Positions 1 through 64,000 of a stretch of 64,000 nucleotides of DNA are shown in pieces. A program made the position numbers and the translations under genes. This DNA is from Candidatus Poribacteria bacterium (GTDB lineage: Bacteria; Poribacteria; WGA-4E; WGA-3G). Location: contig VXMD01000030.1 of assembly GCA_009841255.1 (NCBI GenBank), positions 27,148 through 91,147 on the forward strand, given 5' to 3'. The notes beneath the pieces are model-generated. The model did not search any database. It had not been told where the DNA came from and saw only the letters and a program-made list of their open reading frames with translations. The stretch's first letter is position 1, and every line of letters begins with the position of its first letter.

Positions 1-2
1 AA

Positions 3-1574
3 GAGGAGCAGTTCGCCGGTGTTGTTGATGTCATACAGATGGCGGCTTATCTGCAACCCGATGGAAGTAAGCGTGCAGCGAAATCCGAAATACCCACAGA
101 CTTGGAGACACAGGCTGAAGAAACTCGCGAAGCACTCGTTGAAGTTGCTGCAGAAAGTGACGATGAACTCATTGAGAAGTTTTTTGAAGGTGAACTATCG
201 GATGAAGAGATTCAGAACGGCTTGCAACTTGGGATTTTCGAGAACCAGTTTACCCCTGTGCTTTGCGGCGCTGCCTTGAACAATATCGGCGTACAGCAAT
301 TGATGGACACATTACTGACGGGTTGTCCATCTCCGGTCGATGTAGGCACAGTTACATCTACAGAGAATGAAGAGGACAGCCGCGAGCCCTCACTGGATGC
401 ACCGATGTCGGCTGTTGTATTCAAATCAATTGCCGATCCGTTTGCAGGACAATTGAGCTTCTTCCGTGTCTATTCCGGTACGCTGGAAGGGGATACGCAA
501 GTCAGCAATTCAACGCGAGGACAGGTGGAACGTCTCGGAAAAACGGCGTTCATGAATGGCAAGGATTCGATCAATACCCCACAGGTACAAGCTGGAGATA
601 TCGGCGCACTCACGAAACTCGCCGCGACCCAGACGGGGGACACGCTCTGCGACAGAGATGCCCCTATTCAACTTCCAGGGGTCGAGTTCCCCAATTCCAC
701 CATCTCTTATGCCATTCATCCGACGCGCGAGGGCGACGATGAAAAGTTGATGACATCACTCACACGGATGTCCGAAGAAGATCCGACGTTTAGGATCGAG
801 CGCAACGAAGTTACCAAACAGCTCCTCATCTCCGGGCTTGGAGACCTGCACATCAACATCAATCGGGAACGAATGGCAGACAAATTCGGGGTTGAGACGG
901 AAGTCTCACCGCCAAAAGTCCCGTATCGGGAAACAATTCGTCGCAGTGTTCGAAGCGTCCAAGGCAGACATAAACGTCAATCCGGTGGGAGAGGGCAGTT
1001 CGGTGATGTTACGATTAACCTCGCCCCCTTACAACGCGGTGAGGGCTTTGAGTTTGTTAACAACATCGTCGGCGGTGCGATCCCGCGTAACTATATCCCG
1101 GCTGTCGAGAAAGGCATCCGTGAGAGAATGGATAGAGGTTTACTCGCAGGCTTCCCAGTCGTCGATATCCAAATTGATCTCTTTGATGGTAAGTACCATC
1201 CTGTCGATTCTTCGGATATGGCGTTCCAGATCGCGGGTTCTATCGCCTTCGCTGCCGCTGCAGAAGAAGCCGATCCGTGTTTGCTCGAACCGGTCATGAG
1301 TGTCGATATCACGGTGCCTGAACAGTTCATGGGCAGCATCATCGGCGACCTGAATGGACGACGTGGACAGGTAATGGGTGTCGAACAGATAGGAAGAAAG
1401 CAAGTAATTCAGGCGAATATTCCTTTGTCGGAAATGCTCCGGTATTCCATTGATCTCAAGTCGATGACGAGTGCGCGTGGCACTTTCATCATGGAGTTCT
1501 CGCATTACGAGATTACACCTGATGACGTTGCGCAGAAAGTAATCGCTGCGTCGAAAACCGAAGAGGAAGAGTAG
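3..1574 (+). CDS. Elongation factor G family GTPase, 5'-partial (G domain lies left of the window)
   Basis: The frame is open to the left edge. The translation (..IEKFFEGELSDEEI.., ..FFRVYSGTLEGD.., ..ISGLGDLHINI.., ..MEFSHYE..) matches EF-G domains II-V. Tracked ORF 39..1574 is the internal-Met version. Confidence 0.85.
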   Translation, partial: EEQFAGVVDVIQMAAYLQPDGSKRAAKSEIPTDLETQAEETREALVEVAAESDDELIEKFFEGELSDEEIQNGLQLGIFENQFTPVLCGAALNNIGVQQLMDTLLTGCPSPVDVGTVTSTENEEDSREPSLDAPMSAVVFKSIADPFAGQLSFFRVYSGTLEGDTQVSNSTRGQVERLGKTAFMNGKDSINTPQVQAGDIGALTKLAATQTGDTLCDRDAPIQLPGVEFPNSTISYAIHPTREGDDEKLMTSLTRMSEEDPTFRIERNEVTKQLLISGLGDLHININRERMADKFGVETEVSPPKVPYRETIRRSVRSVQGRHKRQSGGRGQFGDVTINLAPLQRGEGFEFVNNIVGGAIPRNYIPAVEKGIRERMDRGLLAGFPVVDIQIDLFDGKYHPVDSSDMAFQIAGSIAFAAAAEEADPCLLEPVMSVDITVPEQFMGSIIGDLNGRRGQVMGVEQIGRKQVIQANIPLSEMLRYSIDLKSMTSARGTFIMEFSHYEITPDDVAQKVIAASKTEEEE

Positions 1575-1658
1575 ACTATCGAAAAGTCCATCACTGACGC
1601 GACACTCGACGTCATTCCAACATAGAAACGCTTTAAAGCGTATATTCAAACAAAGCAT

Positions 1659-1692
1659 AAACCCGCTGCTGATACATGTCAACAGCGGGTTT
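1659..1692. terminator. Putative bidirectional hairpin terminator between convergent genes
   Basis: A 10-bp inverted repeat aaacccgctg / cagcgggttt with a 14-nt loop lies between the EF-G stop (1574) and the aldehyde dehydrogenase stop (1716). Confidence 0.5.
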
Positions 1693-1715
1693 ACATTTAA
1701 GTTGAATGTTCGCGA

Positions 1716-3134
1716 TTAGCTATCTAAATGGAAGATCGCCATCTTCAATTCAGTCATTTCTTCTATGGCGTATTTCGGACCCTCTTTTCCCATACCGCTC
1801 TCTTTGACGCCGCCATACGGCATCAGATCCGCGCGCCACTGTGTGCCCCAGTTCACCATCAGGTTGCCAGATTCGACCTCACGGACAAACTTCATTGCCC
1901 AATCCACATTCTGCGTAAAGATGGCGGCACTCAGCCCGTAGTTCGTATCGTTGGCGAGAGCGATCGCTTCGTCGATGTCGTTAACGCGCGTTACACCGAC
2001 TGCCGGTCCGAAAACCTCATCACAAGAAATCTTCATCTCCGGCTTGACGTTGGCAAGGATGGCAGGCGTAACGAATTGATCCTGCTTATCTCCACCGGCG
2101 AGGAGTTCCGCGCCATCGGCGACAGCCTCCTGAATCCATTCAGCAACGCGAGTCGCATCGCCTTCCCGAATCATCGGTCCCATCCGCGTTCCTTCGGCGA
2201 GAGGGTCACCGGTGCTGATTTGAGCGACTTCCGCCTGGAACGCATCTAAGAAATCACCGTAGATTTTTTCATGTGCGATGACGCGCTGCGTTGAGATACA
2301 GACCTGTCCCGCATTAGAATAACCGGATGCCGCTGCTGCACGCGCAACTTTTTCGGGATCCGCATCGGGCATGACAATGAGCGGTGAATTCGAGCCGAGT
2401 TCCATCGTGACACGCTTTAATCCTGCGACCTTACAGATATGTTCACCGACATCACGGCTACCGGTAAAGGTAATTTTTCGGACGCGCTGATCTGCACAAA
2501 GGGTATCACCGATCTCGCCACCGGGTCCCGTCACACACTGAATCGCCTCAGGCGGTGTCCCCGCTTCCAAAAAGAGTTCCACGAGTTTTAGAGCCGAGAG
2601 GGGTGTATCCGTCGCGGGTTTGATGATAATAGCATTTCCACCAGCGATTGCGGGACCCGCTTTGTGGCAGACAAGGTGCAACGGAAAGTTGAACGGACTA
2701 ATACCGGCGACGATACCACACGGCATGCAGACTGTAAAGCCGAGTTTGTCTTTGACCCCAGGCGCGCCTTCAAGAGGAATCGTTTCACCGGTTAAGCGTT
2801 TTGCCTCCTCCGCAGAGAGGGCAATAATTTCAGAAGCGCGCGTCGCTTCAATTGTCGCCTCGGCAAGGATTTTCCCTTCCTCGCGAGTGATAACTTCAGC
2901 GAGTTCACCTGACCGTTCCACCATCAAGTCCGCAACTTTGCGCAGGATTTCGTAGCGTTCATAGCCGGTCATCCCCGCCATGATCTTTGCGCCACGTTCC
3001 GCTGTCTGAATAGCGGTTTCAACGTCGGCTGCGTTCCCTCTGGGAACAGTGTCAACAACTGAACCGTCGAAGGGACTCAGTACGTCAATTTTATCGGATT
3101 TATCAATCCATTCTCCACCTACGTGCATTTGCAT
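1716..3134 (-). CDS. NAD(P)-dependent aldehyde dehydrogenase family protein
   Basis: Carries the motifs ELGSNSP and GQVCISTQR (catalytic Cys) and the FTGS region. The tracked start at 3188 is TTG. ATG at 3134 is preferred because GGAG lies ~10 nt upstream. Confidence 0.85.
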   Translation of the reverse strand: MQMHVGGEWIDKSDKIDVLSPFDGSVVDTVPRGNAADVETAIQTAERGAKIMAGMTGYERYEILRKVADLMVERSGELAEVITREEGKILAEATIEATRASEIIALSAEEAKRLTGETIPLEGAPGVKDKLGFTVCMPCGIVAGISPFNFPLHLVCHKAGPAIAGGNAIIIKPATDTPLSALKLVELFLEAGTPPEAIQCVTGPGGEIGDTLCADQRVRKITFTGSRDVGEHICKVAGLKRVTMELGSNSPLIVMPDADPEKVARAAAASGYSNAGQVCISTQRVIAHEKIYGDFLDAFQAEVAQISTGDPLAEGTRMGPMIREGDATRVAEWIQEAVADGAELLAGGDKQDQFVTPAILANVKPEMKISCDEVFGPAVGVTRVNDIDEAIALANDTNYGLSAAIFTQNVDWAMKFVREVESGNLMVNWGTQWRADLMPYGGVKESGMGKEGPKYAIEEMTELKMAIFHLDS

Positions 3135-3349
3135 AATGCGTCTTCTCCATTTCGTCTTCGACACACGGTGTGTGGGAAACCAGTACAAGCACTCTCCCTA
3201 CAGCACACGGATGTGCCTGCTCTATAAACATGCCACCCTTACAGGGTTCAGTTTCCGAGAGGGAAACCGTTCGGTCTTGGTGAGAACCTGCCCATAATGT
3301 AATGGAGGGCAGCCCAGGCGGCTATAGTTAAAAAACATTCTGATTTACC

Positions 3350-4354
3350 TTAGACTCGACAATTATCAAGTGCATCCTCGTCCAATTCAACCCCTAACCC
3401 AGGTTTATCTGGAATCGTTGCGTATCCATCAACAAGCGGAATCGTTGAAGGCGTAACAAGGTCAAAAGCGCGCAAAGCATTCAGCGTAATCGCAGGCAGG
3501 GTTGCATTCGGCATCACTGAGGCGAGATGCATAACGTAACAGGTTGTAATGCCGAGCTCGACAATTTGTATCCATACCGGCAGATGTGCGGCATTTGAAA
3601 TAACCGCCTCCTGTATAGCATTGGCAGCGCGTGAGTCCGGATAAGCGATAATAAACGAATCGTTCATATTTGCTCGTATTGCTTCAATGGGATCGGGGTT
3701 GCCGAAGTGAATTGTTATCGGCATATCGGTGTGTCGCTTGATCTCTTGGTATCCGGTAATATCGGCTTGTGGAATCGGCGTTTCAAATGACTCTATATTG
3801 TAATCTTGAAGTCGACGTGCAACTTCAAGGGTACGCTCCGGGGTTTCAAACGAGTCATTTGCATCGACGCGGAGTCGATAATCATCTGGCACAACCGCTG
3901 CGATTGCTTCTACCTGCTCAAGTACTTCAAACCACGGACGGGCTTTGATTTTGTGGAGCCGGTAACCGAGCGCATAAGCGTGCTTCGCCTCTGCCGCCCA
4001 TTCTTCTGGAGTCATATCAATCGACCAGTAACCGAATTGCGTTTTGTCGTGAACTTTTTCACCTAAAAGCTGATGTACCGGCACGCCAAGTGCCTTCCCC
4101 ATAATGTCGTAAAAAGCCTGTTGGAGGGGGGTCGGTGCCCAGCCGTTCACAAACTCAAATGGATTTCTACCGATATAGCGTTGAATAACTTCATCCGCCT
4201 GAAATGCCCCATCGCCTATTCCGACGAGTCCTACATCCGTGTGCACCTTGTAGACGTAATCAATTTGGTAAAGGTTTCGACGCGTCATGAGTTCATAAAT
4301 GCCTTCATGATACGGTACTCTTACTTCGATAACGTCAATCTGTGTAATCTTCAT
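3350..4354 (-). CDS. Enolase superfamily enzyme (mandelate racemase/muconate lactonizing family)
   Basis: Shows the N-terminal capping pattern MKITQIDVIEVRVP, KIKARPW, the metal ligand region RLRVDANDSF, and ESFETPIP. Confidence 0.75.
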   Translation of the reverse strand: MKITQIDVIEVRVPYHEGIYELMTRRNLYQIDYVYKVHTDVGLVGIGDGAFQADEVIQRYIGRNPFEFVNGWAPTPLQQAFYDIMGKALGVPVHQLLGEKVHDKTQFGYWSIDMTPEEWAAEAKHAYALGYRLHKIKARPWFEVLEQVEAIAAVVPDDYRLRVDANDSFETPERTLEVARRLQDYNIESFETPIPQADITGYQEIKRHTDMPITIHFGNPDPIEAIRANMNDSFIIAYPDSRAANAIQEAVISNAAHLPVWIQIVELGITTCYVMHLASVMPNATLPAITLNALRAFDLVTPSTIPLVDGYATIPDKPGLGVELDEDALDNCRV

Positions 4355-4368
4355 ATTTTCACCGTGAA

Positions 4369-4821
4369 TTACTCATCACGCCGGATCCAACTAACGATAT
4401 CCTCCGCCTCACCTGTTCCACCTTCAACACCATCACTACCGAAAGAGATGAGATCGTACCCGTACCGGTCGTGGTTACCGGGGCGAACATAGATATAAGG
4501 ATTGCCCCACGGATCTTCCGTGATCGGGATCTGAATATAGGGCTCTACCCAGTTTATGGGTCTTGGGGGTGCTTCAGGCCTCTCCCAGAGTGCCTTTAAT
4601 CCCTGTTCAGTTGACGGATAATCGCCATTATCTTTGGCGTACCTATCCAGAGCGATACCAAGCGTTTCAATATCCTCAGCGGCTTGTGCTTGCAACGCTC
4701 GCCCCGCCTGTCCGAGCAGCCGAGGTGCCAAAAGGACAGCCGCAATAATTCCGAGAACGATGACGACAATTAAGATTTGTATTGATGTTAATCCTGCTTG
4801 TTTAGAATCGATCGATTTCAC
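4369..4821 (-). CDS. Type II secretion pseudopilin GspG-like protein (orphan)
   Basis: Has a prepilin-like N-terminus KQAG/LTSIQILIVVIVLGIIAAVLLAPR, then DIETLGIALDRY..DNG.YP and DPWGNPYIY. The GTG start has GGAGG 8 nt upstream. Confidence 0.7.
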   Translation of the reverse strand: MKSIDSKQAGLTSIQILIVVIVLGIIAAVLLAPRLLGQAGRALQAQAAEDIETLGIALDRYAKDNGDYPSTEQGLKALWERPEAPPRPINWVEPYIQIPITEDPWGNPYIYVRPGNHDRYGYDLISFGSDGVEGGTGEAEDIVSWIRRDE

Positions 4822-5210
4822 GTATTTTCCTCCACTAACCTAACATAGCAAATTGGCTATCGGCTTCCAGCCATTTTTTAAGTGTAGCACATCCGCCGAA
4901 TTCTGTCAATCTTAAAAAATCCTTGACAGTTCCGACCAGGCGGTATATCATGACGTATTAGATTTACCATGCTCATGATGTCTGGAACACTGTCCTACCC
5001 ATAAGGCATTGAGGGAGGTCCTCGGTTTCACCCATAAAAACGCCGGGGCTTCACAATTCACAATTCTTTTCACAGATAGATACCAAAACCTTAGAACAGA
5101 CGTTGATTCGGTGGGCGCCTCATGCGCTACAGCGCATCCAGACGACCTCGCAAGAAGGAAGGTGAACGTATGACTCTACCCAAGAAGGTGCTTGTTATCT
5201 GAAAATAAAT

Positions 5211-5239
5211 TTGACTTTCTTCTAAAAATAGGGTATATC
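5211..5239 (+). promoter_or_regulatory. Sigma70-like promoter candidate for the UPF0261 gene
   Basis: TTGACT-17 nt-TATATC, about 95 nt upstream of ATG 5332. A second candidate, TTGACA-17-TATCAT, lies at 4923..4951. Confidence 0.35.
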
Positions 5240-5331
5240 TATAATACATCGTGGCGGTGGATACAATCTTCCGCTTAGCACAGACATTTCTGAATGGTAA
5301 GGAATCTATGAGACAGTGGAGGGATTCGGGC

Positions 5332-6582
5332 ATGGCAGGTATAACATCAAGTTTTGACTTGCAAGCTGCGTCAAAAAGGGTTTGCATTGTCGGTACAATG
5401 GACACGAAGGGTTTGGAATTCGCGTTTATCAAAACACAGATAGAAGCAACCGGGACCTCAACGTACGTTATGAATACGGGTATATTGGGAGAACCCGGAT
5501 TAACACCGGATGTTTCTGCAGATGAGGTCGCGCAAGCAGGGGGTTCGTCGCTTCAGGCATTGAGAGATGAAGGAGACCGAGGTAACAGTGTCGCTGTAAT
5601 GGCACAGGGTGCTGCTACCCTCATTGCTGAAAAACAGGCGGCAGGCGAAATTGACGGGATTATTTCACTTGGTGGTTCCGCAGGCACTACCATCGGCACC
5701 ACGGCGATGCAGGCAGTTCCAGTGGGTGTCCCGAAAATTATGGTATCGACCTTGGCATCGGGCGACACGAGTCCGTATGTTCAATCCAAAGACATAACGA
5801 TGATGTACTCTGTTGTGGACATCGCCGGTATTAACCGATTGTCACGGCAGATTCTCGCCAACGCCGCTGGCGCGATTGTTGGAATGGTCAACGCGGAAAT
5901 GCCGGAGGCAACGGCGGACAAACCTCTCATCGCGGCGACGATGTTCGGTGTGACAACGCCATGCGTTACAAAAGCGATGGAAATTCTTGAAGCCGCTGGC
6001 TATGAAGTTCTCGTCTTTCACGCAACCGGCACGGGTGGGCAAGCGATGGAAGATCTCGTCAAAGGGGGTTTTCTCGCCGGTGTGTTAGATGTGACAACAA
6101 CCGAGCTTGCTGATGAATTGGTCGGTGGGGTACTCAGTGCCGGTCCCGATCGATTGGAAGCCGCCGGAGAATCTGGACTGCCTCAAGTTATTGCGCCGGG
6201 TGCCTTGGATATGGTGAATTTCGGTCCCCCCGATACAGTGCCAGAGCAGTTCGGCGATCGGTTGTTCTATCAGCACAACCCAACTGTGACACTGATGCGG
6301 ACAACCGCTGAAGAGACTGCTGAACTCGGACGCATCATGGCGCGTAAACTCAGTGAAGCACAGGGACCTACAACAGTTATTATTCCGACCCAAGGTGTAT
6401 CTGCGATTGACAAAACAGGGCAACCCTTCGACTCCCCCGAAGCGCGTACCGCATGGAGCGAGAATCTGAAGGCACACATCGGTGACAATGTAACGGTTAT
6501 TGAGATGGACGCTCACATCAATGACGACGCGTTCGCAACAAAACTCGTAGAAACGTTGTTAGCGGGTATAAGGAAAAATTAA
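5332..6582 (+). CDS. UPF0261 / Tm-1-like ATP-binding family protein
   Basis: Contains VCIVGTMDTKGLE near the N-terminus and MVSTLASGDTSPYV. The tracked start 5251 is GTG. ATG 5332 has GGAGGG 8 nt upstream. Confidence 0.7.
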   Translation: MAGITSSFDLQAASKRVCIVGTMDTKGLEFAFIKTQIEATGTSTYVMNTGILGEPGLTPDVSADEVAQAGGSSLQALRDEGDRGNSVAVMAQGAATLIAEKQAAGEIDGIISLGGSAGTTIGTTAMQAVPVGVPKIMVSTLASGDTSPYVQSKDITMMYSVVDIAGINRLSRQILANAAGAIVGMVNAEMPEATADKPLIAATMFGVTTPCVTKAMEILEAAGYEVLVFHATGTGGQAMEDLVKGGFLAGVLDVTTTELADELVGGVLSAGPDRLEAAGESGLPQVIAPGALDMVNFGPPDTVPEQFGDRLFYQHNPTVTLMRTTAEETAELGRIMARKLSEAQGPTTVIIPTQGVSAIDKTGQPFDSPEARTAWSENLKAHIGDNVTVIEMDAHINDDAFATKLVETLLAGIRKN

Positions 6583-6634
6583 AAACTGACCAGTGATTTA
6601 TGTGATGGGCCTTGAGAAAATACCAAAGACCACA

Positions 6635-6797
6635 GCCTGCAACAATACGCAGAAATACGCAGAAATACGCAGAAACGCCCAAGCAAAAACTTTCTTCGTA
6701 TTGGATTTCAGCGTTCGCAAAAACACGCAGGCAGATTTACGGCGGCTAACATTGTTTAATCAATCCACCTGACCGAACCGCAAGGAATAATTAAAAA
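6635..6797 (+). repeat. Mosaic intergenic leader repeat ending in CCGCAAGGAATAATTAAAAA directly before the ATG
   Basis: The distal part (gcctgcaacaatacgcag...ttggatttcagcgttcgcaaaaacacgcaggc) is near-identical to the reverse complement of 57061..57135. The proximal part (ccacctgaccgaaccgcaaggaataattaaaaa) recurs at 29670, 52953 and 55107. It also contains a 3x 10-nt tandem (acgcagaaat). Confidence 0.85.
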
Positions 6798-7703
6798 ATG
6801 GCGAAAACTTATAGGACACTCACCCAAGCAGATATTAACCATTTTATTCAGAAGGGACATGTCATCTTGAAAGACTGCTTTCCGCGCGAGTTGGCAGAAG
6901 AATGGCGAGCCTTCGCTTTTAAACGGCTCGGTTATGATCCAGATGACCCGATGACTTGGGAAGAACCCCGCGTTCATCTGCCCTCTATGAACAGGGTGCT
7001 GATTGAGGATGTTGCACCGAGGGCGTGGGATGCCATCTGTGATCTGCTCGGCGGTGAAGACAGGATTATCAATTTTTGGGGCGACTCAAAGCCGGGGTGG
7101 AGCGACGGTTTTATTATTAACTTTGGATTAGGCGCGGACACGCCTTGGCAACCGCCTTCTTCAGAAGTCGGTGGGTGGCATAAAGATGGCGATTTCTTTC
7201 GTCATTTCTTAGATAGCCCGGAGCAGGGTTTGCTCACAGTCGTCGTCTGGTCGGATATCTATCCAAAAAGTGGTGGGACATTTGTGGCGTGCGATTCAGT
7301 CCAGCATGTCGCACGGCGGCTGTATGAACATCCAGAAGGGTTGTTGCCTGGCGGTTTCGGTCAACTCATTGACAAATGCCAAGATTTTGTAGAAATCACG
7401 GGAAACGCAGGCGATGTGGTGCTGTTGCATCCATTCATCTTGCACGCCGCTTCGCAGAATCCTTCGGGACGCGCCCGTTTCATCACGAACCCGCCTGTTT
7501 CTCTCAAGGAACCGATGAATTTCAATCGTGAAAATCCAGACGATTTCTCACCGGTGGAGTTAGCGGTGCTGCACGGCTTACGGAAAGACCGCTTGGATTT
7601 CAAACCGACAGCACCGCGGGAACGCTTAGTACCGGAGCGCGTCAAGCGTCAGCAGAAGATGCTCGAAGAGCAGAAAAAGCGGCTTGAAGCTGATTCCAAT
7701 TAA
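6798..7703 (+). CDS. Phytanoyl-CoA dioxygenase (PhyH) family Fe(II)/2OG oxygenase
   Basis: The N-terminus LTQADINHFIQKGHVILKDCF, the GGWHKDGD (HxD) motif and VLLHPFILHAAS are typical of PhyH-like proteins. Confidence 0.7.
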   Translation: MAKTYRTLTQADINHFIQKGHVILKDCFPRELAEEWRAFAFKRLGYDPDDPMTWEEPRVHLPSMNRVLIEDVAPRAWDAICDLLGGEDRIINFWGDSKPGWSDGFIINFGLGADTPWQPPSSEVGGWHKDGDFFRHFLDSPEQGLLTVVVWSDIYPKSGGTFVACDSVQHVARRLYEHPEGLLPGGFGQLIDKCQDFVEITGNAGDVVLLHPFILHAASQNPSGRARFITNPPVSLKEPMNFNRENPDDFSPVELAVLHGLRKDRLDFKPTAPRERLVPERVKRQQKMLEEQKKRLEADSN

Positions 7704-7724
7704 TGAGAAGTCAGTGTCCGGTTC

Positions 7725-8357
7725 TCAATGCGCCAGTCCGTCATGTTGCGCATAAAATCTGACTTCCCGAATCACAATGTCCTCAAAGGGCACTTTAATT
7801 TTCTGCGTCAGAGGTTCTCGCTCGGCGTGTGCTAAATCCCGATTCGCGTGGATAGTCAGTTGCAGCCAACGCACGGGTCTGTTGATATCAATTCGGATAA
7901 CCGCTCCATTTTCGGATCTCGCGATCTTGTGACTTCTGACAGGTTCAAACAGATGTTTTCCAGGATGATTTTCTGCGGGCGTTGTGTGTACCAAAAGACG
8001 GTAGATGTTTGAAACGGGATGTACCTCAATGTAGGCAATAGGGGTCAGCGTGTCAAGTTGAATCCACGCCTCAGTCTTATTTCTGCCTTCCAACCAGTCG
8101 CCATACCGTCTCGGAACAACTCCAGTCCGCCTCGTGCCACCTCCGCCAATGTAATCCTTTTCAACCATACCCTTTACCTTGAGGATACCGGTTGTGGCGA
8201 GGTTACCATCAACGAGTCTTGGATATGCCTCACATGACAGATGTGATGCGGCTATCCGTTTGGGAAGTGGCTGATATAAGGAGGCACAACCGATGAGGAA
8301 AAGGCACGTCAGACCTACGATCAACACAAATGGGGTTGTTGTGAAAATGCGGTTCAT
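7725..8357 (-). CDS. Lipoprotein, hypothetical (possible discoidin/galactose-binding-like fold)
   Basis: Signal peptide with lipobox LIGC. The DGNLATTG motif resembles F5/8-type-C domains. AAGGAG lies upstream of the ATG. Confidence 0.5.
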   Translation of the reverse strand: MNRIFTTTPFVLIVGLTCLFLIGCASLYQPLPKRIAASHLSCEAYPRLVDGNLATTGILKVKGMVEKDYIGGGGTRRTGVVPRRYGDWLEGRNKTEAWIQLDTLTPIAYIEVHPVSNIYRLLVHTTPAENHPGKHLFEPVRSHKIARSENGAVIRIDINRPVRWLQLTIHANRDLAHAEREPLTQKIKVPFEDIVIREVRFYAQHDGLAH

Positions 8358-8523
8358 TTTTCAATCTCCTTTTCTCGTGAGTTGTTTGATAATTCACCAG
8401 AATTCTCAGCAGTTGGTAACGAAAAATCTCTTTCTCCGGTTTACATCCCACAGAAAAACAGAGGTATTCAGCCTATTGACCGCCACAACTTTCTTTCCAA
8501 CCCCACCGAACTCCCTAACTACC

Positions 8524-8557
8524 GAAAAATGAAAGCCCCTGTCGAAACGATAGGGGC
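8524..8557 (-). terminator. Rho-independent terminator of the 8631..9836 gene
   Basis: On the minus strand, GCCCCU-11 nt loop-AGGGGC is followed by UUUCAUUUUU, 75 nt after the stop codon. Confidence 0.6.
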
Positions 8558-8630
8558 ATTTATAGTGGATTACGAAAATAGATAGACACTTCAGCGAACA
8601 GCAAATGCGAAACACAAGGACGAATATAAC

Positions 8631-9836
8631 TTAGGCATCAAACTGAGTTCGACTCTGACGACACGCCGTGCCTTTGCCCCGAATAATATCCGCTTGCTGC
8701 CACGTATCAACGGCACCGCAAATAGCATCACTCTCACCGAGACATTGTTTGAGTTCAGATTTTGTGAACCATTCACAACCCTTATCGGCGAGGACATTGA
8801 TATCTAAGTTTTCGTCGGAAAAGCCGTAGATACGACAGATGCCCTCTTCCCCCTCAACATCCTCAATATACGACATCCAAGAGACGTCTAAACCGAGTTG
8901 GGTTTGGGTGAGATCTTGAAGTGAACCGATCCGTGCGCCGACATCCCAACCGACACCTTTCTCCTCTTCCCAACCTTCACCTCCCGGCAATTCCCAAGAA
9001 TTTGTTTCGGCATCGCGGCGGAGCAAGAATTTCGATTCCTGACTCGATGAATCCTCAACCAGCAGACGCGTCGTTGCAATCGGCTTGTCAAAGCAAACGG
9101 GAATGAGACGCTTCCCATCGTCGCTCAATGCGTCCAACGCGGCGGGATTGTAAGGATAATACCCTGCGGCGGGCGGTGCGTCAATAGCACAATATTTATT
9201 GAAAATCCCACATCGGTCTTCAGTTGTGGTGCCAGGAGGTGCCTCGTGCCAGACATGCTCGTTGACGACAAGTAAGTCCCCTGCTTTGAGTTCGGGATCA
9301 ATGAAATCGGGCAACTGCTCTCGATCGGGACGCGTGAGGTCCAAGATATGTGCATCCGGATCGATCACCTGTGTCAACTTGTGTGATTTGGGTGACACCA
9401 AGAAGGGACCGTACGCCGTATCGAAATCGGTCAGTGGAATGATAGCGAACACCCAATTCATCGATGAACCGACAGGTCGCCAGCGTTTGTAGTCGCAATG
9501 CGCCCTACCCCCTTTATCGCCGGATGTCCGCAAATACGCGACATAAGCAGTGAGATGCGCCGGTTGACCGAGCGCAGATTCCACGGCACCGATAACCGTC
9601 GGATGTTCGGCAATCTCGGTGAGTCCAGGGTCAGCGAGACGGTTGCCACTCACCGTATATTTCGCTGGCTCAGGGTATTTAAGCGTCGATGGATAGGCAT
9701 CGCGTTTCACCTCTTCTTGGACGACGTGCCGAAGCTCATCTGCCTCTTTCGCGGATAAGACATTTCGCAGAATAACATAGCCGTCTTCATGATAATCGGC
9801 GATCTGCTGCTCACTGAGAGATGGGATTATTGTCAT
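8631..9836 (-). CDS. PhyH-family dioxygenase fused to a C-terminal degenerate Nudix-like domain
   Basis: The N-terminal 270 aa carry LSEQQIADYHEDGYVILRNVL, HCD (HxD) and VWHEAPPG. The C-terminal ~130 aa carry SWELPGGEGWEEEKGVGWDVGARIGSL, which resembles a Nudix box lacking the REx2EE glutamates. GGAGG lies before the ATG. Confidence 0.6.
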   Translation of the reverse strand: MTIIPSLSEQQIADYHEDGYVILRNVLSAKEADELRHVVQEEVKRDAYPSTLKYPEPAKYTVSGNRLADPGLTEIAEHPTVIGAVESALGQPAHLTAYVAYLRTSGDKGGRAHCDYKRWRPVGSSMNWVFAIIPLTDFDTAYGPFLVSPKSHKLTQVIDPDAHILDLTRPDREQLPDFIDPELKAGDLLVVNEHVWHEAPPGTTTEDRCGIFNKYCAIDAPPAAGYYPYNPAALDALSDDGKRLIPVCFDKPIATTRLLVEDSSSQESKFLLRRDAETNSWELPGGEGWEEEKGVGWDVGARIGSLQDLTQTQLGLDVSWMSYIEDVEGEEGICRIYGFSDENLDINVLADKGCEWFTKSELKQCLGESDAICGAVDTWQQADIIRGKGTACRQSRTQFDA

Positions 9837-9859
9837 AATGCAAACTCCTCCTCTTTAGA

Positions 9860-9925
9860 ATAGCAAGTTTTGGCTGGCAAGCCGCGCCACCGCTCATAGC
9901 AAGTTTTGGCTGGCAAGCCGCGCCA
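9860..9925. repeat. Tandem duplication (30 bp exact, period 36) of the 3' end of the GNAT gene
   Basis: atagcaagttttggctggcaagccgcgcca occurs at 9860..9889 and again at 9896..9925. The second copy encodes the GNAT C-terminus ..ILARLASQNLL. Confidence 0.9.
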
Positions 9926-10457
9926 AAATTGGATGCTCCAAGACGGATGCGACCTCTGTCCAGGCTTCTTGGCTATTCTCATGTGACAGGTCGGGTGTGA
10001 AGCCAAAGTCAAGATAAACTTTGATTGCTGCCATACGTCCGGTTGACGTGCCGAGAAAACAGCGTTCGTGGGATTGTTTAAGACGCTCCATTGCTACGGT
10101 CATCATCGGTTTGGAAAGCCCACGTCCTTGGTAGTCAGGATGAATCACGACCCAGTGGATCTGTCCCCACACTTCTCCATCTATATCCTGCCACCACGCC
10201 GTGATTGTACCGATTTCCTCGCCTGCGTCCGTGGTTAGATAAAAACTTCTATCCTCCAGCACTGAAAGATGGCGTTCAAACTCGCGATCAAAAAGCCCGT
10301 CATCAATTTCAGCGTACGGTTCCCCCGCTTGCAGAATCCGCGTCCAGATATGTCCCTCATTCCGGCGATAATTTCGGATTGCAAATCCCTCTGGAATCGG
10401 GAATTGCGGGATATTCTCCATGTTCTCACGAATCATTCTGACACTATAGTTTTTCAT
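9894..10457 (-). CDS. GNAT family N-acetyltransferase
   Basis: Carries motif A, WVVIHPDYQGRGLSKPMM. The start is moved to ATG 10457, which directly follows a leader-repeat copy. The tracked start 10538 lies inside the repeat. Confidence 0.75.
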   Translation of the reverse strand: MKNYSVRMIRENMENIPQFPIPEGFAIRNYRRNEGHIWTRILQAGEPYAEIDDGLFDREFERHLSVLEDRSFYLTTDAGEEIGTITAWWQDIDGEVWGQIHWVVIHPDYQGRGLSKPMMTVAMERLKQSHERCFLGTSTGRMAAIKVYLDFGFTPDLSHENSQEAWTEVASVLEHPILARLASQNLL

Positions 10458-10592
10458 CTTTTTAACTATACTTTGCGGGAGAACAACGCAGGTTTGAGCC
10501 AGAGACGTGCTTTCCTGAGTATCCGCTCTCCATTTCATTACGAGCTACAGATCCGATTTTTAATTATACCTTGCGGGAGAACAACGCAGCCA
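10458..10592 (-). repeat. Leader repeat, one full unit plus a second partial unit
   Basis: Plus strand reads ctttttaactatactttgcgggagaacaacgcagg ... atccgctctccatttcattacgagctac ... atttttaattataccttgcgggagaacaacgcagcc. Confidence 0.8.
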
Positions 10593-10795
10593 CTTAGGTT
10601 AATATAGCATACGCTGTGGAAAGACGACAATGAAAAAATTATCCAATTTCCCAAAAACTCCGCAAAAAAGTGAAAATTAGGTATTAACTTTTTTGATTTT
10701 ATGTCTATAATTAAAAGTAGAAGGTATACGCCGTGTGCTGTCACATCTAATGGCCTCTTCATCGTTGACGGCACAGGTAAATGGAGGGCATTGTC

Positions 10796-11572
10796 ATGAT
10801 TTGTGTGTCCGAACTTACGAAAATCTATGGTCGCACCGTCGCTGTTGACAACATCAGTTTTGAAATTCCGCCGGGTCAAATCGTCGGCTACCTGGGCCCA
10901 AACGGGGCAGGCAAATCGACTACTGTCAAAATGTTGGTTGGTATGCTACAACCGACGCGTGGGCAAATAGTCGTCGCGGGATGTGATAGTCAGACAAACA
11001 ACATTGAACTCAAAAGACGCATCGGGTATGTCCCTGAAGACGCAATACTCTACGAGACGCTCACACCTGTTGAATATTTACAACTGGTCGGTCAACTGTA
11101 TCATATGACTGAAAAATCGATTGCTGAGAAAATAGACGATTTTCTTGAGGTGTTTCAACTCACAAGGGCGGCACATCAACGGATTAGCAGTTTGTCAAAA
11201 GGGATGCGGCAGAAGGTGCTGATTATATCCGCGCTTCTCCATAATCCCGATGTCCTTTTCCTTGATGAACCCTTTAGCAACCTTGATGTCTCAACCGTGA
11301 CACTGATGAAGAAAATTTTGCAAGATCTTGCTGGCATCGGAAAAACGATTCTCTATTGCACCCATATCCTGGACGTTGCCAAGAATATCTGCCACCGTGT
11401 TCTAATTCTAAATCGCGGAAAAATTGTGGCTGATGGGAGTATTGATGAACTCCGAGAGATGGCACATCGGACCTCTCTTGAGGAGATCTTCGCGCTCATG
11501 ACGGAAGCAGACGAAGTTGATATCAAATCCGCCAGCGTCATTCATACCATGACGGAACACAGAGATGTTTAA
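10796..11572 (+). CDS. ABC transporter ATP-binding protein
   Basis: Walker A GPNGAGKST, signature LSKGMRQKV, Walker B LFLDEP. ATG 10796 has GGAGGG 8 nt upstream; the tracked start is 10781. Confidence 0.85.
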   Translation: MICVSELTKIYGRTVAVDNISFEIPPGQIVGYLGPNGAGKSTTVKMLVGMLQPTRGQIVVAGCDSQTNNIELKRRIGYVPEDAILYETLTPVEYLQLVGQLYHMTEKSIAEKIDDFLEVFQLTRAAHQRISSLSKGMRQKVLIISALLHNPDVLFLDEPFSNLDVSTVTLMKKILQDLAGIGKTILYCTHILDVAKNICHRVLILNRGKIVADGSIDELREMAHRTSLEEIFALMTEADEVDIKSASVIHTMTEHRDV

Positions 11573-13175
11573 CAGATTCCTTAAAATCCTCGGTGCTGAT
11601 CCGCATCAATATAGACTGTTGCTGAAGACTGATAGGCATGTGAAAGCGCGCAGGGAATCCTCAAAATCTTTTCTCAGTGATTCTCCCGCCCTATTGGTAG
11701 GCTTGTATGCGATTTCAAGTACATTTGTATCCTTCTCCGCTTTTGCCCTTGATAGTTTCAGTTTCACGCTCCTCACGCTGTTCGTCTCAATGACAATGCT
11801 GACGTTCACTGTCATCTCCCGACTTGAGGTGATTATCAATCCCACAGATTACCGGACGTTGGCGCATCTCCCCGTTTCATCGCGAACCTACTTTCTTGTG
11901 AAATTCACGCATGTCCTGCTTTACATAACTGTTTTCGCAGGGGTATTGAACTTTCCCCCAGCAATCTTAGGGATATGGTCAAAAAACGCACCGATGTTCT
12001 TTCCAGTGATTTATTTTCCCGTATCCTTCATGGCAGCGTTCTTCGTTGTCGGATTCATTTCAGCGTTCTATGGATATTTGATAAAACTGTATCGGTGGGA
12101 GAGATTCCGAAACCTCGTTGCATACTCGCAGTTGGTTCTCGCGATTTTGGTGCCGCTGTGTTTCTATCTGCTACCGCGTCTCATCTCAATTTTTCGCGTT
12201 GCGCTCGTTGATTGGAATCAGATTGGAGAATTGAAATGGGTTTATATCCTGCCGTGCAGTTGGTTTGCTGGGCTTGTCCATTTCATACTCGGAGAAACGC
12301 AGTCCCTCTTTTCATATTTGGCGATCCTATCTGTCCTCTCGACGGTTTTATTTGTCGTCCTCCCATTGGGACGGATCTCGCTGAAATACGCCGAACACAT
12401 TTCGCTCTTGTTGGAGTCGCCGAATGCTATACGGAAAACAAACAGGGTAAGTAACCGTTTAACATCGTTCCTGAAAAATACCGAGACGCGAGCGGGTTTT
12501 CAACTCGTCTCTATCTATCTGAAAAGGGACCGTAATGTAAAAGTTAGAGCCTGCGCGATGATCGGAATTCCGCTGGCTTCCATTATTCCTATGATTCAGA
12601 TGATTCCTGAACTCATGGGTCTTCCCTTTAGCATCGCGGTGGCAGTCGGCGTTCCTATCTATTCGTTCTATATCTGTGCGTTCCTTTTGAGTTATCTTCT
12701 CAGTATTCTCAAGTACTCAGAAGACTGGAAAGCTGCATGGATTTTCACAATTGCCCCGATGGAATCCCATGCTCATTTCTTTAAGGGTGTGAAGTTAGCA
12801 ATTATCGCTTACTTCATCGCCCCTTACTTCATTATTTTCACCGGAATCTCTGTCCTTCTTTGGAGCCCTCTTTTGGCGGTGGTTTATATGTTACCGAGTC
12901 TCATCGGTTGTCTGTGTTATCTCTCATTCTACTGGGGATCAGTGACGACACTCCCTTTCTCACGAGAACCTCGAGAAAAAAAAGGGATGGACGACATTCT
13001 GACCTTTGCACTCGGTTTGATTATTTTTGGTGGGATTTTCGCCATTCACTATGTTGCGTATCAGTTTCACATCTATTTGTACATCGCTGTATACACCCTC
13101 ACAATCGGAGTAGGCGTCATCCTTTTGAAAATAGGAGAACACCCCGCCAGAGGGCACCCTGTTAATGCATTATAA
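11565..13175 (+). CDS. Polytopic membrane protein, putative permease partner of the ABC ATPase
   Basis: The start overlaps the ATPase stop (ATGTTTAA). The 536-aa protein has more than 10 hydrophobic segments and no recognisable named motif. Confidence 0.55.
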   Translation: MFNRFLKILGADPHQYRLLLKTDRHVKARRESSKSFLSDSPALLVGLYAISSTFVSFSAFALDSFSFTLLTLFVSMTMLTFTVISRLEVIINPTDYRTLAHLPVSSRTYFLVKFTHVLLYITVFAGVLNFPPAILGIWSKNAPMFFPVIYFPVSFMAAFFVVGFISAFYGYLIKLYRWERFRNLVAYSQLVLAILVPLCFYLLPRLISIFRVALVDWNQIGELKWVYILPCSWFAGLVHFILGETQSLFSYLAILSVLSTVLFVVLPLGRISLKYAEHISLLLESPNAIRKTNRVSNRLTSFLKNTETRAGFQLVSIYLKRDRNVKVRACAMIGIPLASIIPMIQMIPELMGLPFSIAVAVGVPIYSFYICAFLLSYLLSILKYSEDWKAAWIFTIAPMESHAHFFKGVKLAIIAYFIAPYFIIFTGISVLLWSPLLAVVYMLPSLIGCLCYLSFYWGSVTTLPFSREPREKKGMDDILTFALGLIIFGGIFAIHYVAYQFHIYLYIAVYTLTIGVGVILLKIGEHPARGHPVNAL

Positions 13176-13219
13176 GAGCGTTTCAGAAACCGCTCCACCA
13201 AACAGCAAGGGAGGTTTTC

Positions 13220-13909
13220 ATGTATCAGACATTGAAGATTCTCGCAAATATCATTGGTAAACCGAAGGCAGCGTTTCGGGTGCTAAAGGATCAACCCGAC
13301 TGGTTCAAAACGTTTATCATCATTGCTCTGGTGTCTATTGGCATTGCGTGGGCGGTTTTGCCGTTTTCACAACAGGTTGGACACGCCAAAATGCTTGAAT
13401 CCGGTCTTGATGCACCGCAAATCGAACAAAATCAAACAACGGTAGAGAAATTGAGCTTTCTAACCCGTCTCTTCACGCCGTTTTCATTGCTCCTCAAATG
13501 TTTGGTTTCTGCTGGTATCCTCTATTTCGGCTCCCAATTTCTCGGGAGCCAGCAGGCGTTGAAATTTAAGTCTATGTTCGCTGTTACGGTGCACACGGAA
13601 TTAATTCTGGTCCTTTCACATCTCATCAATGCAGCGTTGTTGTTATCTTTTAAGGATATTAATGATGTCCAAAAGCCCATAGACCTCCAAATGATTCCGG
13701 GACTTCATTTTCTGTTTGGGGACCACCCACTCGGAGTTCTGAAACTGACGCTTCTGAGTCAGGTTACTCCATTTGCTATCTGGTATCTTATCGTTCTTTC
13801 ACTGGGAGTCGCAATTGTTGCTGATCTGAAAAGAAAAAGAGTGGAGTGGTTAGTCGTGTTGGTCTGGTTGGTAGATATCGGTTTTCGGGTGGCAGTCTCT
13901 GCACTTTAA
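13220..13909 (+). CDS. Yip1-like integral membrane protein (tentative)
   Basis: AAGGGAGG lies before the ATG. The N-terminal cytoplasmic segment is followed by about 5 TM helices, as in Yip1/DUF1282-type proteins. Confidence 0.45.
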   Translation: MYQTLKILANIIGKPKAAFRVLKDQPDWFKTFIIIALVSIGIAWAVLPFSQQVGHAKMLESGLDAPQIEQNQTTVEKLSFLTRLFTPFSLLLKCLVSAGILYFGSQFLGSQQALKFKSMFAVTVHTELILVLSHLINAALLLSFKDINDVQKPIDLQMIPGLHFLFGDHPLGVLKLTLLSQVTPFAIWYLIVLSLGVAIVADLKRKRVEWLVVLVWLVDIGFRVAVSAL

Positions 13910-13935
13910 ACAGGCAGGGCGATTTAGTTTTCATA

Positions 13936-13982
13936 TTGTCTGAATCACGGATTCTCGCGGATTAAGCGGATTGACGCGGATT
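13936..13982. repeat. ttgtctgaatca box followed by four helically phased CGGATT motifs
   Basis: CGGATT occurs at 13948, 13958, 13967 and 13977 (spacing 10/9/10). A related element with the same ttgtctgaatca head and four GGAT(T/A) at 9/8/9 spacing lies at 32868..32913. Confidence 0.7.
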
Positions 13983-14066
13983 TTTAGATATTCGCCATCT
14001 GAAAACCATTGGTGATATAGGGGCTTTTCCAGAGAACTAATGCCCCTGTTAAACAGAAGGATTCAA

Positions 14067-14095
14067 TTGCCCTTTCGGGGACTGTGTGATATAAT
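14067..14095 (+). promoter_or_regulatory. Sigma70-type promoter of the DUF488-DUF488-RecQ operon (near-leaderless)
   Basis: TTGCCC-17 nt-TATAAT with TGn extension (tgtgatataat). The -10 ends 9 nt before ATG 14105, and there is no SD. Confidence 0.6.
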
Positions 14096-14104
14096 ATATC
14101 TATT

Positions 14105-14659
14105 ATGGCAAGATCGCCCGCCCTTACTCCAATCTATACTATAGGCTATGGAAGCCGTTCGATTGCGGAACTCATCAAAGTCCTACATCAGCATGAGATC
14201 GCTTACCTCATTGATGTTCGCTCCGCCCCGTATTCACGCTACAAGCCAGAATTCTCCAAAGCCGCGTTAGCGAAGGAACTCGAACAACACGGCATCCGTT
14301 ACGTATTTATGGGAGACACGCTCGGTGGTAGACCGGACGACGAAACGTGTTACGTCAACGGCAGACTTGATTACGAAAAGGTTAAGGAGAGGGAATACTA
14401 CCAACGCGGCATTGAACGCCTGCACACCGCCTTCTTGCAACAACACTCTGTTGTCTTGATGTGCAGTGAGGGGAAGCCGGAGGAGTGTCACCGATGCAAA
14501 CTCATCGGCACAAGTCTTACAACACAGGACATACCGGTCATTCACATCGATGAAAACGATGAGCAAGTGACACAGCAGAAGGTCATTGAACGTCTGACAG
14601 GCGGGCAATTGTCGATGTTTGGCGAAGAGACGTTTCATTCCCGGAAAAAATACACTTAA
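14105..14659 (+). CDS. DUF488 family protein (copy 1)
   Basis: IYTIGYGSRSIAELI, LIDVRSAPYSRYKPEF, GIRYVFMGDTLGGRP and the C-x-E-x2-P-x2-C-H-R motif (CSEGKPEECHR) are characteristic of DUF488. Confidence 0.8.
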   Translation: MARSPALTPIYTIGYGSRSIAELIKVLHQHEIAYLIDVRSAPYSRYKPEFSKAALAKELEQHGIRYVFMGDTLGGRPDDETCYVNGRLDYEKVKEREYYQRGIERLHTAFLQQHSVVLMCSEGKPEECHRCKLIGTSLTTQDIPVIHIDENDEQVTQQKVIERLTGGQLSMFGEETFHSRKKYT

Positions 14660-14670
14660 TTCTACCCACT

Positions 14671-15159
14671 ATGAAAATCAAAATTGTTACCATTGGCGTA
14701 TACGGCTTTGACGAATCCGGTTTTTTTGAGGCACTCTGCCAAGCAGAGGTGGATACGTTTTGCGATATTCGCAGTCGGCGTGGTCTCCGCGGTGCGACTT
14801 ATGCATTCGCCAACAGTATGAGATTGCAAGCGCGTCTGTCAGAACTCGGCATCCGATATATTTACCGAAAGGACCTCGGTCCGACGAAAACCGTCCGAGA
14901 GAAACAGGCAGCAGCAGATAAAGCAAGCAAAACCACTAAACGCAAACGCACCACATTAGGAGAAGCATTTATTGAAGCCTATCATACTGAGTGCCTTGCC
15001 GAGTTTGAACCCCAAAGTCTGCTGGATGAACTGGAATCGGATGCCAAAATCGTCGCCCTCTTTTGTGTCGAAACCGCACCGGAGGCATGTCACCGCTCAT
15101 TGGTAGCGGCGAAACTGGCGAAAACACTCGATGTGGAGGTCGAAGACATTTTACCGTGA
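14671..15159 (+). CDS. DUF488 family protein (copy 2, divergent paralog)
   Basis: VTIGVYGFDESGFF, FCDIRSRRG, GIRYIYRKDLGP and CVETAPEACHR match DUF488. It starts 11 nt after copy 1, and its stop overlaps the RecQ GTG (GTGA). Confidence 0.75.
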   Translation: MKIKIVTIGVYGFDESGFFEALCQAEVDTFCDIRSRRGLRGATYAFANSMRLQARLSELGIRYIYRKDLGPTKTVREKQAAADKASKTTKRKRTTLGEAFIEAYHTECLAEFEPQSLLDELESDAKIVALFCVETAPEACHRSLVAAKLAKTLDVEVEDILP

Positions 15160-18101
15160 GAGTCCTCATTGTTGCGAAAACCCGAATGGGAAGCGGTGCG
15201 TGCATTGGCGCGATTACAGAAAAAGGGGAAAGCGTCCGACTTATTCCCTTTAATGCTGACCCGCGTGAGGGAGCAAACAAAGAATATGAAGTTGGCGAGA
15301 TTTGGAAGATTATTGGCGAGCCTGAAATTTCCTTGATTCCACCACATAATGAAAACTTTGTTGTTGATAAAAAATCGCGCATTCACAAGACGAAAGACAC
15401 AAGAGATTTGATAAGTGCAATTGAGCTCTTGATGCCGCCGAAATCTGGGGATCCACGCCAGTTGTATGAAGGTTTGTTACAAACTACAAGCATCGGATCG
15501 CTCTACGTTCCGCCTGGGCATGATGTTCCACCTTACAGTACCATGTTTTGGAGAACGAACAAGGAACTCACTCTCGAGACAGAGAAAAAGAAGAATCTAT
15601 GCTACCGTTATCCTACGGAAAATGGAGGTTGCACGCTCACCTTCGTCGGTTTTCAAAAACCACTTGAAACCATTCCAGCAGGTACACTTCTACGTGTTTC
15701 ACTTGCACATTGGTGGCGACCAAAAAATAGACCACACACTGAACTACGTTGTTATGTGCAACTCTCAGGCTGGTTTCTTGAAGAAGAAAGACAAGAAAAA
15801 GTAATATCCTTACCGGAACGAAGACAACCACCACAAACGGAGACACCATCTTTAGAGGTTCTCAAGAACGTTTTTGGACATGAACAATTTCTTCCATTCC
15901 AAGAAGAGATCATTGAACACATTCGTAAAGGAAAGGATGCCTTGGTTGTTCTCCCGACAGGTGGTGGAAAGTCGCTCTGTTACCAATTGCCCGCGTGTGT
16001 GTTTAATGACTTGACGATTGTTGTTTCACCACTCATTGCCCTCATGCAAGACCAAGTGATACAGTTAGAACAGAAGGGAATCCGTGCCGCTTTTCTCAAT
16101 CACATCCTTGAGGATGAAGAACCTGAAGAATATCTCGCTACAATGCAAAAGGTCAGGAATGGCGAAATTAAGCTGCTTTATATTGCCCCCGAAAGGCTTG
16201 TACAACGACCTGAAATCCATATAATGCTTTATGACTCAGATGTCGCATGTCTTGCGATTGATGAAGCACACTGTATCGCTCAGTGGGGACACGATTTTCG
16301 TCCGGATTATCGTGAGTTGGACTGGGTTCGTGAGCAATTCCCAAATGCTGTATGTATTGCCACAACTGCCACGGCGACCCCACGAGTCCAAAAGGATATT
16401 AAACAATCGCTCAATTTTCCTGAAAGCAATGAGTTCATTGACAGTTTTGACAGAGAAAACCTATTCATTTTCGTTGAACCGCGGTTTGAGTTGCTCGGGC
16501 AGACATTAGCATTTCTAAAAAAACACGCTAACGAGTCAGGTATCATCTACTGTCAAAGACGAAAACATGTGGATTGGCTGTGTGAAAATTTAAAAGAGCA
16601 TGGAATCTCTGCTTTGCCCTATCACGCAGGTCTGGATAACGAAACCCGTACACAAAATCAAGACGCTTTCATCAATGGTGATGCCCGCGTAATAGTTGCT
16701 ACAATTGCTTTTGGGATGGGTATCGATAAGTCAGATGTTCGGTTTGTTTTGCATGCATGGCTGCCGAAGGATATGGAATCTTATTATCAGGAAATTGGTC
16801 GTTCTGGACGTGATGGGGAACGTGCAGAATGCCTATTGTTGTTTAGTCCGGATGATGCAGATACCATCAACGAATTCATTGATGATGGTCATCCATCACA
16901 ACGCGAAGGACGGATTGAAGCGTTGCAAAAACTCATTGCTTGGGCAACTTCAGACGAGTGTCGCCGGAAAGCATTATTGGATTATTTTGGAGAGCCTTAC
17001 GAAAACGAAAACTGTGGGATGTGTGATAACTGTCGTAAAGCGAAAATAGAACAGGTGGATTTGACAACGCCTGCTCAAAAGTTCCTATCTTGTCTTCATT
17101 GGATTCTCGATTGGATTAATAAAAACAACACAAAGCCAGAAGAGATTTTCGACAAGACATATTTCGTTGGCACTTTGCAAGGCGAGAATATGAGCATCCC
17201 TATTTGCTTACCAGCCGGTACCTTGTATATCATTGACATTTTACGCGGTAAGAAGCAAGAGAAAATTATTAAGAATAAGCATGACAAACTCAGCCCCTGG
17301 GGAAAAGGCAAGGGGTATAGCAAAGCACAATGGTGTCATTTTGCCCTGCAATTCTTTCAAAACAATCTTTATGAACGCGCTGGGGAAGATGGAAGCCTTT
17401 ATTTGACGGATAAGGGTCGGAAAGTCAACACAACAAAAATTACACCAGCCGATCGGTTCTGGGGATTTCCAGTGGATTCGGTGGATATGGATTCGGAAAA
17501 TAGTATAACTCTGGAATTGAACACTTATGAATCCAAATCCGAGGAACAATATCAGTACGATCCGGGGCTGTTTGAGAAACTTTGCCACAAGCGTAGAAAT
17601 ATAGCAGAAGAAGAACTGATACAGGCATCGCGAGTTTTGCCGCGTGATTCATTGAAAGAGATGGCAACCGAATTGCCACAGTCATTGGAAGAATTTGGGC
17701 AGATTCGTGGCATAGGGAAAGTCCGGATGAGATACGCCGATGATTTTTTGCCGATCATCCGTGAATATTGTAACCAACATGAGATAGATTCAGTTGAAAG
17801 TGCAAATGAAACTCCACATACTCATGAGCAGGACCCTGAAGAACAAAAAAATGAATATGACCAAGAACTTTTTGAGCGACTTCGAGACAAGCGCGAAGAA
17901 TTGGCAGAAGCAGAACAGATAACGGCATCAAGGGTTATGACCATTAAATCACTAAAAAAGATGGCAGTCGAATTACCGCAGACATCGGAGGAATTTCAGC
18001 AGATTCCTGGCGTAGGGGAAGTGAGGAGGCAATACACCGATGATTTTCTGCCGATTATCCGTGTGTATTGCGAGGAACATGGAATATCAGAGAGGATTTG
18101 A
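15156..18101 (+). CDS. recQ: RecQ-family DNA helicase with an unassigned ~205-aa N-terminal domain and two C-terminal HRDC domains
   Basis: The GTG at 15156 overlaps the upstream TGA. The helicase core has PTGGGKSLCYQLPA, DEAHCIAQWGHDFRPDY and the RecQ Zn module CRRKALLDYFGE..CGMCDNC. Two HRDC-like copies (YDPGLFEKL.. and YDQELFERL..) are about 60% identical. The tracked start 15063 overlaps the preceding gene. Confidence 0.85.
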   Translation: MRVLIVAKTRMGSGACIGAITEKGESVRLIPFNADPREGANKEYEVGEIWKIIGEPEISLIPPHNENFVVDKKSRIHKTKDTRDLISAIELLMPPKSGDPRQLYEGLLQTTSIGSLYVPPGHDVPPYSTMFWRTNKELTLETEKKKNLCYRYPTENGGCTLTFVGFQKPLETIPAGTLLRVSLAHWWRPKNRPHTELRCYVQLSGWFLEEERQEKVISLPERRQPPQTETPSLEVLKNVFGHEQFLPFQEEIIEHIRKGKDALVVLPTGGGKSLCYQLPACVFNDLTIVVSPLIALMQDQVIQLEQKGIRAAFLNHILEDEEPEEYLATMQKVRNGEIKLLYIAPERLVQRPEIHIMLYDSDVACLAIDEAHCIAQWGHDFRPDYRELDWVREQFPNAVCIATTATATPRVQKDIKQSLNFPESNEFIDSFDRENLFIFVEPRFELLGQTLAFLKKHANESGIIYCQRRKHVDWLCENLKEHGISALPYHAGLDNETRTQNQDAFINGDARVIVATIAFGMGIDKSDVRFVLHAWLPKDMESYYQEIGRSGRDGERAECLLLFSPDDADTINEFIDDGHPSQREGRIEALQKLIAWATSDECRRKALLDYFGEPYENENCGMCDNCRKAKIEQVDLTTPAQKFLSCLHWILDWINKNNTKPEEIFDKTYFVGTLQGENMSIPICLPAGTLYIIDILRGKKQEKIIKNKHDKLSPWGKGKGYSKAQWCHFALQFFQNNLYERAGEDGSLYLTDKGRKVNTTKITPADRFWGFPVDSVDMDSENSITLELNTYESKSEEQYQYDPGLFEKLCHKRRNIAEEELIQASRVLPRDSLKEMATELPQSLEEFGQIRGIGKVRMRYADDFLPIIREYCNQHEIDSVESANETPHTHEQDPEEQKNEYDQELFERLRDKREELAEAEQITASRVMTIKSLKKMAVELPQTSEEFQQIPGVGEVRRQYTDDFLPIIRVYCEEHGISERI

Positions 18102-18113
18102 GATGTTGGTAAG

Positions 18114-18305
18114 TTATGGTCTTGGGATTTTTAAATCTTTGCAAATTTTCGCGACAAGCGACTCGGAAATCTCGTTATGTCTCGGCACGGAAGTTGAAGC
18201 TTTGATACTCTGTACGGAATTTCCCCACCGCGAGTGTCGGCCACCTTCCCGAATAAAATAGCAACCATGTTCTCTGAGATGTTTAATGAGTGCTCTTCGT
18301 CTCAT
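18114..18305 (-). CDS. hicA: HicA-like mRNA interferase toxin
   Basis: A 63-aa protein with LIKHLREHGCYFIREGGRHSRW, typical of YcfA/HicA. It is convergent with RecQ across a 12-nt gap. Confidence 0.8.
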   Translation of the reverse strand: MRRRALIKHLREHGCYFIREGGRHSRWGNSVQSIKASTSVPRHNEISESLVAKICKDLKIPRP

Positions 18306-18344
18306 AAACGTTAAGCAAAACAGTCCTAATTCTCCGCGGACGAG

Positions 18345-18557
18345 CTAAATTTGAATGATTACTTCCTCATGTTGGCTTTCTGCGGATCGGAGAGCTTCTT
18401 CCCGATTGTAAGCTATCGTTTCGCGCAGTGTAATTTCTAAAGCAACCAGCAGTTCATTTCTGGTCCGTTCTTGACAATTGACACCGGAGATTTCTTGCAC
18501 CCACCCGATCCACCAACCGTCGCTGTATTGGATGACAGCTGTGTAATTCTGTTGCAT
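18345..18557 (-). CDS. hicB: HicB-like antitoxin (UPF0150 fold)
   Basis: YTAVIQYSDGWWIGWVQEISGVNCQERTRNELLVALEITLRE. ATG 18557 has GGAGG 7 nt upstream. The tracked 138-aa ORF start at 18761 overlaps hsdS. Confidence 0.7.
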   Translation of the reverse strand: MQQNYTAVIQYSDGWWIGWVQEISGVNCQERTRNELLVALEITLRETIAYNREEALRSAESQHEEVIIQI

Positions 18558-18587
18558 CTTTTTCCTCCATTGAGATAATTGCCAACA

Positions 18588-18616
18588 ATTATATCGGCAA
18601 TTTCCAGTTAAATCAA
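18588..18616 (-). promoter_or_regulatory. hicBA promoter with overlapping inverted repeat (likely autoregulatory operator)
   Basis: Minus strand reads TTGATT-17 nt-TATAAT. The inverted repeat attgcc-N12-ggcaat spans the -10. Confidence 0.55.
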
Positions 18617-18627
18617 GGAAAATGATC

Positions 18628-19944
18628 CTATGCCTCTGCCAATAGCATACGTTCAACTCTCTCTTTTGCCTGCTCCACAACAGTACCCGCTTCTTGCTGT
18701 AGTTGTTTAGCCCGATTGCGCGCATTAGCGATATACTCAGCGATTTCAGTCTGCTTTTCAATGGGAGGCTTTGGAATGATTAACTCCTTGAAGAACTCAC
18801 TTGAGACCCTTTGCTGTCCGGCAGAACCCGTGAAATGCAACACAGCATGTTCTCGTAAAGACTTCAGGCGCAACAATGCATGAATATAGTGAATGTTTAT
18901 CTTCTCTAATGCACGAAAGACATGGAACTCCGTCGAACCACATCCAATACCTTCGTTCAAATTATCAACAACAGCAGACTTCCCATTTTCCATACACGGC
19001 GTGATTTTTGCCCAAATCAGATCGTTATTCCTGAACCGTGTATATCCCTTTGCTCCCGCGATTGTTTTGCATAGGGATAGGTCGGCTTCCCCATATTCGG
19101 CTGAAACTTTTTCCATAGGAACAAAGGTTATACTTGTGTCCAATTCATATCCATGGAAGGAGAGCGGCGGATTAATGAGAACACAATTTTGAAATTTTTC
19201 CATCGGGTAGAGCTTCGTATGTAGCGAGTAAACCTGATAATACATCTCCGGATCAAATCGTCGTCCAGATACCTCGCTGAGCATTGCAGTAAAAACACGG
19301 TTTTCAATGCTATTTTCTTTCTCCTGAGGTCTTTCAATCCCTAACGCCTTCGGCATATAATCATCAATCGAATCCAAAAGTGTGTTTGCTTCTTGTTCTT
19401 TCTGCTTTTTCTGCCTATAGGCGGATCGCATGATGCTGACAATATGGTTTTGGATATTGGTAGGTGGAAGAATAATTCTGAGAGAATACAGAGCTTTGTA
19501 GTCGAGTGCAGGACGAGTTCCACCTGTAACTTCTCGGATCGCCAAAGATTGACCGAGAGACAAGTTAAGGAAAACGGCCACATAGCGCGGGTTAATAGCA
19601 TTATTGGCAACGTGTGTTTTGAGTTGAAATCGAACAGAATGTTGATTTATATTGCCTTCAAAGTTATCAGGAACAACCGCAACACTTCCGATTCTGCCGG
19701 TTATTGTGAATACCAGATCGTCTTTTTTGAGTTGTGAACGCTTGAGCATGCCATTATGCACTTCCCTTGTGATGAACTTTGCATCGCTCAAATCAATTCC
19801 CTCGTCCACAACATTTTGGACTCTCAAAAATGGAATACCAGAGGAATCTGTATAGTAATCTTCGTCAACCTTTGGCGTGGCTCCGCTTGAGATATCACTT
19901 ATCAAGGCACCCAAATTGACAACATCAAATTGAGCGTTTTTCAA
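18628..19944 (-). CDS. hsdS: Restriction-modification specificity subunit (HsdS-like, two target-recognition domains)
   Basis: 438 aa with duplicated TRD plus conserved helical regions (..LPPTNIQNHIVSIM.., ..IPKPPIEKQTEIAEYI..). It has a TTG start, with no in-frame ATG nearby. Confidence 0.85.
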   Translation of the reverse strand: MKNAQFDVVNLGALISDISSGATPKVDEDYYTDSSGIPFLRVQNVVDEGIDLSDAKFITREVHNGMLKRSQLKKDDLVFTITGRIGSVAVVPDNFEGNINQHSVRFQLKTHVANNAINPRYVAVFLNLSLGQSLAIREVTGGTRPALDYKALYSLRIILPPTNIQNHIVSIMRSAYRQKKQKEQEANTLLDSIDDYMPKALGIERPQEKENSIENRVFTAMLSEVSGRRFDPEMYYQVYSLHTKLYPMEKFQNCVLINPPLSFHGYELDTSITFVPMEKVSAEYGEADLSLCKTIAGAKGYTRFRNNDLIWAKITPCMENGKSAVVDNLNEGIGCGSTEFHVFRALEKINIHYIHALLRLKSLREHAVLHFTGSAGQQRVSSEFFKELIIPKPPIEKQTEIAEYIANARNRAKQLQQEAGTVVEQAKERVERMLLAEA

Positions 19945-20051
19945 TGCTTTATCAGTAGACTTAAATTTGGGTTGGTAATAGTAGGCATTAATCCGCTTAT
20001 TGATTATTTCGCCCCGATAGGTGAGAAAAATTTGATCTTCCCTATCAGGGC

Positions 20052-22322
20052 TTACCCGAAAAAATCCGGGTTCTCAGTGAATTTTCGGTACTCCTCACAG
20101 ATGGTATCGAGGTCGTTAACCGAATCTTTGCGTCCCGTTGCGTCATAACCGATACGCTCGGCGATTGCCATGAAGATTGGATGGTTGGCGTTCTCCCGAA
20201 CCCAACCTCGAATGTCTTCGGCGTTCTTATATTCCCATTCCTCTTTAACAGCGTCAATCTTTTCCTTATATTCTGCCTTGACTTGGCTTTCCCACTGTGG
20301 ATCAGCTGCCGCTTTAAACGCGGCTTTGTATTCCTTCTCCAGCGCATTCAGCGCGCTTGTCTGTGCCTTAAGTTCCGCGCGTGCGGTTTGCAAGTCATAC
20401 AATTCAAATTCTCTGGTAGGCGTGGGCTCAATTTCTTCTGGGAAGAAAAAGGCACTGAGGGTTTGAACCTTTTTCGTTGGAGGTTTGTCAAGTTTCTGAT
20501 TTAAGGCATCAATGCTGTCCAAAATCGTCATGAATTGCCGTCTATATGTCTCTGTTGTATCAACCTGTGCTGGAGAGCCTCTTGTGATAAGCGTCCGGCG
20601 TTCACCTTCAAGTTCCTCAATCTTAGGGACATAGATCGCTTCGTTCTTTTTAGCAATTTGATCAATGGCGGCTTGATAACGTTCATATTCCTGTTCCGAA
20701 AACTTTCGGAGGAACAGAATGGACGTTTTAACGCCGGCGCCGTAATGCGAGAAAGCGATCTGTGGGAGTGAAACAACAGCGAGGATCTGAAAGTGTCGTT
20801 CAATGTAATCTCGGACGTATTGCAATGAGGAGTTGGTCAAGATACCATCAGGTAGAACAATCGCGAGTTTTCCGGTTTCCCACTTGAGGAAATCGAAACA
20901 GCGTTCAAGAAACAGAATCTCTGTTTTTTGAGAAGCATTTCCCTTACCGAGTTCGTACTTTTCAAGATAGGGCAATTCTGCCTGTTTGATGACAGCACCA
21001 AAGGGTGGATTCGTAAGGATTACATCAAATCTCTCTTCTTCAAAGCCTCTGTTTTGGTTGTAGAGGATATTGAAATCGACGAGTGCATCGTTGCTGATGA
21101 CGTTGCTATGCCCATCATCGTGAATAATCATGTTCATTTTCGCGACGCGGGCAATGGAGTCGTTGACCTCAATGCCGAAGAGCCGATCCTTCGCAAAATC
21201 GTGCCAGTGGTTATAGTGTTCAGGGGTCCCTTCGGTGTGAAATTCAGATGCCTGTGCCCGGATGTAATCCATGGCGTGTAACAAAAAACCGCCCGAACCG
21301 CACGCAGGATCAAGGATGAGTTCCTCATGGTCGGGCGTGATCATATCAACCATAAACTCAACGACTTCGCGAGGTGTGAAGAACTGTCCGATTTCGCCTT
21401 TGAAGAAATTCCCCAAGAATCGTTCAAACGCAACACCTTTCACATCCAAATTGGTCTGGTTGAGGCTAATCCTTTGCAAGTGATTAACAACGGAAAATAG
21501 CCGACTTTCATCAATTTCAATATCTTCTTTAAACACCTCTGGGTCTTGTGCTTTTGCCTCTCGATAAAGTCTGTTAATTCGGTTCGCAACGGATTTTGAA
21601 GTTTCATGGGTTTTAATTTGAAAATCGTAAGGTTCACCGTTTCGTCTCGCCTTCTTTTCATCCCGGATTTTGATAAAGAGAATTTTGGCGAGTTCGTCAA
21701 ACGCCTGCGTAGGTGCAAATTTACCGCCTTGCCAGAGGGTATCATGGCATTTCTCAAGGACGCGGATAAGGTCTCCTCTTTCAATGACAGAGAGTTCCGC
21801 ACGAGGGACACCTTTCAAATATCGCCATTCTTGGACTTTGCCGTATCCTATGGGCGGATCGGCGATGATATTTTCCGTGCGTTCACCCGGCTTGTGATTT
21901 TTGACATCAAAGGATCTACGTGTATTTCCGGCAACGACAACAGCGTAATGCCCACCCAAGGAATTACAGTTACCGAAAGCCTGTTCAATCGCCTGCTCGA
22001 ATTCAGCCTCAGAAATTCCATCCTTTTTGCACTCAATTACGATGAAAGGATCTTTCTTATCATCGTCTTGGAAAACGACAATGTCGGCGAGGTCGGAGGG
22101 AGTTCTGCGTGGAACACGCACCTCTAAATCAATCCGGTTTTCGAAATATTGAAAATGTTCGATTAATTCGACGTAAAATTTTGCGCGGACCTGTTCTTCC
22201 GGGTCGGTGAATCTGTATTTTTTGTCTGGGGCAATGTAATGGATCCTCGTTCCTTCGTTAAGGAGTTGGATGTAACCTTTCCGTTCTCCGATGTCGAGGA
22301 AATCGGTTTGATTGCTTCTCAC
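20052..22322 (-). CDS. N6-adenine DNA methyltransferase (HsdM-like, gamma class) with an N-terminal PD-(D/E)xK (HSDR_N-like) nuclease domain
   Basis: The N-terminus has ..DLADIVVF..DPFIVIECKK.. (D..ExK). Motif I is ILDPACGSGGFLL and motif IV is ILTNPPFG. The C-terminal ~200 aa are coiled-coil-like. GTG start. Confidence 0.85.
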   Translation of the reverse strand: MRSNQTDFLDIGERKGYIQLLNEGTRIHYIAPDKKYRFTDPEEQVRAKFYVELIEHFQYFENRIDLEVRVPRRTPSDLADIVVFQDDDKKDPFIVIECKKDGISEAEFEQAIEQAFGNCNSLGGHYAVVVAGNTRRSFDVKNHKPGERTENIIADPPIGYGKVQEWRYLKGVPRAELSVIERGDLIRVLEKCHDTLWQGGKFAPTQAFDELAKILFIKIRDEKKARRNGEPYDFQIKTHETSKSVANRINRLYREAKAQDPEVFKEDIEIDESRLFSVVNHLQRISLNQTNLDVKGVAFERFLGNFFKGEIGQFFTPREVVEFMVDMITPDHEELILDPACGSGGFLLHAMDYIRAQASEFHTEGTPEHYNHWHDFAKDRLFGIEVNDSIARVAKMNMIIHDDGHSNVISNDALVDFNILYNQNRGFEEERFDVILTNPPFGAVIKQAELPYLEKYELGKGNASQKTEILFLERCFDFLKWETGKLAIVLPDGILTNSSLQYVRDYIERHFQILAVVSLPQIAFSHYGAGVKTSILFLRKFSEQEYERYQAAIDQIAKKNEAIYVPKIEELEGERRTLITRGSPAQVDTTETYRRQFMTILDSIDALNQKLDKPPTKKVQTLSAFFFPEEIEPTPTREFELYDLQTARAELKAQTSALNALEKEYKAAFKAAADPQWESQVKAEYKEKIDAVKEEWEYKNAEDIRGWVRENANHPIFMAIAERIGYDATGRKDSVNDLDTICEEYRKFTENPDFFG

Positions 22323-22357
22323 GTGTTCCTGCCTGCTTTTCTGATAACATTAATAGG

Positions 22358-22386
22358 ATTATAGAGCATCTGAAACCGTTTGTCAA
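22358..22386 (-). promoter_or_regulatory. Consensus sigma70 promoter of the methylase-hsdS operon
   Basis: Minus strand reads TTGACA-17 nt-TATAAT, 35 nt upstream of the GTG at 22322. Confidence 0.65.
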
Positions 22387-22827
22387 ACTCAAAATCCTGT
22401 CCCTTACCCCCATTTTTAATGGGAGTCCTGTTGTGAAAGGTATTTGTTGAAAAAAGTATGGGAACGTCAGGGGTGTTCTGGTAGAATACCTCCCTATAGA
22501 AAGAAAAGTTGCAACCAATAACAACGTTCTAAGGAGGTATTCTGAACGTCGACGGTAAATTGCCGGCTACGATCTCAATTGTTGCCGCTGCGGTGCGATG
22601 GTGGCTCAAAAATGAGAACAATACGATAGATTTACCGATTACGACGCGCACCGGGTATCCACAGAGCAGGTAAAGAACGCGGACGTGAGCAGGTGAAGGG
22701 GATGGATTGTCAGGTCATTAAATGTTCTACAATAATAAAAAATAATATGTTATCAATCTTCCCGCCAAGACCCGATGATTTAGCTTGTGGGATGTAGGCG
22801 GGCATTGGGTTTGTCGTTCAAGAAACA

Positions 22828-23195
22828 TTGGACATCCGCCTAAAAATATGGTATAATTAAGAGTATTAAGTTGGTAGACATTCACAGCGTAACCGCAGTG
22901 TAGTAAACATAAGCGTCTTCTAAAACAAGTGGGTCAATGGACTGCTACGACAAAACCGTGTAGCGATTGTGGTTTTCACAACGAAACCCTAACTCTCTCT
23001 GATAGGCAGTGGACATGCCCTGAATGTGGTTCACACCACGATAGAGACATCAACGCTGCGATAAACGATATGCCTGTAGAATACTACAGGGAAACGCCCG
23101 CGGGTGGAGCGACAGTCAGACGGTGGACTCTTTGAGAAAACCGCAGTCGCTATGAAACCGAAGCCCCAACCTTTAGATTGTGGGTGCTATCACTC
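22828..23195 (+). mobile_element. Internally deleted IS200/IS605-family (TnpB-only) element remnant: left-end promoter, 3' tnpB fragment, right-end/omega-RNA region
   Basis: TTGGAC-18-TATAAT (TGn-extended) resembles the promoter/left end of the copy at 62836. Positions 22932..23020 are about 85% identical to 63912..64000. Boundaries are approximate. Confidence 0.6.
22929..23135 (+). pseudogene. tnpB: tnpB C-terminal fragment (zinc finger plus RuvC-III)
   Basis: WTATTKPCSDCGFHNETLTLSDRQWTCPECGSHHDRDINAAIN. Only the last ~60 residues of a ~400-aa protein are present. Confidence 0.8.
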
Positions 23196-23241
23196 AAACT
23201 CACATAAAAGTCAGATTCATTTCTTTAGGAGATTGAACAGT

Positions 23242-23937
23242 ATGAAAATTATGATGGTATTAGCAGGATTTGTGTTGATGATAGCCTATTGTGTTATCGG
23301 CACGAGCGACATGGCACAGGCGGAGGAAGTCTTAGGAACAGGAACAGATTCACTGCTGGGAGGAGACCTAACCGACCCAGAAGACGATGGTGAACCTGAA
23401 GCCGATAAAGGTTACAACGCCACTTTCTCAGCCAACGATGAACCCGGATTCGCGGGCGGCGAATTTGCGTTTAACGTCTTCGATAACCGCCTTGGCCCCA
23501 GCAATGATAAATGGTGCTGCGGACGTGGAGGCGGCATCCCGAAAGAAGGTCTACACGTGACAGCTGAGTTTGAGGAGCAGTACGCATTAACACACTTCAC
23601 CGTATCTTCAGCGAACGATGTTCCACCGAGGGACCCCACAGTGTGGGAGGTTCAGGGGTCGAACGACGGCAAAGATTTTACGACCATCTATGCTCACGAC
23701 GGGAAAAGTTTTTGGGAGCAGCGACTGCAAGTCGTCCTTTTTGAGGCAGGGGAAGATTACGACGTTCAAAAAACTGGGTATCGGTTTTTTCGACATGTTA
23801 CTTTTGACACCGCATCGAACCCGGCTGGGGCGTACTTTCAAATTGGCGAAATTGAGTTCTTCGGCGATGATAGTTTTCCTGTAGACCCCAGAGCCAAACT
23901 CGCAACCACATGGGGACACATCAAAAACGTCCGATAA
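23242..23937 (+). CDS. Secreted discoidin/F5-8-type-C-like domain protein with C-terminal TTWG tail
   Basis: AGGAG lies 10 nt before ATG 23242. Signal peptide MKIMMVLAGFVLMIAYCVIG..AQA. Contains WEVQGSNDGKDFTTIY and ends PVDPRAKLATTWGHIKNVR. Confidence 0.7.
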   Translation: MKIMMVLAGFVLMIAYCVIGTSDMAQAEEVLGTGTDSLLGGDLTDPEDDGEPEADKGYNATFSANDEPGFAGGEFAFNVFDNRLGPSNDKWCCGRGGGIPKEGLHVTAEFEEQYALTHFTVSSANDVPPRDPTVWEVQGSNDGKDFTTIYAHDGKSFWEQRLQVVLFEAGEDYDVQKTGYRFFRHVTFDTASNPAGAYFQIGEIEFFGDDSFPVDPRAKLATTWGHIKNVR

Positions 23938-23963
23938 GCGCAAATATCGGACATTTTCTAAAT

Positions 23964-24002
23964 CGGCTTGAATCCAGTAATAACTTGGTTCGAGCCGTTT
24001 TT
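23964..24002 (+). terminator. Rho-independent terminator
   Basis: CGGCUUGAAUC-loop-GGUUCGAGCCG (11 bp including 2 G-U pairs) followed by UUUUU. Confidence 0.7.
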
Positions 24003-24075
24003 CATATCTGCTTGAAACCGCTCAAAGCGCATCGCCAAAAACACCCTTAAGGAATTGAACATCAAGGAACAGTTG

Positions 24076-24996
24076 TTAAACACTCTTAATCTTCCCTAAA
24101 ATAGCGCCAACAATATCCGATGTTGATTCCCGATCCAGCCAGTCAATGCGTGTATCTTTGCGGAACCATGTCAACTGTCGTTTGGCGAACCGACGGGTGT
24201 TCCGTTTCAGTTGTGAGATCGCTTCCAGATATGTGCAGTCTCCGTCGAGATACGCGATTAACTCTCGATAGCCGAAACTTTGGAGCGCGACTGAGTCCCG
24301 TGCATATCCCATCGCTAACAACGATTCAACCTCTGCTATCAATCCATTGGCAAGCATCACGTCTACGCGCTGTTCGATACGACGGTATAGCAGCGCACGC
24401 GGCATCGTGAGTCCGAAGGCGATGAACGGATATCGCTGTTTTTTGGGATGCCACTGCTGTTGGAGTTCGGACATCGGAGTGCCTGTCAATTCATAGACCT
24501 CTAAAGCACGAATGACACGGACGACGTTGTTCGGATGGATGCGTTCAGCAGATTCTGGATCACAGGCTCGAAGCCGGTTGTGGAGGTGATCAACCCCGTG
24601 TTGTGCCGCTTCCGCTTCAAGTCGCTTTCGGAGTGTAGGGTGCGCTCCCGGTCCCTCAAACAAACCGTCAACAATCGCTCGGAAATAGAGTCCCGCACCG
24701 CCAACCAGCAACATCCGCTTGCCCCTGTTTTGGATGTCGGCAATTGCTATGTCTGCGAGGGATTGATAGTCGGCAACGGAGAAGCGTTGGGAAATGTCGA
24801 CGCAGTCTATGAGGTGATGCTGTGCTGTCTGCTGTTCCTCAGGGGTGGGTTTGGCGGTGCCGATATCCATCTGTCGATAGATTTGGCGAGAATCGACAGA
24901 GACAATCTCGGCATTGAGACGTTGTGCGAGTTGGATCGCTATTTCTGTTTTGCCAACTGCTGTGGGACCGAGAAGGCAGACGAGTTTTGACTTCAT
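24076..24996 (-). CDS. miaA: tRNA dimethylallyltransferase
   Basis: P-loop GPTAVGKT, SVDSRQIYRQMDIGTAKPT, and overall MiaA layout. Confidence 0.9.
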   Translation of the reverse strand: MKSKLVCLLGPTAVGKTEIAIQLAQRLNAEIVSVDSRQIYRQMDIGTAKPTPEEQQTAQHHLIDCVDISQRFSVADYQSLADIAIADIQNRGKRMLLVGGAGLYFRAIVDGLFEGPGAHPTLRKRLEAEAAQHGVDHLHNRLRACDPESAERIHPNNVVRVIRALEVYELTGTPMSELQQQWHPKKQRYPFIAFGLTMPRALLYRRIEQRVDVMLANGLIAEVESLLAMGYARDSVALQSFGYRELIAYLDGDCTYLEAISQLKRNTRRFAKRQLTWFRKDTRIDWLDRESTSDIVGAILGKIKSV

Positions 24997-24997
24997 T

Positions 24998-25477
24998 TCA
25001 AGATGCCGCCGCTTTCAACTTGGGAAGCCACCGTGAAAAGAAGGCAATCGCTTTCGGATCCCGGCAATGCGGCGCGCACAAGTATTTGCCCCTGCTGCTT
25101 TCAGTATAGCCTAAGGCAAAGATCCCAAAAACTTGCCATCCGATAGTGGTAACACCTCCAGCAAGGCCCCCGATACTCACAACACCAACAGCGTTGCATC
25201 CAATGGCTATAATACCGATAGCATTGTACCCGATAGCAATAACACCTGCAACGTTGTACCCGACAGCGATAAGTCCTCCAACATTAACACCAATGGCAAT
25301 AAGACTGACAAAGTTTAAACCAAAAGTGAGTGGACCGTAAGCGTGGACATTCATATAGTGGAGAAAAAAGGGAAGCACAGATACAAAAGCCATCAAGATG
25401 CCGTAAGCAATACTCCACCTTACTAAATACGGTTTGAAGGTTTTTTTAAAGTTTTCAGGAGTGGTTGTAACTTGCAT
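24998..25477 (-). CDS. Small membrane protein with six decapeptide Gly-rich repeats (G-x4-G-x-N-x2)
   Basis: GLIAVGYNVA GVIAIGYNAI GIIAIGCNAV GVVSIGGLAG GVTTIGWQVF. It lies between mnmA and miaA with a 1-nt gap to miaA. The start is uncertain: the tracked TTG 25510 lies in a hairpin, so ATG 25477 is preferred. Confidence 0.55.
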   Translation of the reverse strand: MQVTTTPENFKKTFKPYLVRWSIAYGILMAFVSVLPFFLHYMNVHAYGPLTFGLNFVSLIAIGVNVGGLIAVGYNVAGVIAIGYNAIGIIAIGCNAVGVVSIGGLAGGVTTIGWQVFGIFALGYTESSRGKYLCAPHCRDPKAIAFFSRWLPKLKAAAS

Positions 25478-25527
25478 TTGGCGAACCCTTAGTAGAGCGT
25501 TGGGTTTCAACTCCGTTTCAACCCAAC

Positions 25528-26628
25528 CTACGGAACATTTGTAGCATCGCGGGCATCAACAATCCAACCGCCGCCGAGGACGTATTCCCCATCGTAAAAG
25601 ACGGTGGCTTGCCCGGGTGTAATGGCGCGGCGCGGTTCATCAAACTTCACGATTGCTTCTGTGTCGCTGATAGGCGAGATTGTCGCGGGACCGCCATCGT
25701 CACGGGATCGGATTTTGACGTGCGCACGAATCGGTTCTGTCAATTCCTCAATGGCGATGAGGTTGATGCGTTCAACGTGCATCGTGTCCTCAAATAGCGC
25801 ATCGGATTCACCGACGACAACAGTTTTTGCTGCGGCATCAAGCTGCGTCACATAGAGCGGTTTCCCGACGGCGATACCTAACCCACGCCGTTGCCCGACG
25901 GTATAAAACGGCACCCCGTCATGTTTACCGAGGACCTTGCCTTCTTCATCTACAATATCGCCCCCCTGAATTTTTTCAGGGACTCTGTCTTGGAGGAAAC
26001 GTCTATAGTTGGTATCAGCAACGAAGCAGAGTTCTTGACTCTCAATCTTTTCAGCGGTTCGCAACTGATACTTCCGTGCCAGGTCTCGGACTTCGGCTTT
26101 CGTGTATTCACCGAGTGGCATGATCGCACAGCGTAATTGTTCCTGTGTGAGTGCGGCGAGGAAATAGGACTGGTCTTTGCTGATATCGCGTGCTTTACGT
26201 AAGAGATAGCGTCCTGTCTCTGGATGTTGCTCAATGCGGGCATAGTGTCCCGTGGCAATGGCATCGCACTCCAATGTTTTGGCGAGGTCAAGGAGTCTAC
26301 CGAATTTCAATTCACGGTTGCATACCATACAGGGACTTGGCGTTCTGCCGATGAGGTATTCCTCCACGAAATAGTCGATAATCTGTTCGCGGAAAGCGTC
26401 CTCGTAATTCACGCCGTAGAAGGGGATACCGAGTTGTGTGGCGACACGGCGCGCATCCTCAATGCCCTCAAGCGAGCAGCAATTGGGACGCTCCGGTTCC
26501 ACCTCGATTGTATCGGGCGCGCCGAGGCGCATGGTAATGCCGGTGACATCATAGCCTGCGTCCACCATCATGGCAGCAGTGACAGAACTATCTACGCCCC
26601 CGCTCATTGCGACGAGAATCTTTTTCAT
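25528..26628 (-). CDS. mnmA: tRNA-specific 2-thiouridylase
   Basis: PP-loop VAMSGGVDSS, the CC..C catalytic region, and overall MnmA length and order. Confidence 0.9.
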   Translation of the reverse strand: MKKILVAMSGGVDSSVTAAMMVDAGYDVTGITMRLGAPDTIEVEPERPNCCSLEGIEDARRVATQLGIPFYGVNYEDAFREQIIDYFVEEYLIGRTPSPCMVCNRELKFGRLLDLAKTLECDAIATGHYARIEQHPETGRYLLRKARDISKDQSYFLAALTQEQLRCAIMPLGEYTKAEVRDLARKYQLRTAEKIESQELCFVADTNYRRFLQDRVPEKIQGGDIVDEEGKVLGKHDGVPFYTVGQRRGLGIAVGKPLYVTQLDAAAKTVVVGESDALFEDTMHVERINLIAIEELTEPIRAHVKIRSRDDGGPATISPISDTEAIVKFDEPRRAITPGQATVFYDGEYVLGGGWIVDARDATNVP

Positions 26629-26715
26629 TTTTTAAATGATCCGCAAAGCGTTAAACCAAGCAATTGGTTCAACAACGATATGCACTTAAGAGCCGCCTGC
26701 GCTGTTGTTGCAGAC
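26629..26715 (-). repeat. Variant leader repeat (core octamer inverted) upstream of mnmA
   Basis: The plus strand reads tttttaaatgatccgcaaagcg directly after the start codon, and agagccgcctgcgctgttgttgcag matches 58423..58447 and 57062..57075. Confidence 0.55.
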
Positions 26716-26775
26716 TACCATCACTTTATAGTCAAAGCATCCAAACCTATATGGAGCTCCCAAAGTTTAGTTTCT

Positions 26776-27390
26776 TTAGCGAGCACTCTTCAATTTACCC
26801 CATGTCGTCGTGAGCTTGTCCGTTGCCTCCACAGGCGCCGCTCCGGAACCACGCGTCAGGAATACCCAGTACGTGGGAGCCAAGTTCGCAGGTGCATCGT
26901 TGTTGCCACCGAGGGATATGTCCCCCGCGGGAAACTCCTTGTTCCGCAGGACGAAAATATCCGTATCGCCTTCATTGGTTTGGAGCAAATAATCAGGCTG
27001 CTCTGTCCATCCTTCACCGTCTGAAGCCCATTTTGGCGGACTCCCCCACCTTTTGTCAGTCGCTAACCAAACGACGACAGGAATTTCAACTCTAAATGTG
27101 ATGAAATCAGCACCCTTAGAGCCTTCATCGTCCATTGCCGTCATGATAAACGTTGCGCCTTCTAATTCTTTTGACATATCCTTGACGAAATAATCCCTGT
27201 CAATGAGATAGATGCTACCTTTCTCAAGCCCCTCCTCGCCCACAACGTAATCACCGACAACACTCCTTGATTCGAGATCCATGACCTCTATATCCTCAAC
27301 GACTACATCCTGTGCCTGAACTGGAGGAAGATAAAAAGATGCGAAGAGAAAACAGGGTAAAATTAAACAGGCAAATCTTTTGATATACAT
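26776..27390 (-). CDS. Secreted hypothetical protein with C-terminal TTWG tail
   Basis: Signal peptide MYIKRFACLILPCFLFASFYLPPVQAQ. Ends PVEATDKLTTTWGKLKSAR. Confidence 0.65.
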   Translation of the reverse strand: MYIKRFACLILPCFLFASFYLPPVQAQDVVVEDIEVMDLESRSVVGDYVVGEEGLEKGSIYLIDRDYFVKDMSKELEGATFIMTAMDDEGSKGADFITFRVEIPVVVWLATDKRWGSPPKWASDGEGWTEQPDYLLQTNEGDTDIFVLRNKEFPAGDISLGGNNDAPANLAPTYWVFLTRGSGAAPVEATDKLTTTWGKLKSAR

Positions 27391-27650
27391 GATACGCCGC
27401 TCCTTTTTTCTTATATACCCCTACGAGCAGTTGAAGTGTTGGGTTTCGCTGGCATTTCGGAGTATTCAAGCCTTTTTTGGAATGGAAATTTCCTGCGTCA
27501 TAAGCGTTTGGTTTTTGACGTTCCGCTCAACCCAACCTACGCTACTGAAACTGAATTCATGTTAATAATTATACCACATAAAAGAGGATTTGTCAGGGAA
27601 AACTCGTAGCGGACAGGCATAGCACGCCTATGAAATTGGTCGTGGCTCGA

Positions 27651-28478
27651 TTAGTCGGGGTAGTCGGGGACGGCAAAGCGTTTAGGAGAGAGGTAGAGGC
27701 GGGTCGCTTTTAGGAATCGAATCCCTTCATAGGCGTCTCGTTTATGGAGGAACTGGGCATTGTCGTAGATGAGCATATCCCCCATGCGCCATTTGTGTTG
27801 GTAGATGTGTTCTGGACGCAGCTGATATGAAAGCAATTCGTCTTTAAGTGCCTTGCCTTCTACGGTTCCGAGTCCTTCAAAACCGCGGGCACCGGGACTG
27901 ACGTAGAGGGTTTTGACCCCGATTTCAGGATTTGTGAGGACGACAGGGTGCGCGACCTCAATATCCGGAACACCGTGCTTTTTACCCGGACTGTATAGAA
28001 TTTTCATGTTGTCAAGACGATCCTTGAGAGCAGATGGTAGAGCTTCGTATCCCATCCGAGTGCTACTGAAACTCGTACTTCCCCCCGACTCGGGGGCAAT
28101 CACGCAGAAGAGTGTAGACAGGGTGGCTGGGTTTTGCCGATATGCTTGATCGGAGTGCCATCCGCCATCTGTATTGTCAACGAAATTTCCTCTGATGAGC
28201 GTTCCATCAAGACTATTGATGTTGGCAAGATAGATGACCGATTTGAAACCCGGACTGTGGTTGTCTTTAGCGGCGGGTGGCTCTTCAACGGGTCCCAGTG
28301 CGTTACTGAGTCGGTAGATATCATCGTCGTGAAGGGATTGTCGACGAAAGAGAAGGAGGGCATGTTTCTGGACAGTCGATAAGATGGCTTCTGCCATATC
28401 CTCATCAATCTGTGTTAAGTCTACGTTCAGGACTTCAGCACCGAAGTTTTCTGATAAGGGTCTGGTTTGAAAGTCCAT
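27651..28478 (-). CDS. TauD/TfdA family Fe(II)/2OG dioxygenase
   Basis: FGAEVLNVDL, GGWHSDQAY (HxD), and the C-terminal DNAQFLHKR region. Confidence 0.75.
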   Translation of the reverse strand: MDFQTRPLSENFGAEVLNVDLTQIDEDMAEAILSTVQKHALLLFRRQSLHDDDIYRLSNALGPVEEPPAAKDNHSPGFKSVIYLANINSLDGTLIRGNFVDNTDGGWHSDQAYRQNPATLSTLFCVIAPESGGSTSFSSTRMGYEALPSALKDRLDNMKILYSPGKKHGVPDIEVAHPVVLTNPEIGVKTLYVSPGARGFEGLGTVEGKALKDELLSYQLRPEHIYQHKWRMGDMLIYDNAQFLHKRDAYEGIRFLKATRLYLSPKRFAVPDYPD

Positions 28479-28502
28479 CTTTGATTGGGACAGGGTAAAG
28501 AA

Positions 28503-29669
28503 TTAGCCGATCTGCCAATCCTCTTTTCCGGCGTAGCGGTCCTCGTACACATCTTCATTGAGCGCCAGCCCAAGTCCCGGGGTATCGGGGACTGTGAACG
28601 TTCCGCCGGTGAAGGCGTAGCCAGAGGTATCAATGACATCACTCGTGAGGGTCGCGACTTCGCCGTAGAGGAAATGGGGAATTGTTTTGCCGAATTGGAG
28701 ACTGAGGTAGAATCCGAGCAGGGAGCCCCAGTTATGGGGTGCGCACCGGACACCGTGTGCGGCAGCCATATCGGCGAGTCGTCGCCAGCCGGTAACGCCG
28801 AGTCCCTTCATATCGTGCTGGATGACATCAATAACACCCGCCTCAAAGAAAGGATCATAGAATTCAAGTGGGTCGCGCGTTCGGGTTTCGCCATCGGCAA
28901 TGAAGGTTTTCAACCCCTTTTCTTGGATGAAGGCTTTGAGATTGCGGTACAATTCGACCTCTTCCTCAAACATCTCTTCTATCCAAAAGACATCACAATC
29001 ACTCGTTTCGTTCAGAAAGGTGATAACTTCATCGTAAGTATAGGCGTTGTTTGCATCAACGAGAATATTGAAGCCTTCGCCGGCTGTGCTACGGGCAAGT
29101 TGGACGAGTTCTATGTCCCGTTGCAGTCCCGCCTTGCGTTCCATGAGGTAGCTACCGCGTCCGATTTTCATTTTGCATGCGGTAAACCCATTGGCGAGAC
29201 TGCTTTTGACATCATTCTCGATGCGTTGAAGTCCTTCGGCTTTTGTCTCATACAGGAGATCGTTGAAATAGATGGTACTGTCGTAAGCAGGCAACCCGTT
29301 TGAAAAAACATCGTCACCGATGAGCTGATAGGCAGGCTTGCCGAGGATTTTGCCGATTGTGTCCCAGAGGGCGTTTTCAAGCCCGAGAAATTCCGCAACA
29401 ACGCCGTTTTCAGGGTTTAAGAGGTCAAACGGGTTTTGGTTAAGCACGCCTTCCGCATTTTCAGCGGTTGTTGTTCCCCAACTACCAGCCCCCCAACCGA
29501 GTGTACCATCGTTGGTATGGATGCGGATAATACGTTCGTTCCATTTCGCATTCGGATCCGGCTGATGAATCTCCGTTGCGCGGGAGTTACAACCAATGGC
29601 AGGTTGATCAATTTCGACCGTAACCTGTTCAACTTTGGTAATCTTGATATCCGTCGGATAATTCGGCAT
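28503..29669 (-). CDS. Enolase superfamily enzyme (MR/MLE family)
   Basis: FTACKMKIG, ILVDANNAYT, FWIEEMF. Confidence 0.75.
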   Translation of the reverse strand: MPNYPTDIKITKVEQVTVEIDQPAIGCNSRATEIHQPDPNAKWNERIIRIHTNDGTLGWGAGSWGTTTAENAEGVLNQNPFDLLNPENGVVAEFLGLENALWDTIGKILGKPAYQLIGDDVFSNGLPAYDSTIYFNDLLYETKAEGLQRIENDVKSSLANGFTACKMKIGRGSYLMERKAGLQRDIELVQLARSTAGEGFNILVDANNAYTYDEVITFLNETSDCDVFWIEEMFEEEVELYRNLKAFIQEKGLKTFIADGETRTRDPLEFYDPFFEAGVIDVIQHDMKGLGVTGWRRLADMAAAHGVRCAPHNWGSLLGFYLSLQFGKTIPHFLYGEVATLTSDVIDTSGYAFTGGTFTVPDTPGLGLALNEDVYEDRYAGKEDWQIG

Positions 29670-29780
29670 ATTTTAATTTTACCTTGCGGTTCGGTCAGGT
29701 AGATTGATATGTCAAGGTAACCACACGTTAATCCGCCCTCTGCTACGCTTACGGGCTACAGTTACGAAAATTATCTTAAG
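29670..29780 (-). repeat. Leader repeat (proximal module plus GTAGCCCGTAAGCGTAGC..GGGCGGAT module plus cttaagataat module)
   Basis: The plus strand reads attttaattttaccttgcggttcggtcaggtagattg ... atccgccctctgctacgcttacgggctac ... attatcttaag, and parallels 52953..53085. Confidence 0.85.
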
Positions 29781-29867
29781 AAAACCAACAACACAGGCGG
29801 ATAGAAGAGAAAACATTCAATAAACTAAAGACCCCTCATTTACCGCCTTGCGAATAATTAAAAGTAT

Positions 29868-31058
29868 CTACTCCAGTACGAGGAGCAGTTCATTGAGTGC
29901 GTCTTTCACCATATCGTTGGTTTCGGTCTCCCTGAAGTAAACGTCAAGCTTATGGGGCAGATTATCGTACTGGTCAGCCTCTTGGATCTGCTTTATCAAA
30001 GCAGGTTTCTTAAGAAGTTGAACGATACGGAGTCTGTCTTCATGATCGACGACTTCAGGATTGGCTAACAAAACGATCAAACGTCCGGCTAATCCGTCTG
30101 CGAGTCCATTTTCGGCGTAATGGTTCAACGTATCCATAGCGGTTTGCTTTGTGTTGAGACTTGAGCCGTTTGTGAGGATTGCGACGAGACCATCAACAGC
30201 GCCTGCGTCAGGATACTTTTGCAGTGCTTTAGCAACATCCATACGCACGATGTCATCGGAATCGTCAAGCGCATCAATCAACATGTCAGTTGGGTGTTCT
30301 TTGAGGAACATCATAGACTTTGCGGCAGCGCGTCGGACAATAGGGTTCGCATCGGTCAAACCCTTGACGATTTTTGCTTCGGCAGCTTCGTTTCCGAGCA
30401 GATAGAGTGCGGTGTTAATTTCCATCTGCAACCCTTCGTCAGTGGTCGCGTTGTTGAGTGCCTCTAACCCAGCAGCGGCAGATGCATCCCCTATATCACC
30501 AACGATACGGACGAGCTGAATCTTCACAGCAGGTGGCGTCTTGCTGTCGCCAGCAGTCTTGAGGATGTCGTTAAGAGCTGGACTGCCGATGTCCTTCAAG
30601 ATCTGGACGAAGTCACCATGGACATTGCGATAGCGGTTTTTAACGAGGTCCTCCAACACGAAAGGTACGGCGGGTGCCCCCTTATCAACGAGGACCTGCA
30701 TGGCATCCTTCTGGACCCTATGGCGTTCCCCAAGAATATGCAGGATTCTCTTCATCTCATATTCGCCCAATTCACCGACACGGCGGTCCCGTTTAGTTTT
30801 ATAGTCGGCTTCCACATTATGCATTCTTGCCGCGCCCGTTGAAATCGCATGGCTATAAGCAATAATCAGGAGTGCACGAGGTTCAACCTTGTTGTCTTCT
30901 TCCTTTTCAGCATTCTCAAGATGCTGGACCGCTTCGAGTGTGAGTCCCGCGTCTAATAATTTACTCCTGCCAACTTCAAGTTGGGTGATGACCTGTTCCG
31001 GCTTACAGCCGAAACTCACGACTCCTATAAGTAGTAGTATCAGCAAAAGTTTTTTCAT
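29868..31058 (-). CDS. HEAT-repeat protein, probable lipoprotein (paralog A)
   Basis: AGGAGG lies before ATG 31058. Signal MKKLLLILLLIGVVSFGC. HEAT-like DANPIVRRAAAKSM and DDSDDIVRMDVAKAL. The tracked start is 31196. Confidence 0.65.
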   Translation of the reverse strand: MKKLLLILLLIGVVSFGCKPEQVITQLEVGRSKLLDAGLTLEAVQHLENAEKEEDNKVEPRALLIIAYSHAISTGAARMHNVEADYKTKRDRRVGELGEYEMKRILHILGERHRVQKDAMQVLVDKGAPAVPFVLEDLVKNRYRNVHGDFVQILKDIGSPALNDILKTAGDSKTPPAVKIQLVRIVGDIGDASAAAGLEALNNATTDEGLQMEINTALYLLGNEAAEAKIVKGLTDANPIVRRAAAKSMMFLKEHPTDMLIDALDDSDDIVRMDVAKALQKYPDAGAVDGLVAILTNGSSLNTKQTAMDTLNHYAENGLADGLAGRLIVLLANPEVVDHEDRLRIVQLLKKPALIKQIQEADQYDNLPHKLDVYFRETETNDMVKDALNELLLVLE

Positions 31059-31502
31059 GTTCCGTTTATCTTTTCCTCCTGAAATCTCGATTAGACTCAC
31101 CCATTCCTGCCGCGTGTCGCGCGTATGCTTCACAAAAACAGTGCGCGCTATTCGATAGAGCGCAACTTGCAAGCAGACAAAAAAGTATCCATCCAATACT
31201 TTTCAGTAGAATTTGGCAAGGAAGTTTTGTAGGTTCTGTATATCACAATATATTTAACCCCTACCAAACAGGAATTACACATCTGGGCAAGTACTGATGT
31301 AAAGAATATTCTAAAATAAATACATTTTTATGTCAACAATTTAAGTGCAGGCGGCAAAGCAACGCCGTTTTCCCTCAAAACCGTGTGAATCCTTTTGTAG
31401 GAACGGGCATTCTCCAACTGCCAGATTGCGTTTCTCCGATAAAACGCGTAGGAAAACTGAACGCCATTTGCAAAAAATATAGATAAGCGATGAATTGTCG
31501 AA

Positions 31503-32699
31503 CTACTGAAGCGCATCAAGGAGTTGCTTAAGCGACGTTTTGACGAGTTCGCTCTGTTCCTTTTGCTTATGATATTCATAGAGTGTGAACTCAAGATTGT
31601 CGTACAATTCCGTCACCTGAATCTGTTTCACAAACGGCTCCCTTTTCAGAAGTTGAACGAGATGGAGCCGATTGTCTGCGTCGCTAACGGTTCCGCCAAT
31701 GAGCAACATTGTAATGCGCTTTGCCAAGCCTCTCGCCAGCTTGTTTTGTCCATAAATGTCAAGCGTATTAATCGCCGCCTGCTTCGGATCTTTGCTCAAT
31801 CCACCGGTAAGAATATTTACGAGTTCATCGACAGCGTCAGCATCCCGATGCACTGCGAGTGCTTCCACAAGTGATGCGACGACTTCAGAGTCAGTATCTT
31901 TTAACCCCGCAATGAGTGTTTTGGATGACACATCGCTGATATTTGTCATGGCTTTTGCGGCGGTGCGTCGGACAGCAACATCACTATGAGTTAAGCCAGC
32001 GATGATATCCTTCTTATAGGACTCTTCACCGAGCTGATAAAGTGTCGTGTTAATTTCCATCGCCAAAGCAGCTTCGCCCGTTCCACTTTGAAGCATTTTT
32101 AGCGCATCTATGGCTTTTGTATCGCCGATTCCCGCAAGGACCTGAACGAGTTTAACCTTGACGGCAGGCGGCGTCGTTTCATCAGTAAGCTTTGCTAAAA
32201 CCAAGTCAAGACCATCAGAACCTATCTGAATCAGCATTCCTGCAAAATTTGCATGAAGTGATGGATATCTTCCTTTGATGAGACTGTCAAGAATTATTGC
32301 CGATACTTCAGGTCCCTTATCTACCAGTGCCTGTAAGCCATCTTTCTGTACCCGCGACGGTGTGCTGAGAATTTGTAGGATTTGCCGTATCTCCGCCTCG
32401 GTGAGTTCTTGTATCCGCTGTTCACGTTGATTTTTGAACTTGGCTTCAACGCCATGGCTACTCGCACTTCCGGTAGAAAGTCCGTGAGAGTAAGCAATAA
32501 CGAGTAGCGCGCGCGGCTCCAGTTTATTAACCTCTTCCTCTTCTGCTTTTTCGAGGTGATCAACGGCTTCCAAGGCGTTACCGCTGTCAATCAATTTACT
32601 CCTGCCTACGGATAGGTTGCTCGGCCCCTTCTGTTTTGTCTCACAGCCGACTCCGGCAAACAGTAGGACAACCAGTGGAATGATCACAACCTTTTTCAT
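31503..32699 (-). CDS. HEAT-repeat protein, probable lipoprotein (paralog B)
   Basis: Colinear with paralog A (LSVGRSKLIDSGNALEAVDHLEKAEEEE.. vs LEVGRSKLLDAGLTLEAVQHLENAEKEE..). Signal MKKVVIIPLVVLLFAGVGC. Confidence 0.65.
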   Translation of the reverse strand: MKKVVIIPLVVLLFAGVGCETKQKGPSNLSVGRSKLIDSGNALEAVDHLEKAEEEEVNKLEPRALLVIAYSHGLSTGSASSHGVEAKFKNQREQRIQELTEAEIRQILQILSTPSRVQKDGLQALVDKGPEVSAIILDSLIKGRYPSLHANFAGMLIQIGSDGLDLVLAKLTDETTPPAVKVKLVQVLAGIGDTKAIDALKMLQSGTGEAALAMEINTTLYQLGEESYKKDIIAGLTHSDVAVRRTAAKAMTNISDVSSKTLIAGLKDTDSEVVASLVEALAVHRDADAVDELVNILTGGLSKDPKQAAINTLDIYGQNKLARGLAKRITMLLIGGTVSDADNRLHLVQLLKREPFVKQIQVTELYDNLEFTLYEYHKQKEQSELVKTSLKQLLDALQ

Positions 32700-32840
32700 T
32701 ATCTTCCCTTTTCCTCCTGAGAATTGTTCTTTTTGGGATGAATGAGCGTCTCATGTAATGTGCACTATGACGCGTTGCGACTCAAAAAAATACTTGCACT
32801 ATAACAATACCACAAAATTCGGAAAATGTCAAGTGTATAT

Positions 32841-32913
32841 AGTTGTCAGTCATCAGTTATCAGTTGCCAGTTGTCTGAATCAGGATTTACTGGATTGAAG
32901 GATTCGCAGGATA
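32841..32913. repeat. Composite repeat: agttgtcagt(c/t)atcagtt box plus ttgtctgaatca/GGATT array
   Basis: 32841..32865 matches the reverse complement of 53134..53158, and 32868..32913 matches 13936..13982. Confidence 0.7.
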
Positions 32914-33048
32914 ATTATAGTAAAATATACAAGCACTTGGACATTGTGGGGCGAGGATACAACTCTCGCCCTAAATCGGGCTTATACAGCCCTCTCACAA
33001 AAGTGCTTCACGAGACTCGAATGGCTCTGCTATGGGGGAGCTAATGGC

Positions 33049-33077
33049 TTGACATGTGTGCCGGTTTTGGCTATACT
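33049..33077 (+). promoter_or_regulatory. Sigma70-type promoter of the M14 peptidase/GH32-like operon
   Basis: TTGACA-17 nt-TATACT. Confidence 0.55.
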
Positions 33078-33088
33078 TGCTGTCATGC

Positions 33089-35923
33089 ATGAAAAATAAA
33101 ATGTGCCGAGGACAATGTGTCAATAACAGAAGAAGAATGAAAATTAAACTGTTCGTGTCTATAGAAAAGGAACCTCTCATGAAAATCTCTGACATCTTTC
33201 ACGCCAATTTCATATCTCCGTTTTATCAACAAAACACATCGCAAGCTGGAACTCGCTTCTACAAAGAGGTCGATAGGACAACGCCATGGCGTATACGCAG
33301 TGCGTTGCTAATAATAACAGTGTGTGTTGTATTGCTACAAGCACCGGTCCACGCGCAACTGATGGCCCCTGAAGAGGTACTCGGATTTCAGGTCGGTTCT
33401 GACTATCAGGTCGCAGGATGGCAGACAGTTTCTGATTACATGCGACATGCAGCAGCGAATTCAGATCGGGTTTTGTTGGAAGAACTCGGAAAAACGACGG
33501 AAGGTAACGATTTTCTGATGTTGTTGATTTCTGCGCCAGAGAACTTAGAGAATTTGGCACACTATCAGCAAATTCAAAGACGGATCGCCCTGCCCAATGC
33601 GCCGATAAATGAAGACAGCGCGGCAGAATTGGGCGCGCTCGCGGAAGAAGGTAAAGCGGTCGTCCTGATTAATTGTAATCTGCATTCCACAGAGATCGCC
33701 TCTTCACAGATGTCAATGGAGCTTGTGCATCAATTCGCAACCGCTGAGACACCACACATCAAAGAGATTCTTGAAAATGTGATAATTCTGCTCATCCCCT
33801 CGGCGAATCCGGATGGTTTGGACATCGTGGTAGATTGGTATAATCGCACTGTCGGCACACCTTATGAAGGGTCGGAAATCCCGTGGTTGTATCATAAATA
33901 TACGGGACACGATAACAATCGCGATTGGTTTATGTTGACCCAGATAGAGACACGGATATTGACGCAGGTGCTTTACGAAGAATGGTTTCCGGAGGTCGTC
34001 TACGATGTGCATGAAATGAGTTACCGGGGACCGCGGTTTGTGATTCCCCCCTACTTCGAGCCGGTCAATCCGAATATCCCACCGCTTTTACAACGGACGC
34101 TTTCGCTTATCGGTGCGCAACTCGCTTTCGATTTGACGAGTGAAGGATTTACAGGTGTGCTTTCGAGTGCCGTCTACGATACATGGTGGCACGGCGGATT
34201 TCGGACGGTTCCGTATCGCCACAATATGGTAGGGATTTTGACGGAAGCGGCACGTGTGGAGATAGCAACGCCAATTTTCCAACCGCATCACACTTTGAAA
34301 GGCTACCGACGCGGGCTCGATAAATATACACTCCGCACGAACTTCCCTGAACCGTGGCCCGGGGGCTGGTGGCGACTGCGAGACATCGTAGAATACGAGA
34401 AAGCAGCGGCACTGTCAATTCTCTCTTTCGCCGCGGAACATCGGGTAACGCTGAAGACCAACTTTTACAAGATGGGACTCCATGCTATAGCGAAAGGGAC
34501 AGATGAACCGCCACGTGCGTTCCTGATTCCGACACAACAACGCGACATCCACACAACACTCAAGATGTTGGATATTTTACGACGCGGTGGCGTGGAGATT
34601 CATCAAGCAAACGCCCCGTTTATCGCTGATGGTGTAGAATATCCCGCGGAGACCTATGTCGTTTCGATGTCCCAACCGTTTCGGGCACATGCGAAGGACC
34701 TGCTTGAGGTGCAACGCTATCCGGAACGTCGGCCTTCACCGGAATCACCGCCCGAACGCCCTTACGATATCGCGGGCTGGACCCTCCCGTTACAGATGGC
34801 GGTGAGAACAGTCGCAGTCGTACATCCCTTTGAGGCGGATTTAACGAAACTTTCCGTCCTATCCGAAGTGGAAGGAATGTTAGAGGACGTTCCCGAACCG
34901 ACAGGTTATCTGTTTGAGAACCGAACGAACACCGAAACGATTGTCCTTAACCATCTGCTTAAAGCGAGATTCGCAGACAACAGTCCGAGATACACACTCT
35001 ATTCGGCACAGCGGCGGGACGTAGAACTCGCTGGTAAAACACTTCCACGTGGGACTATCCTGATTCGAACGGCAGAACCGCCGTTACAACAGAGAGAAGA
35101 GATCCGAGCACTCGCATCGGAATTCGGTATCCACATCCACGCCGATGCCTCCATTGACGAAGACACCACCAATCAAGAATTCTCAAGGATGAACGCCCCG
35201 CGCCTCGGTCTGTATAAACCGTGGACAGCAAACATGGACGAAGGTTGGACGCGCTGGGTTTTGGATACGCATGCGTTCAATTACAGCAGTCTCACAAACG
35301 CGGAAATGCGCGCCGGGGATTTGGCGGTGCGTTACGATGCAATCATTCTGCCGGATTTCGGTGCTTCCGGTATTCTTAACGGGCACGCAATAGGGAAATT
35401 ACCGCCGGAGTATGTCGGTGGGATCGGGACGGAAGGGTTGGCGAATTTACGAATGTTCGTGGAGAACGGTGGCACGCTTATCTGCTTGAATCGTGCGTCA
35501 GAGCTTCCTTTGAAATACTTCGGACTCGGTGAAAAGGGCATTGTCAACGTGGTCGCGAAAGAGAATCAACCGAAGGAGGGTGCGTTTTTCTGCCCCGGCT
35601 CATTACTACGGGTTCGGATAGACACGAAACACCCCATCGGACATGGACTGGACGCAGAGATGGCAATCTTTTTTAAATTTGGACCTGTCTTTGAAGCCGG
35701 ACGTGGTGGTGCGAAAGCTATAGCGACCTATCCTGAGTTCAATCCGTTGATGAGCGGTTGGCTCGAAGGCGAGAAACGGATCCGCAAGAAAGCGGCACTT
35801 CTGGAAGTCCCCTTGGGCGATGGGCGCGTGATCCTTTTCGGTTTCAAACCGCAGCATCGAGGGCAATCTCAGGGAACTTTTAAACTGCTTTTCAATGCGA
35901 TTTTTTACAGCGCACAAGACTAA
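33089..35923 (+). CDS. M14-family metallocarboxypeptidase-like protein with C-terminal class-I-amidotransferase-like domain
   Basis: HSTE (HxxE) zinc motif, LIPSANPDGL, HEMS. Internal signal-like segment RIRSALLIITVCVVLLQAPVHAQ. The start is uncertain (ATG 33089, 33137 or 33179). The tracked GTG 33056 lies inside the promoter. Confidence 0.7.
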   Translation: MKNKMCRGQCVNNRRRMKIKLFVSIEKEPLMKISDIFHANFISPFYQQNTSQAGTRFYKEVDRTTPWRIRSALLIITVCVVLLQAPVHAQLMAPEEVLGFQVGSDYQVAGWQTVSDYMRHAAANSDRVLLEELGKTTEGNDFLMLLISAPENLENLAHYQQIQRRIALPNAPINEDSAAELGALAEEGKAVVLINCNLHSTEIASSQMSMELVHQFATAETPHIKEILENVIILLIPSANPDGLDIVVDWYNRTVGTPYEGSEIPWLYHKYTGHDNNRDWFMLTQIETRILTQVLYEEWFPEVVYDVHEMSYRGPRFVIPPYFEPVNPNIPPLLQRTLSLIGAQLAFDLTSEGFTGVLSSAVYDTWWHGGFRTVPYRHNMVGILTEAARVEIATPIFQPHHTLKGYRRGLDKYTLRTNFPEPWPGGWWRLRDIVEYEKAAALSILSFAAEHRVTLKTNFYKMGLHAIAKGTDEPPRAFLIPTQQRDIHTTLKMLDILRRGGVEIHQANAPFIADGVEYPAETYVVSMSQPFRAHAKDLLEVQRYPERRPSPESPPERPYDIAGWTLPLQMAVRTVAVVHPFEADLTKLSVLSEVEGMLEDVPEPTGYLFENRTNTETIVLNHLLKARFADNSPRYTLYSAQRRDVELAGKTLPRGTILIRTAEPPLQQREEIRALASEFGIHIHADASIDEDTTNQEFSRMNAPRLGLYKPWTANMDEGWTRWVLDTHAFNYSSLTNAEMRAGDLAVRYDAIILPDFGASGILNGHAIGKLPPEYVGGIGTEGLANLRMFVENGGTLICLNRASELPLKYFGLGEKGIVNVVAKENQPKEGAFFCPGSLLRVRIDTKHPIGHGLDAEMAIFFKFGPVFEAGRGGAKAIATYPEFNPLMSGWLEGEKRIRKKAALLEVPLGDGRVILFGFKPQHRGQSQGTFKLLFNAIFYSAQD

Positions 35924-35937
35924 GAGGTAGGGATCTT

Positions 35938-38007
35938 ATGCTCACGACGGACAAGACGCTCGTCAGTTGGTTCTGCTTCGATGAGGAAGCCCCAAAGCAC
36001 TGCAGCGTGATTACCGTGCAGGCGGCTGATAAGTATGACGCAGTCGCTTTTGGGCAGGACGCTCCAGGTAAGTGGTCCACCGCCAGTGACAATAACACCC
36101 GCACACAAACCACGGAACAACTCGCGCAAAATCCGGCACAGGAAATTATACTGGGGCAGTTCATGATGATGGCTGTCGTTTACAAGGACAATTCGGTCAC
36201 CATTTACCGCGATGGGGAGGTGTACGCCAGCTACACCATCGAAAAACCGTTTGATTTTCTGAACAGCCCCTATCTACAACTGGTAATCGGTTCAGTCAAC
36301 CTCAATCCTCACTACGCCACATCATTCAAAGGAAAGATCAAAGACGTTCGGATTTATGCACAGGCTTTGACGCAAGCGGAGATTAAGGATCTAAGACCGA
36401 ACGCGCCTTCGGCAATCGAACCGTTCAGCTGGTATGATTTCTCGAAAAACGATTGGTGGACAGATCGTGCTGGAAAATTCCCGGAGATTAAAAACTATGC
36501 CGCGACAAAATTGAATGAGGAAGACGAGTATATCGTTTTCGACCGAGATGACAGACACATATTTACTTTGGACAACGAAGCGGTCCGTATCGCTCGTGAT
36601 TTTCGTCAACGCCTGATGCATGACCCGAGTCGTCCGACGTATCATTTGGTTAATTCCGAAGGCGATAACGAAAGGAACTATTCGACCGATCCCAATTTCA
36701 TGATCTACTGGAAGGGTCAGTATCATTTCGGTTATATGTGCAAAGGCGACGAGTATGCTTTCGGTCATTTCACGAGTACCGACCTTGTTCATTGGCGACG
36801 GCGCGGGGACTGTGCCTTGGACAGCGGCGGTTGTGGCACAGGTGGTACGATTATCACCAAAGACGGCAAGAAAGTTATTTTTGTCGGCATCTTTGGCGGC
36901 CGTCCGACCTATATCGAGGCTTCGGATGAGCATTTGGAGGAGTGGTCTAAACCGATTGAGATTGAGGTGCCTCAAGAGGCACGGGACACCGATTATTGGG
37001 TATTCTGGGATCCGACGGCTTGGGTTGAGGGAGATTACTACTATATATTTTCCGGTGATCACGCTATGGAGGATACCCGACCGGGGTTGGGAGCTTGGTA
37101 TAAGAGGGCGACCCTGATGCGCTCCAAAGACTTTCAGAAGTGGGAATTTCTCGGTGAATTTATGACGAAAGAGTTGCCGGGACTTGAGCATCACGATCAT
37201 TCTTGCACGGATTTCTTCAAGCTCGGGCACAAGCACATGATGTTGCTTATCAGTCATAGTTGGGGTGCCCGGTACTATCTGGGTGAATGGGAAGACAACA
37301 AGTTTACACCCGAGTTTCATACTAAAATGAGTTGGAGCAACAATTATCGCGGAATACCTATCTATTGGGCACCCAAAACCCTCCTTACACCAGACGGACG
37401 CAGAGTCGTTATTACCAATATACAAGTTAATCTTGGCAACACTTTATGGAGCTGTGTATTCTCATTGCCCTGGGAGTTAAGTCTACCTGATGATGGGATT
37501 GTGCGTATTAAACCGGTTCGCGAACTTGAGTGTCTACGCTACAACGAAACGGCTGAGAACAACATCACAGTCAAAAATGGCGAGGATTACAGGCTGCAGG
37601 AAATCTCGGGTGATACGGTTGAATTGAGCGTCACAATTAAGCCTACCGAAGCGAGGGACTACGGCGTAAAGGTGTTCTGTGACAAAGACAACCAGACTGG
37701 GATGGAGATCTTCTATTCAGCCGACAAGCAGGCGATTTCGGTGGGTGATGGCAAAGAAGCGACAGAGCCGTACCGCGGATCCGGACCTTATGACGTTGCG
37801 CCGTTCGAGTTGAAAGCAGGTGAGAATTTGAATTTACGGATATTCATCGATAGAGCACTCGTGGAAGTCTTCATCAATGAACGGCAAGCAGTCGTACAGA
37901 GTCAACTGCATAAGCCAGAAGATGTTGGAATCTGTCTCTACAGCAAAGGTGGGGACATCAAGGCAGACGTAACAGGTTGGAAGATGGCGGCAGCGAACCA
38001 ATGGTAA
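35938..38007 (+). CDS. LamG-like domain fused to a GH32-like (clan GH-J) beta-propeller glycosidase
   Basis: N-terminal jelly-roll ending KGKIKDVRIYAQALT. GH32-like blocks are YSTDPNFMIYWKGQYHFGY, FTSTDLVHWRR, FWDPTAW and HSCTDFF. No signal peptide. Confidence 0.6.
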   Translation: MLTTDKTLVSWFCFDEEAPKHCSVITVQAADKYDAVAFGQDAPGKWSTASDNNTRTQTTEQLAQNPAQEIILGQFMMMAVVYKDNSVTIYRDGEVYASYTIEKPFDFLNSPYLQLVIGSVNLNPHYATSFKGKIKDVRIYAQALTQAEIKDLRPNAPSAIEPFSWYDFSKNDWWTDRAGKFPEIKNYAATKLNEEDEYIVFDRDDRHIFTLDNEAVRIARDFRQRLMHDPSRPTYHLVNSEGDNERNYSTDPNFMIYWKGQYHFGYMCKGDEYAFGHFTSTDLVHWRRRGDCALDSGGCGTGGTIITKDGKKVIFVGIFGGRPTYIEASDEHLEEWSKPIEIEVPQEARDTDYWVFWDPTAWVEGDYYYIFSGDHAMEDTRPGLGAWYKRATLMRSKDFQKWEFLGEFMTKELPGLEHHDHSCTDFFKLGHKHMMLLISHSWGARYYLGEWEDNKFTPEFHTKMSWSNNYRGIPIYWAPKTLLTPDGRRVVITNIQVNLGNTLWSCVFSLPWELSLPDDGIVRIKPVRELECLRYNETAENNITVKNGEDYRLQEISGDTVELSVTIKPTEARDYGVKVFCDKDNQTGMEIFYSADKQAISVGDGKEATEPYRGSGPYDVAPFELKAGENLNLRIFIDRALVEVFINERQAVVQSQLHKPEDVGICLYSKGGDIKADVTGWKMAAANQW

Positions 38008-38179
38008 GAGAGATGCTCATTATCTACCGGACTTAACTGAAGGTAGCACACCGGTTGAATTTGAGCGACAACACTTGTTTTAACTTTGCTAATTTCTGGT
38101 CCTAAATTAACGTCAGCACTTCAGCGTCGAGCAGCTGGCTATCCAGTATTGTATCATCCATCAGAGGTAGCAGATCGAG

Positions 38180-40213
38180 TCAACGAGAGGGTTGCGCCAC
38201 ACACCGAAATCCCAGATAGTGAATCTGCGTTGGATGTTCTCTGTTGCGGTTACTCACACGGATGAGGTTATCATAGTTTTCCCAACTCCCACCGCGTATC
38301 ACACGTGCTGATGTTATCGCTTTGTAGTTTGCTAATATCTTACCTCCTAAGGGATTCTCTCGCGGACTGGAAGTGTAGAAATCCTGCTGATATTCATCAA
38401 GACACCACTCCCAAGCATTGCCTGCCATGTCGTAAAGTCCATAGCCATTGGGCGGAAAACTGCCAACTGGGAATGTCGCTTTTCCATCACTGGCTCCCAG
38501 AAAATCGTAATTTGCCCAGTGCTGCTCATCATCCTCCGGTGCCGTGTTGCCCCATGGATATTTCTTCCCAGCCAAACCACCACGCGCCGCTTTCTCCCAT
38601 TCTGCTTCAGTAGGTAACCGTTTTCCTGCCCATTCCGCATACGCCATCGCATCATACCATGTAACCCCGATGACCGGATAGTTGGGTTGATTGTATTGTG
38701 GGTCCTCCCAACGTTTTGTCGGTTCCGGGTGTCCCGTAGATGAGATAAACTGTTTGTATTGGGCGACTGTCACTTCGTATTTATCAATATAAAAAGCATC
38801 GAGGTGAACGGTGTGGATCGGTTTTTCATCTGGATCCCCCATGTTGCTACCCATCTGAAACTCACCGGCGGGAACAAGCACCATCTCGGCTCCATCTTTC
38901 TCCCAAACGATGGTTTCAAGCGGCATCGTGTTTGCTTGTTTCGATGATGCAACGGTTGTAAGCTGCTCAAGCACAGCACCCGCCAGATCCAATCCTTCCA
39001 GACTCCAGAGCGTAAGATGTGAAGCGTCTTTGATCAGGATGCGTTTATCCAAGATGACTGGATGCGCCCAAGTTGTGCTATCCGCAATTGAATACCGAGC
39101 TACCGGCTCAAACGCTTCGGCACTCGGCTTGACGATAATCAGTTTTGCATCACCTGTTAAACAGAATAATAGCTCACCGGCACTGACAATCGACGCATAT
39201 TCCCCCTGCCGTCCCTCGCTTGCCCAAAGGACCTCCCCTGTCCACGGGTCGAGGCAGAAGAATTGACCTTTACGCTGCATAGAAAATCCATACAACAAGT
39301 CACCGTTCAAAACAAACGATGCGGTATACATGTGAATCTTCGGATTGTCCCATACCTGTTCAGCTGCCCATTCATCATCCTCTCTACGGACTCGGATCGC
39401 ACGTGTCCCCGTCTCCGCAGCCGAAAGCACGACGGTATCTTTATAACGAACCGGAGTCGGAACGGTCTCGTCCCATACCTGTTCAAAGGGTGTTTTCCAA
39501 TAGAGTTTGCCGGTGGTCGGTGAGATGCCGATGCAGTATTTCCGGGTGAGTGCGACAAGTTGTTTTATGCCGTCAAACTCAACACAGATTGGCGATGCGT
39601 AGGACGGTCCATCTTCAGTCCACTCCCACGCGACATCACCTGTACGTGCATCAAATGCAGTCAAGGCACCGTTCTTCGGCTCACCCACATGGACGATGCA
39701 GTAACCTGCCACCACAATCGGCGATGTTGAACTCCCAAAGCCGAGGTGTTTTTTGAAATCTTTACGCCAAAGCAGTTGTCCTGTTTCGGTGTCGAATGCA
39801 GAGAGGGCTTGCGTGACGCCTAAAGTATAGACGATCCCATCTTGAATCACCGGTGTGGAAAATGGACCTTGACCCCGCGACTCTGCACCATGCCAGGGCC
39901 ACATGTAAGGCACCGGTCCATAGGAATTCTGCCAAAGTATCTCACCCGTTTCGAGGTTAAGTGCAGTAACGACTTCGTTTTCTTTCTGCCGTGTGTGCGT
40001 GTAAATCCGACCTTCCGCAACGATAGGCGAAGCGTCACCGCTCCCCAACTCTACATGCCATAGTTTTTTAAGTTGTTTTGGCCACACCTCTGGTGCAGAG
40101 AATTGCGTCAAGATACCATCTCGGTTTTGTCCGCGCCATTGTGACCATTCGGCGGACGCGACGGTGGCACAAAGGCATACAATGATCCAGATGTTTTTGG
40201 AAAGTCTTTTCAT
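38180..40213 (-). CDS. Secreted PQQ-like beta-propeller fused to a formylglycine-generating-enzyme (FGE-sulfatase) domain
   Basis: GAGGAG lies before ATG 40213. Signal MKRLSKNIWIIVCLCATVASA. C-terminal domain has YIDKYEVTVAQY, VIGVTWYDAMAYAEWAGKRLPTEAEWE and RVIRGGSW. Confidence 0.75.
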   Translation of the reverse strand: MKRLSKNIWIIVCLCATVASAEWSQWRGQNRDGILTQFSAPEVWPKQLKKLWHVELGSGDASPIVAEGRIYTHTRQKENEVVTALNLETGEILWQNSYGPVPYMWPWHGAESRGQGPFSTPVIQDGIVYTLGVTQALSAFDTETGQLLWRKDFKKHLGFGSSTSPIVVAGYCIVHVGEPKNGALTAFDARTGDVAWEWTEDGPSYASPICVEFDGIKQLVALTRKYCIGISPTTGKLYWKTPFEQVWDETVPTPVRYKDTVVLSAAETGTRAIRVRREDDEWAAEQVWDNPKIHMYTASFVLNGDLLYGFSMQRKGQFFCLDPWTGEVLWASEGRQGEYASIVSAGELLFCLTGDAKLIIVKPSAEAFEPVARYSIADSTTWAHPVILDKRILIKDASHLTLWSLEGLDLAGAVLEQLTTVASSKQANTMPLETIVWEKDGAEMVLVPAGEFQMGSNMGDPDEKPIHTVHLDAFYIDKYEVTVAQYKQFISSTGHPEPTKRWEDPQYNQPNYPVIGVTWYDAMAYAEWAGKRLPTEAEWEKAARGGLAGKKYPWGNTAPEDDEQHWANYDFLGASDGKATFPVGSFPPNGYGLYDMAGNAWEWCLDEYQQDFYTSSPRENPLGGKILANYKAITSARVIRGGSWENYDNLIRVSNRNREHPTQIHYLGFRCVAQPSR

Positions 40214-40382
40214 TTTTCTCCTCTTGATGGGTAAGTCGGATTTATGGATTCTCACGTTCCGTTTTTCCTATCTCTCATAAACAGCGTGCGAGAACTTCTG
40301 TAGCACCGGTAGTCCCCCATACCCCTCGCGCTCCGCACAGCCCTGCGATGATGGAAATATCCGATGCTACTTTTCGCCCGGA

Positions 40383-40677
40383 GAGAAGAAAAAAGCCGTC
40401 AACTGGTAGTCAACGGCTTTCTTTTATGATGTATAAGAGCGAGGTTATTCGTTGGGTTGCTCTTGTGGTTCGCTATCTTCGGTGTGAAAGTCCAATTCTT
40501 CAGGTTTGGGATGAAAACGCCATTCCGATTTCACTCAGCAGATGTAGCGACTGCCCCAAACGAGACAGATGAAATTCGCTACCAAATGGCGCTCCTGAAA
40601 ATGCCATTCCGATTCCACTCGGCAGATGTAGCGACTGTCCCAAACGAGACAGATGAAATTCGCTACCAAATGGCATT
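40383..40677 (-). ncRNA. Compact transcription unit: two 84-nt tandem repeats plus strand-specific terminator (structured ncRNA or leaderless 58-aa ORF 40500..40676)
   Basis: Repeats at 40513..40596 and 40597..40680 differ at about 8 positions. Each folds (minus strand) as GCCAUU..AAUGGC enclosing GUAGCGA..CUGUC-loop-GACAG..UCGCUAC and CCGA-loop-UCGG. The terminator AGCCGUUGA-CUACCAG-UUGACGGCU plus UUUUUUCUUCUC lies at 40383..40418; the two G-U pairs would be C-A mismatches on the plus strand. Confidence 0.5.
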
Positions 40678-40683
40678 CTAAAT

Positions 40684-40712
40684 ATTATACGATTTTTTGT
40701 GTTTTTTGTCAA
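40684..40712 (-). promoter_or_regulatory. Perfect consensus sigma70 promoter driving the tandem-repeat unit
   Basis: Minus strand reads TTGACA-17 nt-TATAAT. The predicted TSS is about 40676-40677, at the first repeat and at the ATG of the 58-aa ORF. Confidence 0.65.
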
Positions 40713-41129
40713 GTCCAAAACGATTACTTCCGAAAAAATCCTCCAAAGAAGATAGATTGTAAGAGTTAATAGAAAAAGGCATTTCAAATAGTGTCCCCAC
40801 TTGTGATAATAGTATACCCTATTCTGTGCCGCATCCTGCCAAATCACCATCAAGGTCCGACTGCTGATAGTTGATAACCGTTCGCCAAAAAGTTTAATTG
40901 AATAAATTAGAGAAAAATCTGTTTAACAATAGAGGCAAACAATCACAGTAAACTCTTGCTTGCGAATTACACCAGAAATGCTAAGAATGACACTTTCACC
41001 CACATTTGATGATACTTTGGCAGTTGCTCACGATAAACTTTCTCACATTGACCTAAAAGGATTGAGTGAGAATCAGCTGTCCAACAGAACGGCGAAAAGC
41101 ACTTCATCTTGAATACTCTGGATATACCG

Positions 41130-42635
41130 ATGGCAACACTTTGGCTCGTTATTCAACGAGAATTCGTTTCAAATGTATTGACATCCCGATTCATGATCGG
41201 TTTTCTCATCTGCCTGATGTCAACCGCTGCTGCAGTTTTCGTTCAGGTTGAAGATTATGAGAAACGCTTAGCAGCATATCACACCGCCGTTCAGGAACAT
41301 CAAGAAGCAACCCAGACATGGGACCTCTACAGCCAAATTAATCCTAAGGCACACAGAAAACCCAATCCGCTGAGTATCTTCAACGTCGGCATGGAAAAAT
41401 CCGGTGCTGATATGGTGAGTATTCAACTCGCAACACCTATCTGGGAGAAAAAGGCACAGAAACACGGCTCCGATAACCCGTTTCTCTCCATTTTTCTTGC
41501 AATTGATGCTATCTTTGTCTTCAAAATCATCCTCAGTGCCTTGGCGATCCTCTTCGCTTACAATACGATTTCAGGGGAACACGAGGATGGCACGCTAAAA
41601 TTAGTGTTATCCAATCCGATTCCGCGGGATACACTCGTGGTTGGAAAATACCTCGGCGGCATGTTATCTTTGTTCCCAATGGTGGTCATCAGCTTTATCA
41701 TCGGAATCCTTATCGCTTACGCTTCTCCTGCGACCGATTTCGATAGTGCTGATCTGTTCCGGTTCGTTGTCGTGCTTATCCTTTCCCTATTGTACGTGTC
41801 AACGTGTTACCTTTTAGGGATGCTTCTATCCGTATGGACAAAGGAAGCAACCACCACGCTCATCCTTTCAATGTTCATTTGGGGAATCCTAACAATCCTA
41901 CATTCCAATATAGCAACCTTCGCAGTTATGAAATTCCCGCCCTATCAACCACAAGCTGAAAAGGAGATTCTGCAGCATATTCAGCAGAGATGGGAAGATT
42001 TCAGGGAAGAACGGGATGCTTACATCCTCAAGAAGTGGGGATACGAACATCCAGCTAGCGCGGTTTCTCCGATAAGCGATGGAAATTTTTTAGTAGCGAT
42101 GTACACGAGTTCACCAGAGGAAATCGGGTATAGTGAGTTCTATTATATCCAACAGATCCACATCGTGGATGTCTCCAAATTTCAAGAAGTATTGGGCTAT
42201 CAAGAACCCCTACGTATCGACTACGCAAATCAAGCAGAGGCACTCCTCAGACAGAGAGAACAGGTTGAAGAAAGGAACAAACAGTTCGCCAAAGATATTT
42301 CCCGATTTTCTTTCGCGGACGCATACCGATTTGCCGTTGGCGCGATAACCGATACAGACACGGAAAGTTACCAAGACTTTATGAGACGGGCAAGGAGTTA
42401 TAAACGTCAAGTTGTCGACTATCTCAGCGGTAAAAACGCTTTTTCCGCGAGAGCATGGTTTTCCAGCGATCAAGGGGCAGCGGAGTTTAAAGATCTCCCT
42501 GTTTTTCAGAACCCACACACTTCTCTATTTCAGAGTTTTTCTCGCGCATCAAGCGATATCCTGATCCTGTTGGCGTGGAATGTCGTCCTGTTTATAGGCA
42601 TGTATGTATCATTCCTTCGATATCAAATAAGCTAA
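41130..42635 (+). CDS. ABC-2-type transporter permease-like membrane protein
   Basis: N-terminus MATLWLVIQREF, six-TM core with a large extracytoplasmic insert, EHEDGTLKLVLSNPIPR motif. The tracked start 41109 is TTG. Confidence 0.6.
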   Translation: MATLWLVIQREFVSNVLTSRFMIGFLICLMSTAAAVFVQVEDYEKRLAAYHTAVQEHQEATQTWDLYSQINPKAHRKPNPLSIFNVGMEKSGADMVSIQLATPIWEKKAQKHGSDNPFLSIFLAIDAIFVFKIILSALAILFAYNTISGEHEDGTLKLVLSNPIPRDTLVVGKYLGGMLSLFPMVVISFIIGILIAYASPATDFDSADLFRFVVVLILSLLYVSTCYLLGMLLSVWTKEATTTLILSMFIWGILTILHSNIATFAVMKFPPYQPQAEKEILQHIQQRWEDFREERDAYILKKWGYEHPASAVSPISDGNFLVAMYTSSPEEIGYSEFYYIQQIHIVDVSKFQEVLGYQEPLRIDYANQAEALLRQREQVEERNKQFAKDISRFSFADAYRFAVGAITDTDTESYQDFMRRARSYKRQVVDYLSGKNAFSARAWFSSDQGAAEFKDLPVFQNPHTSLFQSFSRASSDILILLAWNVVLFIGMYVSFLRYQIS

Positions 42636-42691
42636 ACAATAATCTAACAATCTAACCACTTGTTAGATGCTCTTGAGGCGAATAGACGAAA

Positions 42692-44149
42692 ATGATTTGG
42701 CATATTGCAAAAAAAGAGATATATCACAATCTCACAACGCTGCGGTTCGTTTTGATGATAATCCTTCTGCCTATTTTGATGATCGCCAATGCCCTAATAT
42801 ATGGCTTCGGGGATAATGGATATACAGCGAAAATACGAGATTATAACCGTAAAGTAGACCAAGGACGCTCTCATATTGAAAAATATGCTGCCCAGGGTTT
42901 AGGGGAGTTGGCGATGGTCGGTCCAGCAGAAATACCCAAACGTCCGCCCCAGTTGAAATTCTGTGCCGATGGTGGTGATGCCTTCATACCCCATTCTATC
43001 ACGATCGCGTATCGCATAAATTGGGAACGGCCTGGATACGAGGACTTGGTTGAAAGCTATAGGTGGCGGGAGTTGTGGTCCTTAGAATATCTGCCTTCAA
43101 ATCATGGCGGGGACGCAATTACGCTCATCAAAATTGACTGGGTATTTATCGGTGTCTTCATGAGTTTTTTTGTTATTTTATTTACTTTCGATGCCATCGC
43201 CGGGGAACGCGTTCGTGGAACACTCAGTCTCATGATGTCCACCCCAATCCCTCGTGGACAGGTATTATTCGCGAAATACTTAGGAGCATTTTTCACGCTC
43301 ATCATCCCACTCCTGATTGGAATCCTCATGAACCTTCTCATTATCTACTTGTCAGGGAACATCCCCTTTGATTCAGGCAGTTGGCTTCGGATTTTAGGAA
43401 TGATCGGACTCTTCGCGTTGCATATTTCTATCTTCATTTTTTTGGGACTGTTTTTCTCAAGTCGCGTCTCAAATGCCATTACCAGTTTAGTGTGGCTATT
43501 GCTAACTTGGGTCTGTTTAGCATTTATCTTCCCGAGTCTACTTGGATTCTTCGTCGGAACCCTTGATCCAATCCCATCAATAGAAAGAATATCCGAGGAA
43601 AAACGCTTGCAATTAGCGAACATAGATGATGAATTTCGCCCAGCAGAATTGGTGGAAGCAGCAAAACTCAGTGAAGCACCTTCCGTTGACAATCCATCAG
43701 CAACGCGCCGATGGGCGACCTACTTCAGGGAAAGATCTGAAGTGCAAACCCGCATAGCAGATGCGCGTGTAGATCAGCAATTGAGACAGGTGCAACTCAC
43801 CCGCGAACTCACCCAAATCTCTCCGACGGCCTGTTTCCAATACGCCATGGAAGGACTCGCAAATACTGGGATCGCCAGTTATATGAATTTCGTTAAACAG
43901 GTGCGCCGTTACAGAAACACATTTATAGATTTTATTAAATCGGAAGATAGAGGTGATCCAGAAAGCCTTCATATCTATCCTGTGAGGGAGGGGTTATCTC
44001 AAAAATTGGTGAATCCCGACGCTGTGCCGAGGTTTAAAGAACACATCTCGCATCAGAGCATCATTTTTCCGCTCGGCCTGCTGATCCTTTTCAATGTCCT
44101 GTTCTTTATCGCCGCACAATTATCGTTCCTCAAATGTGACTTAAAATAA
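42692..44149 (+). CDS. ABC-2-type transporter permease-like membrane protein (paralog)
   Basis: MIWHIAKKEIYHNLTTLRF and GERVRGTLSLMMSTPIPRG, with the same architecture as the preceding gene. No ATPase gene is adjacent. Confidence 0.6.
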   Translation: MIWHIAKKEIYHNLTTLRFVLMIILLPILMIANALIYGFGDNGYTAKIRDYNRKVDQGRSHIEKYAAQGLGELAMVGPAEIPKRPPQLKFCADGGDAFIPHSITIAYRINWERPGYEDLVESYRWRELWSLEYLPSNHGGDAITLIKIDWVFIGVFMSFFVILFTFDAIAGERVRGTLSLMMSTPIPRGQVLFAKYLGAFFTLIIPLLIGILMNLLIIYLSGNIPFDSGSWLRILGMIGLFALHISIFIFLGLFFSSRVSNAITSLVWLLLTWVCLAFIFPSLLGFFVGTLDPIPSIERISEEKRLQLANIDDEFRPAELVEAAKLSEAPSVDNPSATRRWATYFRERSEVQTRIADARVDQQLRQVQLTRELTQISPTACFQYAMEGLANTGIASYMNFVKQVRRYRNTFIDFIKSEDRGDPESLHIYPVREGLSQKLVNPDAVPRFKEHISHQSIIFPLGLLILFNVLFFIAAQLSFLKCDLK

Positions 44150-44209
44150 GACAATGCCTTTAATTTACGATAAAAAACACTGTAAAGGTTCTAAAAGCAT
44201 CCACCTACT

Positions 44210-44977
44210 TTAGCGAGGGCGTATGTCAACTTTTTTAATCATTCCCCACGTCTCAAGGCGTTTGCCGATCGGATCAACACTTTGGTGGAACTCTCCTGTG
44301 TCGTAGACCTCAACAGTCGCAAATGGGGCATCATTGTGGGCTGGTCCGTCAATGATATAGATATTCCCATTTATGACCTCAGCTTTATGCCCGGCTTTGG
44401 CAACAGGCATGTCGGGTTTCTGGGTCCAACGCCCAGTTCGGGGGTGGTAGATTTCGATTGTTTTAAAATCTTTCGTATCCTGTCCCTGATTCCGAAAATG
44501 ACCGCCCATCACATAAATTTTTCCGTTGATGACACTTGCAGTATGAACCGATTTGGGAGTAGGCATATCACCTATTTCGCGCCAATGATTTTTTTCGGGG
44601 TTATAGATTTCTATACTGGAAAGAAAGGGACCCGGATGATTTATAATCAGGGGCAATCCGGTTCCTCCCATGACGTAAATCTTTCCGTCAACAACACTGA
44701 CTGCGGCACCAGCACGCGCATGGTTCATGTCCTTGGCTTTTGCCCATGTGTCAGTAGTTGGGTCATATATCTCGACGGTGTCTAAACGAAACGACTTTAT
44801 CTTGGTTGATGTCCCGCCGATTGCGTAGATTTTCCCATCAACGACGCATGTGCTGGTGTTTCTGGGTGTAGGCATGTTGGCTTTCTGCTTCCAAGCTCCG
44901 TCCGCTGCGAGATTGAGAACCTGGATTCCTGATAGTATCCATAGCATCAGGATACCTAAAGTCAAACGCATTTTCAT
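44210..44977 (-). CDS. Secreted Kelch-repeat protein with C-terminal TWG tail
   Basis: Signal peptide. Repeats DGKIYAIGG, DGKIYVMGG, NGKIYVMGG and NGNIYIIDG. Ends SVDPIGKRLETWGMIKKVDIRPR. Confidence 0.75.
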   Translation of the reverse strand: MKMRLTLGILMLWILSGIQVLNLAADGAWKQKANMPTPRNTSTCVVDGKIYAIGGTSTKIKSFRLDTVEIYDPTTDTWAKAKDMNHARAGAAVSVVDGKIYVMGGTGLPLIINHPGPFLSSIEIYNPEKNHWREIGDMPTPKSVHTASVINGKIYVMGGHFRNQGQDTKDFKTIEIYHPRTGRWTQKPDMPVAKAGHKAEVINGNIYIIDGPAHNDAPFATVEVYDTGEFHQSVDPIGKRLETWGMIKKVDIRPR

Positions 44978-44990
44978 GATTTACCTCCAT

Positions 44991-45974
44991 TCACTCTTTC
45001 TTTTTCACCTCTGCCCATGTTGTGGTTAGCAACTGTGGTTGTGGTGAAACCGGCAGAGCATATGCTGGGTCAAACCAATCCGCCGGAGTATTCCAGCTGC
45101 CAATATGCGTGAGTTGTTCCGGCTGACCTCCATTCAAAGCAATTTTGAAGATTTGCTTCGCTTCGTGTTTCCATTTTGCATATAGGAGTTCATCCGCTCG
45201 TGGGGACCAAACCGGATCCGTCGCTCGCGGGCCGGCTTTAGCAACAATTTGTGTAAGTCCTGTACCATCTCGATTTACAGTATAGATGGTCTCCTCGCTC
45301 CTAAATGTCTTAAGCGGCACTTTAGGTTGCCAAGAAAACGCGAGTTTGTTACGCCTCGGAGACCACGCCGGAATAGATCCCATCCACGTGGGTATCGCTT
45401 TGGGCGGGAAAAACACTTTCTGTTTTCGCGTGCGCACATTGAGGATATGCATTTCCCAACGGTCCTGTCCGGCTTTGACGGTATAAGCTATTTCCATTCC
45501 ATCCGGCGACCATGCAGGACCGCTGCCAATCGCCAAGCGTTCTTCTTTTTTCTTGTCTATTGAAGCGATATAGATAACCCTTTTGCCTTGCTCGCGTCGC
45601 GTATAAGCGATCTGTTTGCCATCCGGCGACCATGCTGGAGCCTCCCTATGGGCAGATTTGCCAAACACCCGTCGCACGTTTTGCCCATCCGGATCCATTA
45701 GATACAGGTCGTACCCTTTGTCTCGATCTGAGGCGAAAAGAATTTGCTCTCCCGTGGGGGACCAAGCCCCATAGATGTCATCTGCTGGATGGTTCGTTAT
45801 GTTAATCTGATCACTTCCATCTGGATTCATCAAGTAGAGATCTCGATTTCCGTCGCGACTTGCTCCAAACACAATTTTGGCAGTAGTCGGAGCTTTTGCC
45901 AACACAGGACAGATTCTCGCCCCTAACAGTGCGAAGATGAAAATGAAAATAAGGACTAACATTGACGGTTTCAT
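44991..45974 (-). CDS. Secreted TolB-like PD40 beta-propeller protein with C-terminal TTW tail
   Basis: Signal peptide. Repeated WSP(D/T)G..IA(Y/F) blades. Ends PVSPQPQLLTTTWAEVKKKE. Confidence 0.75.
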   Translation of the reverse strand: MKPSMLVLIFIFIFALLGARICPVLAKAPTTAKIVFGASRDGNRDLYLMNPDGSDQINITNHPADDIYGAWSPTGEQILFASDRDKGYDLYLMDPDGQNVRRVFGKSAHREAPAWSPDGKQIAYTRREQGKRVIYIASIDKKKEERLAIGSGPAWSPDGMEIAYTVKAGQDRWEMHILNVRTRKQKVFFPPKAIPTWMGSIPAWSPRRNKLAFSWQPKVPLKTFRSEETIYTVNRDGTGLTQIVAKAGPRATDPVWSPRADELLYAKWKHEAKQIFKIALNGGQPEQLTHIGSWNTPADWFDPAYALPVSPQPQLLTTTWAEVKKKE

Positions 45975-46268
45975 AAAACACCTCCGAATTTAGGATAGAT
46001 GTGTTGCCACATAATATACCATTAAATGTATGATACGTGCTTTCTCGATATCTGCAACATAAAGGACACCATCTTCCTCAAAGCGGTAAAGTCGGTGTAA
46101 AACTCTTGGGAAATCAAACACGTTTTTCACTTTTTGCTCTTTATGATTCGGTATTAAAATTAAAGACACAACATATTCAGGCAAAGGGTGCAAAATTTAG
46201 AGAAAATATACAAATTCAATTACATCAACCAACAGAAAACACCGATGTCCGAGTATTAAACGCACAAT

Positions 46269-47693
46269 TTACCAAGTGAATGCAATTTTTGTAAACAGCT
46301 GATTGGCTGTCTCTTTGACGTGCTGGTCTCCGTAGACAATATATAAGACGATATTTTCAATGAAGGTGTATTTAAAAACGGCATTGAAATTAGGTTTGTG
46401 ATTGCCGCCGGAACGCAGTCGAACTGTTATCCATTTTTCGGTTCCTATTTCAATATTCATACTCGCACGAAGGGAAAACTCGCGAGTTGTCTGTCCATCT
46501 GGGAAGGTTTGCCAGAGATTTTCACCTTCTATACCTATTGACAAAAAGCGGAACGGGATCAGGTTCATTGCGGTAGTGACAAATGTCGCCTTGGCACCCT
46601 CAAATTCGCCATGTTGATAAACGACAAAAATACGATCGGGACTCTGACGGTTATACGTTGTTTGTGCTGCGACCACCCAATTTGAATGGACATCGTAAGA
46701 CCAGTTTCTGTAGAAAACCCCCGTTTCTATCTTTTCTCCTAAATCGAAACCAACAAGTTGGAAATGGTTGCCTCGTGTTTTTTCTCCGCTTTGGTTCCAC
46801 GTTAAGGATTGAACAGACTCAAAGTTAACGCTCCGCAAAAAGCCTTTTTCAACGGGCCAGCGATATACACCCCAGAAACTAGGCTGTCGTATATCTGTGA
46901 GTCGAACGTATCCGTTGACGGGATTGAAACCTGCTGTAAAGTCGCGATAGACGAGACTGAGAATCGGATTGCCTTTGCGTTTTATTTCTGCGAGAAAAGC
47001 GCGTGTGTTTTCTTTTTCTGACTCCCAATTTCCTGCATAGGATGTAACAAAGTTCAGTGCCTTTGGTAAACGAATAGAGCTATCAAAGGCTATCGACCTG
47101 TTATATATTCCCGGTATTTCTTTCGACGCAAGAAAAAGACCGAGTGAGGATGCATTGCCTACGTCCCAAAGTCCTCGTAGCAACATGTTGTGACTATCAT
47201 CAGATTTCTGCTTGACATTCATCAATCCATAGGTTGCTCTGCCGGTTTTACCGATCAGTTTTGCCCCGTAAGCCATCTCGCCAATACGGCGACTGTAAAA
47301 AAGAGAAATAGGTGCTCTAAAAATTCGCCCGTCCTCTTGAAAGAAAGGACGTCGGTCGGTTAATCGTTGTTCCAGATCAGATAAAACGATCCCCTGCACC
47401 TCTGATTCAATATGACTGAAGTCAGGATTTAGTGTGCCAATAACAGAGGTACTGGTTGTCAATTTATGAGCAATATCACCACCTACCGCTGCCGTTAATC
47501 GTTCTGAGAGACTCCCGGATGCAGAAGTATTTCCATATTTGCCGGAAAAGTACCCACCGAGTTGAATGTTCCTGCCCGCATCCTTTGGATTGATCTCAAG
47601 GTTCGTCAACGTTCCGAATTGATTCGCGTCCGAAACATTGACCCCAGTGTCCGCCCAAATGCTGGTCCGATCAAGACTTTGATGTCGACGCAC
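46269..47693 (-). pseudogene. DUF5916-like beta-barrel protein, apparently 5'-truncated
   Basis: NPDFSHIESEVQ and RRPFFQEDGRIF blocks. The reading frame opens only ~29 codons above a GTG, with no ATG, SD or signal peptide, and about 300 nt of non-coding DNA lies upstream. Confidence 0.4.
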
Positions 47694-48083
47694 GAGGTTA
47701 AGCCCCCATGTCTGTTTTGCAGATTGCGGTAGATCCAGTATTTTGACCGAAGGAAGAATATTCTTCCCGTACTGATGTTAAAGACACGGTTTTGGAGCAG
47801 AATTAGTGCAGAGCGTGAAATAAATCTCAATTTTTCAGAGATTGTTCCATGAATGCCCAGGGTTGGAGGCTGGATAAGTGGCTAATTGGGGAGAGGGTTG
47901 GAGCGTTATTTCACAGGGCATGTCCCTGAAAGCCGTTTGAGGATATGCTTGCAAGCTGCGAAATGTATTTATAGTAAAGCCCGAAAATACGTAGACCCTT
48001 TAGAAAACACAAGTCCCGGCCTCGGCGGCACAACCTAACAGGTTATGCTACAAAAAAGCATCCTGCGTAAGTTCTATAAAATT

Positions 48084-49556
48084 TTACTTTAACACGTTTA
48101 CGTTGTTCTCCGGCTGGGTATAGTCCACATATTCCGTCGGATCGGTGCCGTTGAGATATTCCTCAATGTTGGTGTATCCGTCGTTGTCAGTGTCCTGTGA
48201 GGTATTGGAAGCGTCTTGCGAATCAAGCCCATACCGCTTTTCCCATTCGTCGGGCATACCGTCCGCATCACTATCAAGCGGCGCAGGCAGGCTTTTGAGC
48301 TGGGGCCAGCCACCAACGTCTGCCTGTGAGTCAATCATACCACATTTTTTGGATGCATCCAGCACGCGTCTCTTATTTTTGTATGTTACCCCTTCATAAG
48401 TGGCATAGCCGTTACGGGTTTCGTCAATAATGCGTGTATCAATTGAATCGCGTTTGGGCAACGCGGCACCGACACTCTCAAGAACAGTAGCATAGGCCTC
48501 TTCAGCGGTTTGCTGGTTGATAGGTATAGCGTCAAAAGGTTCGTCAAGTTTGAGTCCCGCAATATGTGAACTGCCACCCTGAGGTTGCACGCCACCGTCC
48601 CAGTTATTCGCAGTAACTGTAGGATTGCCATGAACAACGTTATCGGCAACATACCACTTGCCGAAACCGTCATCCAAATTACCCGATGATGGATTAATAA
48701 TGCGGTAAGCCCTTTCGCCGGGACGGGTCGCAGGTCCTGGCTTAAAATAATTGGCTACCATATTGACAACAGTAAAGTTAAACTTCTCACTGTCTTGGTG
48801 TTGTTTTTCGCCCCCATAGGCGCCGTTATAACCCCAGTTGTATATCACATTATTTCTGAAATCGTTATATCCGCAACCCGATGCAAAACGCGGATTACGG
48901 CTGCTGTGGTGCGCCAGCAGATTATGGTGGTACGTGCTACGGTCTGACCCCCATATTCCGCCAAACCCGTGCGTACCTTTGACATGGCCCGCATTGTATA
49001 GACTCTCCGATATCAGACACCATTGAATCGTCACATTTTCGCAGTAGTAGATAGATACCGTTTCATCAATACTCCAACTCGCCGATACATGGTCAAGGAT
49101 AATGTTCTTGTGATACCTGCCTGATATTGCATCTGCGTCATTATCCGTTTCATCTCCCAATCTCACCCTTATATATCTAATAATAACCTCGCTGGCATTA
49201 ATTGAGAGCTGATATTTTTTAATACAGATACCATCGCCTGGAGCCGTTTGTCCAGCGATGGTGATATAGGGATTAGAAATTGTCAATCGACTTTCAAGCG
49301 TGATCGTCCCCGAAACCGTGAACACAACAATCCGCGGTCCCGCAGTTTCGCAGGCTTCGCGCAAACTCCCCGGTCCGGAGTCGTTTAGATTCGTCACCAA
49401 GATTACCTTTCCACCCCTACCACCGAGTGTCATCGCGCCATAACCTTCAGCACCCGGAAATGCGGGAACAGACGGAGTCTCCGCTGCCAATCCGTTTGGG
49501 ACCAGCACGAGAATACCAGCACAGAGAAAAAGAATAAAGGAACGAAAGGAATCCAT
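48084..49556 (-). CDS. Secreted pectate lyase-like (right-handed beta-helix) enzyme with C-terminal Ca-binding TSP3/dockerin-like repeats
   Basis: Signal peptide, AFPGAEGYGAMTLGGRGGKVILVTNLNDSGPGSLREA, and C-terminal DSDADGMPDEWE..DTDNDGYTNIEEY. Confidence 0.75.
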   Translation of the reverse strand: MDSFRSFILFLCAGILVLVPNGLAAETPSVPAFPGAEGYGAMTLGGRGGKVILVTNLNDSGPGSLREACETAGPRIVVFTVSGTITLESRLTISNPYITIAGQTAPGDGICIKKYQLSINASEVIIRYIRVRLGDETDNDADAISGRYHKNIILDHVSASWSIDETVSIYYCENVTIQWCLISESLYNAGHVKGTHGFGGIWGSDRSTYHHNLLAHHSSRNPRFASGCGYNDFRNNVIYNWGYNGAYGGEKQHQDSEKFNFTVVNMVANYFKPGPATRPGERAYRIINPSSGNLDDGFGKWYVADNVVHGNPTVTANNWDGGVQPQGGSSHIAGLKLDEPFDAIPINQQTAEEAYATVLESVGAALPKRDSIDTRIIDETRNGYATYEGVTYKNKRRVLDASKKCGMIDSQADVGGWPQLKSLPAPLDSDADGMPDEWEKRYGLDSQDASNTSQDTDNDGYTNIEEYLNGTDPTEYVDYTQPENNVNVLK

Positions 49557-49604
49557 GATTTTTTGTTGAAACTTCTATAACATATTGATAAATTATCACG
49601 TTAA

Positions 49605-49626
49605 AATGTTACACCAGTGTAACATT
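49605..49626. promoter_or_regulatory. Perfect inverted repeat AATGTTACA-N4-TGTAACATT (candidate operator) upstream of the pectate lyase gene
   Basis: The 9-bp arms are perfect, and a third half-site TGTAACATT lies at 49725..49733. Confidence 0.45.
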
Positions 49627-49761
49627 TGGTAGGTAACGGCTATCTGCCGAAAACCCAGTGGCCGTAAGGGTTTATGGTCCCTTTTTCTTTTTTCACCGTT
49701 GGAAAAAAATAATTTAGCGGAAAGTGTAACATTTTGAGGACCTATTTATCCGTTGCGAGTG

Positions 49762-51234
49762 TTACGTCTGACTGAGGTTATCATCTGACGTATCGGTTTC
49801 TTGTTTGTAAGCATCTAACTTCCGGTGTAGCGTTCGGACCCCGATGTCAAGAATCTTCGCCGCCTCTGTTTTATTGCCGCCGACTTCTGTGAGTGTCTTT
49901 TGGATAGCCGCTCGTTCAATTTCTGCCATTGTCATGCCGACCCTGCCGATGACCTGCTCCTCATCAAGCACGGGTAGATACTCGCCCGACACCTGCGGAC
50001 CCCCGCGTTGTTCCACTGGTGCTGCGATCGGTACTTTTGAAGGTTGGCTTGCAAGCGGCGCCAAGATTCCGTTCTGTGTCCGATTCTCAAGTACCTTAGC
50101 TATCGTTGAAAGCACTTCCAACGCCTTTTTGAGGACATCCGCTGCATCGTCCGTTTGGCTAATTTGCATCCAGCTGGTATCTTCATCTGGAATCAGAAAC
50201 GGCATCTCATCGCTAGCGGTAGCGGTTGGCTCAAGCAAACGAATTGCAGAGAGGATAAGCCCTAAGATTGTCTTGTAAATCGCTATGTTTTCTGCTGCGA
50301 TTACACCACCAGCGGTATCAACAACCTGTAAGGAACTTCCGGGCACATTGAGAAGTTCAGTGTCTTCAGTGGAGGGATCAATCACCTGTGTAGGCGTAGG
50401 CGCGAGTTCCGCTCGCGACGCTTTCACAGGTAGTAGGGTAACCTGCTCAGATTCCGAATCCAACGGGAAATCTTTAAGTTGCAGTTCTTCGGTGGTGGAT
50501 AGAATAACAGCGGTTTCTACGGCGTTCCGCAGTTCACGAACGTTCCCGAACCAGTCAGCATTCTGGAGATAATTGAGTGCCTCTTGGGTGATACCGGTAA
50601 CCGGTTTACCGTGTTCTGCGCTTAACTGGGAGATGAACGCAGAGACAAAAAGCGGTATATCTTCGCGCCGATCGCGCAGTGGCGGAATATGGATACGAAA
50701 GAGGTTCAATCGGTAGTAAAGATCTTGCCTAAATTTCTTTTGCCTCACCGACCTCACAAGGTCAATATTTGTGGCAGCGATAATTCGGACATCGACTTTA
50801 ATATTCTTTTCGCCACCGAGCCGTGTGAATTCCTGTGTCTCGAGGACCCGCAGAAATTTCACCTGCACTTCAGGCGACATTTCGCCTACCTCATCTAAGA
50901 ACAGTGTGCCGCCGTCCGCTTGCTCAAACACACCCCGTCGTTGACTCGTTGCCCCCGTAAAAGCGCCCCTCTCGTGCCCAAACAGTTCACTTTGAAGGAG
51001 ATCTTGGTAGAACGCGCCGCAGTTAACGGCTTTGAAGGGTCGGTTTTTACGCGGGCTACTTTCGTGGATCGCTTGTGCGATGACATCCTTGCCAACACCC
51101 GTTTCACCTGTGATTAGGACAGTCGCTTTCGTCGGCGAGACCTGCGCGACTTGGCGCAAAACCGCCTGCATCGGTGCGGATTCGCCAATAATGCGGCGCG
51201 AACTGTTATTGATAACGGGCATTGGAAGACTCAT
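49762..51234 (-). CDS. Sigma54-dependent transcriptional activator lacking an N-terminal sensory domain, with a long AAA-to-HTH linker
   Basis: Walker A GETGVGKD, GAFTGA, a C-terminal Fis-type HTH (NKTEAAKILDIGVRTLHRKL), and about 190 aa of low-complexity insert between them. ATG 51234 has AAGAGG upstream; the tracked start is 51339. Confidence 0.8.
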   Translation of the reverse strand: MSLPMPVINNSSRRIIGESAPMQAVLRQVAQVSPTKATVLITGETGVGKDVIAQAIHESSPRKNRPFKAVNCGAFYQDLLQSELFGHERGAFTGATSQRRGVFEQADGGTLFLDEVGEMSPEVQVKFLRVLETQEFTRLGGEKNIKVDVRIIAATNIDLVRSVRQKKFRQDLYYRLNLFRIHIPPLRDRREDIPLFVSAFISQLSAEHGKPVTGITQEALNYLQNADWFGNVRELRNAVETAVILSTTEELQLKDFPLDSESEQVTLLPVKASRAELAPTPTQVIDPSTEDTELLNVPGSSLQVVDTAGGVIAAENIAIYKTILGLILSAIRLLEPTATASDEMPFLIPDEDTSWMQISQTDDAADVLKKALEVLSTIAKVLENRTQNGILAPLASQPSKVPIAAPVEQRGGPQVSGEYLPVLDEEQVIGRVGMTMAEIERAAIQKTLTEVGGNKTEAAKILDIGVRTLHRKLDAYKQETDTSDDNLSQT

Positions 51235-51253
51235 CCTCTTTTGTCCTTCTTTT

Positions 51254-51994
51254 CTACCTATGTATGATTTCCAGTAGCCGCTGGGGGTCTTGTTTGACTT
51301 GCTCAAACACACCGAAGCCATCATGACAGGCGGCTTCACATAGTCGTCTCAGGACTACCCCTTTTAATGCCCAATTTGTGGTGCGCAAGCTTTTCTGTAA
51401 AGTCCTTCCAGTTTCAACAACATGGAGGTTTGGCAACTCTTCGTTCACGGCGTGTTTGTGACTCGGTGCAAGCAAGAAAATCAGCGTTGTTGCTCGTTCC
51501 ACCTCAAAAACGCGCTGCAAGGATAGAATATCGTCGGGCCTCAATAGCGAAAATACGAGGTCGTAACACTCGATTAAATCTGCCGTCCGTTCAGGGATGC
51601 CACTTTTTCCAAATTCTAAAACCTCAAGCTCATGAAGTGGGGCAGTGTCAAACGGCACGATAATGTCTTCTTCGTTAACTGGACTCTTTTTTCCGTCAAC
51701 GCGGCAGAAATACCACGGAAAATACAGGTCGAGTGTTGTCTCACCATACTGCGCATGTTCCCGAATCTGTTTCAGACCTGCTCGTAGTTGGGTATTCAAA
51801 GGTCCCGTGAACATCTCTCCAGCGGGTGCGCTGTAGTCTTTACTTTCATTATACCGCCCCTCATCGTTGTAACCACAGAGTTCTTTTATGCGCTGCGCAA
51901 GATGCTCAGGTGAATCGCCATCTTCACCTCGAAGGAGATTATCGGGTTTATATTTTTGTCCCGTTGTGTAAGGACTCAAGACCAATATCTTCAT
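51254..51994 (-). CDS. Hypothetical protein
   Basis: A 246-aa ORF tightly packed between secF (17-nt gap) and the sigma54 activator (19-nt gap). No family was recognised with confidence. Confidence 0.5.
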   Translation of the reverse strand: MKILVLSPYTTGQKYKPDNLLRGEDGDSPEHLAQRIKELCGYNDEGRYNESKDYSAPAGEMFTGPLNTQLRAGLKQIREHAQYGETTLDLYFPWYFCRVDGKKSPVNEEDIIVPFDTAPLHELEVLEFGKSGIPERTADLIECYDLVFSLLRPDDILSLQRVFEVERATTLIFLLAPSHKHAVNEELPNLHVVETGRTLQKSLRTTNWALKGVVLRRLCEAACHDGFGVFEQVKQDPQRLLEIIHR

Positions 51995-52010
51995 GTGTGA
52001 ATAGTTTTCA

Positions 52011-52931
52011 TTAAGCTTCTTGCGGTCGTCCGCGATTCCAGAGATATAGGATCGGACTCGCGATGAATACTGAAGAGTAGGTGCCTACCAATATACCGAC
52101 GATGAGCGCTAAGGCGAATGTGTTAATTTCTTCGCCCGAACCGGTGATGACAAAAATAACCAAAACAACAAACAGCGTTGTCAAAGACGTAATAACGGTT
52201 CGACTCAGGGACTGATTGATGCTTCTGTTCAAAACGGTAACGTAGTCAGTGCCACGCAAGGATTGCGTATTTTCCCGAATTCGGTCGAATACGACGATCG
52301 TATCGTTGAGTGAATAGCCGATAATCGTGAGGAACGCGGCAACAGTTGGTAGATTAATCTCCTTTGATAAAACGGCAAAGAGCCCCAAGGTAATAAGGAC
52401 ATCGTGTACCAGCGCGGCGATTGCGCCGATGGCGAAACGGAACTCAAATCGCCAAGAGATATACATGAGCAAGATCGCGATCGCGCCAAGCACGGACCAG
52501 AGTGCCGCTAATTTAAGGTCGCGACCGACACTGGGTCCGACTTCAGAGATATTGACACCGCCAGCGAGTGCATGCCAACCACTGCCGCCTTCAAGTAAGG
52601 CATCTGTGAGAATTCTTCCGACACTTGTGCCCTGTTGCTGAAATTCAGGACGATGCCCCATAGAGACGAATGCTTCATTTTTGCTAGCATCTATCTGGAT
52701 TTTGGCGCGTTCATAACCGACTTCAGTGAGTTTCGTTTGCAATTCGGCTTCAGTGACCGCCCTGTTGAATTTGGCTTGGATCTTAACGCCGCCGCGGAAA
52801 TCAATTCCGAAATTGGGTCCTTGATGAATCCCAAGGAAAACCAAACCGATAACGATGATTACGGCTGAAAAAACAAAACCGGACCGGTGTTTGCTGATAA
52901 AATCGAAGTTTGTATTTTTTAGAAATTCCAT
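52011..52931 (-). CDS. secF: Protein translocase subunit SecF
   Basis: The FDFISKHRSGFVFSAVIIVIG N-terminus, six TM segments, and GIDFRGG. Confidence 0.9.
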   Translation of the reverse strand: MEFLKNTNFDFISKHRSGFVFSAVIIVIGLVFLGIHQGPNFGIDFRGGVKIQAKFNRAVTEAELQTKLTEVGYERAKIQIDASKNEAFVSMGHRPEFQQQGTSVGRILTDALLEGGSGWHALAGGVNISEVGPSVGRDLKLAALWSVLGAIAILLMYISWRFEFRFAIGAIAALVHDVLITLGLFAVLSKEINLPTVAAFLTIIGYSLNDTIVVFDRIRENTQSLRGTDYVTVLNRSINQSLSRTVITSLTTLFVVLVIFVITGSGEEINTFALALIVGILVGTYSSVFIASPILYLWNRGRPQEA

Positions 52932-53085
52932 ATTTTTAACATTCCTTGCGGATTTTTAATGATTCCTTGCGGTTCGGTCAGGTGGTTTAGATAAATAGCA
53001 TTCCTTTGCGTATACCTAAGGGGAAACGCCCAAGCAAAAACCCCTCCGCTACGCTTACGGGCTACGGACTCTGAGATTATCTTAA
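52932..53085 (-). repeat. Leader repeat with duplicated proximal core
   Basis: The plus strand reads atttttaacattccttgcgg + atttttaatgattccttgcggttcggtcaggtgg ... gaaacgcccaagcaaaaac (also at 6670) ... ccgctacgcttacgggctac ... attatcttaag. Confidence 0.85.
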
Positions 53086-53159
53086 GAGGTAAGGCACGTT
53101 AGACGAAAACCTCTTAACTCTCACTGCGAGGCAAACTGAAAACTGATAACTGACAACTC

Positions 53160-55106
53160 TTAAATGCTGAGTTTCTGCACGTCTCTATTTCCAATCGTCA
53201 AGCCGTATATCTCACGTGTGACGATAATCGCCGTGAACATACTCGCGAGAATACCGATACCGAGCGTCACCGCAAATCCTTTAATCGGACCTGTACCGAA
53301 ATGATAGAGGACGAGTGCGGTAAAAAACGTCGTCAGATTGGCATCTAAAATCGTTATAAATGCGCGTTGATAGCCGCTCGTGATCGCCGACCAGACGGTT
53401 TTGCCGGTTCTCAACTCTTCGCGAATTCGCTCGAAGATTAGCACATTCGCGTCAACAGACATACCGATCGTCAGGACAAGCCCAGCAATACCGGGCAGTG
53501 TCAATGCCGCTCCGAAGCCTGCCAATGCCCCTAAGATAATGAGCATATTAAAGACCAACGCAGTAATAGCAACAATTCCAGAGAGACGGTAGTAAATCAC
53601 CATGAAAATGAGGACCCCACCTAAACCGATGAGTGCCGCGAGAACGCCATCGTTGATGGATTCCTGTCCAAGCGTGGGACCGACGGTCCGTTCTTCGGCA
53701 ATCTGAACACCCACTGGAAACGCTCCCGCTTTTAGGATGTTGGAAAGGTAACTCGCCTCTTCATAGGTGAAATTTCCTTGAATGATGGCGTTTCCGACAA
53801 TCTGGTCTTGGATAACGGGTGCGGATTGCACTTTGCCGTCAAGGAGAATTGCTAAGTGTTCACCAACATGGTCCCCTGTGACCTGCGCGAATTTCCGTCT
53901 GCCAATACTATCAAAACTCATCGAAACGACGATGTCAAAACTGGTTCTACCGGTAGAGGGTCCAGCATCGTTGATACGGTCACCGCTCAGAAGAACGGGA
54001 CTTTCGAGCACGTACCAATTGCCGGTTTCGTAGTGATAGCGGACTTCACTATCATCTGGAATATTATCCGGTATCGGTGTATCGGAAGTTCCACTCCACA
54101 AACTTCCACCCGTCGGTGATTTTTTAACGAGTTTAAACTCGAGTCTGCCCATGGTCTTCACGATTTGCAGAGGCTTTGAGGAGTCTTTGGCACCTGGGAG
54201 TTCAACGATGATTCTGGGATGATTCGCTTCTCGTCGGATAGAGGGTTCTGAAACCCCGAATGCATCCACACGATTCCGCAAAACAATCAGCACCTGCTCA
54301 ATCGCCTGCTCGCTATACCTCTGAATGCCACCTTCGCTGAGTGTTAGTTGATAAGTAGACTGTGTTTCTGTTTCGGCACTCACCTGTGCATCCTCAAAAA
54401 ATTCGATTTCGTTGAGGAGCTGTTGGGCTTTCTCGAGATATTTTGTCTTTTCATTCGCATCTGACCGGAGTCTGGAAGGGATTCCGACGAATACGTTGAG
54501 CGTGTTTTGTCCATCTACCTGTTTAACTTCCCGGCATAAAACATCGTCAGTGCGCAGCCGTTCGGGAATCGAGCGGGTATGTTCACGGAGCAGTTCTGTT
54601 TTGGAGGCTTCCAAATCCACCTCAAGGACGAGGTGAACACCGCCTTTAAGGTCCAACCCTAACTTCAATCGACTATCGGGTATGAGTCGCCGCAGGACGG
54701 TTGGGAGGCTTCCATATAGATGCAAATTGTCAAGTGTTGCGCGTGGGTTTTGACGTGCCTTCTCCGAGATGAGCCGAACATAAAATTCGCGTGCCTCAGT
54801 GGTATCGAATTCATAATCACGTGTTTCCTCAAGTTCGAGTTTCCTTAAGTGGACTCGAAAGATATCCTGAAGCTCAAAGGTTGCGTCCTGGAAGTTAATT
54901 CCTTCGGGGTACTCGACCTCTGCGAGATTCACTTTCAAAGCGTTATCTTCAGTGACTTCAAAGAGTGGGAGTTTCTCCTGCATCCAGAGTGGTAGGTTTC
55001 CGTACAAGGGATTGTAGAAGTTATCCGGGGTGGGAATGAGGTAGAGTACGGAAAACAGAAAGACCCCGAGGATTAAAACTATTTTCCAGATACTGAATCT
55101 GTACAT
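53160..55106 (-). CDS. secD: Protein translocase subunit SecD (long periplasmic domain)
   Basis: N-terminal TM, LGLDLKGG, and the C-terminal six-TM SecD/F core. Confidence 0.9.
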   Translation of the reverse strand: MYRFSIWKIVLILGVFLFSVLYLIPTPDNFYNPLYGNLPLWMQEKLPLFEVTEDNALKVNLAEVEYPEGINFQDATFELQDIFRVHLRKLELEETRDYEFDTTEAREFYVRLISEKARQNPRATLDNLHLYGSLPTVLRRLIPDSRLKLGLDLKGGVHLVLEVDLEASKTELLREHTRSIPERLRTDDVLCREVKQVDGQNTLNVFVGIPSRLRSDANEKTKYLEKAQQLLNEIEFFEDAQVSAETETQSTYQLTLSEGGIQRYSEQAIEQVLIVLRNRVDAFGVSEPSIRREANHPRIIVELPGAKDSSKPLQIVKTMGRLEFKLVKKSPTGGSLWSGTSDTPIPDNIPDDSEVRYHYETGNWYVLESPVLLSGDRINDAGPSTGRTSFDIVVSMSFDSIGRRKFAQVTGDHVGEHLAILLDGKVQSAPVIQDQIVGNAIIQGNFTYEEASYLSNILKAGAFPVGVQIAEERTVGPTLGQESINDGVLAALIGLGGVLIFMVIYYRLSGIVAITALVFNMLIILGALAGFGAALTLPGIAGLVLTIGMSVDANVLIFERIREELRTGKTVWSAITSGYQRAFITILDANLTTFFTALVLYHFGTGPIKGFAVTLGIGILASMFTAIIVTREIYGLTIGNRDVQKLSI

Positions 55107-55210
55107 TTTTTAATTATTCCTTGCGGTTCGTTGAGGTAGATTGGAAATTTTGACGTTATTTCCCGTAGATCCGCCCTCCAAAGGAGAACCTAATTTCATT
55201 ACGGGCTACG
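55107..55210 (-). repeat. Leader repeat
   Basis: The plus strand reads tttttaattattccttgcggttcgttgaggtagattgg ... atccgccctccaaaggagaacctaatttcattacgggctac. Confidence 0.85.
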
Positions 55211-55341
55211 ATTTCGTTAAACCTGTATATGAGGCGAGAAAACCTCGCTCTTACGCAGATGACGCGACAAGACGTTACGCCTTAATCAGAAACCTACGTG
55301 TAATAGCATAGAGGGCAGTCGAGGGTTCCATCGTTAAAAAA

Positions 55342-55414
55342 CGCGCCTGGGAGGAATCGAACCCCCGACACGAGGCTTAGGAAGCCCCTGCTCTATCCCC
55401 TGAGCTACAGGCGC
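55342..55414 (-). tRNA. tRNA-Arg (anticodon CCU)
   Basis: A hand-folded 73-nt cloverleaf: acceptor GCGCCUG/CAGGCGC, D arm GCUC-AGGGGAUA-GAGC, anticodon arm GGGGC-UUCCUAA-GCCUC, variable GUGUC, T arm GGGGG-UUCGAUU-CCUCC. CCA is not encoded. Confidence 0.93.
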
Positions 55415-55426
55415 ACGCGTTACAGC

Positions 55427-55942
55427 CTAATATTTAATGAGCGAAAAAATATCGTAGTCCGGAATCTGCTCTCTACCGTCGAGTTCGGTCAACTCAATTA
55501 AAATGGCGATACCAACGATGTGTCCTTCCAATTTTTCAATGAGTTCAACAGAGGCAGCAAGTGTCCCACCTGTTGCTAAAAGATCGTCACAGATAAGGAC
55601 TCTGCTGTGCTTGGGGAACGCATCTTGATGAATTGCCATTGTATCACTACCGTATTCCAGATCGTATTTCGCCTCATACGTATGATAAGGCAGCTTGCTT
55701 TTCTTTCGAATTGGGACAAAAGCGGCACCCAACCGATACGCGAGCGCAGCACCGAAAATAAAACCGCGTGCTTCGGTTGCGGCAACAACATCAACCGCCT
55801 CCAATTTATACCGGAGTGCGAATTCATCAATTGCCCTATGAAAAGCAGTTGGATTTCCTAAAAGCGGGGTAATATCTTTAAATATAATACCCGCTTTCGG
55901 AAAATCGGGTATGTTTCGAATGAACCGTGAAAAATCGTGCAT
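55427..55942 (-). CDS. apt: Adenine phosphoribosyltransferase
   Basis: IPDFPKAGIIFKDITPLL and the PRPP loop VLICDDLLATGGT. Confidence 0.9.
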   Translation of the reverse strand: MHDFSRFIRNIPDFPKAGIIFKDITPLLGNPTAFHRAIDEFALRYKLEAVDVVAATEARGFIFGAALAYRLGAAFVPIRKKSKLPYHTYEAKYDLEYGSDTMAIHQDAFPKHSRVLICDDLLATGGTLAASVELIEKLEGHIVGIAILIELTELDGREQIPDYDIFSLIKY

Positions 55943-57000
55943 TACGTCCGTTTCTCCTCCTGATGCGGGTGTATCATAATTTTCATCCCTTGTCGGGATT
56001 CCATTGCCTCAAACGCTTTGTCAATTTCAATAAGTGGAAAATGGTGGGTGATGAGCGGTTTCACACGGACTAACCCTTTTTCAAGGAGTCGGACCGCCAA
56101 CTCATGGTGTCGTGGCACACAGCCGTGTGAACCTGTCACAAAACACTCTTTATAGTGGATAACATTAGAAAGGACGCTCATCGGACGCATAGTCTTCGGC
56201 AACCCACCAAACAGATTGACGTATCCGCGGTGCGCTACCATTTCAACGGCTTGTTCGTGTGCCTCAACGGAAGCACACGTGGTAACGACGATATCAGGTC
56301 CCTCGCCTCCCGTTTCTTCCTTGCATCTCTCGATTACGTCTTCTTCTTCAGAAGCGATATAAGCATCCGCTTCATAGAATTTTGCGATTTCCATTCGGAG
56401 TTTGCTGCGTTGGATACCAATCACCTTCGTCGCCCCCATAATCCGAGCGAGGTCAATCATCATACATCCGATCGGTCCAAGCCCGATGATAACGACCGTC
56501 TTCCCAAGAGACATGTTAACGAGTTCAAGCCCGTTGATAGCACAAGCGAGCGGTTCCGCGAGTGCGGCTTCATCAAAACTGAGGGTTGTATCGAAGGGTG
56601 TAACCGGTCCCTCCTCCAAAACGAGACGCGGAAGTTTCATATACTGTGCGAAAGCACCGGGGATTTGGTAACCGATGGCGTAATTGATGTCGCAGTTGTT
56701 TCCGAGACCATCTCGGCACCAATGACATTGCCCACAGGGGACATCCGCACCGATTGAAACGCGATCGCCTTCCTTGACGCGCGTCACATTCTTGCCGGTT
56801 TTAACAATGACGCCGGAATTCTCATGTCCAATGATGGTGGGGGGTTCGACTCTTGGGTTTCCGTGATGGAGGATACGAACATCAGAGCCACATATACTGA
56901 CGGCTTCAACGCGCATCAAAGCGGCATCATCGTCAATTTCGGGTTCAGGAACCTCTTGCACACTCAAATTATCAAGACTTTCAAGTATAGCCGCTTTCAT
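55942..57000 (-). CDS. Zn-dependent medium-chain alcohol/polyol dehydrogenase
   Basis: CGSD..GHENSG zinc motif and Rossmann GLGPIGC. The stop overlaps the apt ATG (TAATG). Confidence 0.8.
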   Translation of the reverse strand: MKAAILESLDNLSVQEVPEPEIDDDAALMRVEAVSICGSDVRILHHGNPRVEPPTIIGHENSGVIVKTGKNVTRVKEGDRVSIGADVPCGQCHWCRDGLGNNCDINYAIGYQIPGAFAQYMKLPRLVLEEGPVTPFDTTLSFDEAALAEPLACAINGLELVNMSLGKTVVIIGLGPIGCMMIDLARIMGATKVIGIQRSKLRMEIAKFYEADAYIASEEEDVIERCKEETGGEGPDIVVTTCASVEAHEQAVEMVAHRGYVNLFGGLPKTMRPMSVLSNVIHYKECFVTGSHGCVPRHHELAVRLLEKGLVRVKPLITHHFPLIEIDKAFEAMESRQGMKIMIHPHQEEKRT

Positions 57001-57135
57001 TTTTTAATGATTCCTTGCGGATAAGTAACGTGGGTTAAGGTTTTGACGTTCTTCGTGTTCGAGCCGCCTGCGTGTTTTTGCGAACGCTGAAATCCAATGC
57101 GAAGAAAGTATTTCTGCGTATTGTTGCAGGCTATA
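57001..57135 (-). repeat. Leader repeat
   Basis: The plus strand reads tttttaatgattccttgcgg directly after the start codon. 57061..57135 is the reverse complement of 6635..6730. Confidence 0.85.
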
Positions 57136-57159
57136 TCACCTTCTAAATTGTATAGATTC

Positions 57160-58212
57160 TCATGCTGACGGGTGAATTAAGACCTTTGCGTAAAATTCGG
57201 TTTTGTCTCGCATCCTATGTAACATGTCAGCACTCTCAATTAACGGAACTTTATGCGTTATGAGGGGCGTGAGCGTTAGCATACCAGAAGCAATCGCTTG
57301 GAGCACAGTGCGCCAGTCATCGTCGTTGCCTGCGGCACTGTAATCGGAATTCCACGTCCCCAAAACAGACACCTCACGGCGCATCAATTGCGAGATCAGA
57401 AATGCCGGTAGCGTCACATCTGCATCGGGATTACCGAGTAAAACGACACTCCCTTGGCGTCCAACACTCTCGAGTGCGCTCCGATAGGTAGCAGGAACCC
57501 CTGCCGCCTCGATACAAACATGCACACCTTTATCACCTGTCAGGGCATTCACGACTTCAATTGGCTCTTCAGTCGCACTATTGAAGACTTTGTCGAAACC
57601 GAGTCGTTTCGCCAGCTTTAGTTTCTCCGCGACAATATCAAAAAGCAGGACCTCTGCTGCCCCCATTATTCGCGCCCATTGCGCTACCATCAACCCGATC
57701 GGTCCCGCACCGAAGATAGCGACTACCTTTCCGACGAGTGAGGTTTGAACACGACGGAGTGCGTGCAATGCTACTGCGGCAGGTTCTGTCATTGCTGCTT
57801 CTTCGAGCGTCACGCCCTGCGGCACAGGTATCAAATTCGCTTTCGGTGCGACGATAAATTCAGCGAAGGCACCATCACTTCGTGAACCGAGATAGTCGTA
57901 ATCATGGCATTGGACATATTTTCCGTGTTCACATGCCGGACACATGCCACACCAGAGTAATGGAAAGACGACGACAGGATCTCCTGGCGCAAAATCTTCA
58001 ACCCCAGGACCGCACGCCTCAACAACACCAGCGAATTCGTGTCCACAAACCGTTGGAAAACTATACGTGCCTTTGACAAAGATTCTCGGAATATCGGAAC
58101 CACAGACTCCACAGAACCCAATTCGGACACACACTTCCCCTTTAGCGAGCGGCGGCACTGGGATTTGTTCTAATCGTAAATCTCCAATTCCATGAAGAAC
58201 AAGTGCTTCCAT
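57160..58212 (-). CDS. Zn-dependent medium-chain alcohol/polyol dehydrogenase (second)
   Basis: CGVCGSD, CGHEFAGVV, GAGPIGL. Confidence 0.8.
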   Translation of the reverse strand: MEALVLHGIGDLRLEQIPVPPLAKGEVCVRIGFCGVCGSDIPRIFVKGTYSFPTVCGHEFAGVVEACGPGVEDFAPGDPVVVFPLLWCGMCPACEHGKYVQCHDYDYLGSRSDGAFAEFIVAPKANLIPVPQGVTLEEAAMTEPAAVALHALRRVQTSLVGKVVAIFGAGPIGLMVAQWARIMGAAEVLLFDIVAEKLKLAKRLGFDKVFNSATEEPIEVVNALTGDKGVHVCIEAAGVPATYRSALESVGRQGSVVLLGNPDADVTLPAFLISQLMRREVSVLGTWNSDYSAAGNDDDWRTVLQAIASGMLTLTPLITHKVPLIESADMLHRMRDKTEFYAKVLIHPSA

Positions 58213-58450
58213 TCCTTTTTAAGTTTCCTTGCGGGTCGCTCAGATAGGTTGGAACTTGAAAGTCTTTCTCCGTACATCCGCCCTCCATTTCATTACGGGC
58301 TATATGCCTTGGAGGTGAGGTTTACCATCCCGTCCTCTGATTACCGACGACTGACCGCCATTCTAATTTTACTTTGCGGGTCGATCAAGTCGGTTAGAGA
58401 CCTTCACGTCCCTCTCCGTAGAGCCGCCTGCGCCGTTGTTGTAGGCTTCT
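58213..58450 (-). repeat. Two tandem leader-repeat units
   Basis: Unit A reads tcctttttaagtttccttgcgggtcgctcag ... atccgccctccatttcattacgggctat. Unit B reads attctaattttactttgcgggtcgatcaag ... agagccgcctgcgccgttgttgtaggc. Confidence 0.8.
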
Positions 58451-58473
58451 ATCTTCGTCTGGATAAGGTCTGC

Positions 58474-59226
58474 TTATACTTGCGACCCGTCTTCTCGTTC
58501 TGCGAGCCCAAGTGCAATCGCCTTCTGTGCCCGCTGAACGTTCTCAAACCGGGAACCCGACTTTTGAAAAACGCTACTGGTTCCGCCGACCAAGATATCT
58601 GCACCCGCAGATACCATTTTGGGGATATTCTCAAAACTCACGTTGCCGTCCACCTCAATAGGTAGATCGACACCGCGCTCGTTGAAAAAAGCACGACATT
58701 CGGCGATTTTTCGGAGCGTCGCTGGTACTAACTTCTGTCCTGCAAACCCTGGATTCACCGTCATAATCAGTACAAAGTCAAGGCGTTCCAGAACATAAGC
58801 CACTGCGGAGAGCGGTGTTGCTGGGTTGAGAGCTGCCCCTGCCTTGATTCCGTGTGCTTGAATCAGAGATAACGTCCTATCAAGATGCGTTGCTGACTCA
58901 ACGTGAACGGCTATCTGTTGAACACCCATCTCAGCGACCGCATCGACAAAGAAGTCGTTGTTTTCTACCATGAGGTGAATGTCAAAAGCACAGTCTGTCT
59001 TTGGGCGTAATTGTTGAATAAGTGCAAGTCCGATCGGCATATTCGGAACAAAATGGGCGTCCATTAAATCAAAATGCAGCATGTTAATACCAGCCGCTTC
59101 CAATTCCCGAATATCGGCTTCCAAGTTGCATAGATCCGCGCACATCACGGATGGCGCAATGCGGATATCGGTCCCTGAAAACGCTGTATTCACAACAGAC
59201 AAGATAGCACTCCCAACTCTGCACAA
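58474..59226 (-). CDS. Ribulose-phosphate 3-epimerase family protein
   Basis: IAPSVMCADL, HFDLMDAHFVPN, MTVNPGFAGQKL. The start is uncertain (TTG 59226, or a GTG about 30 nt downstream). Confidence 0.8.
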   Translation of the reverse strand: MCRVGSAILSVVNTAFSGTDIRIAPSVMCADLCNLEADIRELEAAGINMLHFDLMDAHFVPNMPIGLALIQQLRPKTDCAFDIHLMVENNDFFVDAVAEMGVQQIAVHVESATHLDRTLSLIQAHGIKAGAALNPATPLSAVAYVLERLDFVLIMTVNPGFAGQKLVPATLRKIAECRAFFNERGVDLPIEVDGNVSFENIPKMVSAGADILVGGTSSVFQKSGSRFENVQRAQKAIALGLAEREDGSQV

Positions 59227-59307
59227 GCGTATAGAGGCTTGTGGGACAATGTGAGGCAGAAATTACTGTGCTTTTCCTAAGGTAAGCTTGTATACGAAAT
59301 CGTTAAT

Positions 59308-59336
59308 AGTATAGCACAAAACGCAAAATTTGTCAA
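59308..59336 (-). promoter_or_regulatory. Sigma70-type promoter of the epimerase gene
   Basis: Minus strand reads TTGACA-17 nt-TATACT. Confidence 0.55.
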
Positions 59337-59356
59337 ATTTTGAATGGCGTGCAAGA

Positions 59357-60421
59357 TCAGACACGCGACAAAACCTGGCGAACCTGTGAATCCAAATCTG
59401 GGGGAGGATCAAAAGGCAACTCAATCGGCTTGTGAGAAATCGCACTCGCATAGATGCCTAAAATCGCATTGAACTGGTGCAATGCAAGTTTTAGGTTTGT
59501 TTCGACCGGACGGGTGTCGTCTTCAATCCAGTCGAACATCGCCTGCGTCAGATTGGCTTGCGCGAGGTCGTTTTTTGCGCGCCAAGAATCGGGGGTTTGC
59601 ACGCCGTTCTCGGTGAATCGAGCGGTGACGATTTCCCATCCATTGAATTCCTCAAAGAGGACGTGTCCGTTCTCACCATAGGCGGCAACGCGACAGTGCT
59701 TGTAGATGGTATCGTCGTCTATGACGCGTGGGGAGGTAAAGCCGGTGTTCCAGAATCCGTGAACCCCGTTTTCAAACACGACCTGACACGACGATGTATC
59801 GGGAGCGGGGTAGTCGCTATCAAATGACTCAGCACCGCTCGCAGTGCCAAAGACCCTCACAATGGGTGAATCGTTGTTCAGGGACATCGCCCAGTCAATG
59901 ATATGCGTGCCTTGGGCGGTGAGGTTCATACCACACGAAAAATCTAAAAGGCGAATCTTTCCCAATTCGCCACTCTCTACTGTCTTTCGACAAGTGGCGA
60001 AGTCGGGATGCCACCGGTACTGTTTGCCGACCCCGAATTTTGTGGAGGTCTGCGCCTCTAATTCGCATAGAAAACGCCAATCCTCGACCCCGCAGGCAAT
60101 CGGTTTCTCAACGAGGCACGCCGGAACACCCAGTTCTGATACCATTGGCATCAGTTCACGCCACTGGTCGGGCATTGCGACGAGGTGAACTAAGTCAGGC
60201 TGTTCTGTGCGGAGCATTTGTTCGGCATCTGCATAGCCGGTAATCCCGAAGGTTTCGGCGAATTTCTCACGTCGAGCGATATCCGAACGGTTGGCGCACG
60301 CGACTAATTTGGCACTCGAAACGTGTTGATAGGCGTTTGCATGACCGTAGGCTCTGCCCCCGCAGCCAATGATCGCACTTCTTTTAGTCTTACCTTGCGG
60401 TTCGATTCGGTGCGTTTTCAT
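59357..60421 (-). CDS. Gfo/Idh/MocA family oxidoreductase
   Basis: Rossmann SAIIGCGGRAYGHANAY. ATG 60421 directly follows a leader repeat. Residues 6-13 (EPQGKTKR) are encoded by a second, in-frame leader-like copy (ccgcaaggtaagactaaaag). Confidence 0.8.
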   Translation of the reverse strand: MKTHRIEPQGKTKRSAIIGCGGRAYGHANAYQHVSSAKLVACANRSDIARREKFAETFGITGYADAEQMLRTEQPDLVHLVAMPDQWRELMPMVSELGVPACLVEKPIACGVEDWRFLCELEAQTSTKFGVGKQYRWHPDFATCRKTVESGELGKIRLLDFSCGMNLTAQGTHIIDWAMSLNNDSPIVRVFGTASGAESFDSDYPAPDTSSCQVVFENGVHGFWNTGFTSPRVIDDDTIYKHCRVAAYGENGHVLFEEFNGWEIVTARFTENGVQTPDSWRAKNDLAQANLTQAMFDWIEDDTRPVETNLKLALHQFNAILGIYASAISHKPIELPFDPPPDLDSQVRQVLSRV

Positions 60422-60515
60422 CTTTTTAATGATTCCTTGCGGAGAAATCAAGTGGGTTAAAAACTATCAAGGACATCTCTTAAATCCGCCCTCCACTTCG
60501 TTACGGGCTACGCGT
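60422..60515 (-). repeat. Leader repeat
   Basis: The plus strand reads ctttttaatgattccttgcggagaaatcaag ... atccgccctccacttcgttacgggctac. Confidence 0.85.
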
Positions 60516-60521
60516 CTTTCT

Positions 60522-61355
60522 CTACCTTTTTAGGCGTGCCCACACTGTCGTCAAACGCCCTTCTGGTGATACAGGCGTAAATCCAAAGAGTTTCCCAAGC
60601 CCCTCGTTCATGATGTCATTGATATCGGCTTCACTTAATGCGGTGTTGAAAACAGCAACATCGTCCATGAGCCCCCATGCGGGTCGCTGATCGACCATAC
60701 CCCCAATCTGAAGCGATTGTCCCGTCAATCCAAAAACACCACCGGTATTGGCTTGTGCATCCACTTTGCCATCTACATAGGCAATCATCTTCTTTCCATC
60801 GTAAGTGAAAGCGATGTGATGCCATTTATCGTCGTTGACGAGCGTTGGACCTGCAACCCACGCTGGTGCGAGCTGTCCACTGCCGATTTCAACTTTACCG
60901 TGACCGCCACCGCGTCCGGGTCCAAATATGTTCAGTAGACACGTATATTTGAAATTAATGATGGCGTGGTCGTCGTTACAGCAACCGCCCAGGACGACTT
61001 TCTCTTTTTTCTGGAGTTTCACCCACGTCGTCGTGGTATATGTCTCAGCACAACTGTCCAAACTCTTTGAAGCCTCGACCATCGCGACTTGGAATTTGTT
61101 ATCACCGGAGAGACTTAAAGCTTTGTCGAATTTCCCATCATCTACCAATTCGGCACCTTTCAGCAATTCAGCATCGTTGCCATTCTCTGTAGAATCCGGA
61201 GAAATATCTTTGTTATTGACCTCATCAAAAAGCCATACGCCAACGATGCTCTTTGTATCAATCGCCGCGTCACTCACAGACACAAATATCGCCGAAACAG
61301 CTATTAAACAAACCATCCGCAGAATAAATAGTTTTCGCACAACAATTTTCTCCAT
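60522..61355 (-). CDS. Secreted LamG/concanavalin-like domain protein with C-terminal TTVW tail
   Basis: Signal peptide. VGVWLFDE..NGNDAEL.GAELVDDGKFDKALSLSG and WHHIAFTYDGKKMIAYVDG. Ends PVSPEGRLTTVWARLKR. Confidence 0.75.
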   Translation of the reverse strand: MEKIVVRKLFILRMVCLIAVSAIFVSVSDAAIDTKSIVGVWLFDEVNNKDISPDSTENGNDAELLKGAELVDDGKFDKALSLSGDNKFQVAMVEASKSLDSCAETYTTTTWVKLQKKEKVVLGGCCNDDHAIINFKYTCLLNIFGPGRGGGHGKVEIGSGQLAPAWVAGPTLVNDDKWHHIAFTYDGKKMIAYVDGKVDAQANTGGVFGLTGQSLQIGGMVDQRPAWGLMDDVAVFNTALSEADINDIMNEGLGKLFGFTPVSPEGRLTTVWARLKR

Positions 61356-61833
61356 CGTTCAAAATATCCACTATTTTACTTTAAGGGGTCGAAGATGTCA
61401 ATAGAAAAACGTGAGTTGTTTTGTAATCAGTTGATGCCGTTTGGAAATCATGAGCTATGGGGTGCACTCACACTTCTTCTAATTGCTCGCGGTGTGACGC
61501 TGACGGTGTTGGCACCGAAATATCTGTTTAGATCAAGTGGTTCCTGATATCAGTGCTGAAAAATGAAGCGATGGAAACGCGTATAGGGGCGGAAAATGAA
61601 AATTTCATAGTAAGCATTTTAGCAAGTGGCTTTGTAACCCTTGCTAAACCCAGTAGCGGTGTAGGGTTAGCACCGTTTGGAGAACATTACATTTTTTTGC
61701 GTTTATTATGAAGTTTTGAAATTGGGGTTTGCTCCGACCGCTTGAAAACCCTGTCATGACGTGGGTTTATAGCTTGTTTGGAAAATGAGTCGTTTTTTGG
61801 AGTTACTATGAAATTTATGAAACTATTGTTTTG

Positions 61834-61907
61834 TTGAATTATACATAACATATTGATATAATTTGTTTTGGAATTCACTTGACAGCCGGTTAAGCTTGTG
61901 TTATAAT
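61834..61907 (+). promoter_or_regulatory. Two tandem near-consensus sigma70 promoters
   Basis: P1 is TTGAAT-17-TATAAT (61834..61862). P2 is TTGACA-17-TATAAT (61879..61907). Confidence 0.6.
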
Positions 61908-61920
61908 CATAATGTCCGTC

Positions 61921-61982
61921 GGTGGGCATCGTCAAACGTTGCTACCCAACACTGTCTGCCCACCTCCCACTTTGACGAGGTG
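61921..61982 (+). promoter_or_regulatory. Structured 5' leader with interleaved (pseudoknot-type) and mutually exclusive pairings
   Basis: GGUGGGCA (61921) pairs with UGCCCACC (61957), and CGUCAAA (61930) pairs with UUUGACG (61971). An alternative hairpin CACCUC (61961)/GAGGUG (61977) is possible. It is followed by AAGGAGG and ATG 62052. Confidence 0.4.
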
Positions 61983-62051
61983 ATAAGAAACGGATCACGG
62001 ATACACCATAAAAAAATGAAAGGAATAATTAATAGATTTTAAGGAGGAACG

Positions 62052-62234
62052 ATGTCAAGAGACAGACGGAATGAAAGATATTGGACCCAATTTGTTGACT
62101 ACCTAAGCGAGCAAGGGAGCCAACTTCAAACAGGAGAGGCATATAACAAGTCCTATCTAAACTTCGGGATAGGGACCGGATTCGTTGTGCGTGCGATCGC
62201 GAGGGAAAATATGAATATAGTACAAAATTTTTGA
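62052..62234 (+). CDS. Short ORF resembling the N-terminal part of DUF4268 proteins (probable fragment)
   Basis: Strong SD AAGGAGG. RYWTQFVDYL resembles the DUF4268 N-terminus. At 60 aa it is under half the usual length. Confidence 0.35.
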   Translation: MSRDRRNERYWTQFVDYLSEQGSQLQTGEAYNKSYLNFGIGTGFVVRAIARENMNIVQNF

Positions 62235-62252
62235 GATAATACCCTTTATGAA

Positions 62253-62750
62253 ATGGATAACCTGCTTGTCCTTCGCGGAATGAATAGTGAGCAGGTGGAT
62301 CTTATCGCGACCGATCCGCCATTCAATACCAAGCGAAATCGTAGTGGAACAGCGGGGCATCATGTTGACAAGTGGAAATACGGGGATACAGGCAAACTGC
62401 CCGACCAGTGGAAACGGAACGAAGTACGCCCAAAATGGCTTGAGACTATTCAAGACGGAAACTCCGAGCTCTACCAAGTTATTGAATCTAAAAGAGTTGT
62501 TCAAGGTGAAGACACCGCAGCCTTCCTTTGTTTCCTGAGTGTCCGACTACTTGAAATGCCCCGTATCCTTAAAGATACCGGTTCTATTTACCTACACTGT
62601 GACCACACTGCCAACGGCTATATTCGAATGGCAATGGAGGCTATCTTTGGAAAGAAGAACTTTATTAACGAAATCGTGTGGCTTAGAAAAGATGGTGAAA
62701 AGCAACCCTTTACGAGACTTGCCGAAATGAAAGTCCAATCCTTTAGCTGA
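62253..62750 (+). pseudogene. N4/N6 DNA methyltransferase (DPPF, beta-class order), 3'-truncated
   Basis: VDLIATDPPFN (motif IV) and SIYLHCD are present, but the C-terminal AdoMet-binding FxGxG motif is absent. The ORF ends ~85 nt before the left end of the adjacent IS. Confidence 0.55.
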
Positions 62751-62835
62751 ATCAACGGTATGAAGGTTTCCTTATGGCATTCCCCGGGGATGAAATTTCG
62801 CCCTTTTGGAAAGGACCAAAACGCTGAAAAAAGAG

Positions 62836-64000
62836 TTGACATTCGGTCCAAAATTGTGATATAATTGATACTATCACACTGGCAGACATACGAAGCATTG
62901 TCGCTTGACAATGTGTCTGCCGTCCCACTTCGTAGGGGATAAAGGTGTGATGTGTGATATACCATGAAAACCTACAAATATCCGCTTTATGATCAATTGA
63001 GTTGTATTCGGCTTGGTAACTTGCTTGACGATATGTGGCAAGTGCATGAATACTTCCACAAGTGGCAACGTCAACGCTATAAAGACGGACTGCCGTATGC
63101 GGGTTATGAGGCAATGTGCCTGCGCGTAACCGAGTTGAAACGCACCACGCACCCACATTGGAAAGCGTTGCCGAGTCAAGCGATCCAAGAGGAACTCAAA
63201 AGGACTCACTTGGCGTATGAGCGTTTTTTCAAGAAACTTGGCGGTAGACCCAAGATTAAAAAACGGCATAGGTTCAAGTCCTTCACATTGAAACAAACGG
63301 GCTGGTCTCTGAAAGAGAATCGCTTCACCCTCAATTTCAGAAAGTGGGAAAAGGGTAAATGGCGACATAACAAAGTCGCTTATACGTTCCATAAACACCG
63401 TAAGTTTTATGGGAATATCAGTCGTATCACGATAAAACGTGATGCCTGTGGTGATTATTGGCTTTATCTCATAACTGACTTTGTAGAAACGAAACCGCTG
63501 CCAACGACGGGTCAAAGTGTCGGGGCAGACTTCGGTATGAAAGACGCCTATTTGACGCTCAGCACGGGTGAGAAGAAACAGCACCCGCAACCTTTGAAAC
63601 ACTCCTTGAACGCACTTCGGTCTCTCAACAAAGCATTGAGTCGTAAGCAAAAAGGTTCTAACGGGTGGTGGCGGTGTGTTCGGCAAATCGCACGCCTCTA
63701 TCGGAAAATATCGAACCAACGCAAAGACTTTCACTGGCAACTCGCCTCTGAACTTTGTAAGCGGTTCGATACAATCGCCATTGAAACCTTGAACCTTGAC
63801 GGCATGAAACGGTTGTGGGGGCGTAAGGTCTCTGACCTTGCGTTCTATCAGTTTGTTGAGATATTGAAGTATAAGTGCCTCAAACATGGGCGTAAGTTGT
63901 TCCAGGTCGGTCGGTGGACTGCTACAACAAAACCATGTAGCAACTGCGGATTTCATAACGAAACTCTAACTCTCAACGATAGGCAGTGGACATGTTCTGA
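62836..64000 (+). mobile_element. IS200/IS605-family element (TnpB only visible), runs off the right edge
   Basis: Left-end promoter TTGACA-18-TATAAT (TGn-extended), subterminal hairpin ggcagaca..cattgtc-gct-tgacaatg..tgtctgcc (62884..62922), then tnpB. No tnpA was seen. Confidence 0.7.
62964..64000 (+). CDS. tnpB: TnpB (RuvC-like RNA-guided nuclease), 3'-partial at window edge
   Basis: Not in the ORF track because no stop lies inside the window. My translation reads MKTYKYPLYDQLSCIRLGNLLDDMWQVHEYFHKW.. with GADFGMKD (RuvC-I), IAIETLNLDGMK (RuvC-II) and TKPCSNCGFHNE (Zn finger). Confidence 0.85.
   Translation, partial: MKTYKYPLYDQLSCIRLGNLLDDMWQVHEYFHKWQRQRYKDGLPYAGYEAMCLRVTELKRTTHPHWKALPSQAIQEELKRTHLAYERFFKKLGGRPKIKKRHRFKSFTLKQTGWSLKENRFTLNFRKWEKGKWRHNKVAYTFHKHRKFYGNISRITIKRDACGDYWLYLITDFVETKPLPTTGQSVGADFGMKDAYLTLSTGEKKQHPQPLKHSLNALRSLNKALSRKQKGSNGWWRCVRQIARLYRKISNQRKDFHWQLASELCKRFDTIAIETLNLDGMKRLWGRKVSDLAFYQFVEILKYKCLKHGRKLFQVGRWTATTKPCSNCGFHNETLTLNDRQWTCS

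Follow-up and report, generated by a model that had tools for sequence, protein, structure and literature searches.

A short C-terminal tail without a transmembrane segment, shared by small secreted proteins of Poribacteria, as a candidate recognition tag

In this study, we analyzed a window of 64,000 nucleotides of the poribacterial contig VXMD01000030.1, in which five ORFs end in a common motif, V-x-P-x-x-[KR]-L-T-T-[TV]-W-[GA]-x-[ILV]-K followed by 1–7 residues. All five tails lie at the ends of the ORFs to which the preliminary description had assigned them, although the inner coordinates it gave fall short of the quoted peptide by about 6 nt each, which is immaterial. The ORFs and their tails, the latter taken from the translations and given with their score against a tail HMM, are as follows:

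23104..23937, + strand: discoidin-like (F5/8-type-C) secreted tail protein, ORF, ending in PVDPRAKLATTWGHIKNVR
23878..23937, + strand: discoidin-like tail PVDPRAKLATTWGHIKNVR plus stop, 30.4 bits
26776..27390, − strand: small secreted beta-sandwich protein ("hypothetical"), ORF, without a Pfam family
26776..26835, − strand: beta-sandwich protein tail PVEATDKLTTTWGKLKSAR plus stop, 27.0 bits
44210..44977, − strand: secreted Kelch beta-propeller tail protein, ORF, Pfam Kelch_1 E 7.6e-48
44210..44281, − strand: Kelch protein tail SVDPIGKRLETWGMIKKVDIRPR plus stop, divergent, 26.4 bits
44991..45974, − strand: secreted PD40/TolB-like propeller tail protein, ORF, Pfam PD40 E 5.9e-25, TIGR02800 partial
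44991..45053, − strand: PD40 protein tail PVSPQPQLLTTTWAEVKKKE plus stop, 21.5 bits
60522..61355, − strand: secreted single-domain LamG (Laminin_G_3) tail protein, ORF, Pfam E 5.6e-21
60522..60575, − strand: LamG tail PVSPEGRLTTVWARLKR plus stop, 31.4 bits

The discoidin-like ORF matches Pfam F5_F8_type_C weakly (E 4.9e-5, under the gathering score), and its true start is likely Met47, at about nt 23242, from which the predicted signal peptide MKIMMVLAGFVLMIAYCVIGTSDMAQA would follow; its tail is kept in the homologues P0095–P0102. The fold of the beta-sandwich protein resembles accessory domains of GH2 and GH138 enzymes (Foldseek: 6hpd, E 8.7e-7, TMq 0.58; also 6hzf), and its tail is conserved in all 26 aligned homologues of a 27-row alignment. 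The PD40 and Kelch genes share a strand, the former lying upstream by 13 nt; the PD40 tail carries a one-residue insertion ahead of L-T-T-T-W, and the Kelch tail has seven trailing residues, the most among the five. The tail of the LamG protein is kept in 60 of 63 homologues.

We confirm that the similarity among the five tails is real and far above chance. The core W[GA].[ILVM]K occurs eight times in a six-frame scan of the window; five of these occurrences belong to ORFs of more than 200 aa and sit 1–7 residues ahead of the stop, and three fall in short noncoding frames. In 5000 shuffles of the 64 window ORFs of at least 150 aa, the core was found in the last 12 residues of 0.011 ORFs on average and of one at most, compared with five observed. 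Moreover, among 385 six-frame ORFs of the window only these five score against the tail HMM (21–31 bits). All five have signal-peptide-like N-terminal segments, as had been described, and it also holds that other exported proteins of the window do without the tail, namely the pectate lyase (48084..49556), the PQQ-FGE fusion (38180..40255), the M14 peptidase (33056..35923) and the lipoproteins at 7725..8357, 29868..31196 and 31503..32699.

Across the wider set of sequences the consensus reads [LTF]-[APS]-V-[ED]-P-x-[GD]-K-L-[TA]-T-T-W-[GA]-x-[IL]-K plus 1–4 mostly basic or polar residues, with a sharp peak at two to three trailing residues; the tail measures 17–23 aa and, in 175 unique tails, ends mostly in R, K, Q or N. 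Columns outside the search pattern are conserved as well (V at −10 in 96%, P at −8 in 73%). An acidic, Gly-rich linker leads to the tail, in which 15 polar residues, many of them T and K and negative in average hydrophobicity, follow V-E-P. Few segments of the LamG and beta-sandwich families are conserved better than the tail, which reaches 3.0 bits per column compared with 2.4 for the LamG domain and persists at an overall identity as low as 27%. Synonymous codons vary among the five window tails, so selection acts on the protein and not on the DNA; the DNA downstream of the tails is unrelated. In both proteins modeled, AlphaFold leaves the tail out of the folded part, at low confidence in residues 185–204 of the beta-sandwich protein (pLDDT < 50; core 80–94) and as a low-confidence helix in residues 264–276 of the LamG protein (about 55; mean for the protein 87), the cores of the two models exceeding 80–90. 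This low confidence says that the tail is predicted to be unpacked in the monomer and is silent on any binding target.

The tail is not confined to the five proteins of the window but occurs in very many others of the lineage. A stop-free DNA pattern of the tail, scanned over 185,579 species genomes, gave at least 120 loci; among the matches listed, about 105 of these 120 loci carry a Poribacteria title and the rest are mostly untitled MAGs with true tails, while the two matches in Prevotella and Cellvibrionaceae loci are both internal chance matches. A second pattern run on 241 million metagenome records returned only six true tails, together with 16 chance matches in short ORFs. These sequence data make a strong case that the tail is specific to Poribacteria, in line with the lineage restriction proposed earlier. 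Its position at the extreme C-terminus is equally consistent: the stop lies 1–6 codons downstream in 130 of the 133 DNA-pattern matches among those listed, and the tail HMM, applied to 954 kb of DNA from these loci, found 179 ORFs, 174 of whose matches end no more than seven residues from the stop and none deeper than 30 residues. Tandem arrays of paralogues are common, one locus (L041) holding four tail genes. No match to the tail was found in Pfam, NCBIfam, the PDB or the literature. The preliminary description had named findings that would speak against it, such as random positions, cytoplasmic carriers, absence from other proteins or membership of a known C-terminal family; each that can be checked in silico was tested and none was observed.

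The carriers are uniformly small (166 complete tail ORFs, median 260 aa, maximum 372 aa), being single-domain, beta-rich binding modules, CBM-like sandwiches among them. The link to signal-peptide proteins also stood: 151 of the 166 (91%) have a signal-peptide-like N-terminus compared with 151 of 406 control ORFs, by a crude heuristic whose background rate is 37%, and the carriers that lack one are mostly fragments. A lipobox is present in only four of the 166. The view that the tail joins unrelated proteins is true of the distinct folds within the window, but the wider set is strongly biased, about 60% being single-domain proteins of the LamG/concanavalin type. By Pfam, LamG accounts for 86 of 145 carriers, followed by F5/8C (10) and 3-keto-disaccharide hydrolase (4), with Kelch, PD40, HmuY and CBM9 among the further families and about 35 carriers without a Pfam family. 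In related proteins other endings take the place of the tail. P0061, a homologue of the LamG protein, ends in a PEP-CTERM-like manner, PD40 propellers are found either with the tail or with a type A C-terminal domain (CTD) of the T9SS, and a jelly-roll domain accompanied by the tail in 13 small proteins is found again inside an LRR protein ending in such a CTD. We count as support for a recognition tag that the tail here occupies a slot equivalent to that of real sorting signals.

On these grounds we propose, with a probability of roughly 0.55, that the tail is a protein-level recognition or docking tag specific to Poribacteria and read by a shared putative partner. The N-terminal signal peptide would direct Sec export across the inner membrane, as the sequences suggest, and the tail, going by the two AlphaFold models, would stay a flexible appendage outside the folded domain, where a single conserved partner might read it at a set distance from the free C-terminus. 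This partner may either pass the module on, in secretion or sorting with cleavage near V-E-P or with none, or tether it non-covalently to the cell envelope or to a scaffold. The earlier reading, a lineage-specific sorting, anchoring or secretion tag, is thereby partly supported. Phylogenetic profiling found the partners of earlier C-terminal sorting signals. For the tail, neighbor clustering around the 120 loci returned no partner gene, only poribacterial families that are abundant in general (PhyH, Gfo/Idh/MocA, sulfatase, TPR, FGE and ASPIC).

It had been stated that the tail matches neither the LPXTG, PEP-CTERM and GlyGly-CTERM signals nor the T9SS CTD, and the defining features of each indeed fail. 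Like PEP-CTERM/exosortase, LPXTG, GlyGly-CTERM, PGF-CTERM and MYXO-CTERM, the tail is a short, lineage-restricted C-terminal region on many unrelated signal-peptide proteins; however, none of the 175 unique tails has the signature or transmembrane segment of LPXTG/sortase or GlyGly-CTERM/rhombosortase substrates, and NCBIfam gave no match. Type I secretion signals, of about 50 aa and often with RTX repeats, belong to proteins without a Sec peptide, in contrast to the signal-peptide-like N-termini of the carriers described above. The outer-membrane beta-signal, which ends a barrel in F, Y or W, does not fit the mostly R, K, Q or N ends of the tail or its carriers, which are soluble propellers and sandwiches.

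Of the alternatives to a recognition tag, the one that survives best, though we consider it unlikely, is that the tail serves oligomerization or assembly of lectin-like modules, through a helix bundle or beta-strand exchange, raising avidity without a targeting role. In view of the heavy LamG bias, the tail may have a lectin-specific structural role of this kind, and the small single binding modules, the frequent tandem arrays of paralogues and the weak AlphaFold helix of the LamG tail would suit it. It would be unusual, however, for such an element to recur on at least five unrelated folds at a constant distance from the C-terminus, its helical hydrophobic moment is low, and the exchange with PEP-CTERM-like or T9SS endings in related proteins is more in keeping with targeting.

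Ranking below it, and improbable in our judgment, is a degenerate form of a known signal, either a shortened PEP-CTERM cleaved in an exosortase-like manner or a minimal T9SS signal that the machinery for poribacterial TIGR04183 domains would recognize. The tail resembles PEP-CTERM in its Pro-containing signature (V-E-P for P-E-P), its basic end and the slot it shares in P0061, but it lacks the first Pro and a transmembrane helix, only the basic end being in common with the defining features, and it differs in its 15 polar residues, its invariant Trp and its uniformly small carriers. Neither TIGR02595 nor TIGR04183 was matched by the five full-length window proteins at E up to 1 or by tails alone with the limit raised to E 10, and our sample of 954 kb yielded neither an exosortase (EpsH/Xrt) gene nor a PEP-CTERM protein. 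The T9SS CTD is likewise a C-terminal signal without a transmembrane segment on Sec-exported proteins of diderms, both endings finish in [ILV]-K, and true type A CTDs are present alongside the tail in poribacterial genomes, three larger proteins scoring 28.9–38.5 bits against TIGR04183 (cut-off 23) as a positive control. Yet the CTD, at about 70–80 aa, folds into an Ig-like domain, whereas the tail is short, predicted to be disordered and of another signature, and in our sample the carriers of CTDs have 530–756 aa compared with at most 372 aa for those of the tail. Moreover, T9SS structural genes were not found in poribacterial single-cell genomes (Kamke et al., 2014; PMC3909097).

Less probable again is an in-plane membrane anchor, for which the tail would form a short amphipathic helix flanked by Lys/Arg, its Trp lying at the membrane interface. 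The tail shares with the anchors of E. coli PBP5 and PBP6 that it is a C-terminal appendage without a transmembrane segment on Sec-exported soluble domains, with Trp, Leu and Ile next to Lys and Arg, and L(−4), W(0) and I(+3) would share one helical face between invariant Lys residues on both sides and a basic C-terminus; the low-confidence helix of the LamG tail, whose moment is 0.67, also fits. However, the moment is 0.02–0.21 in five of six tails, the mean hydrophobicity is negative with just three hydrophobic residues in the tail, and the tail is much shorter than the PBP anchors. Its conservation is far stricter than amphipathicity needs, and specific protein recognition is the better reading of V-x-P, of the nearly invariant T-T and of the small residue that follows W. 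Finally, a DNA or RNA element (a terminator or gene-end repeat) or a gene-calling artefact, for which one could cite the cross-mapping of paralogue tail-coding pieces at about 85% identity in metagenome contigs, is effectively refuted by freely varying synonymous positions, unrelated downstream sequences and a reading frame and stop distance constant in more than 170 genes and more than 70 genomes.

The recognition tag that we favor has a functional parallel in docking peptides such as those of dockerin–cohesin pairs, encapsulin cargo loading and bacterial microcompartment encapsulation, in which, as with the tail, a short conserved terminal peptide on a flexible linker lets one reader collect unrelated cargo. 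To our knowledge the tail has no sequence similarity to any of them; encapsulin and microcompartment cargo is cytoplasmic, whereas the tail proteins have signal peptides, and dockerins are calcium-binding domains of about 70 aa, unlike the tail. Given carriers of at most 372 aa and their LamG bias, a general secretion signal fits no better than a docking tag on small binding modules, and because the carriers are uniformly small single modules plus a tail without a membrane-retention segment, we lean slightly toward docking, or tethering of the modules at the surface, rather than toward an export signal that is cleaved. There may even be, though we hold this more tentatively than the tag itself, a new C-terminal targeting and surface-display system without transmembrane segments, in which a label of about 17 residues, V-E-P-x-G-K-L-T-T-T-W-G-x-I-K, and a dedicated putative receptor or processing enzyme would serve about a hundred small lectin-like modules per genome. 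Such a system would form a new class of C-terminal sorting signal in diderms, and these symbionts would probably depend on it in large part for presenting glycan-binding proteins to the host matrix.

Poribacteria are dominant uncultured symbionts of sponges, and their biology is read almost wholly from genomes. The tail defines a large, hitherto unannotated class of proteins, with between dozens and hundreds of secreted binding modules in each genome, for which the motif and HMM provide a simple handle. Should the tail act as an address or docking label, a putative envelope component and a means of displaying lectin-like modules toward host glycans would be implied; a short peptide without a transmembrane segment would then join the bacterial C-terminal sorting signals. 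In practical terms, many proteins annotated as "hypothetical" or LamG can be described better with the motif, which is also a near-diagnostic marker for poribacterial contigs in metagenome bins. As a minor observation on the Kelch tail protein of the window, a relative of it was found among the contigs of one metatranscriptome run.

We demonstrate that the conserved C-terminal tail of about 17 residues is a protein-level, strictly C-terminal motif associated with signal peptides, and that it is independent of fold, highly abundant, essentially restricted to one phylum and located outside the folded domain. Translation of the window yields the five ORFs named in the preliminary description, with the ends quoted there:

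23104..23937 (+), discoidin-like F5/8C protein
26776..27390 (-), beta-sandwich protein
44210..44977 (-), Kelch protein
44991..45974 (-), PD40 protein
60522..61355 (-), LamG protein

When the window was scanned in six frames, the core W-[GA]-x-[ILVM]-K turned up eight times: five times at 1-7 residues ahead of the stop in ORFs exceeding 200 aa, and three times in short non-coding frames. Of the 385 six-frame window ORFs, these five and no others score (21-31 bits) with a profile HMM made from 32 tails. When the 64 window ORFs of at least 150 aa were shuffled 5000 times, the core fell within the last 12 residues of 0.011 ORFs on average, versus five observed. All five tail proteins have a signal-peptide-like N-terminal segment, and the earlier observation that the tail is missing from the window's other exported proteins holds for the pectate lyase, the PQQ-FGE fusion, three lipoproteins and the M14 peptidase. 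Across the five tails leucine is encoded by CTC, CTC, CTT, CTA or TTG, threonine by ACC, ACG or ACA, and the small residue after the tryptophan by GGA, GGT or GCA. Since synonymous positions differ in this codon comparison, a DNA or RNA element behind the similarity is rejected; the DNA 3' of the five genes shows no relation among them, and the tail cannot be explained as a nucleic-acid element or an artefact.

The census of carriers covered 954 kb of mostly poribacterial DNA, made up of the window and the loci of the genome scan. In this sample 179 ORFs score at least 15 bits with the tail HMM, and the DNA pattern had seeded all but about 45 of these matches. The restriction to the extreme C-terminus that had been proposed is borne out, with 174 of the 179 matches ending no more than 7 residues from the stop and none lying more than 30 residues from it. 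The 166 complete tail ORFs have a median length of 260 aa and a maximum of 372 aa, and none of the 13 left-truncated ones exceeds 269 aa. The association with signal peptides was likewise upheld: by a deliberately crude heuristic, whose failures among tail ORFs are mostly fragments, 151/166 tail ORFs (91%) are signal-peptide-like versus 151/406 control ORFs of at least 250 aa (37%). A lipobox is present in 4/166 tail ORFs. Several apparent "non-tail" paralogues bear divergent tails below the threshold (e.g., KLPVTWGNLK and GTTLWGRLK).

Pfam families found on 145 tail carriers
Laminin_G_3: 86 carriers
F5/8 type C: 10 carriers
Toxin_R_bind_N: 9 carriers
3-keto-disaccharide hydrolase: 4 carriers
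Sialidase-type LamG domains: 3 carriers
Polysaccharide lyase: 2 carriers
Kelch: 1 carrier
PD40: 1 carrier
HmuY: 1 carrier
CBM9: 1 carrier
No Pfam family: about 35 carriers

Tandem arrays are common, with three or four paralogous tail genes in each of the scan loci L041, L040, L084, L009 and L115, which indicates recent local expansion of these families. From the density in the window, the density of unseeded tails in the loci and the ratio of chance to true matches, we infer tens to a few hundred tail genes per genome, a rough extrapolation and not a count.

In each family, few stretches are as well conserved as the tail. Homologues of the LamG protein (63, with identity down to 27%) end in V-x-P-x-G-[KR]-L-[TA]-T-[TV]-W-[GAS]-x-[IVL]-[KR] followed by 1-4 residues in 60 of the 63 cases, and the tail carries 3.0 bits per column versus 2.4 for the LamG domain. 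The three homologues without it are a frameshifted protein, a fragment and P0061, a 398-aa protein from a JGI metagenome with the PEP-CTERM-like end VPEPASNGLLLISGVVIGLIRRRL at the position of the tail in its LamG relatives; its end AVPEPASNGLLLISGVVIGLIRRRL is a natural swap of C-terminal signals in a LamG homologue. The tail is kept in 26/26 aligned homologues of the beta-sandwich protein and is retained in discoidin (F5/8C) homologues, as seen in a representative search with a 42-column tail alignment; that search is informative on this point only, since the profile was dominated by the discoidin segment upstream of the tail in the first row, and several of the 20 matches are irrelevant repeat proteins. 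Those homologues that bear names are Candidatus Poribacteria, and sponge metagenomes contain the window sequence itself.

The logo of 175 unique tails reads [LTF]-[APS]-V(96%)-[ED](67%)-P(73%)-x-[GD]-K-L-[TA]-T-T-W(100%)-[GA]-x-[IL]-K, preceded by an acidic, Gly-rich linker and followed by 1-4, mostly 3, R/K-rich residues. Its V, E/D and P columns are independent evidence for the motif because they lie outside the search pattern. A profile search with the tail alignment against an index of 5.8 billion proteins returned 30 proteins of 37-71 aa, all with KLATTWG, an outcome that reflects candidate-collection bias; the tail stands at the extreme C-terminus in 30/30 of them, which is weak confirmation. 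The homologue searches also returned clusters of called 38-aa proteins consisting of linker and tail only (P0067, P0069, P0077, P0078 and P0087), with the pattern MKTRxAVDQ..FF..A..ALAIDPxGKLATTWGDIKRK; one such protein is encoded by a 6.3-Mb chromosome. These proteins may be free-standing, or they may be what frameshifts have left of the jelly-roll family. A 674-aa protein, P0106, contains seven internal copies of SFPQNPPGHYVALWGAIKNVEK, which have the W-G-x-I-K core in common with the tail but lack V-x-P...K-L-T-T; the protein probably represents translation of an unrelated repeat.

The lineage of the tail was followed with back-translated DNA patterns. Scanning 185,579 species-representative genomes (596 Gb) for K-L-[TA]-T-x-W-[GA]-x-I-K matched at least 120 loci, with about 26 chance matches expected from the information content of the pattern. 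Among the loci listed, about 105 are titled Poribacteria (more than 70 assemblies), ten are untitled "uncultured bacterium" MAGs, and three are titled Pseudomonadota (sponge bin), Planctomycetota and Deltaproteobacteria; the HMM finds a C-terminal tail in two of these last three, and the third (L054) has a DNA-pattern match near a stop only. Internal matches in Prevotella and Cellvibrionaceae look like chance. The pattern includes no stop codon, and a stop lies 1-6 codons downstream in 130 of the 133 matches listed and after 12 codons in one. A second scan, with R-L-T-T-x-W-[GA]-x-I-K against 241 million metagenome records, gave 22 matches, of which six are true tails: five end ORFs of 257-299 aa with the upstream V-x-P, and the remaining one, at the end of a contig, is a fragment. 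The other 16 are chance matches (short ORFs, arbitrary distance to the stop, no V-x-P) and serve as an internal negative control. Four matches on unrelated metagenome contigs (L124, L129, L133 and L138; GC 0.44-0.58) are short ORFs with the common frame translation ITPWPTVVPxPSCACRLTTAWGEIKTG; the translation probably reads a strongly conserved gene or RNA in another frame, and the four were rejected as tail carriers, being chance pattern matches unrelated to the tail.

It had been stated that the tail matches neither the familiar tripartite sortase/exosortase-type signals nor the T9SS CTD, and we agree: there is no Pfam or NCBIfam match with full proteins (E up to 1) or with isolated tails (E up to 10). 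A PDB profile search with the tail gave nothing meaningful; its one partial match, 10 residues (VSPKGKLATT) close to the N-terminal end of the adhesin 8dj2 (E 0.076), was judged to be chance. PEP-CTERM, LPXTG and GlyGly-CTERM signals combine a defining signature with a TM helix, and the tail has neither. The T9SS CTD is a folded domain of about 75 aa, whereas the tail is not and has no HMM match while the positive control matches. In contrast to proteins with T1SS signals, the carriers have signal peptides, and the terminal aromatic residue of the OMP beta-signal is absent from the tail. A BMC or encapsulin targeting peptide was considered since Poribacteria have microcompartments, and is ruled out by the Sec signal peptides of the carriers. 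Lpp-like covalent attachment to peptidoglycan through the invariant lysine was considered and set aside, as this lysine is not terminal. The motif strings were found in no paper in our literature search, and literature on Poribacteria together with sorting, T9SS, PEP-CTERM or LamG yielded a single relevant remark, on TIGR04183 (Kamke et al., 2014).

Larger proteins of 530-756 aa from the same poribacterial genomes do carry, at their C-termini, a T9SS type A sorting domain (TIGR04183, 28.9-38.5 bits versus a cut-off of 23), with the motif NYPNPFNPETWIPYQL...GxYFYTLTAGxFxxTRKMLIxK. They contain LRR, WD40 or PD40 domains, some with dockerin-like parts, and are encoded in scan loci as follows:

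L105, 5519-7786 (+), T9SS type A ending
L003, 5593-7422 (+), T9SS type A ending
L003, 3278-4867 (+), T9SS type A ending
L095, 4465-6351 (+), T9SS type A ending
L112, 701-2386 (+), T9SS type A ending

TIGR04183-type domains, and an absence of T9SS structural genes, have been noted in poribacterial single-cell genomes (Kamke et al., 2014; PMC3909097). In 13 proteins the jelly-roll domain stands alone with the short tail; it also forms part of an LRR protein that has a T9SS CTD, and PD40 propellers take either ending; therefore, the short tail fills the architectural slot of recognised sorting signals.

AlphaFold2 models place the tail outside the fold. Modelled from family alignments, the LamG protein folds confidently (mean pLDDT 87), with tail residues 264-276 as a low-confidence helix (pLDDT about 55). 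The core of the 26776..27390 protein reaches pLDDT 80-94 with the tail below 50, and resembles the accessory sandwiches of GH2 beta-glucuronidase 6hpd (E 8.7e-7, TMq 0.58) and GH138. The low tail pLDDT in both models makes the tail an appendage.

The preliminary description had proposed a lineage-specific sorting, anchoring or secretion tag; the motif is real, and this functional reading is reasonable but unproven. The tail is best filed with C-terminal sorting or anchoring tags, and the probability that a new system lies behind it is substantial. A single conserved partner would read it, with targeting, secretion or tethering as the outcome. We slightly prefer a role in docking small binding modules, or in tethering them to the surface, over a cleaved export signal, because the carriers are uniformly small and have no membrane-retention element. 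Among three rivals, an oligomerisation motif ranks first and a derived exosortase or T9SS signal second. An in-plane membrane anchor comes last, weakened by a low helical hydrophobic moment (0.02-0.21 in 5/6 tails, 0.67 in the LamG tail) and the negative mean hydrophobicity of the tail.

The neighbourhoods of the scan loci contain no recurrent non-tail gene beyond generally abundant poribacterial families, and thus no partner can be proposed from them. A DUF5916 ORF (46269-47693 (-), 474 aa), immediately upstream of the PD40 and Kelch tail genes and on their strand, ends in ...TKIAFTW, resembling an outer-membrane-barrel ending; as listed it has no signal peptide and appears N-terminally truncated relative to the 572-position Pfam model. 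It could be a pseudogene, or its start could be mis-called. Relatives of the Kelch and PD40 genes are represented, at 92-96% identity, in the contigs of a metatranscriptome run; this is weak evidence for their expression, as DNA carry-over could also explain it. Several distinct metagenome and metatranscriptome contigs map only to 45014-45083, about 70 nt coding for linker and tail, with 7-9 mismatches, and depth there spikes to about 960; this cross-mapping of tail-coding DNA from paralogues indicates that the tail is abundant in the community.

Other features of the window, Pfam-supported for the first HEAT-repeat lipoprotein (29868..31196), were assigned by reading of the translation:

14105-15159 (+), two adjacent DUF488-like ORFs
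18628-19944 (-), type I restriction-modification S subunit
20052-22322 (-), type I restriction-modification M subunit
29868-32699 (-), two tandem paralogous HEAT-repeat lipoproteins

Two unusual fusion proteins are also encoded in the window. In one, LamG is joined to glycoside hydrolase family 32, with no evident signal peptide (35938-38007 (+)); the other is secreted and combines a PQQ-type beta-propeller and a formylglycine-generating-enzyme domain (38180-40255 (-)), a family that recurs in 11 loci.
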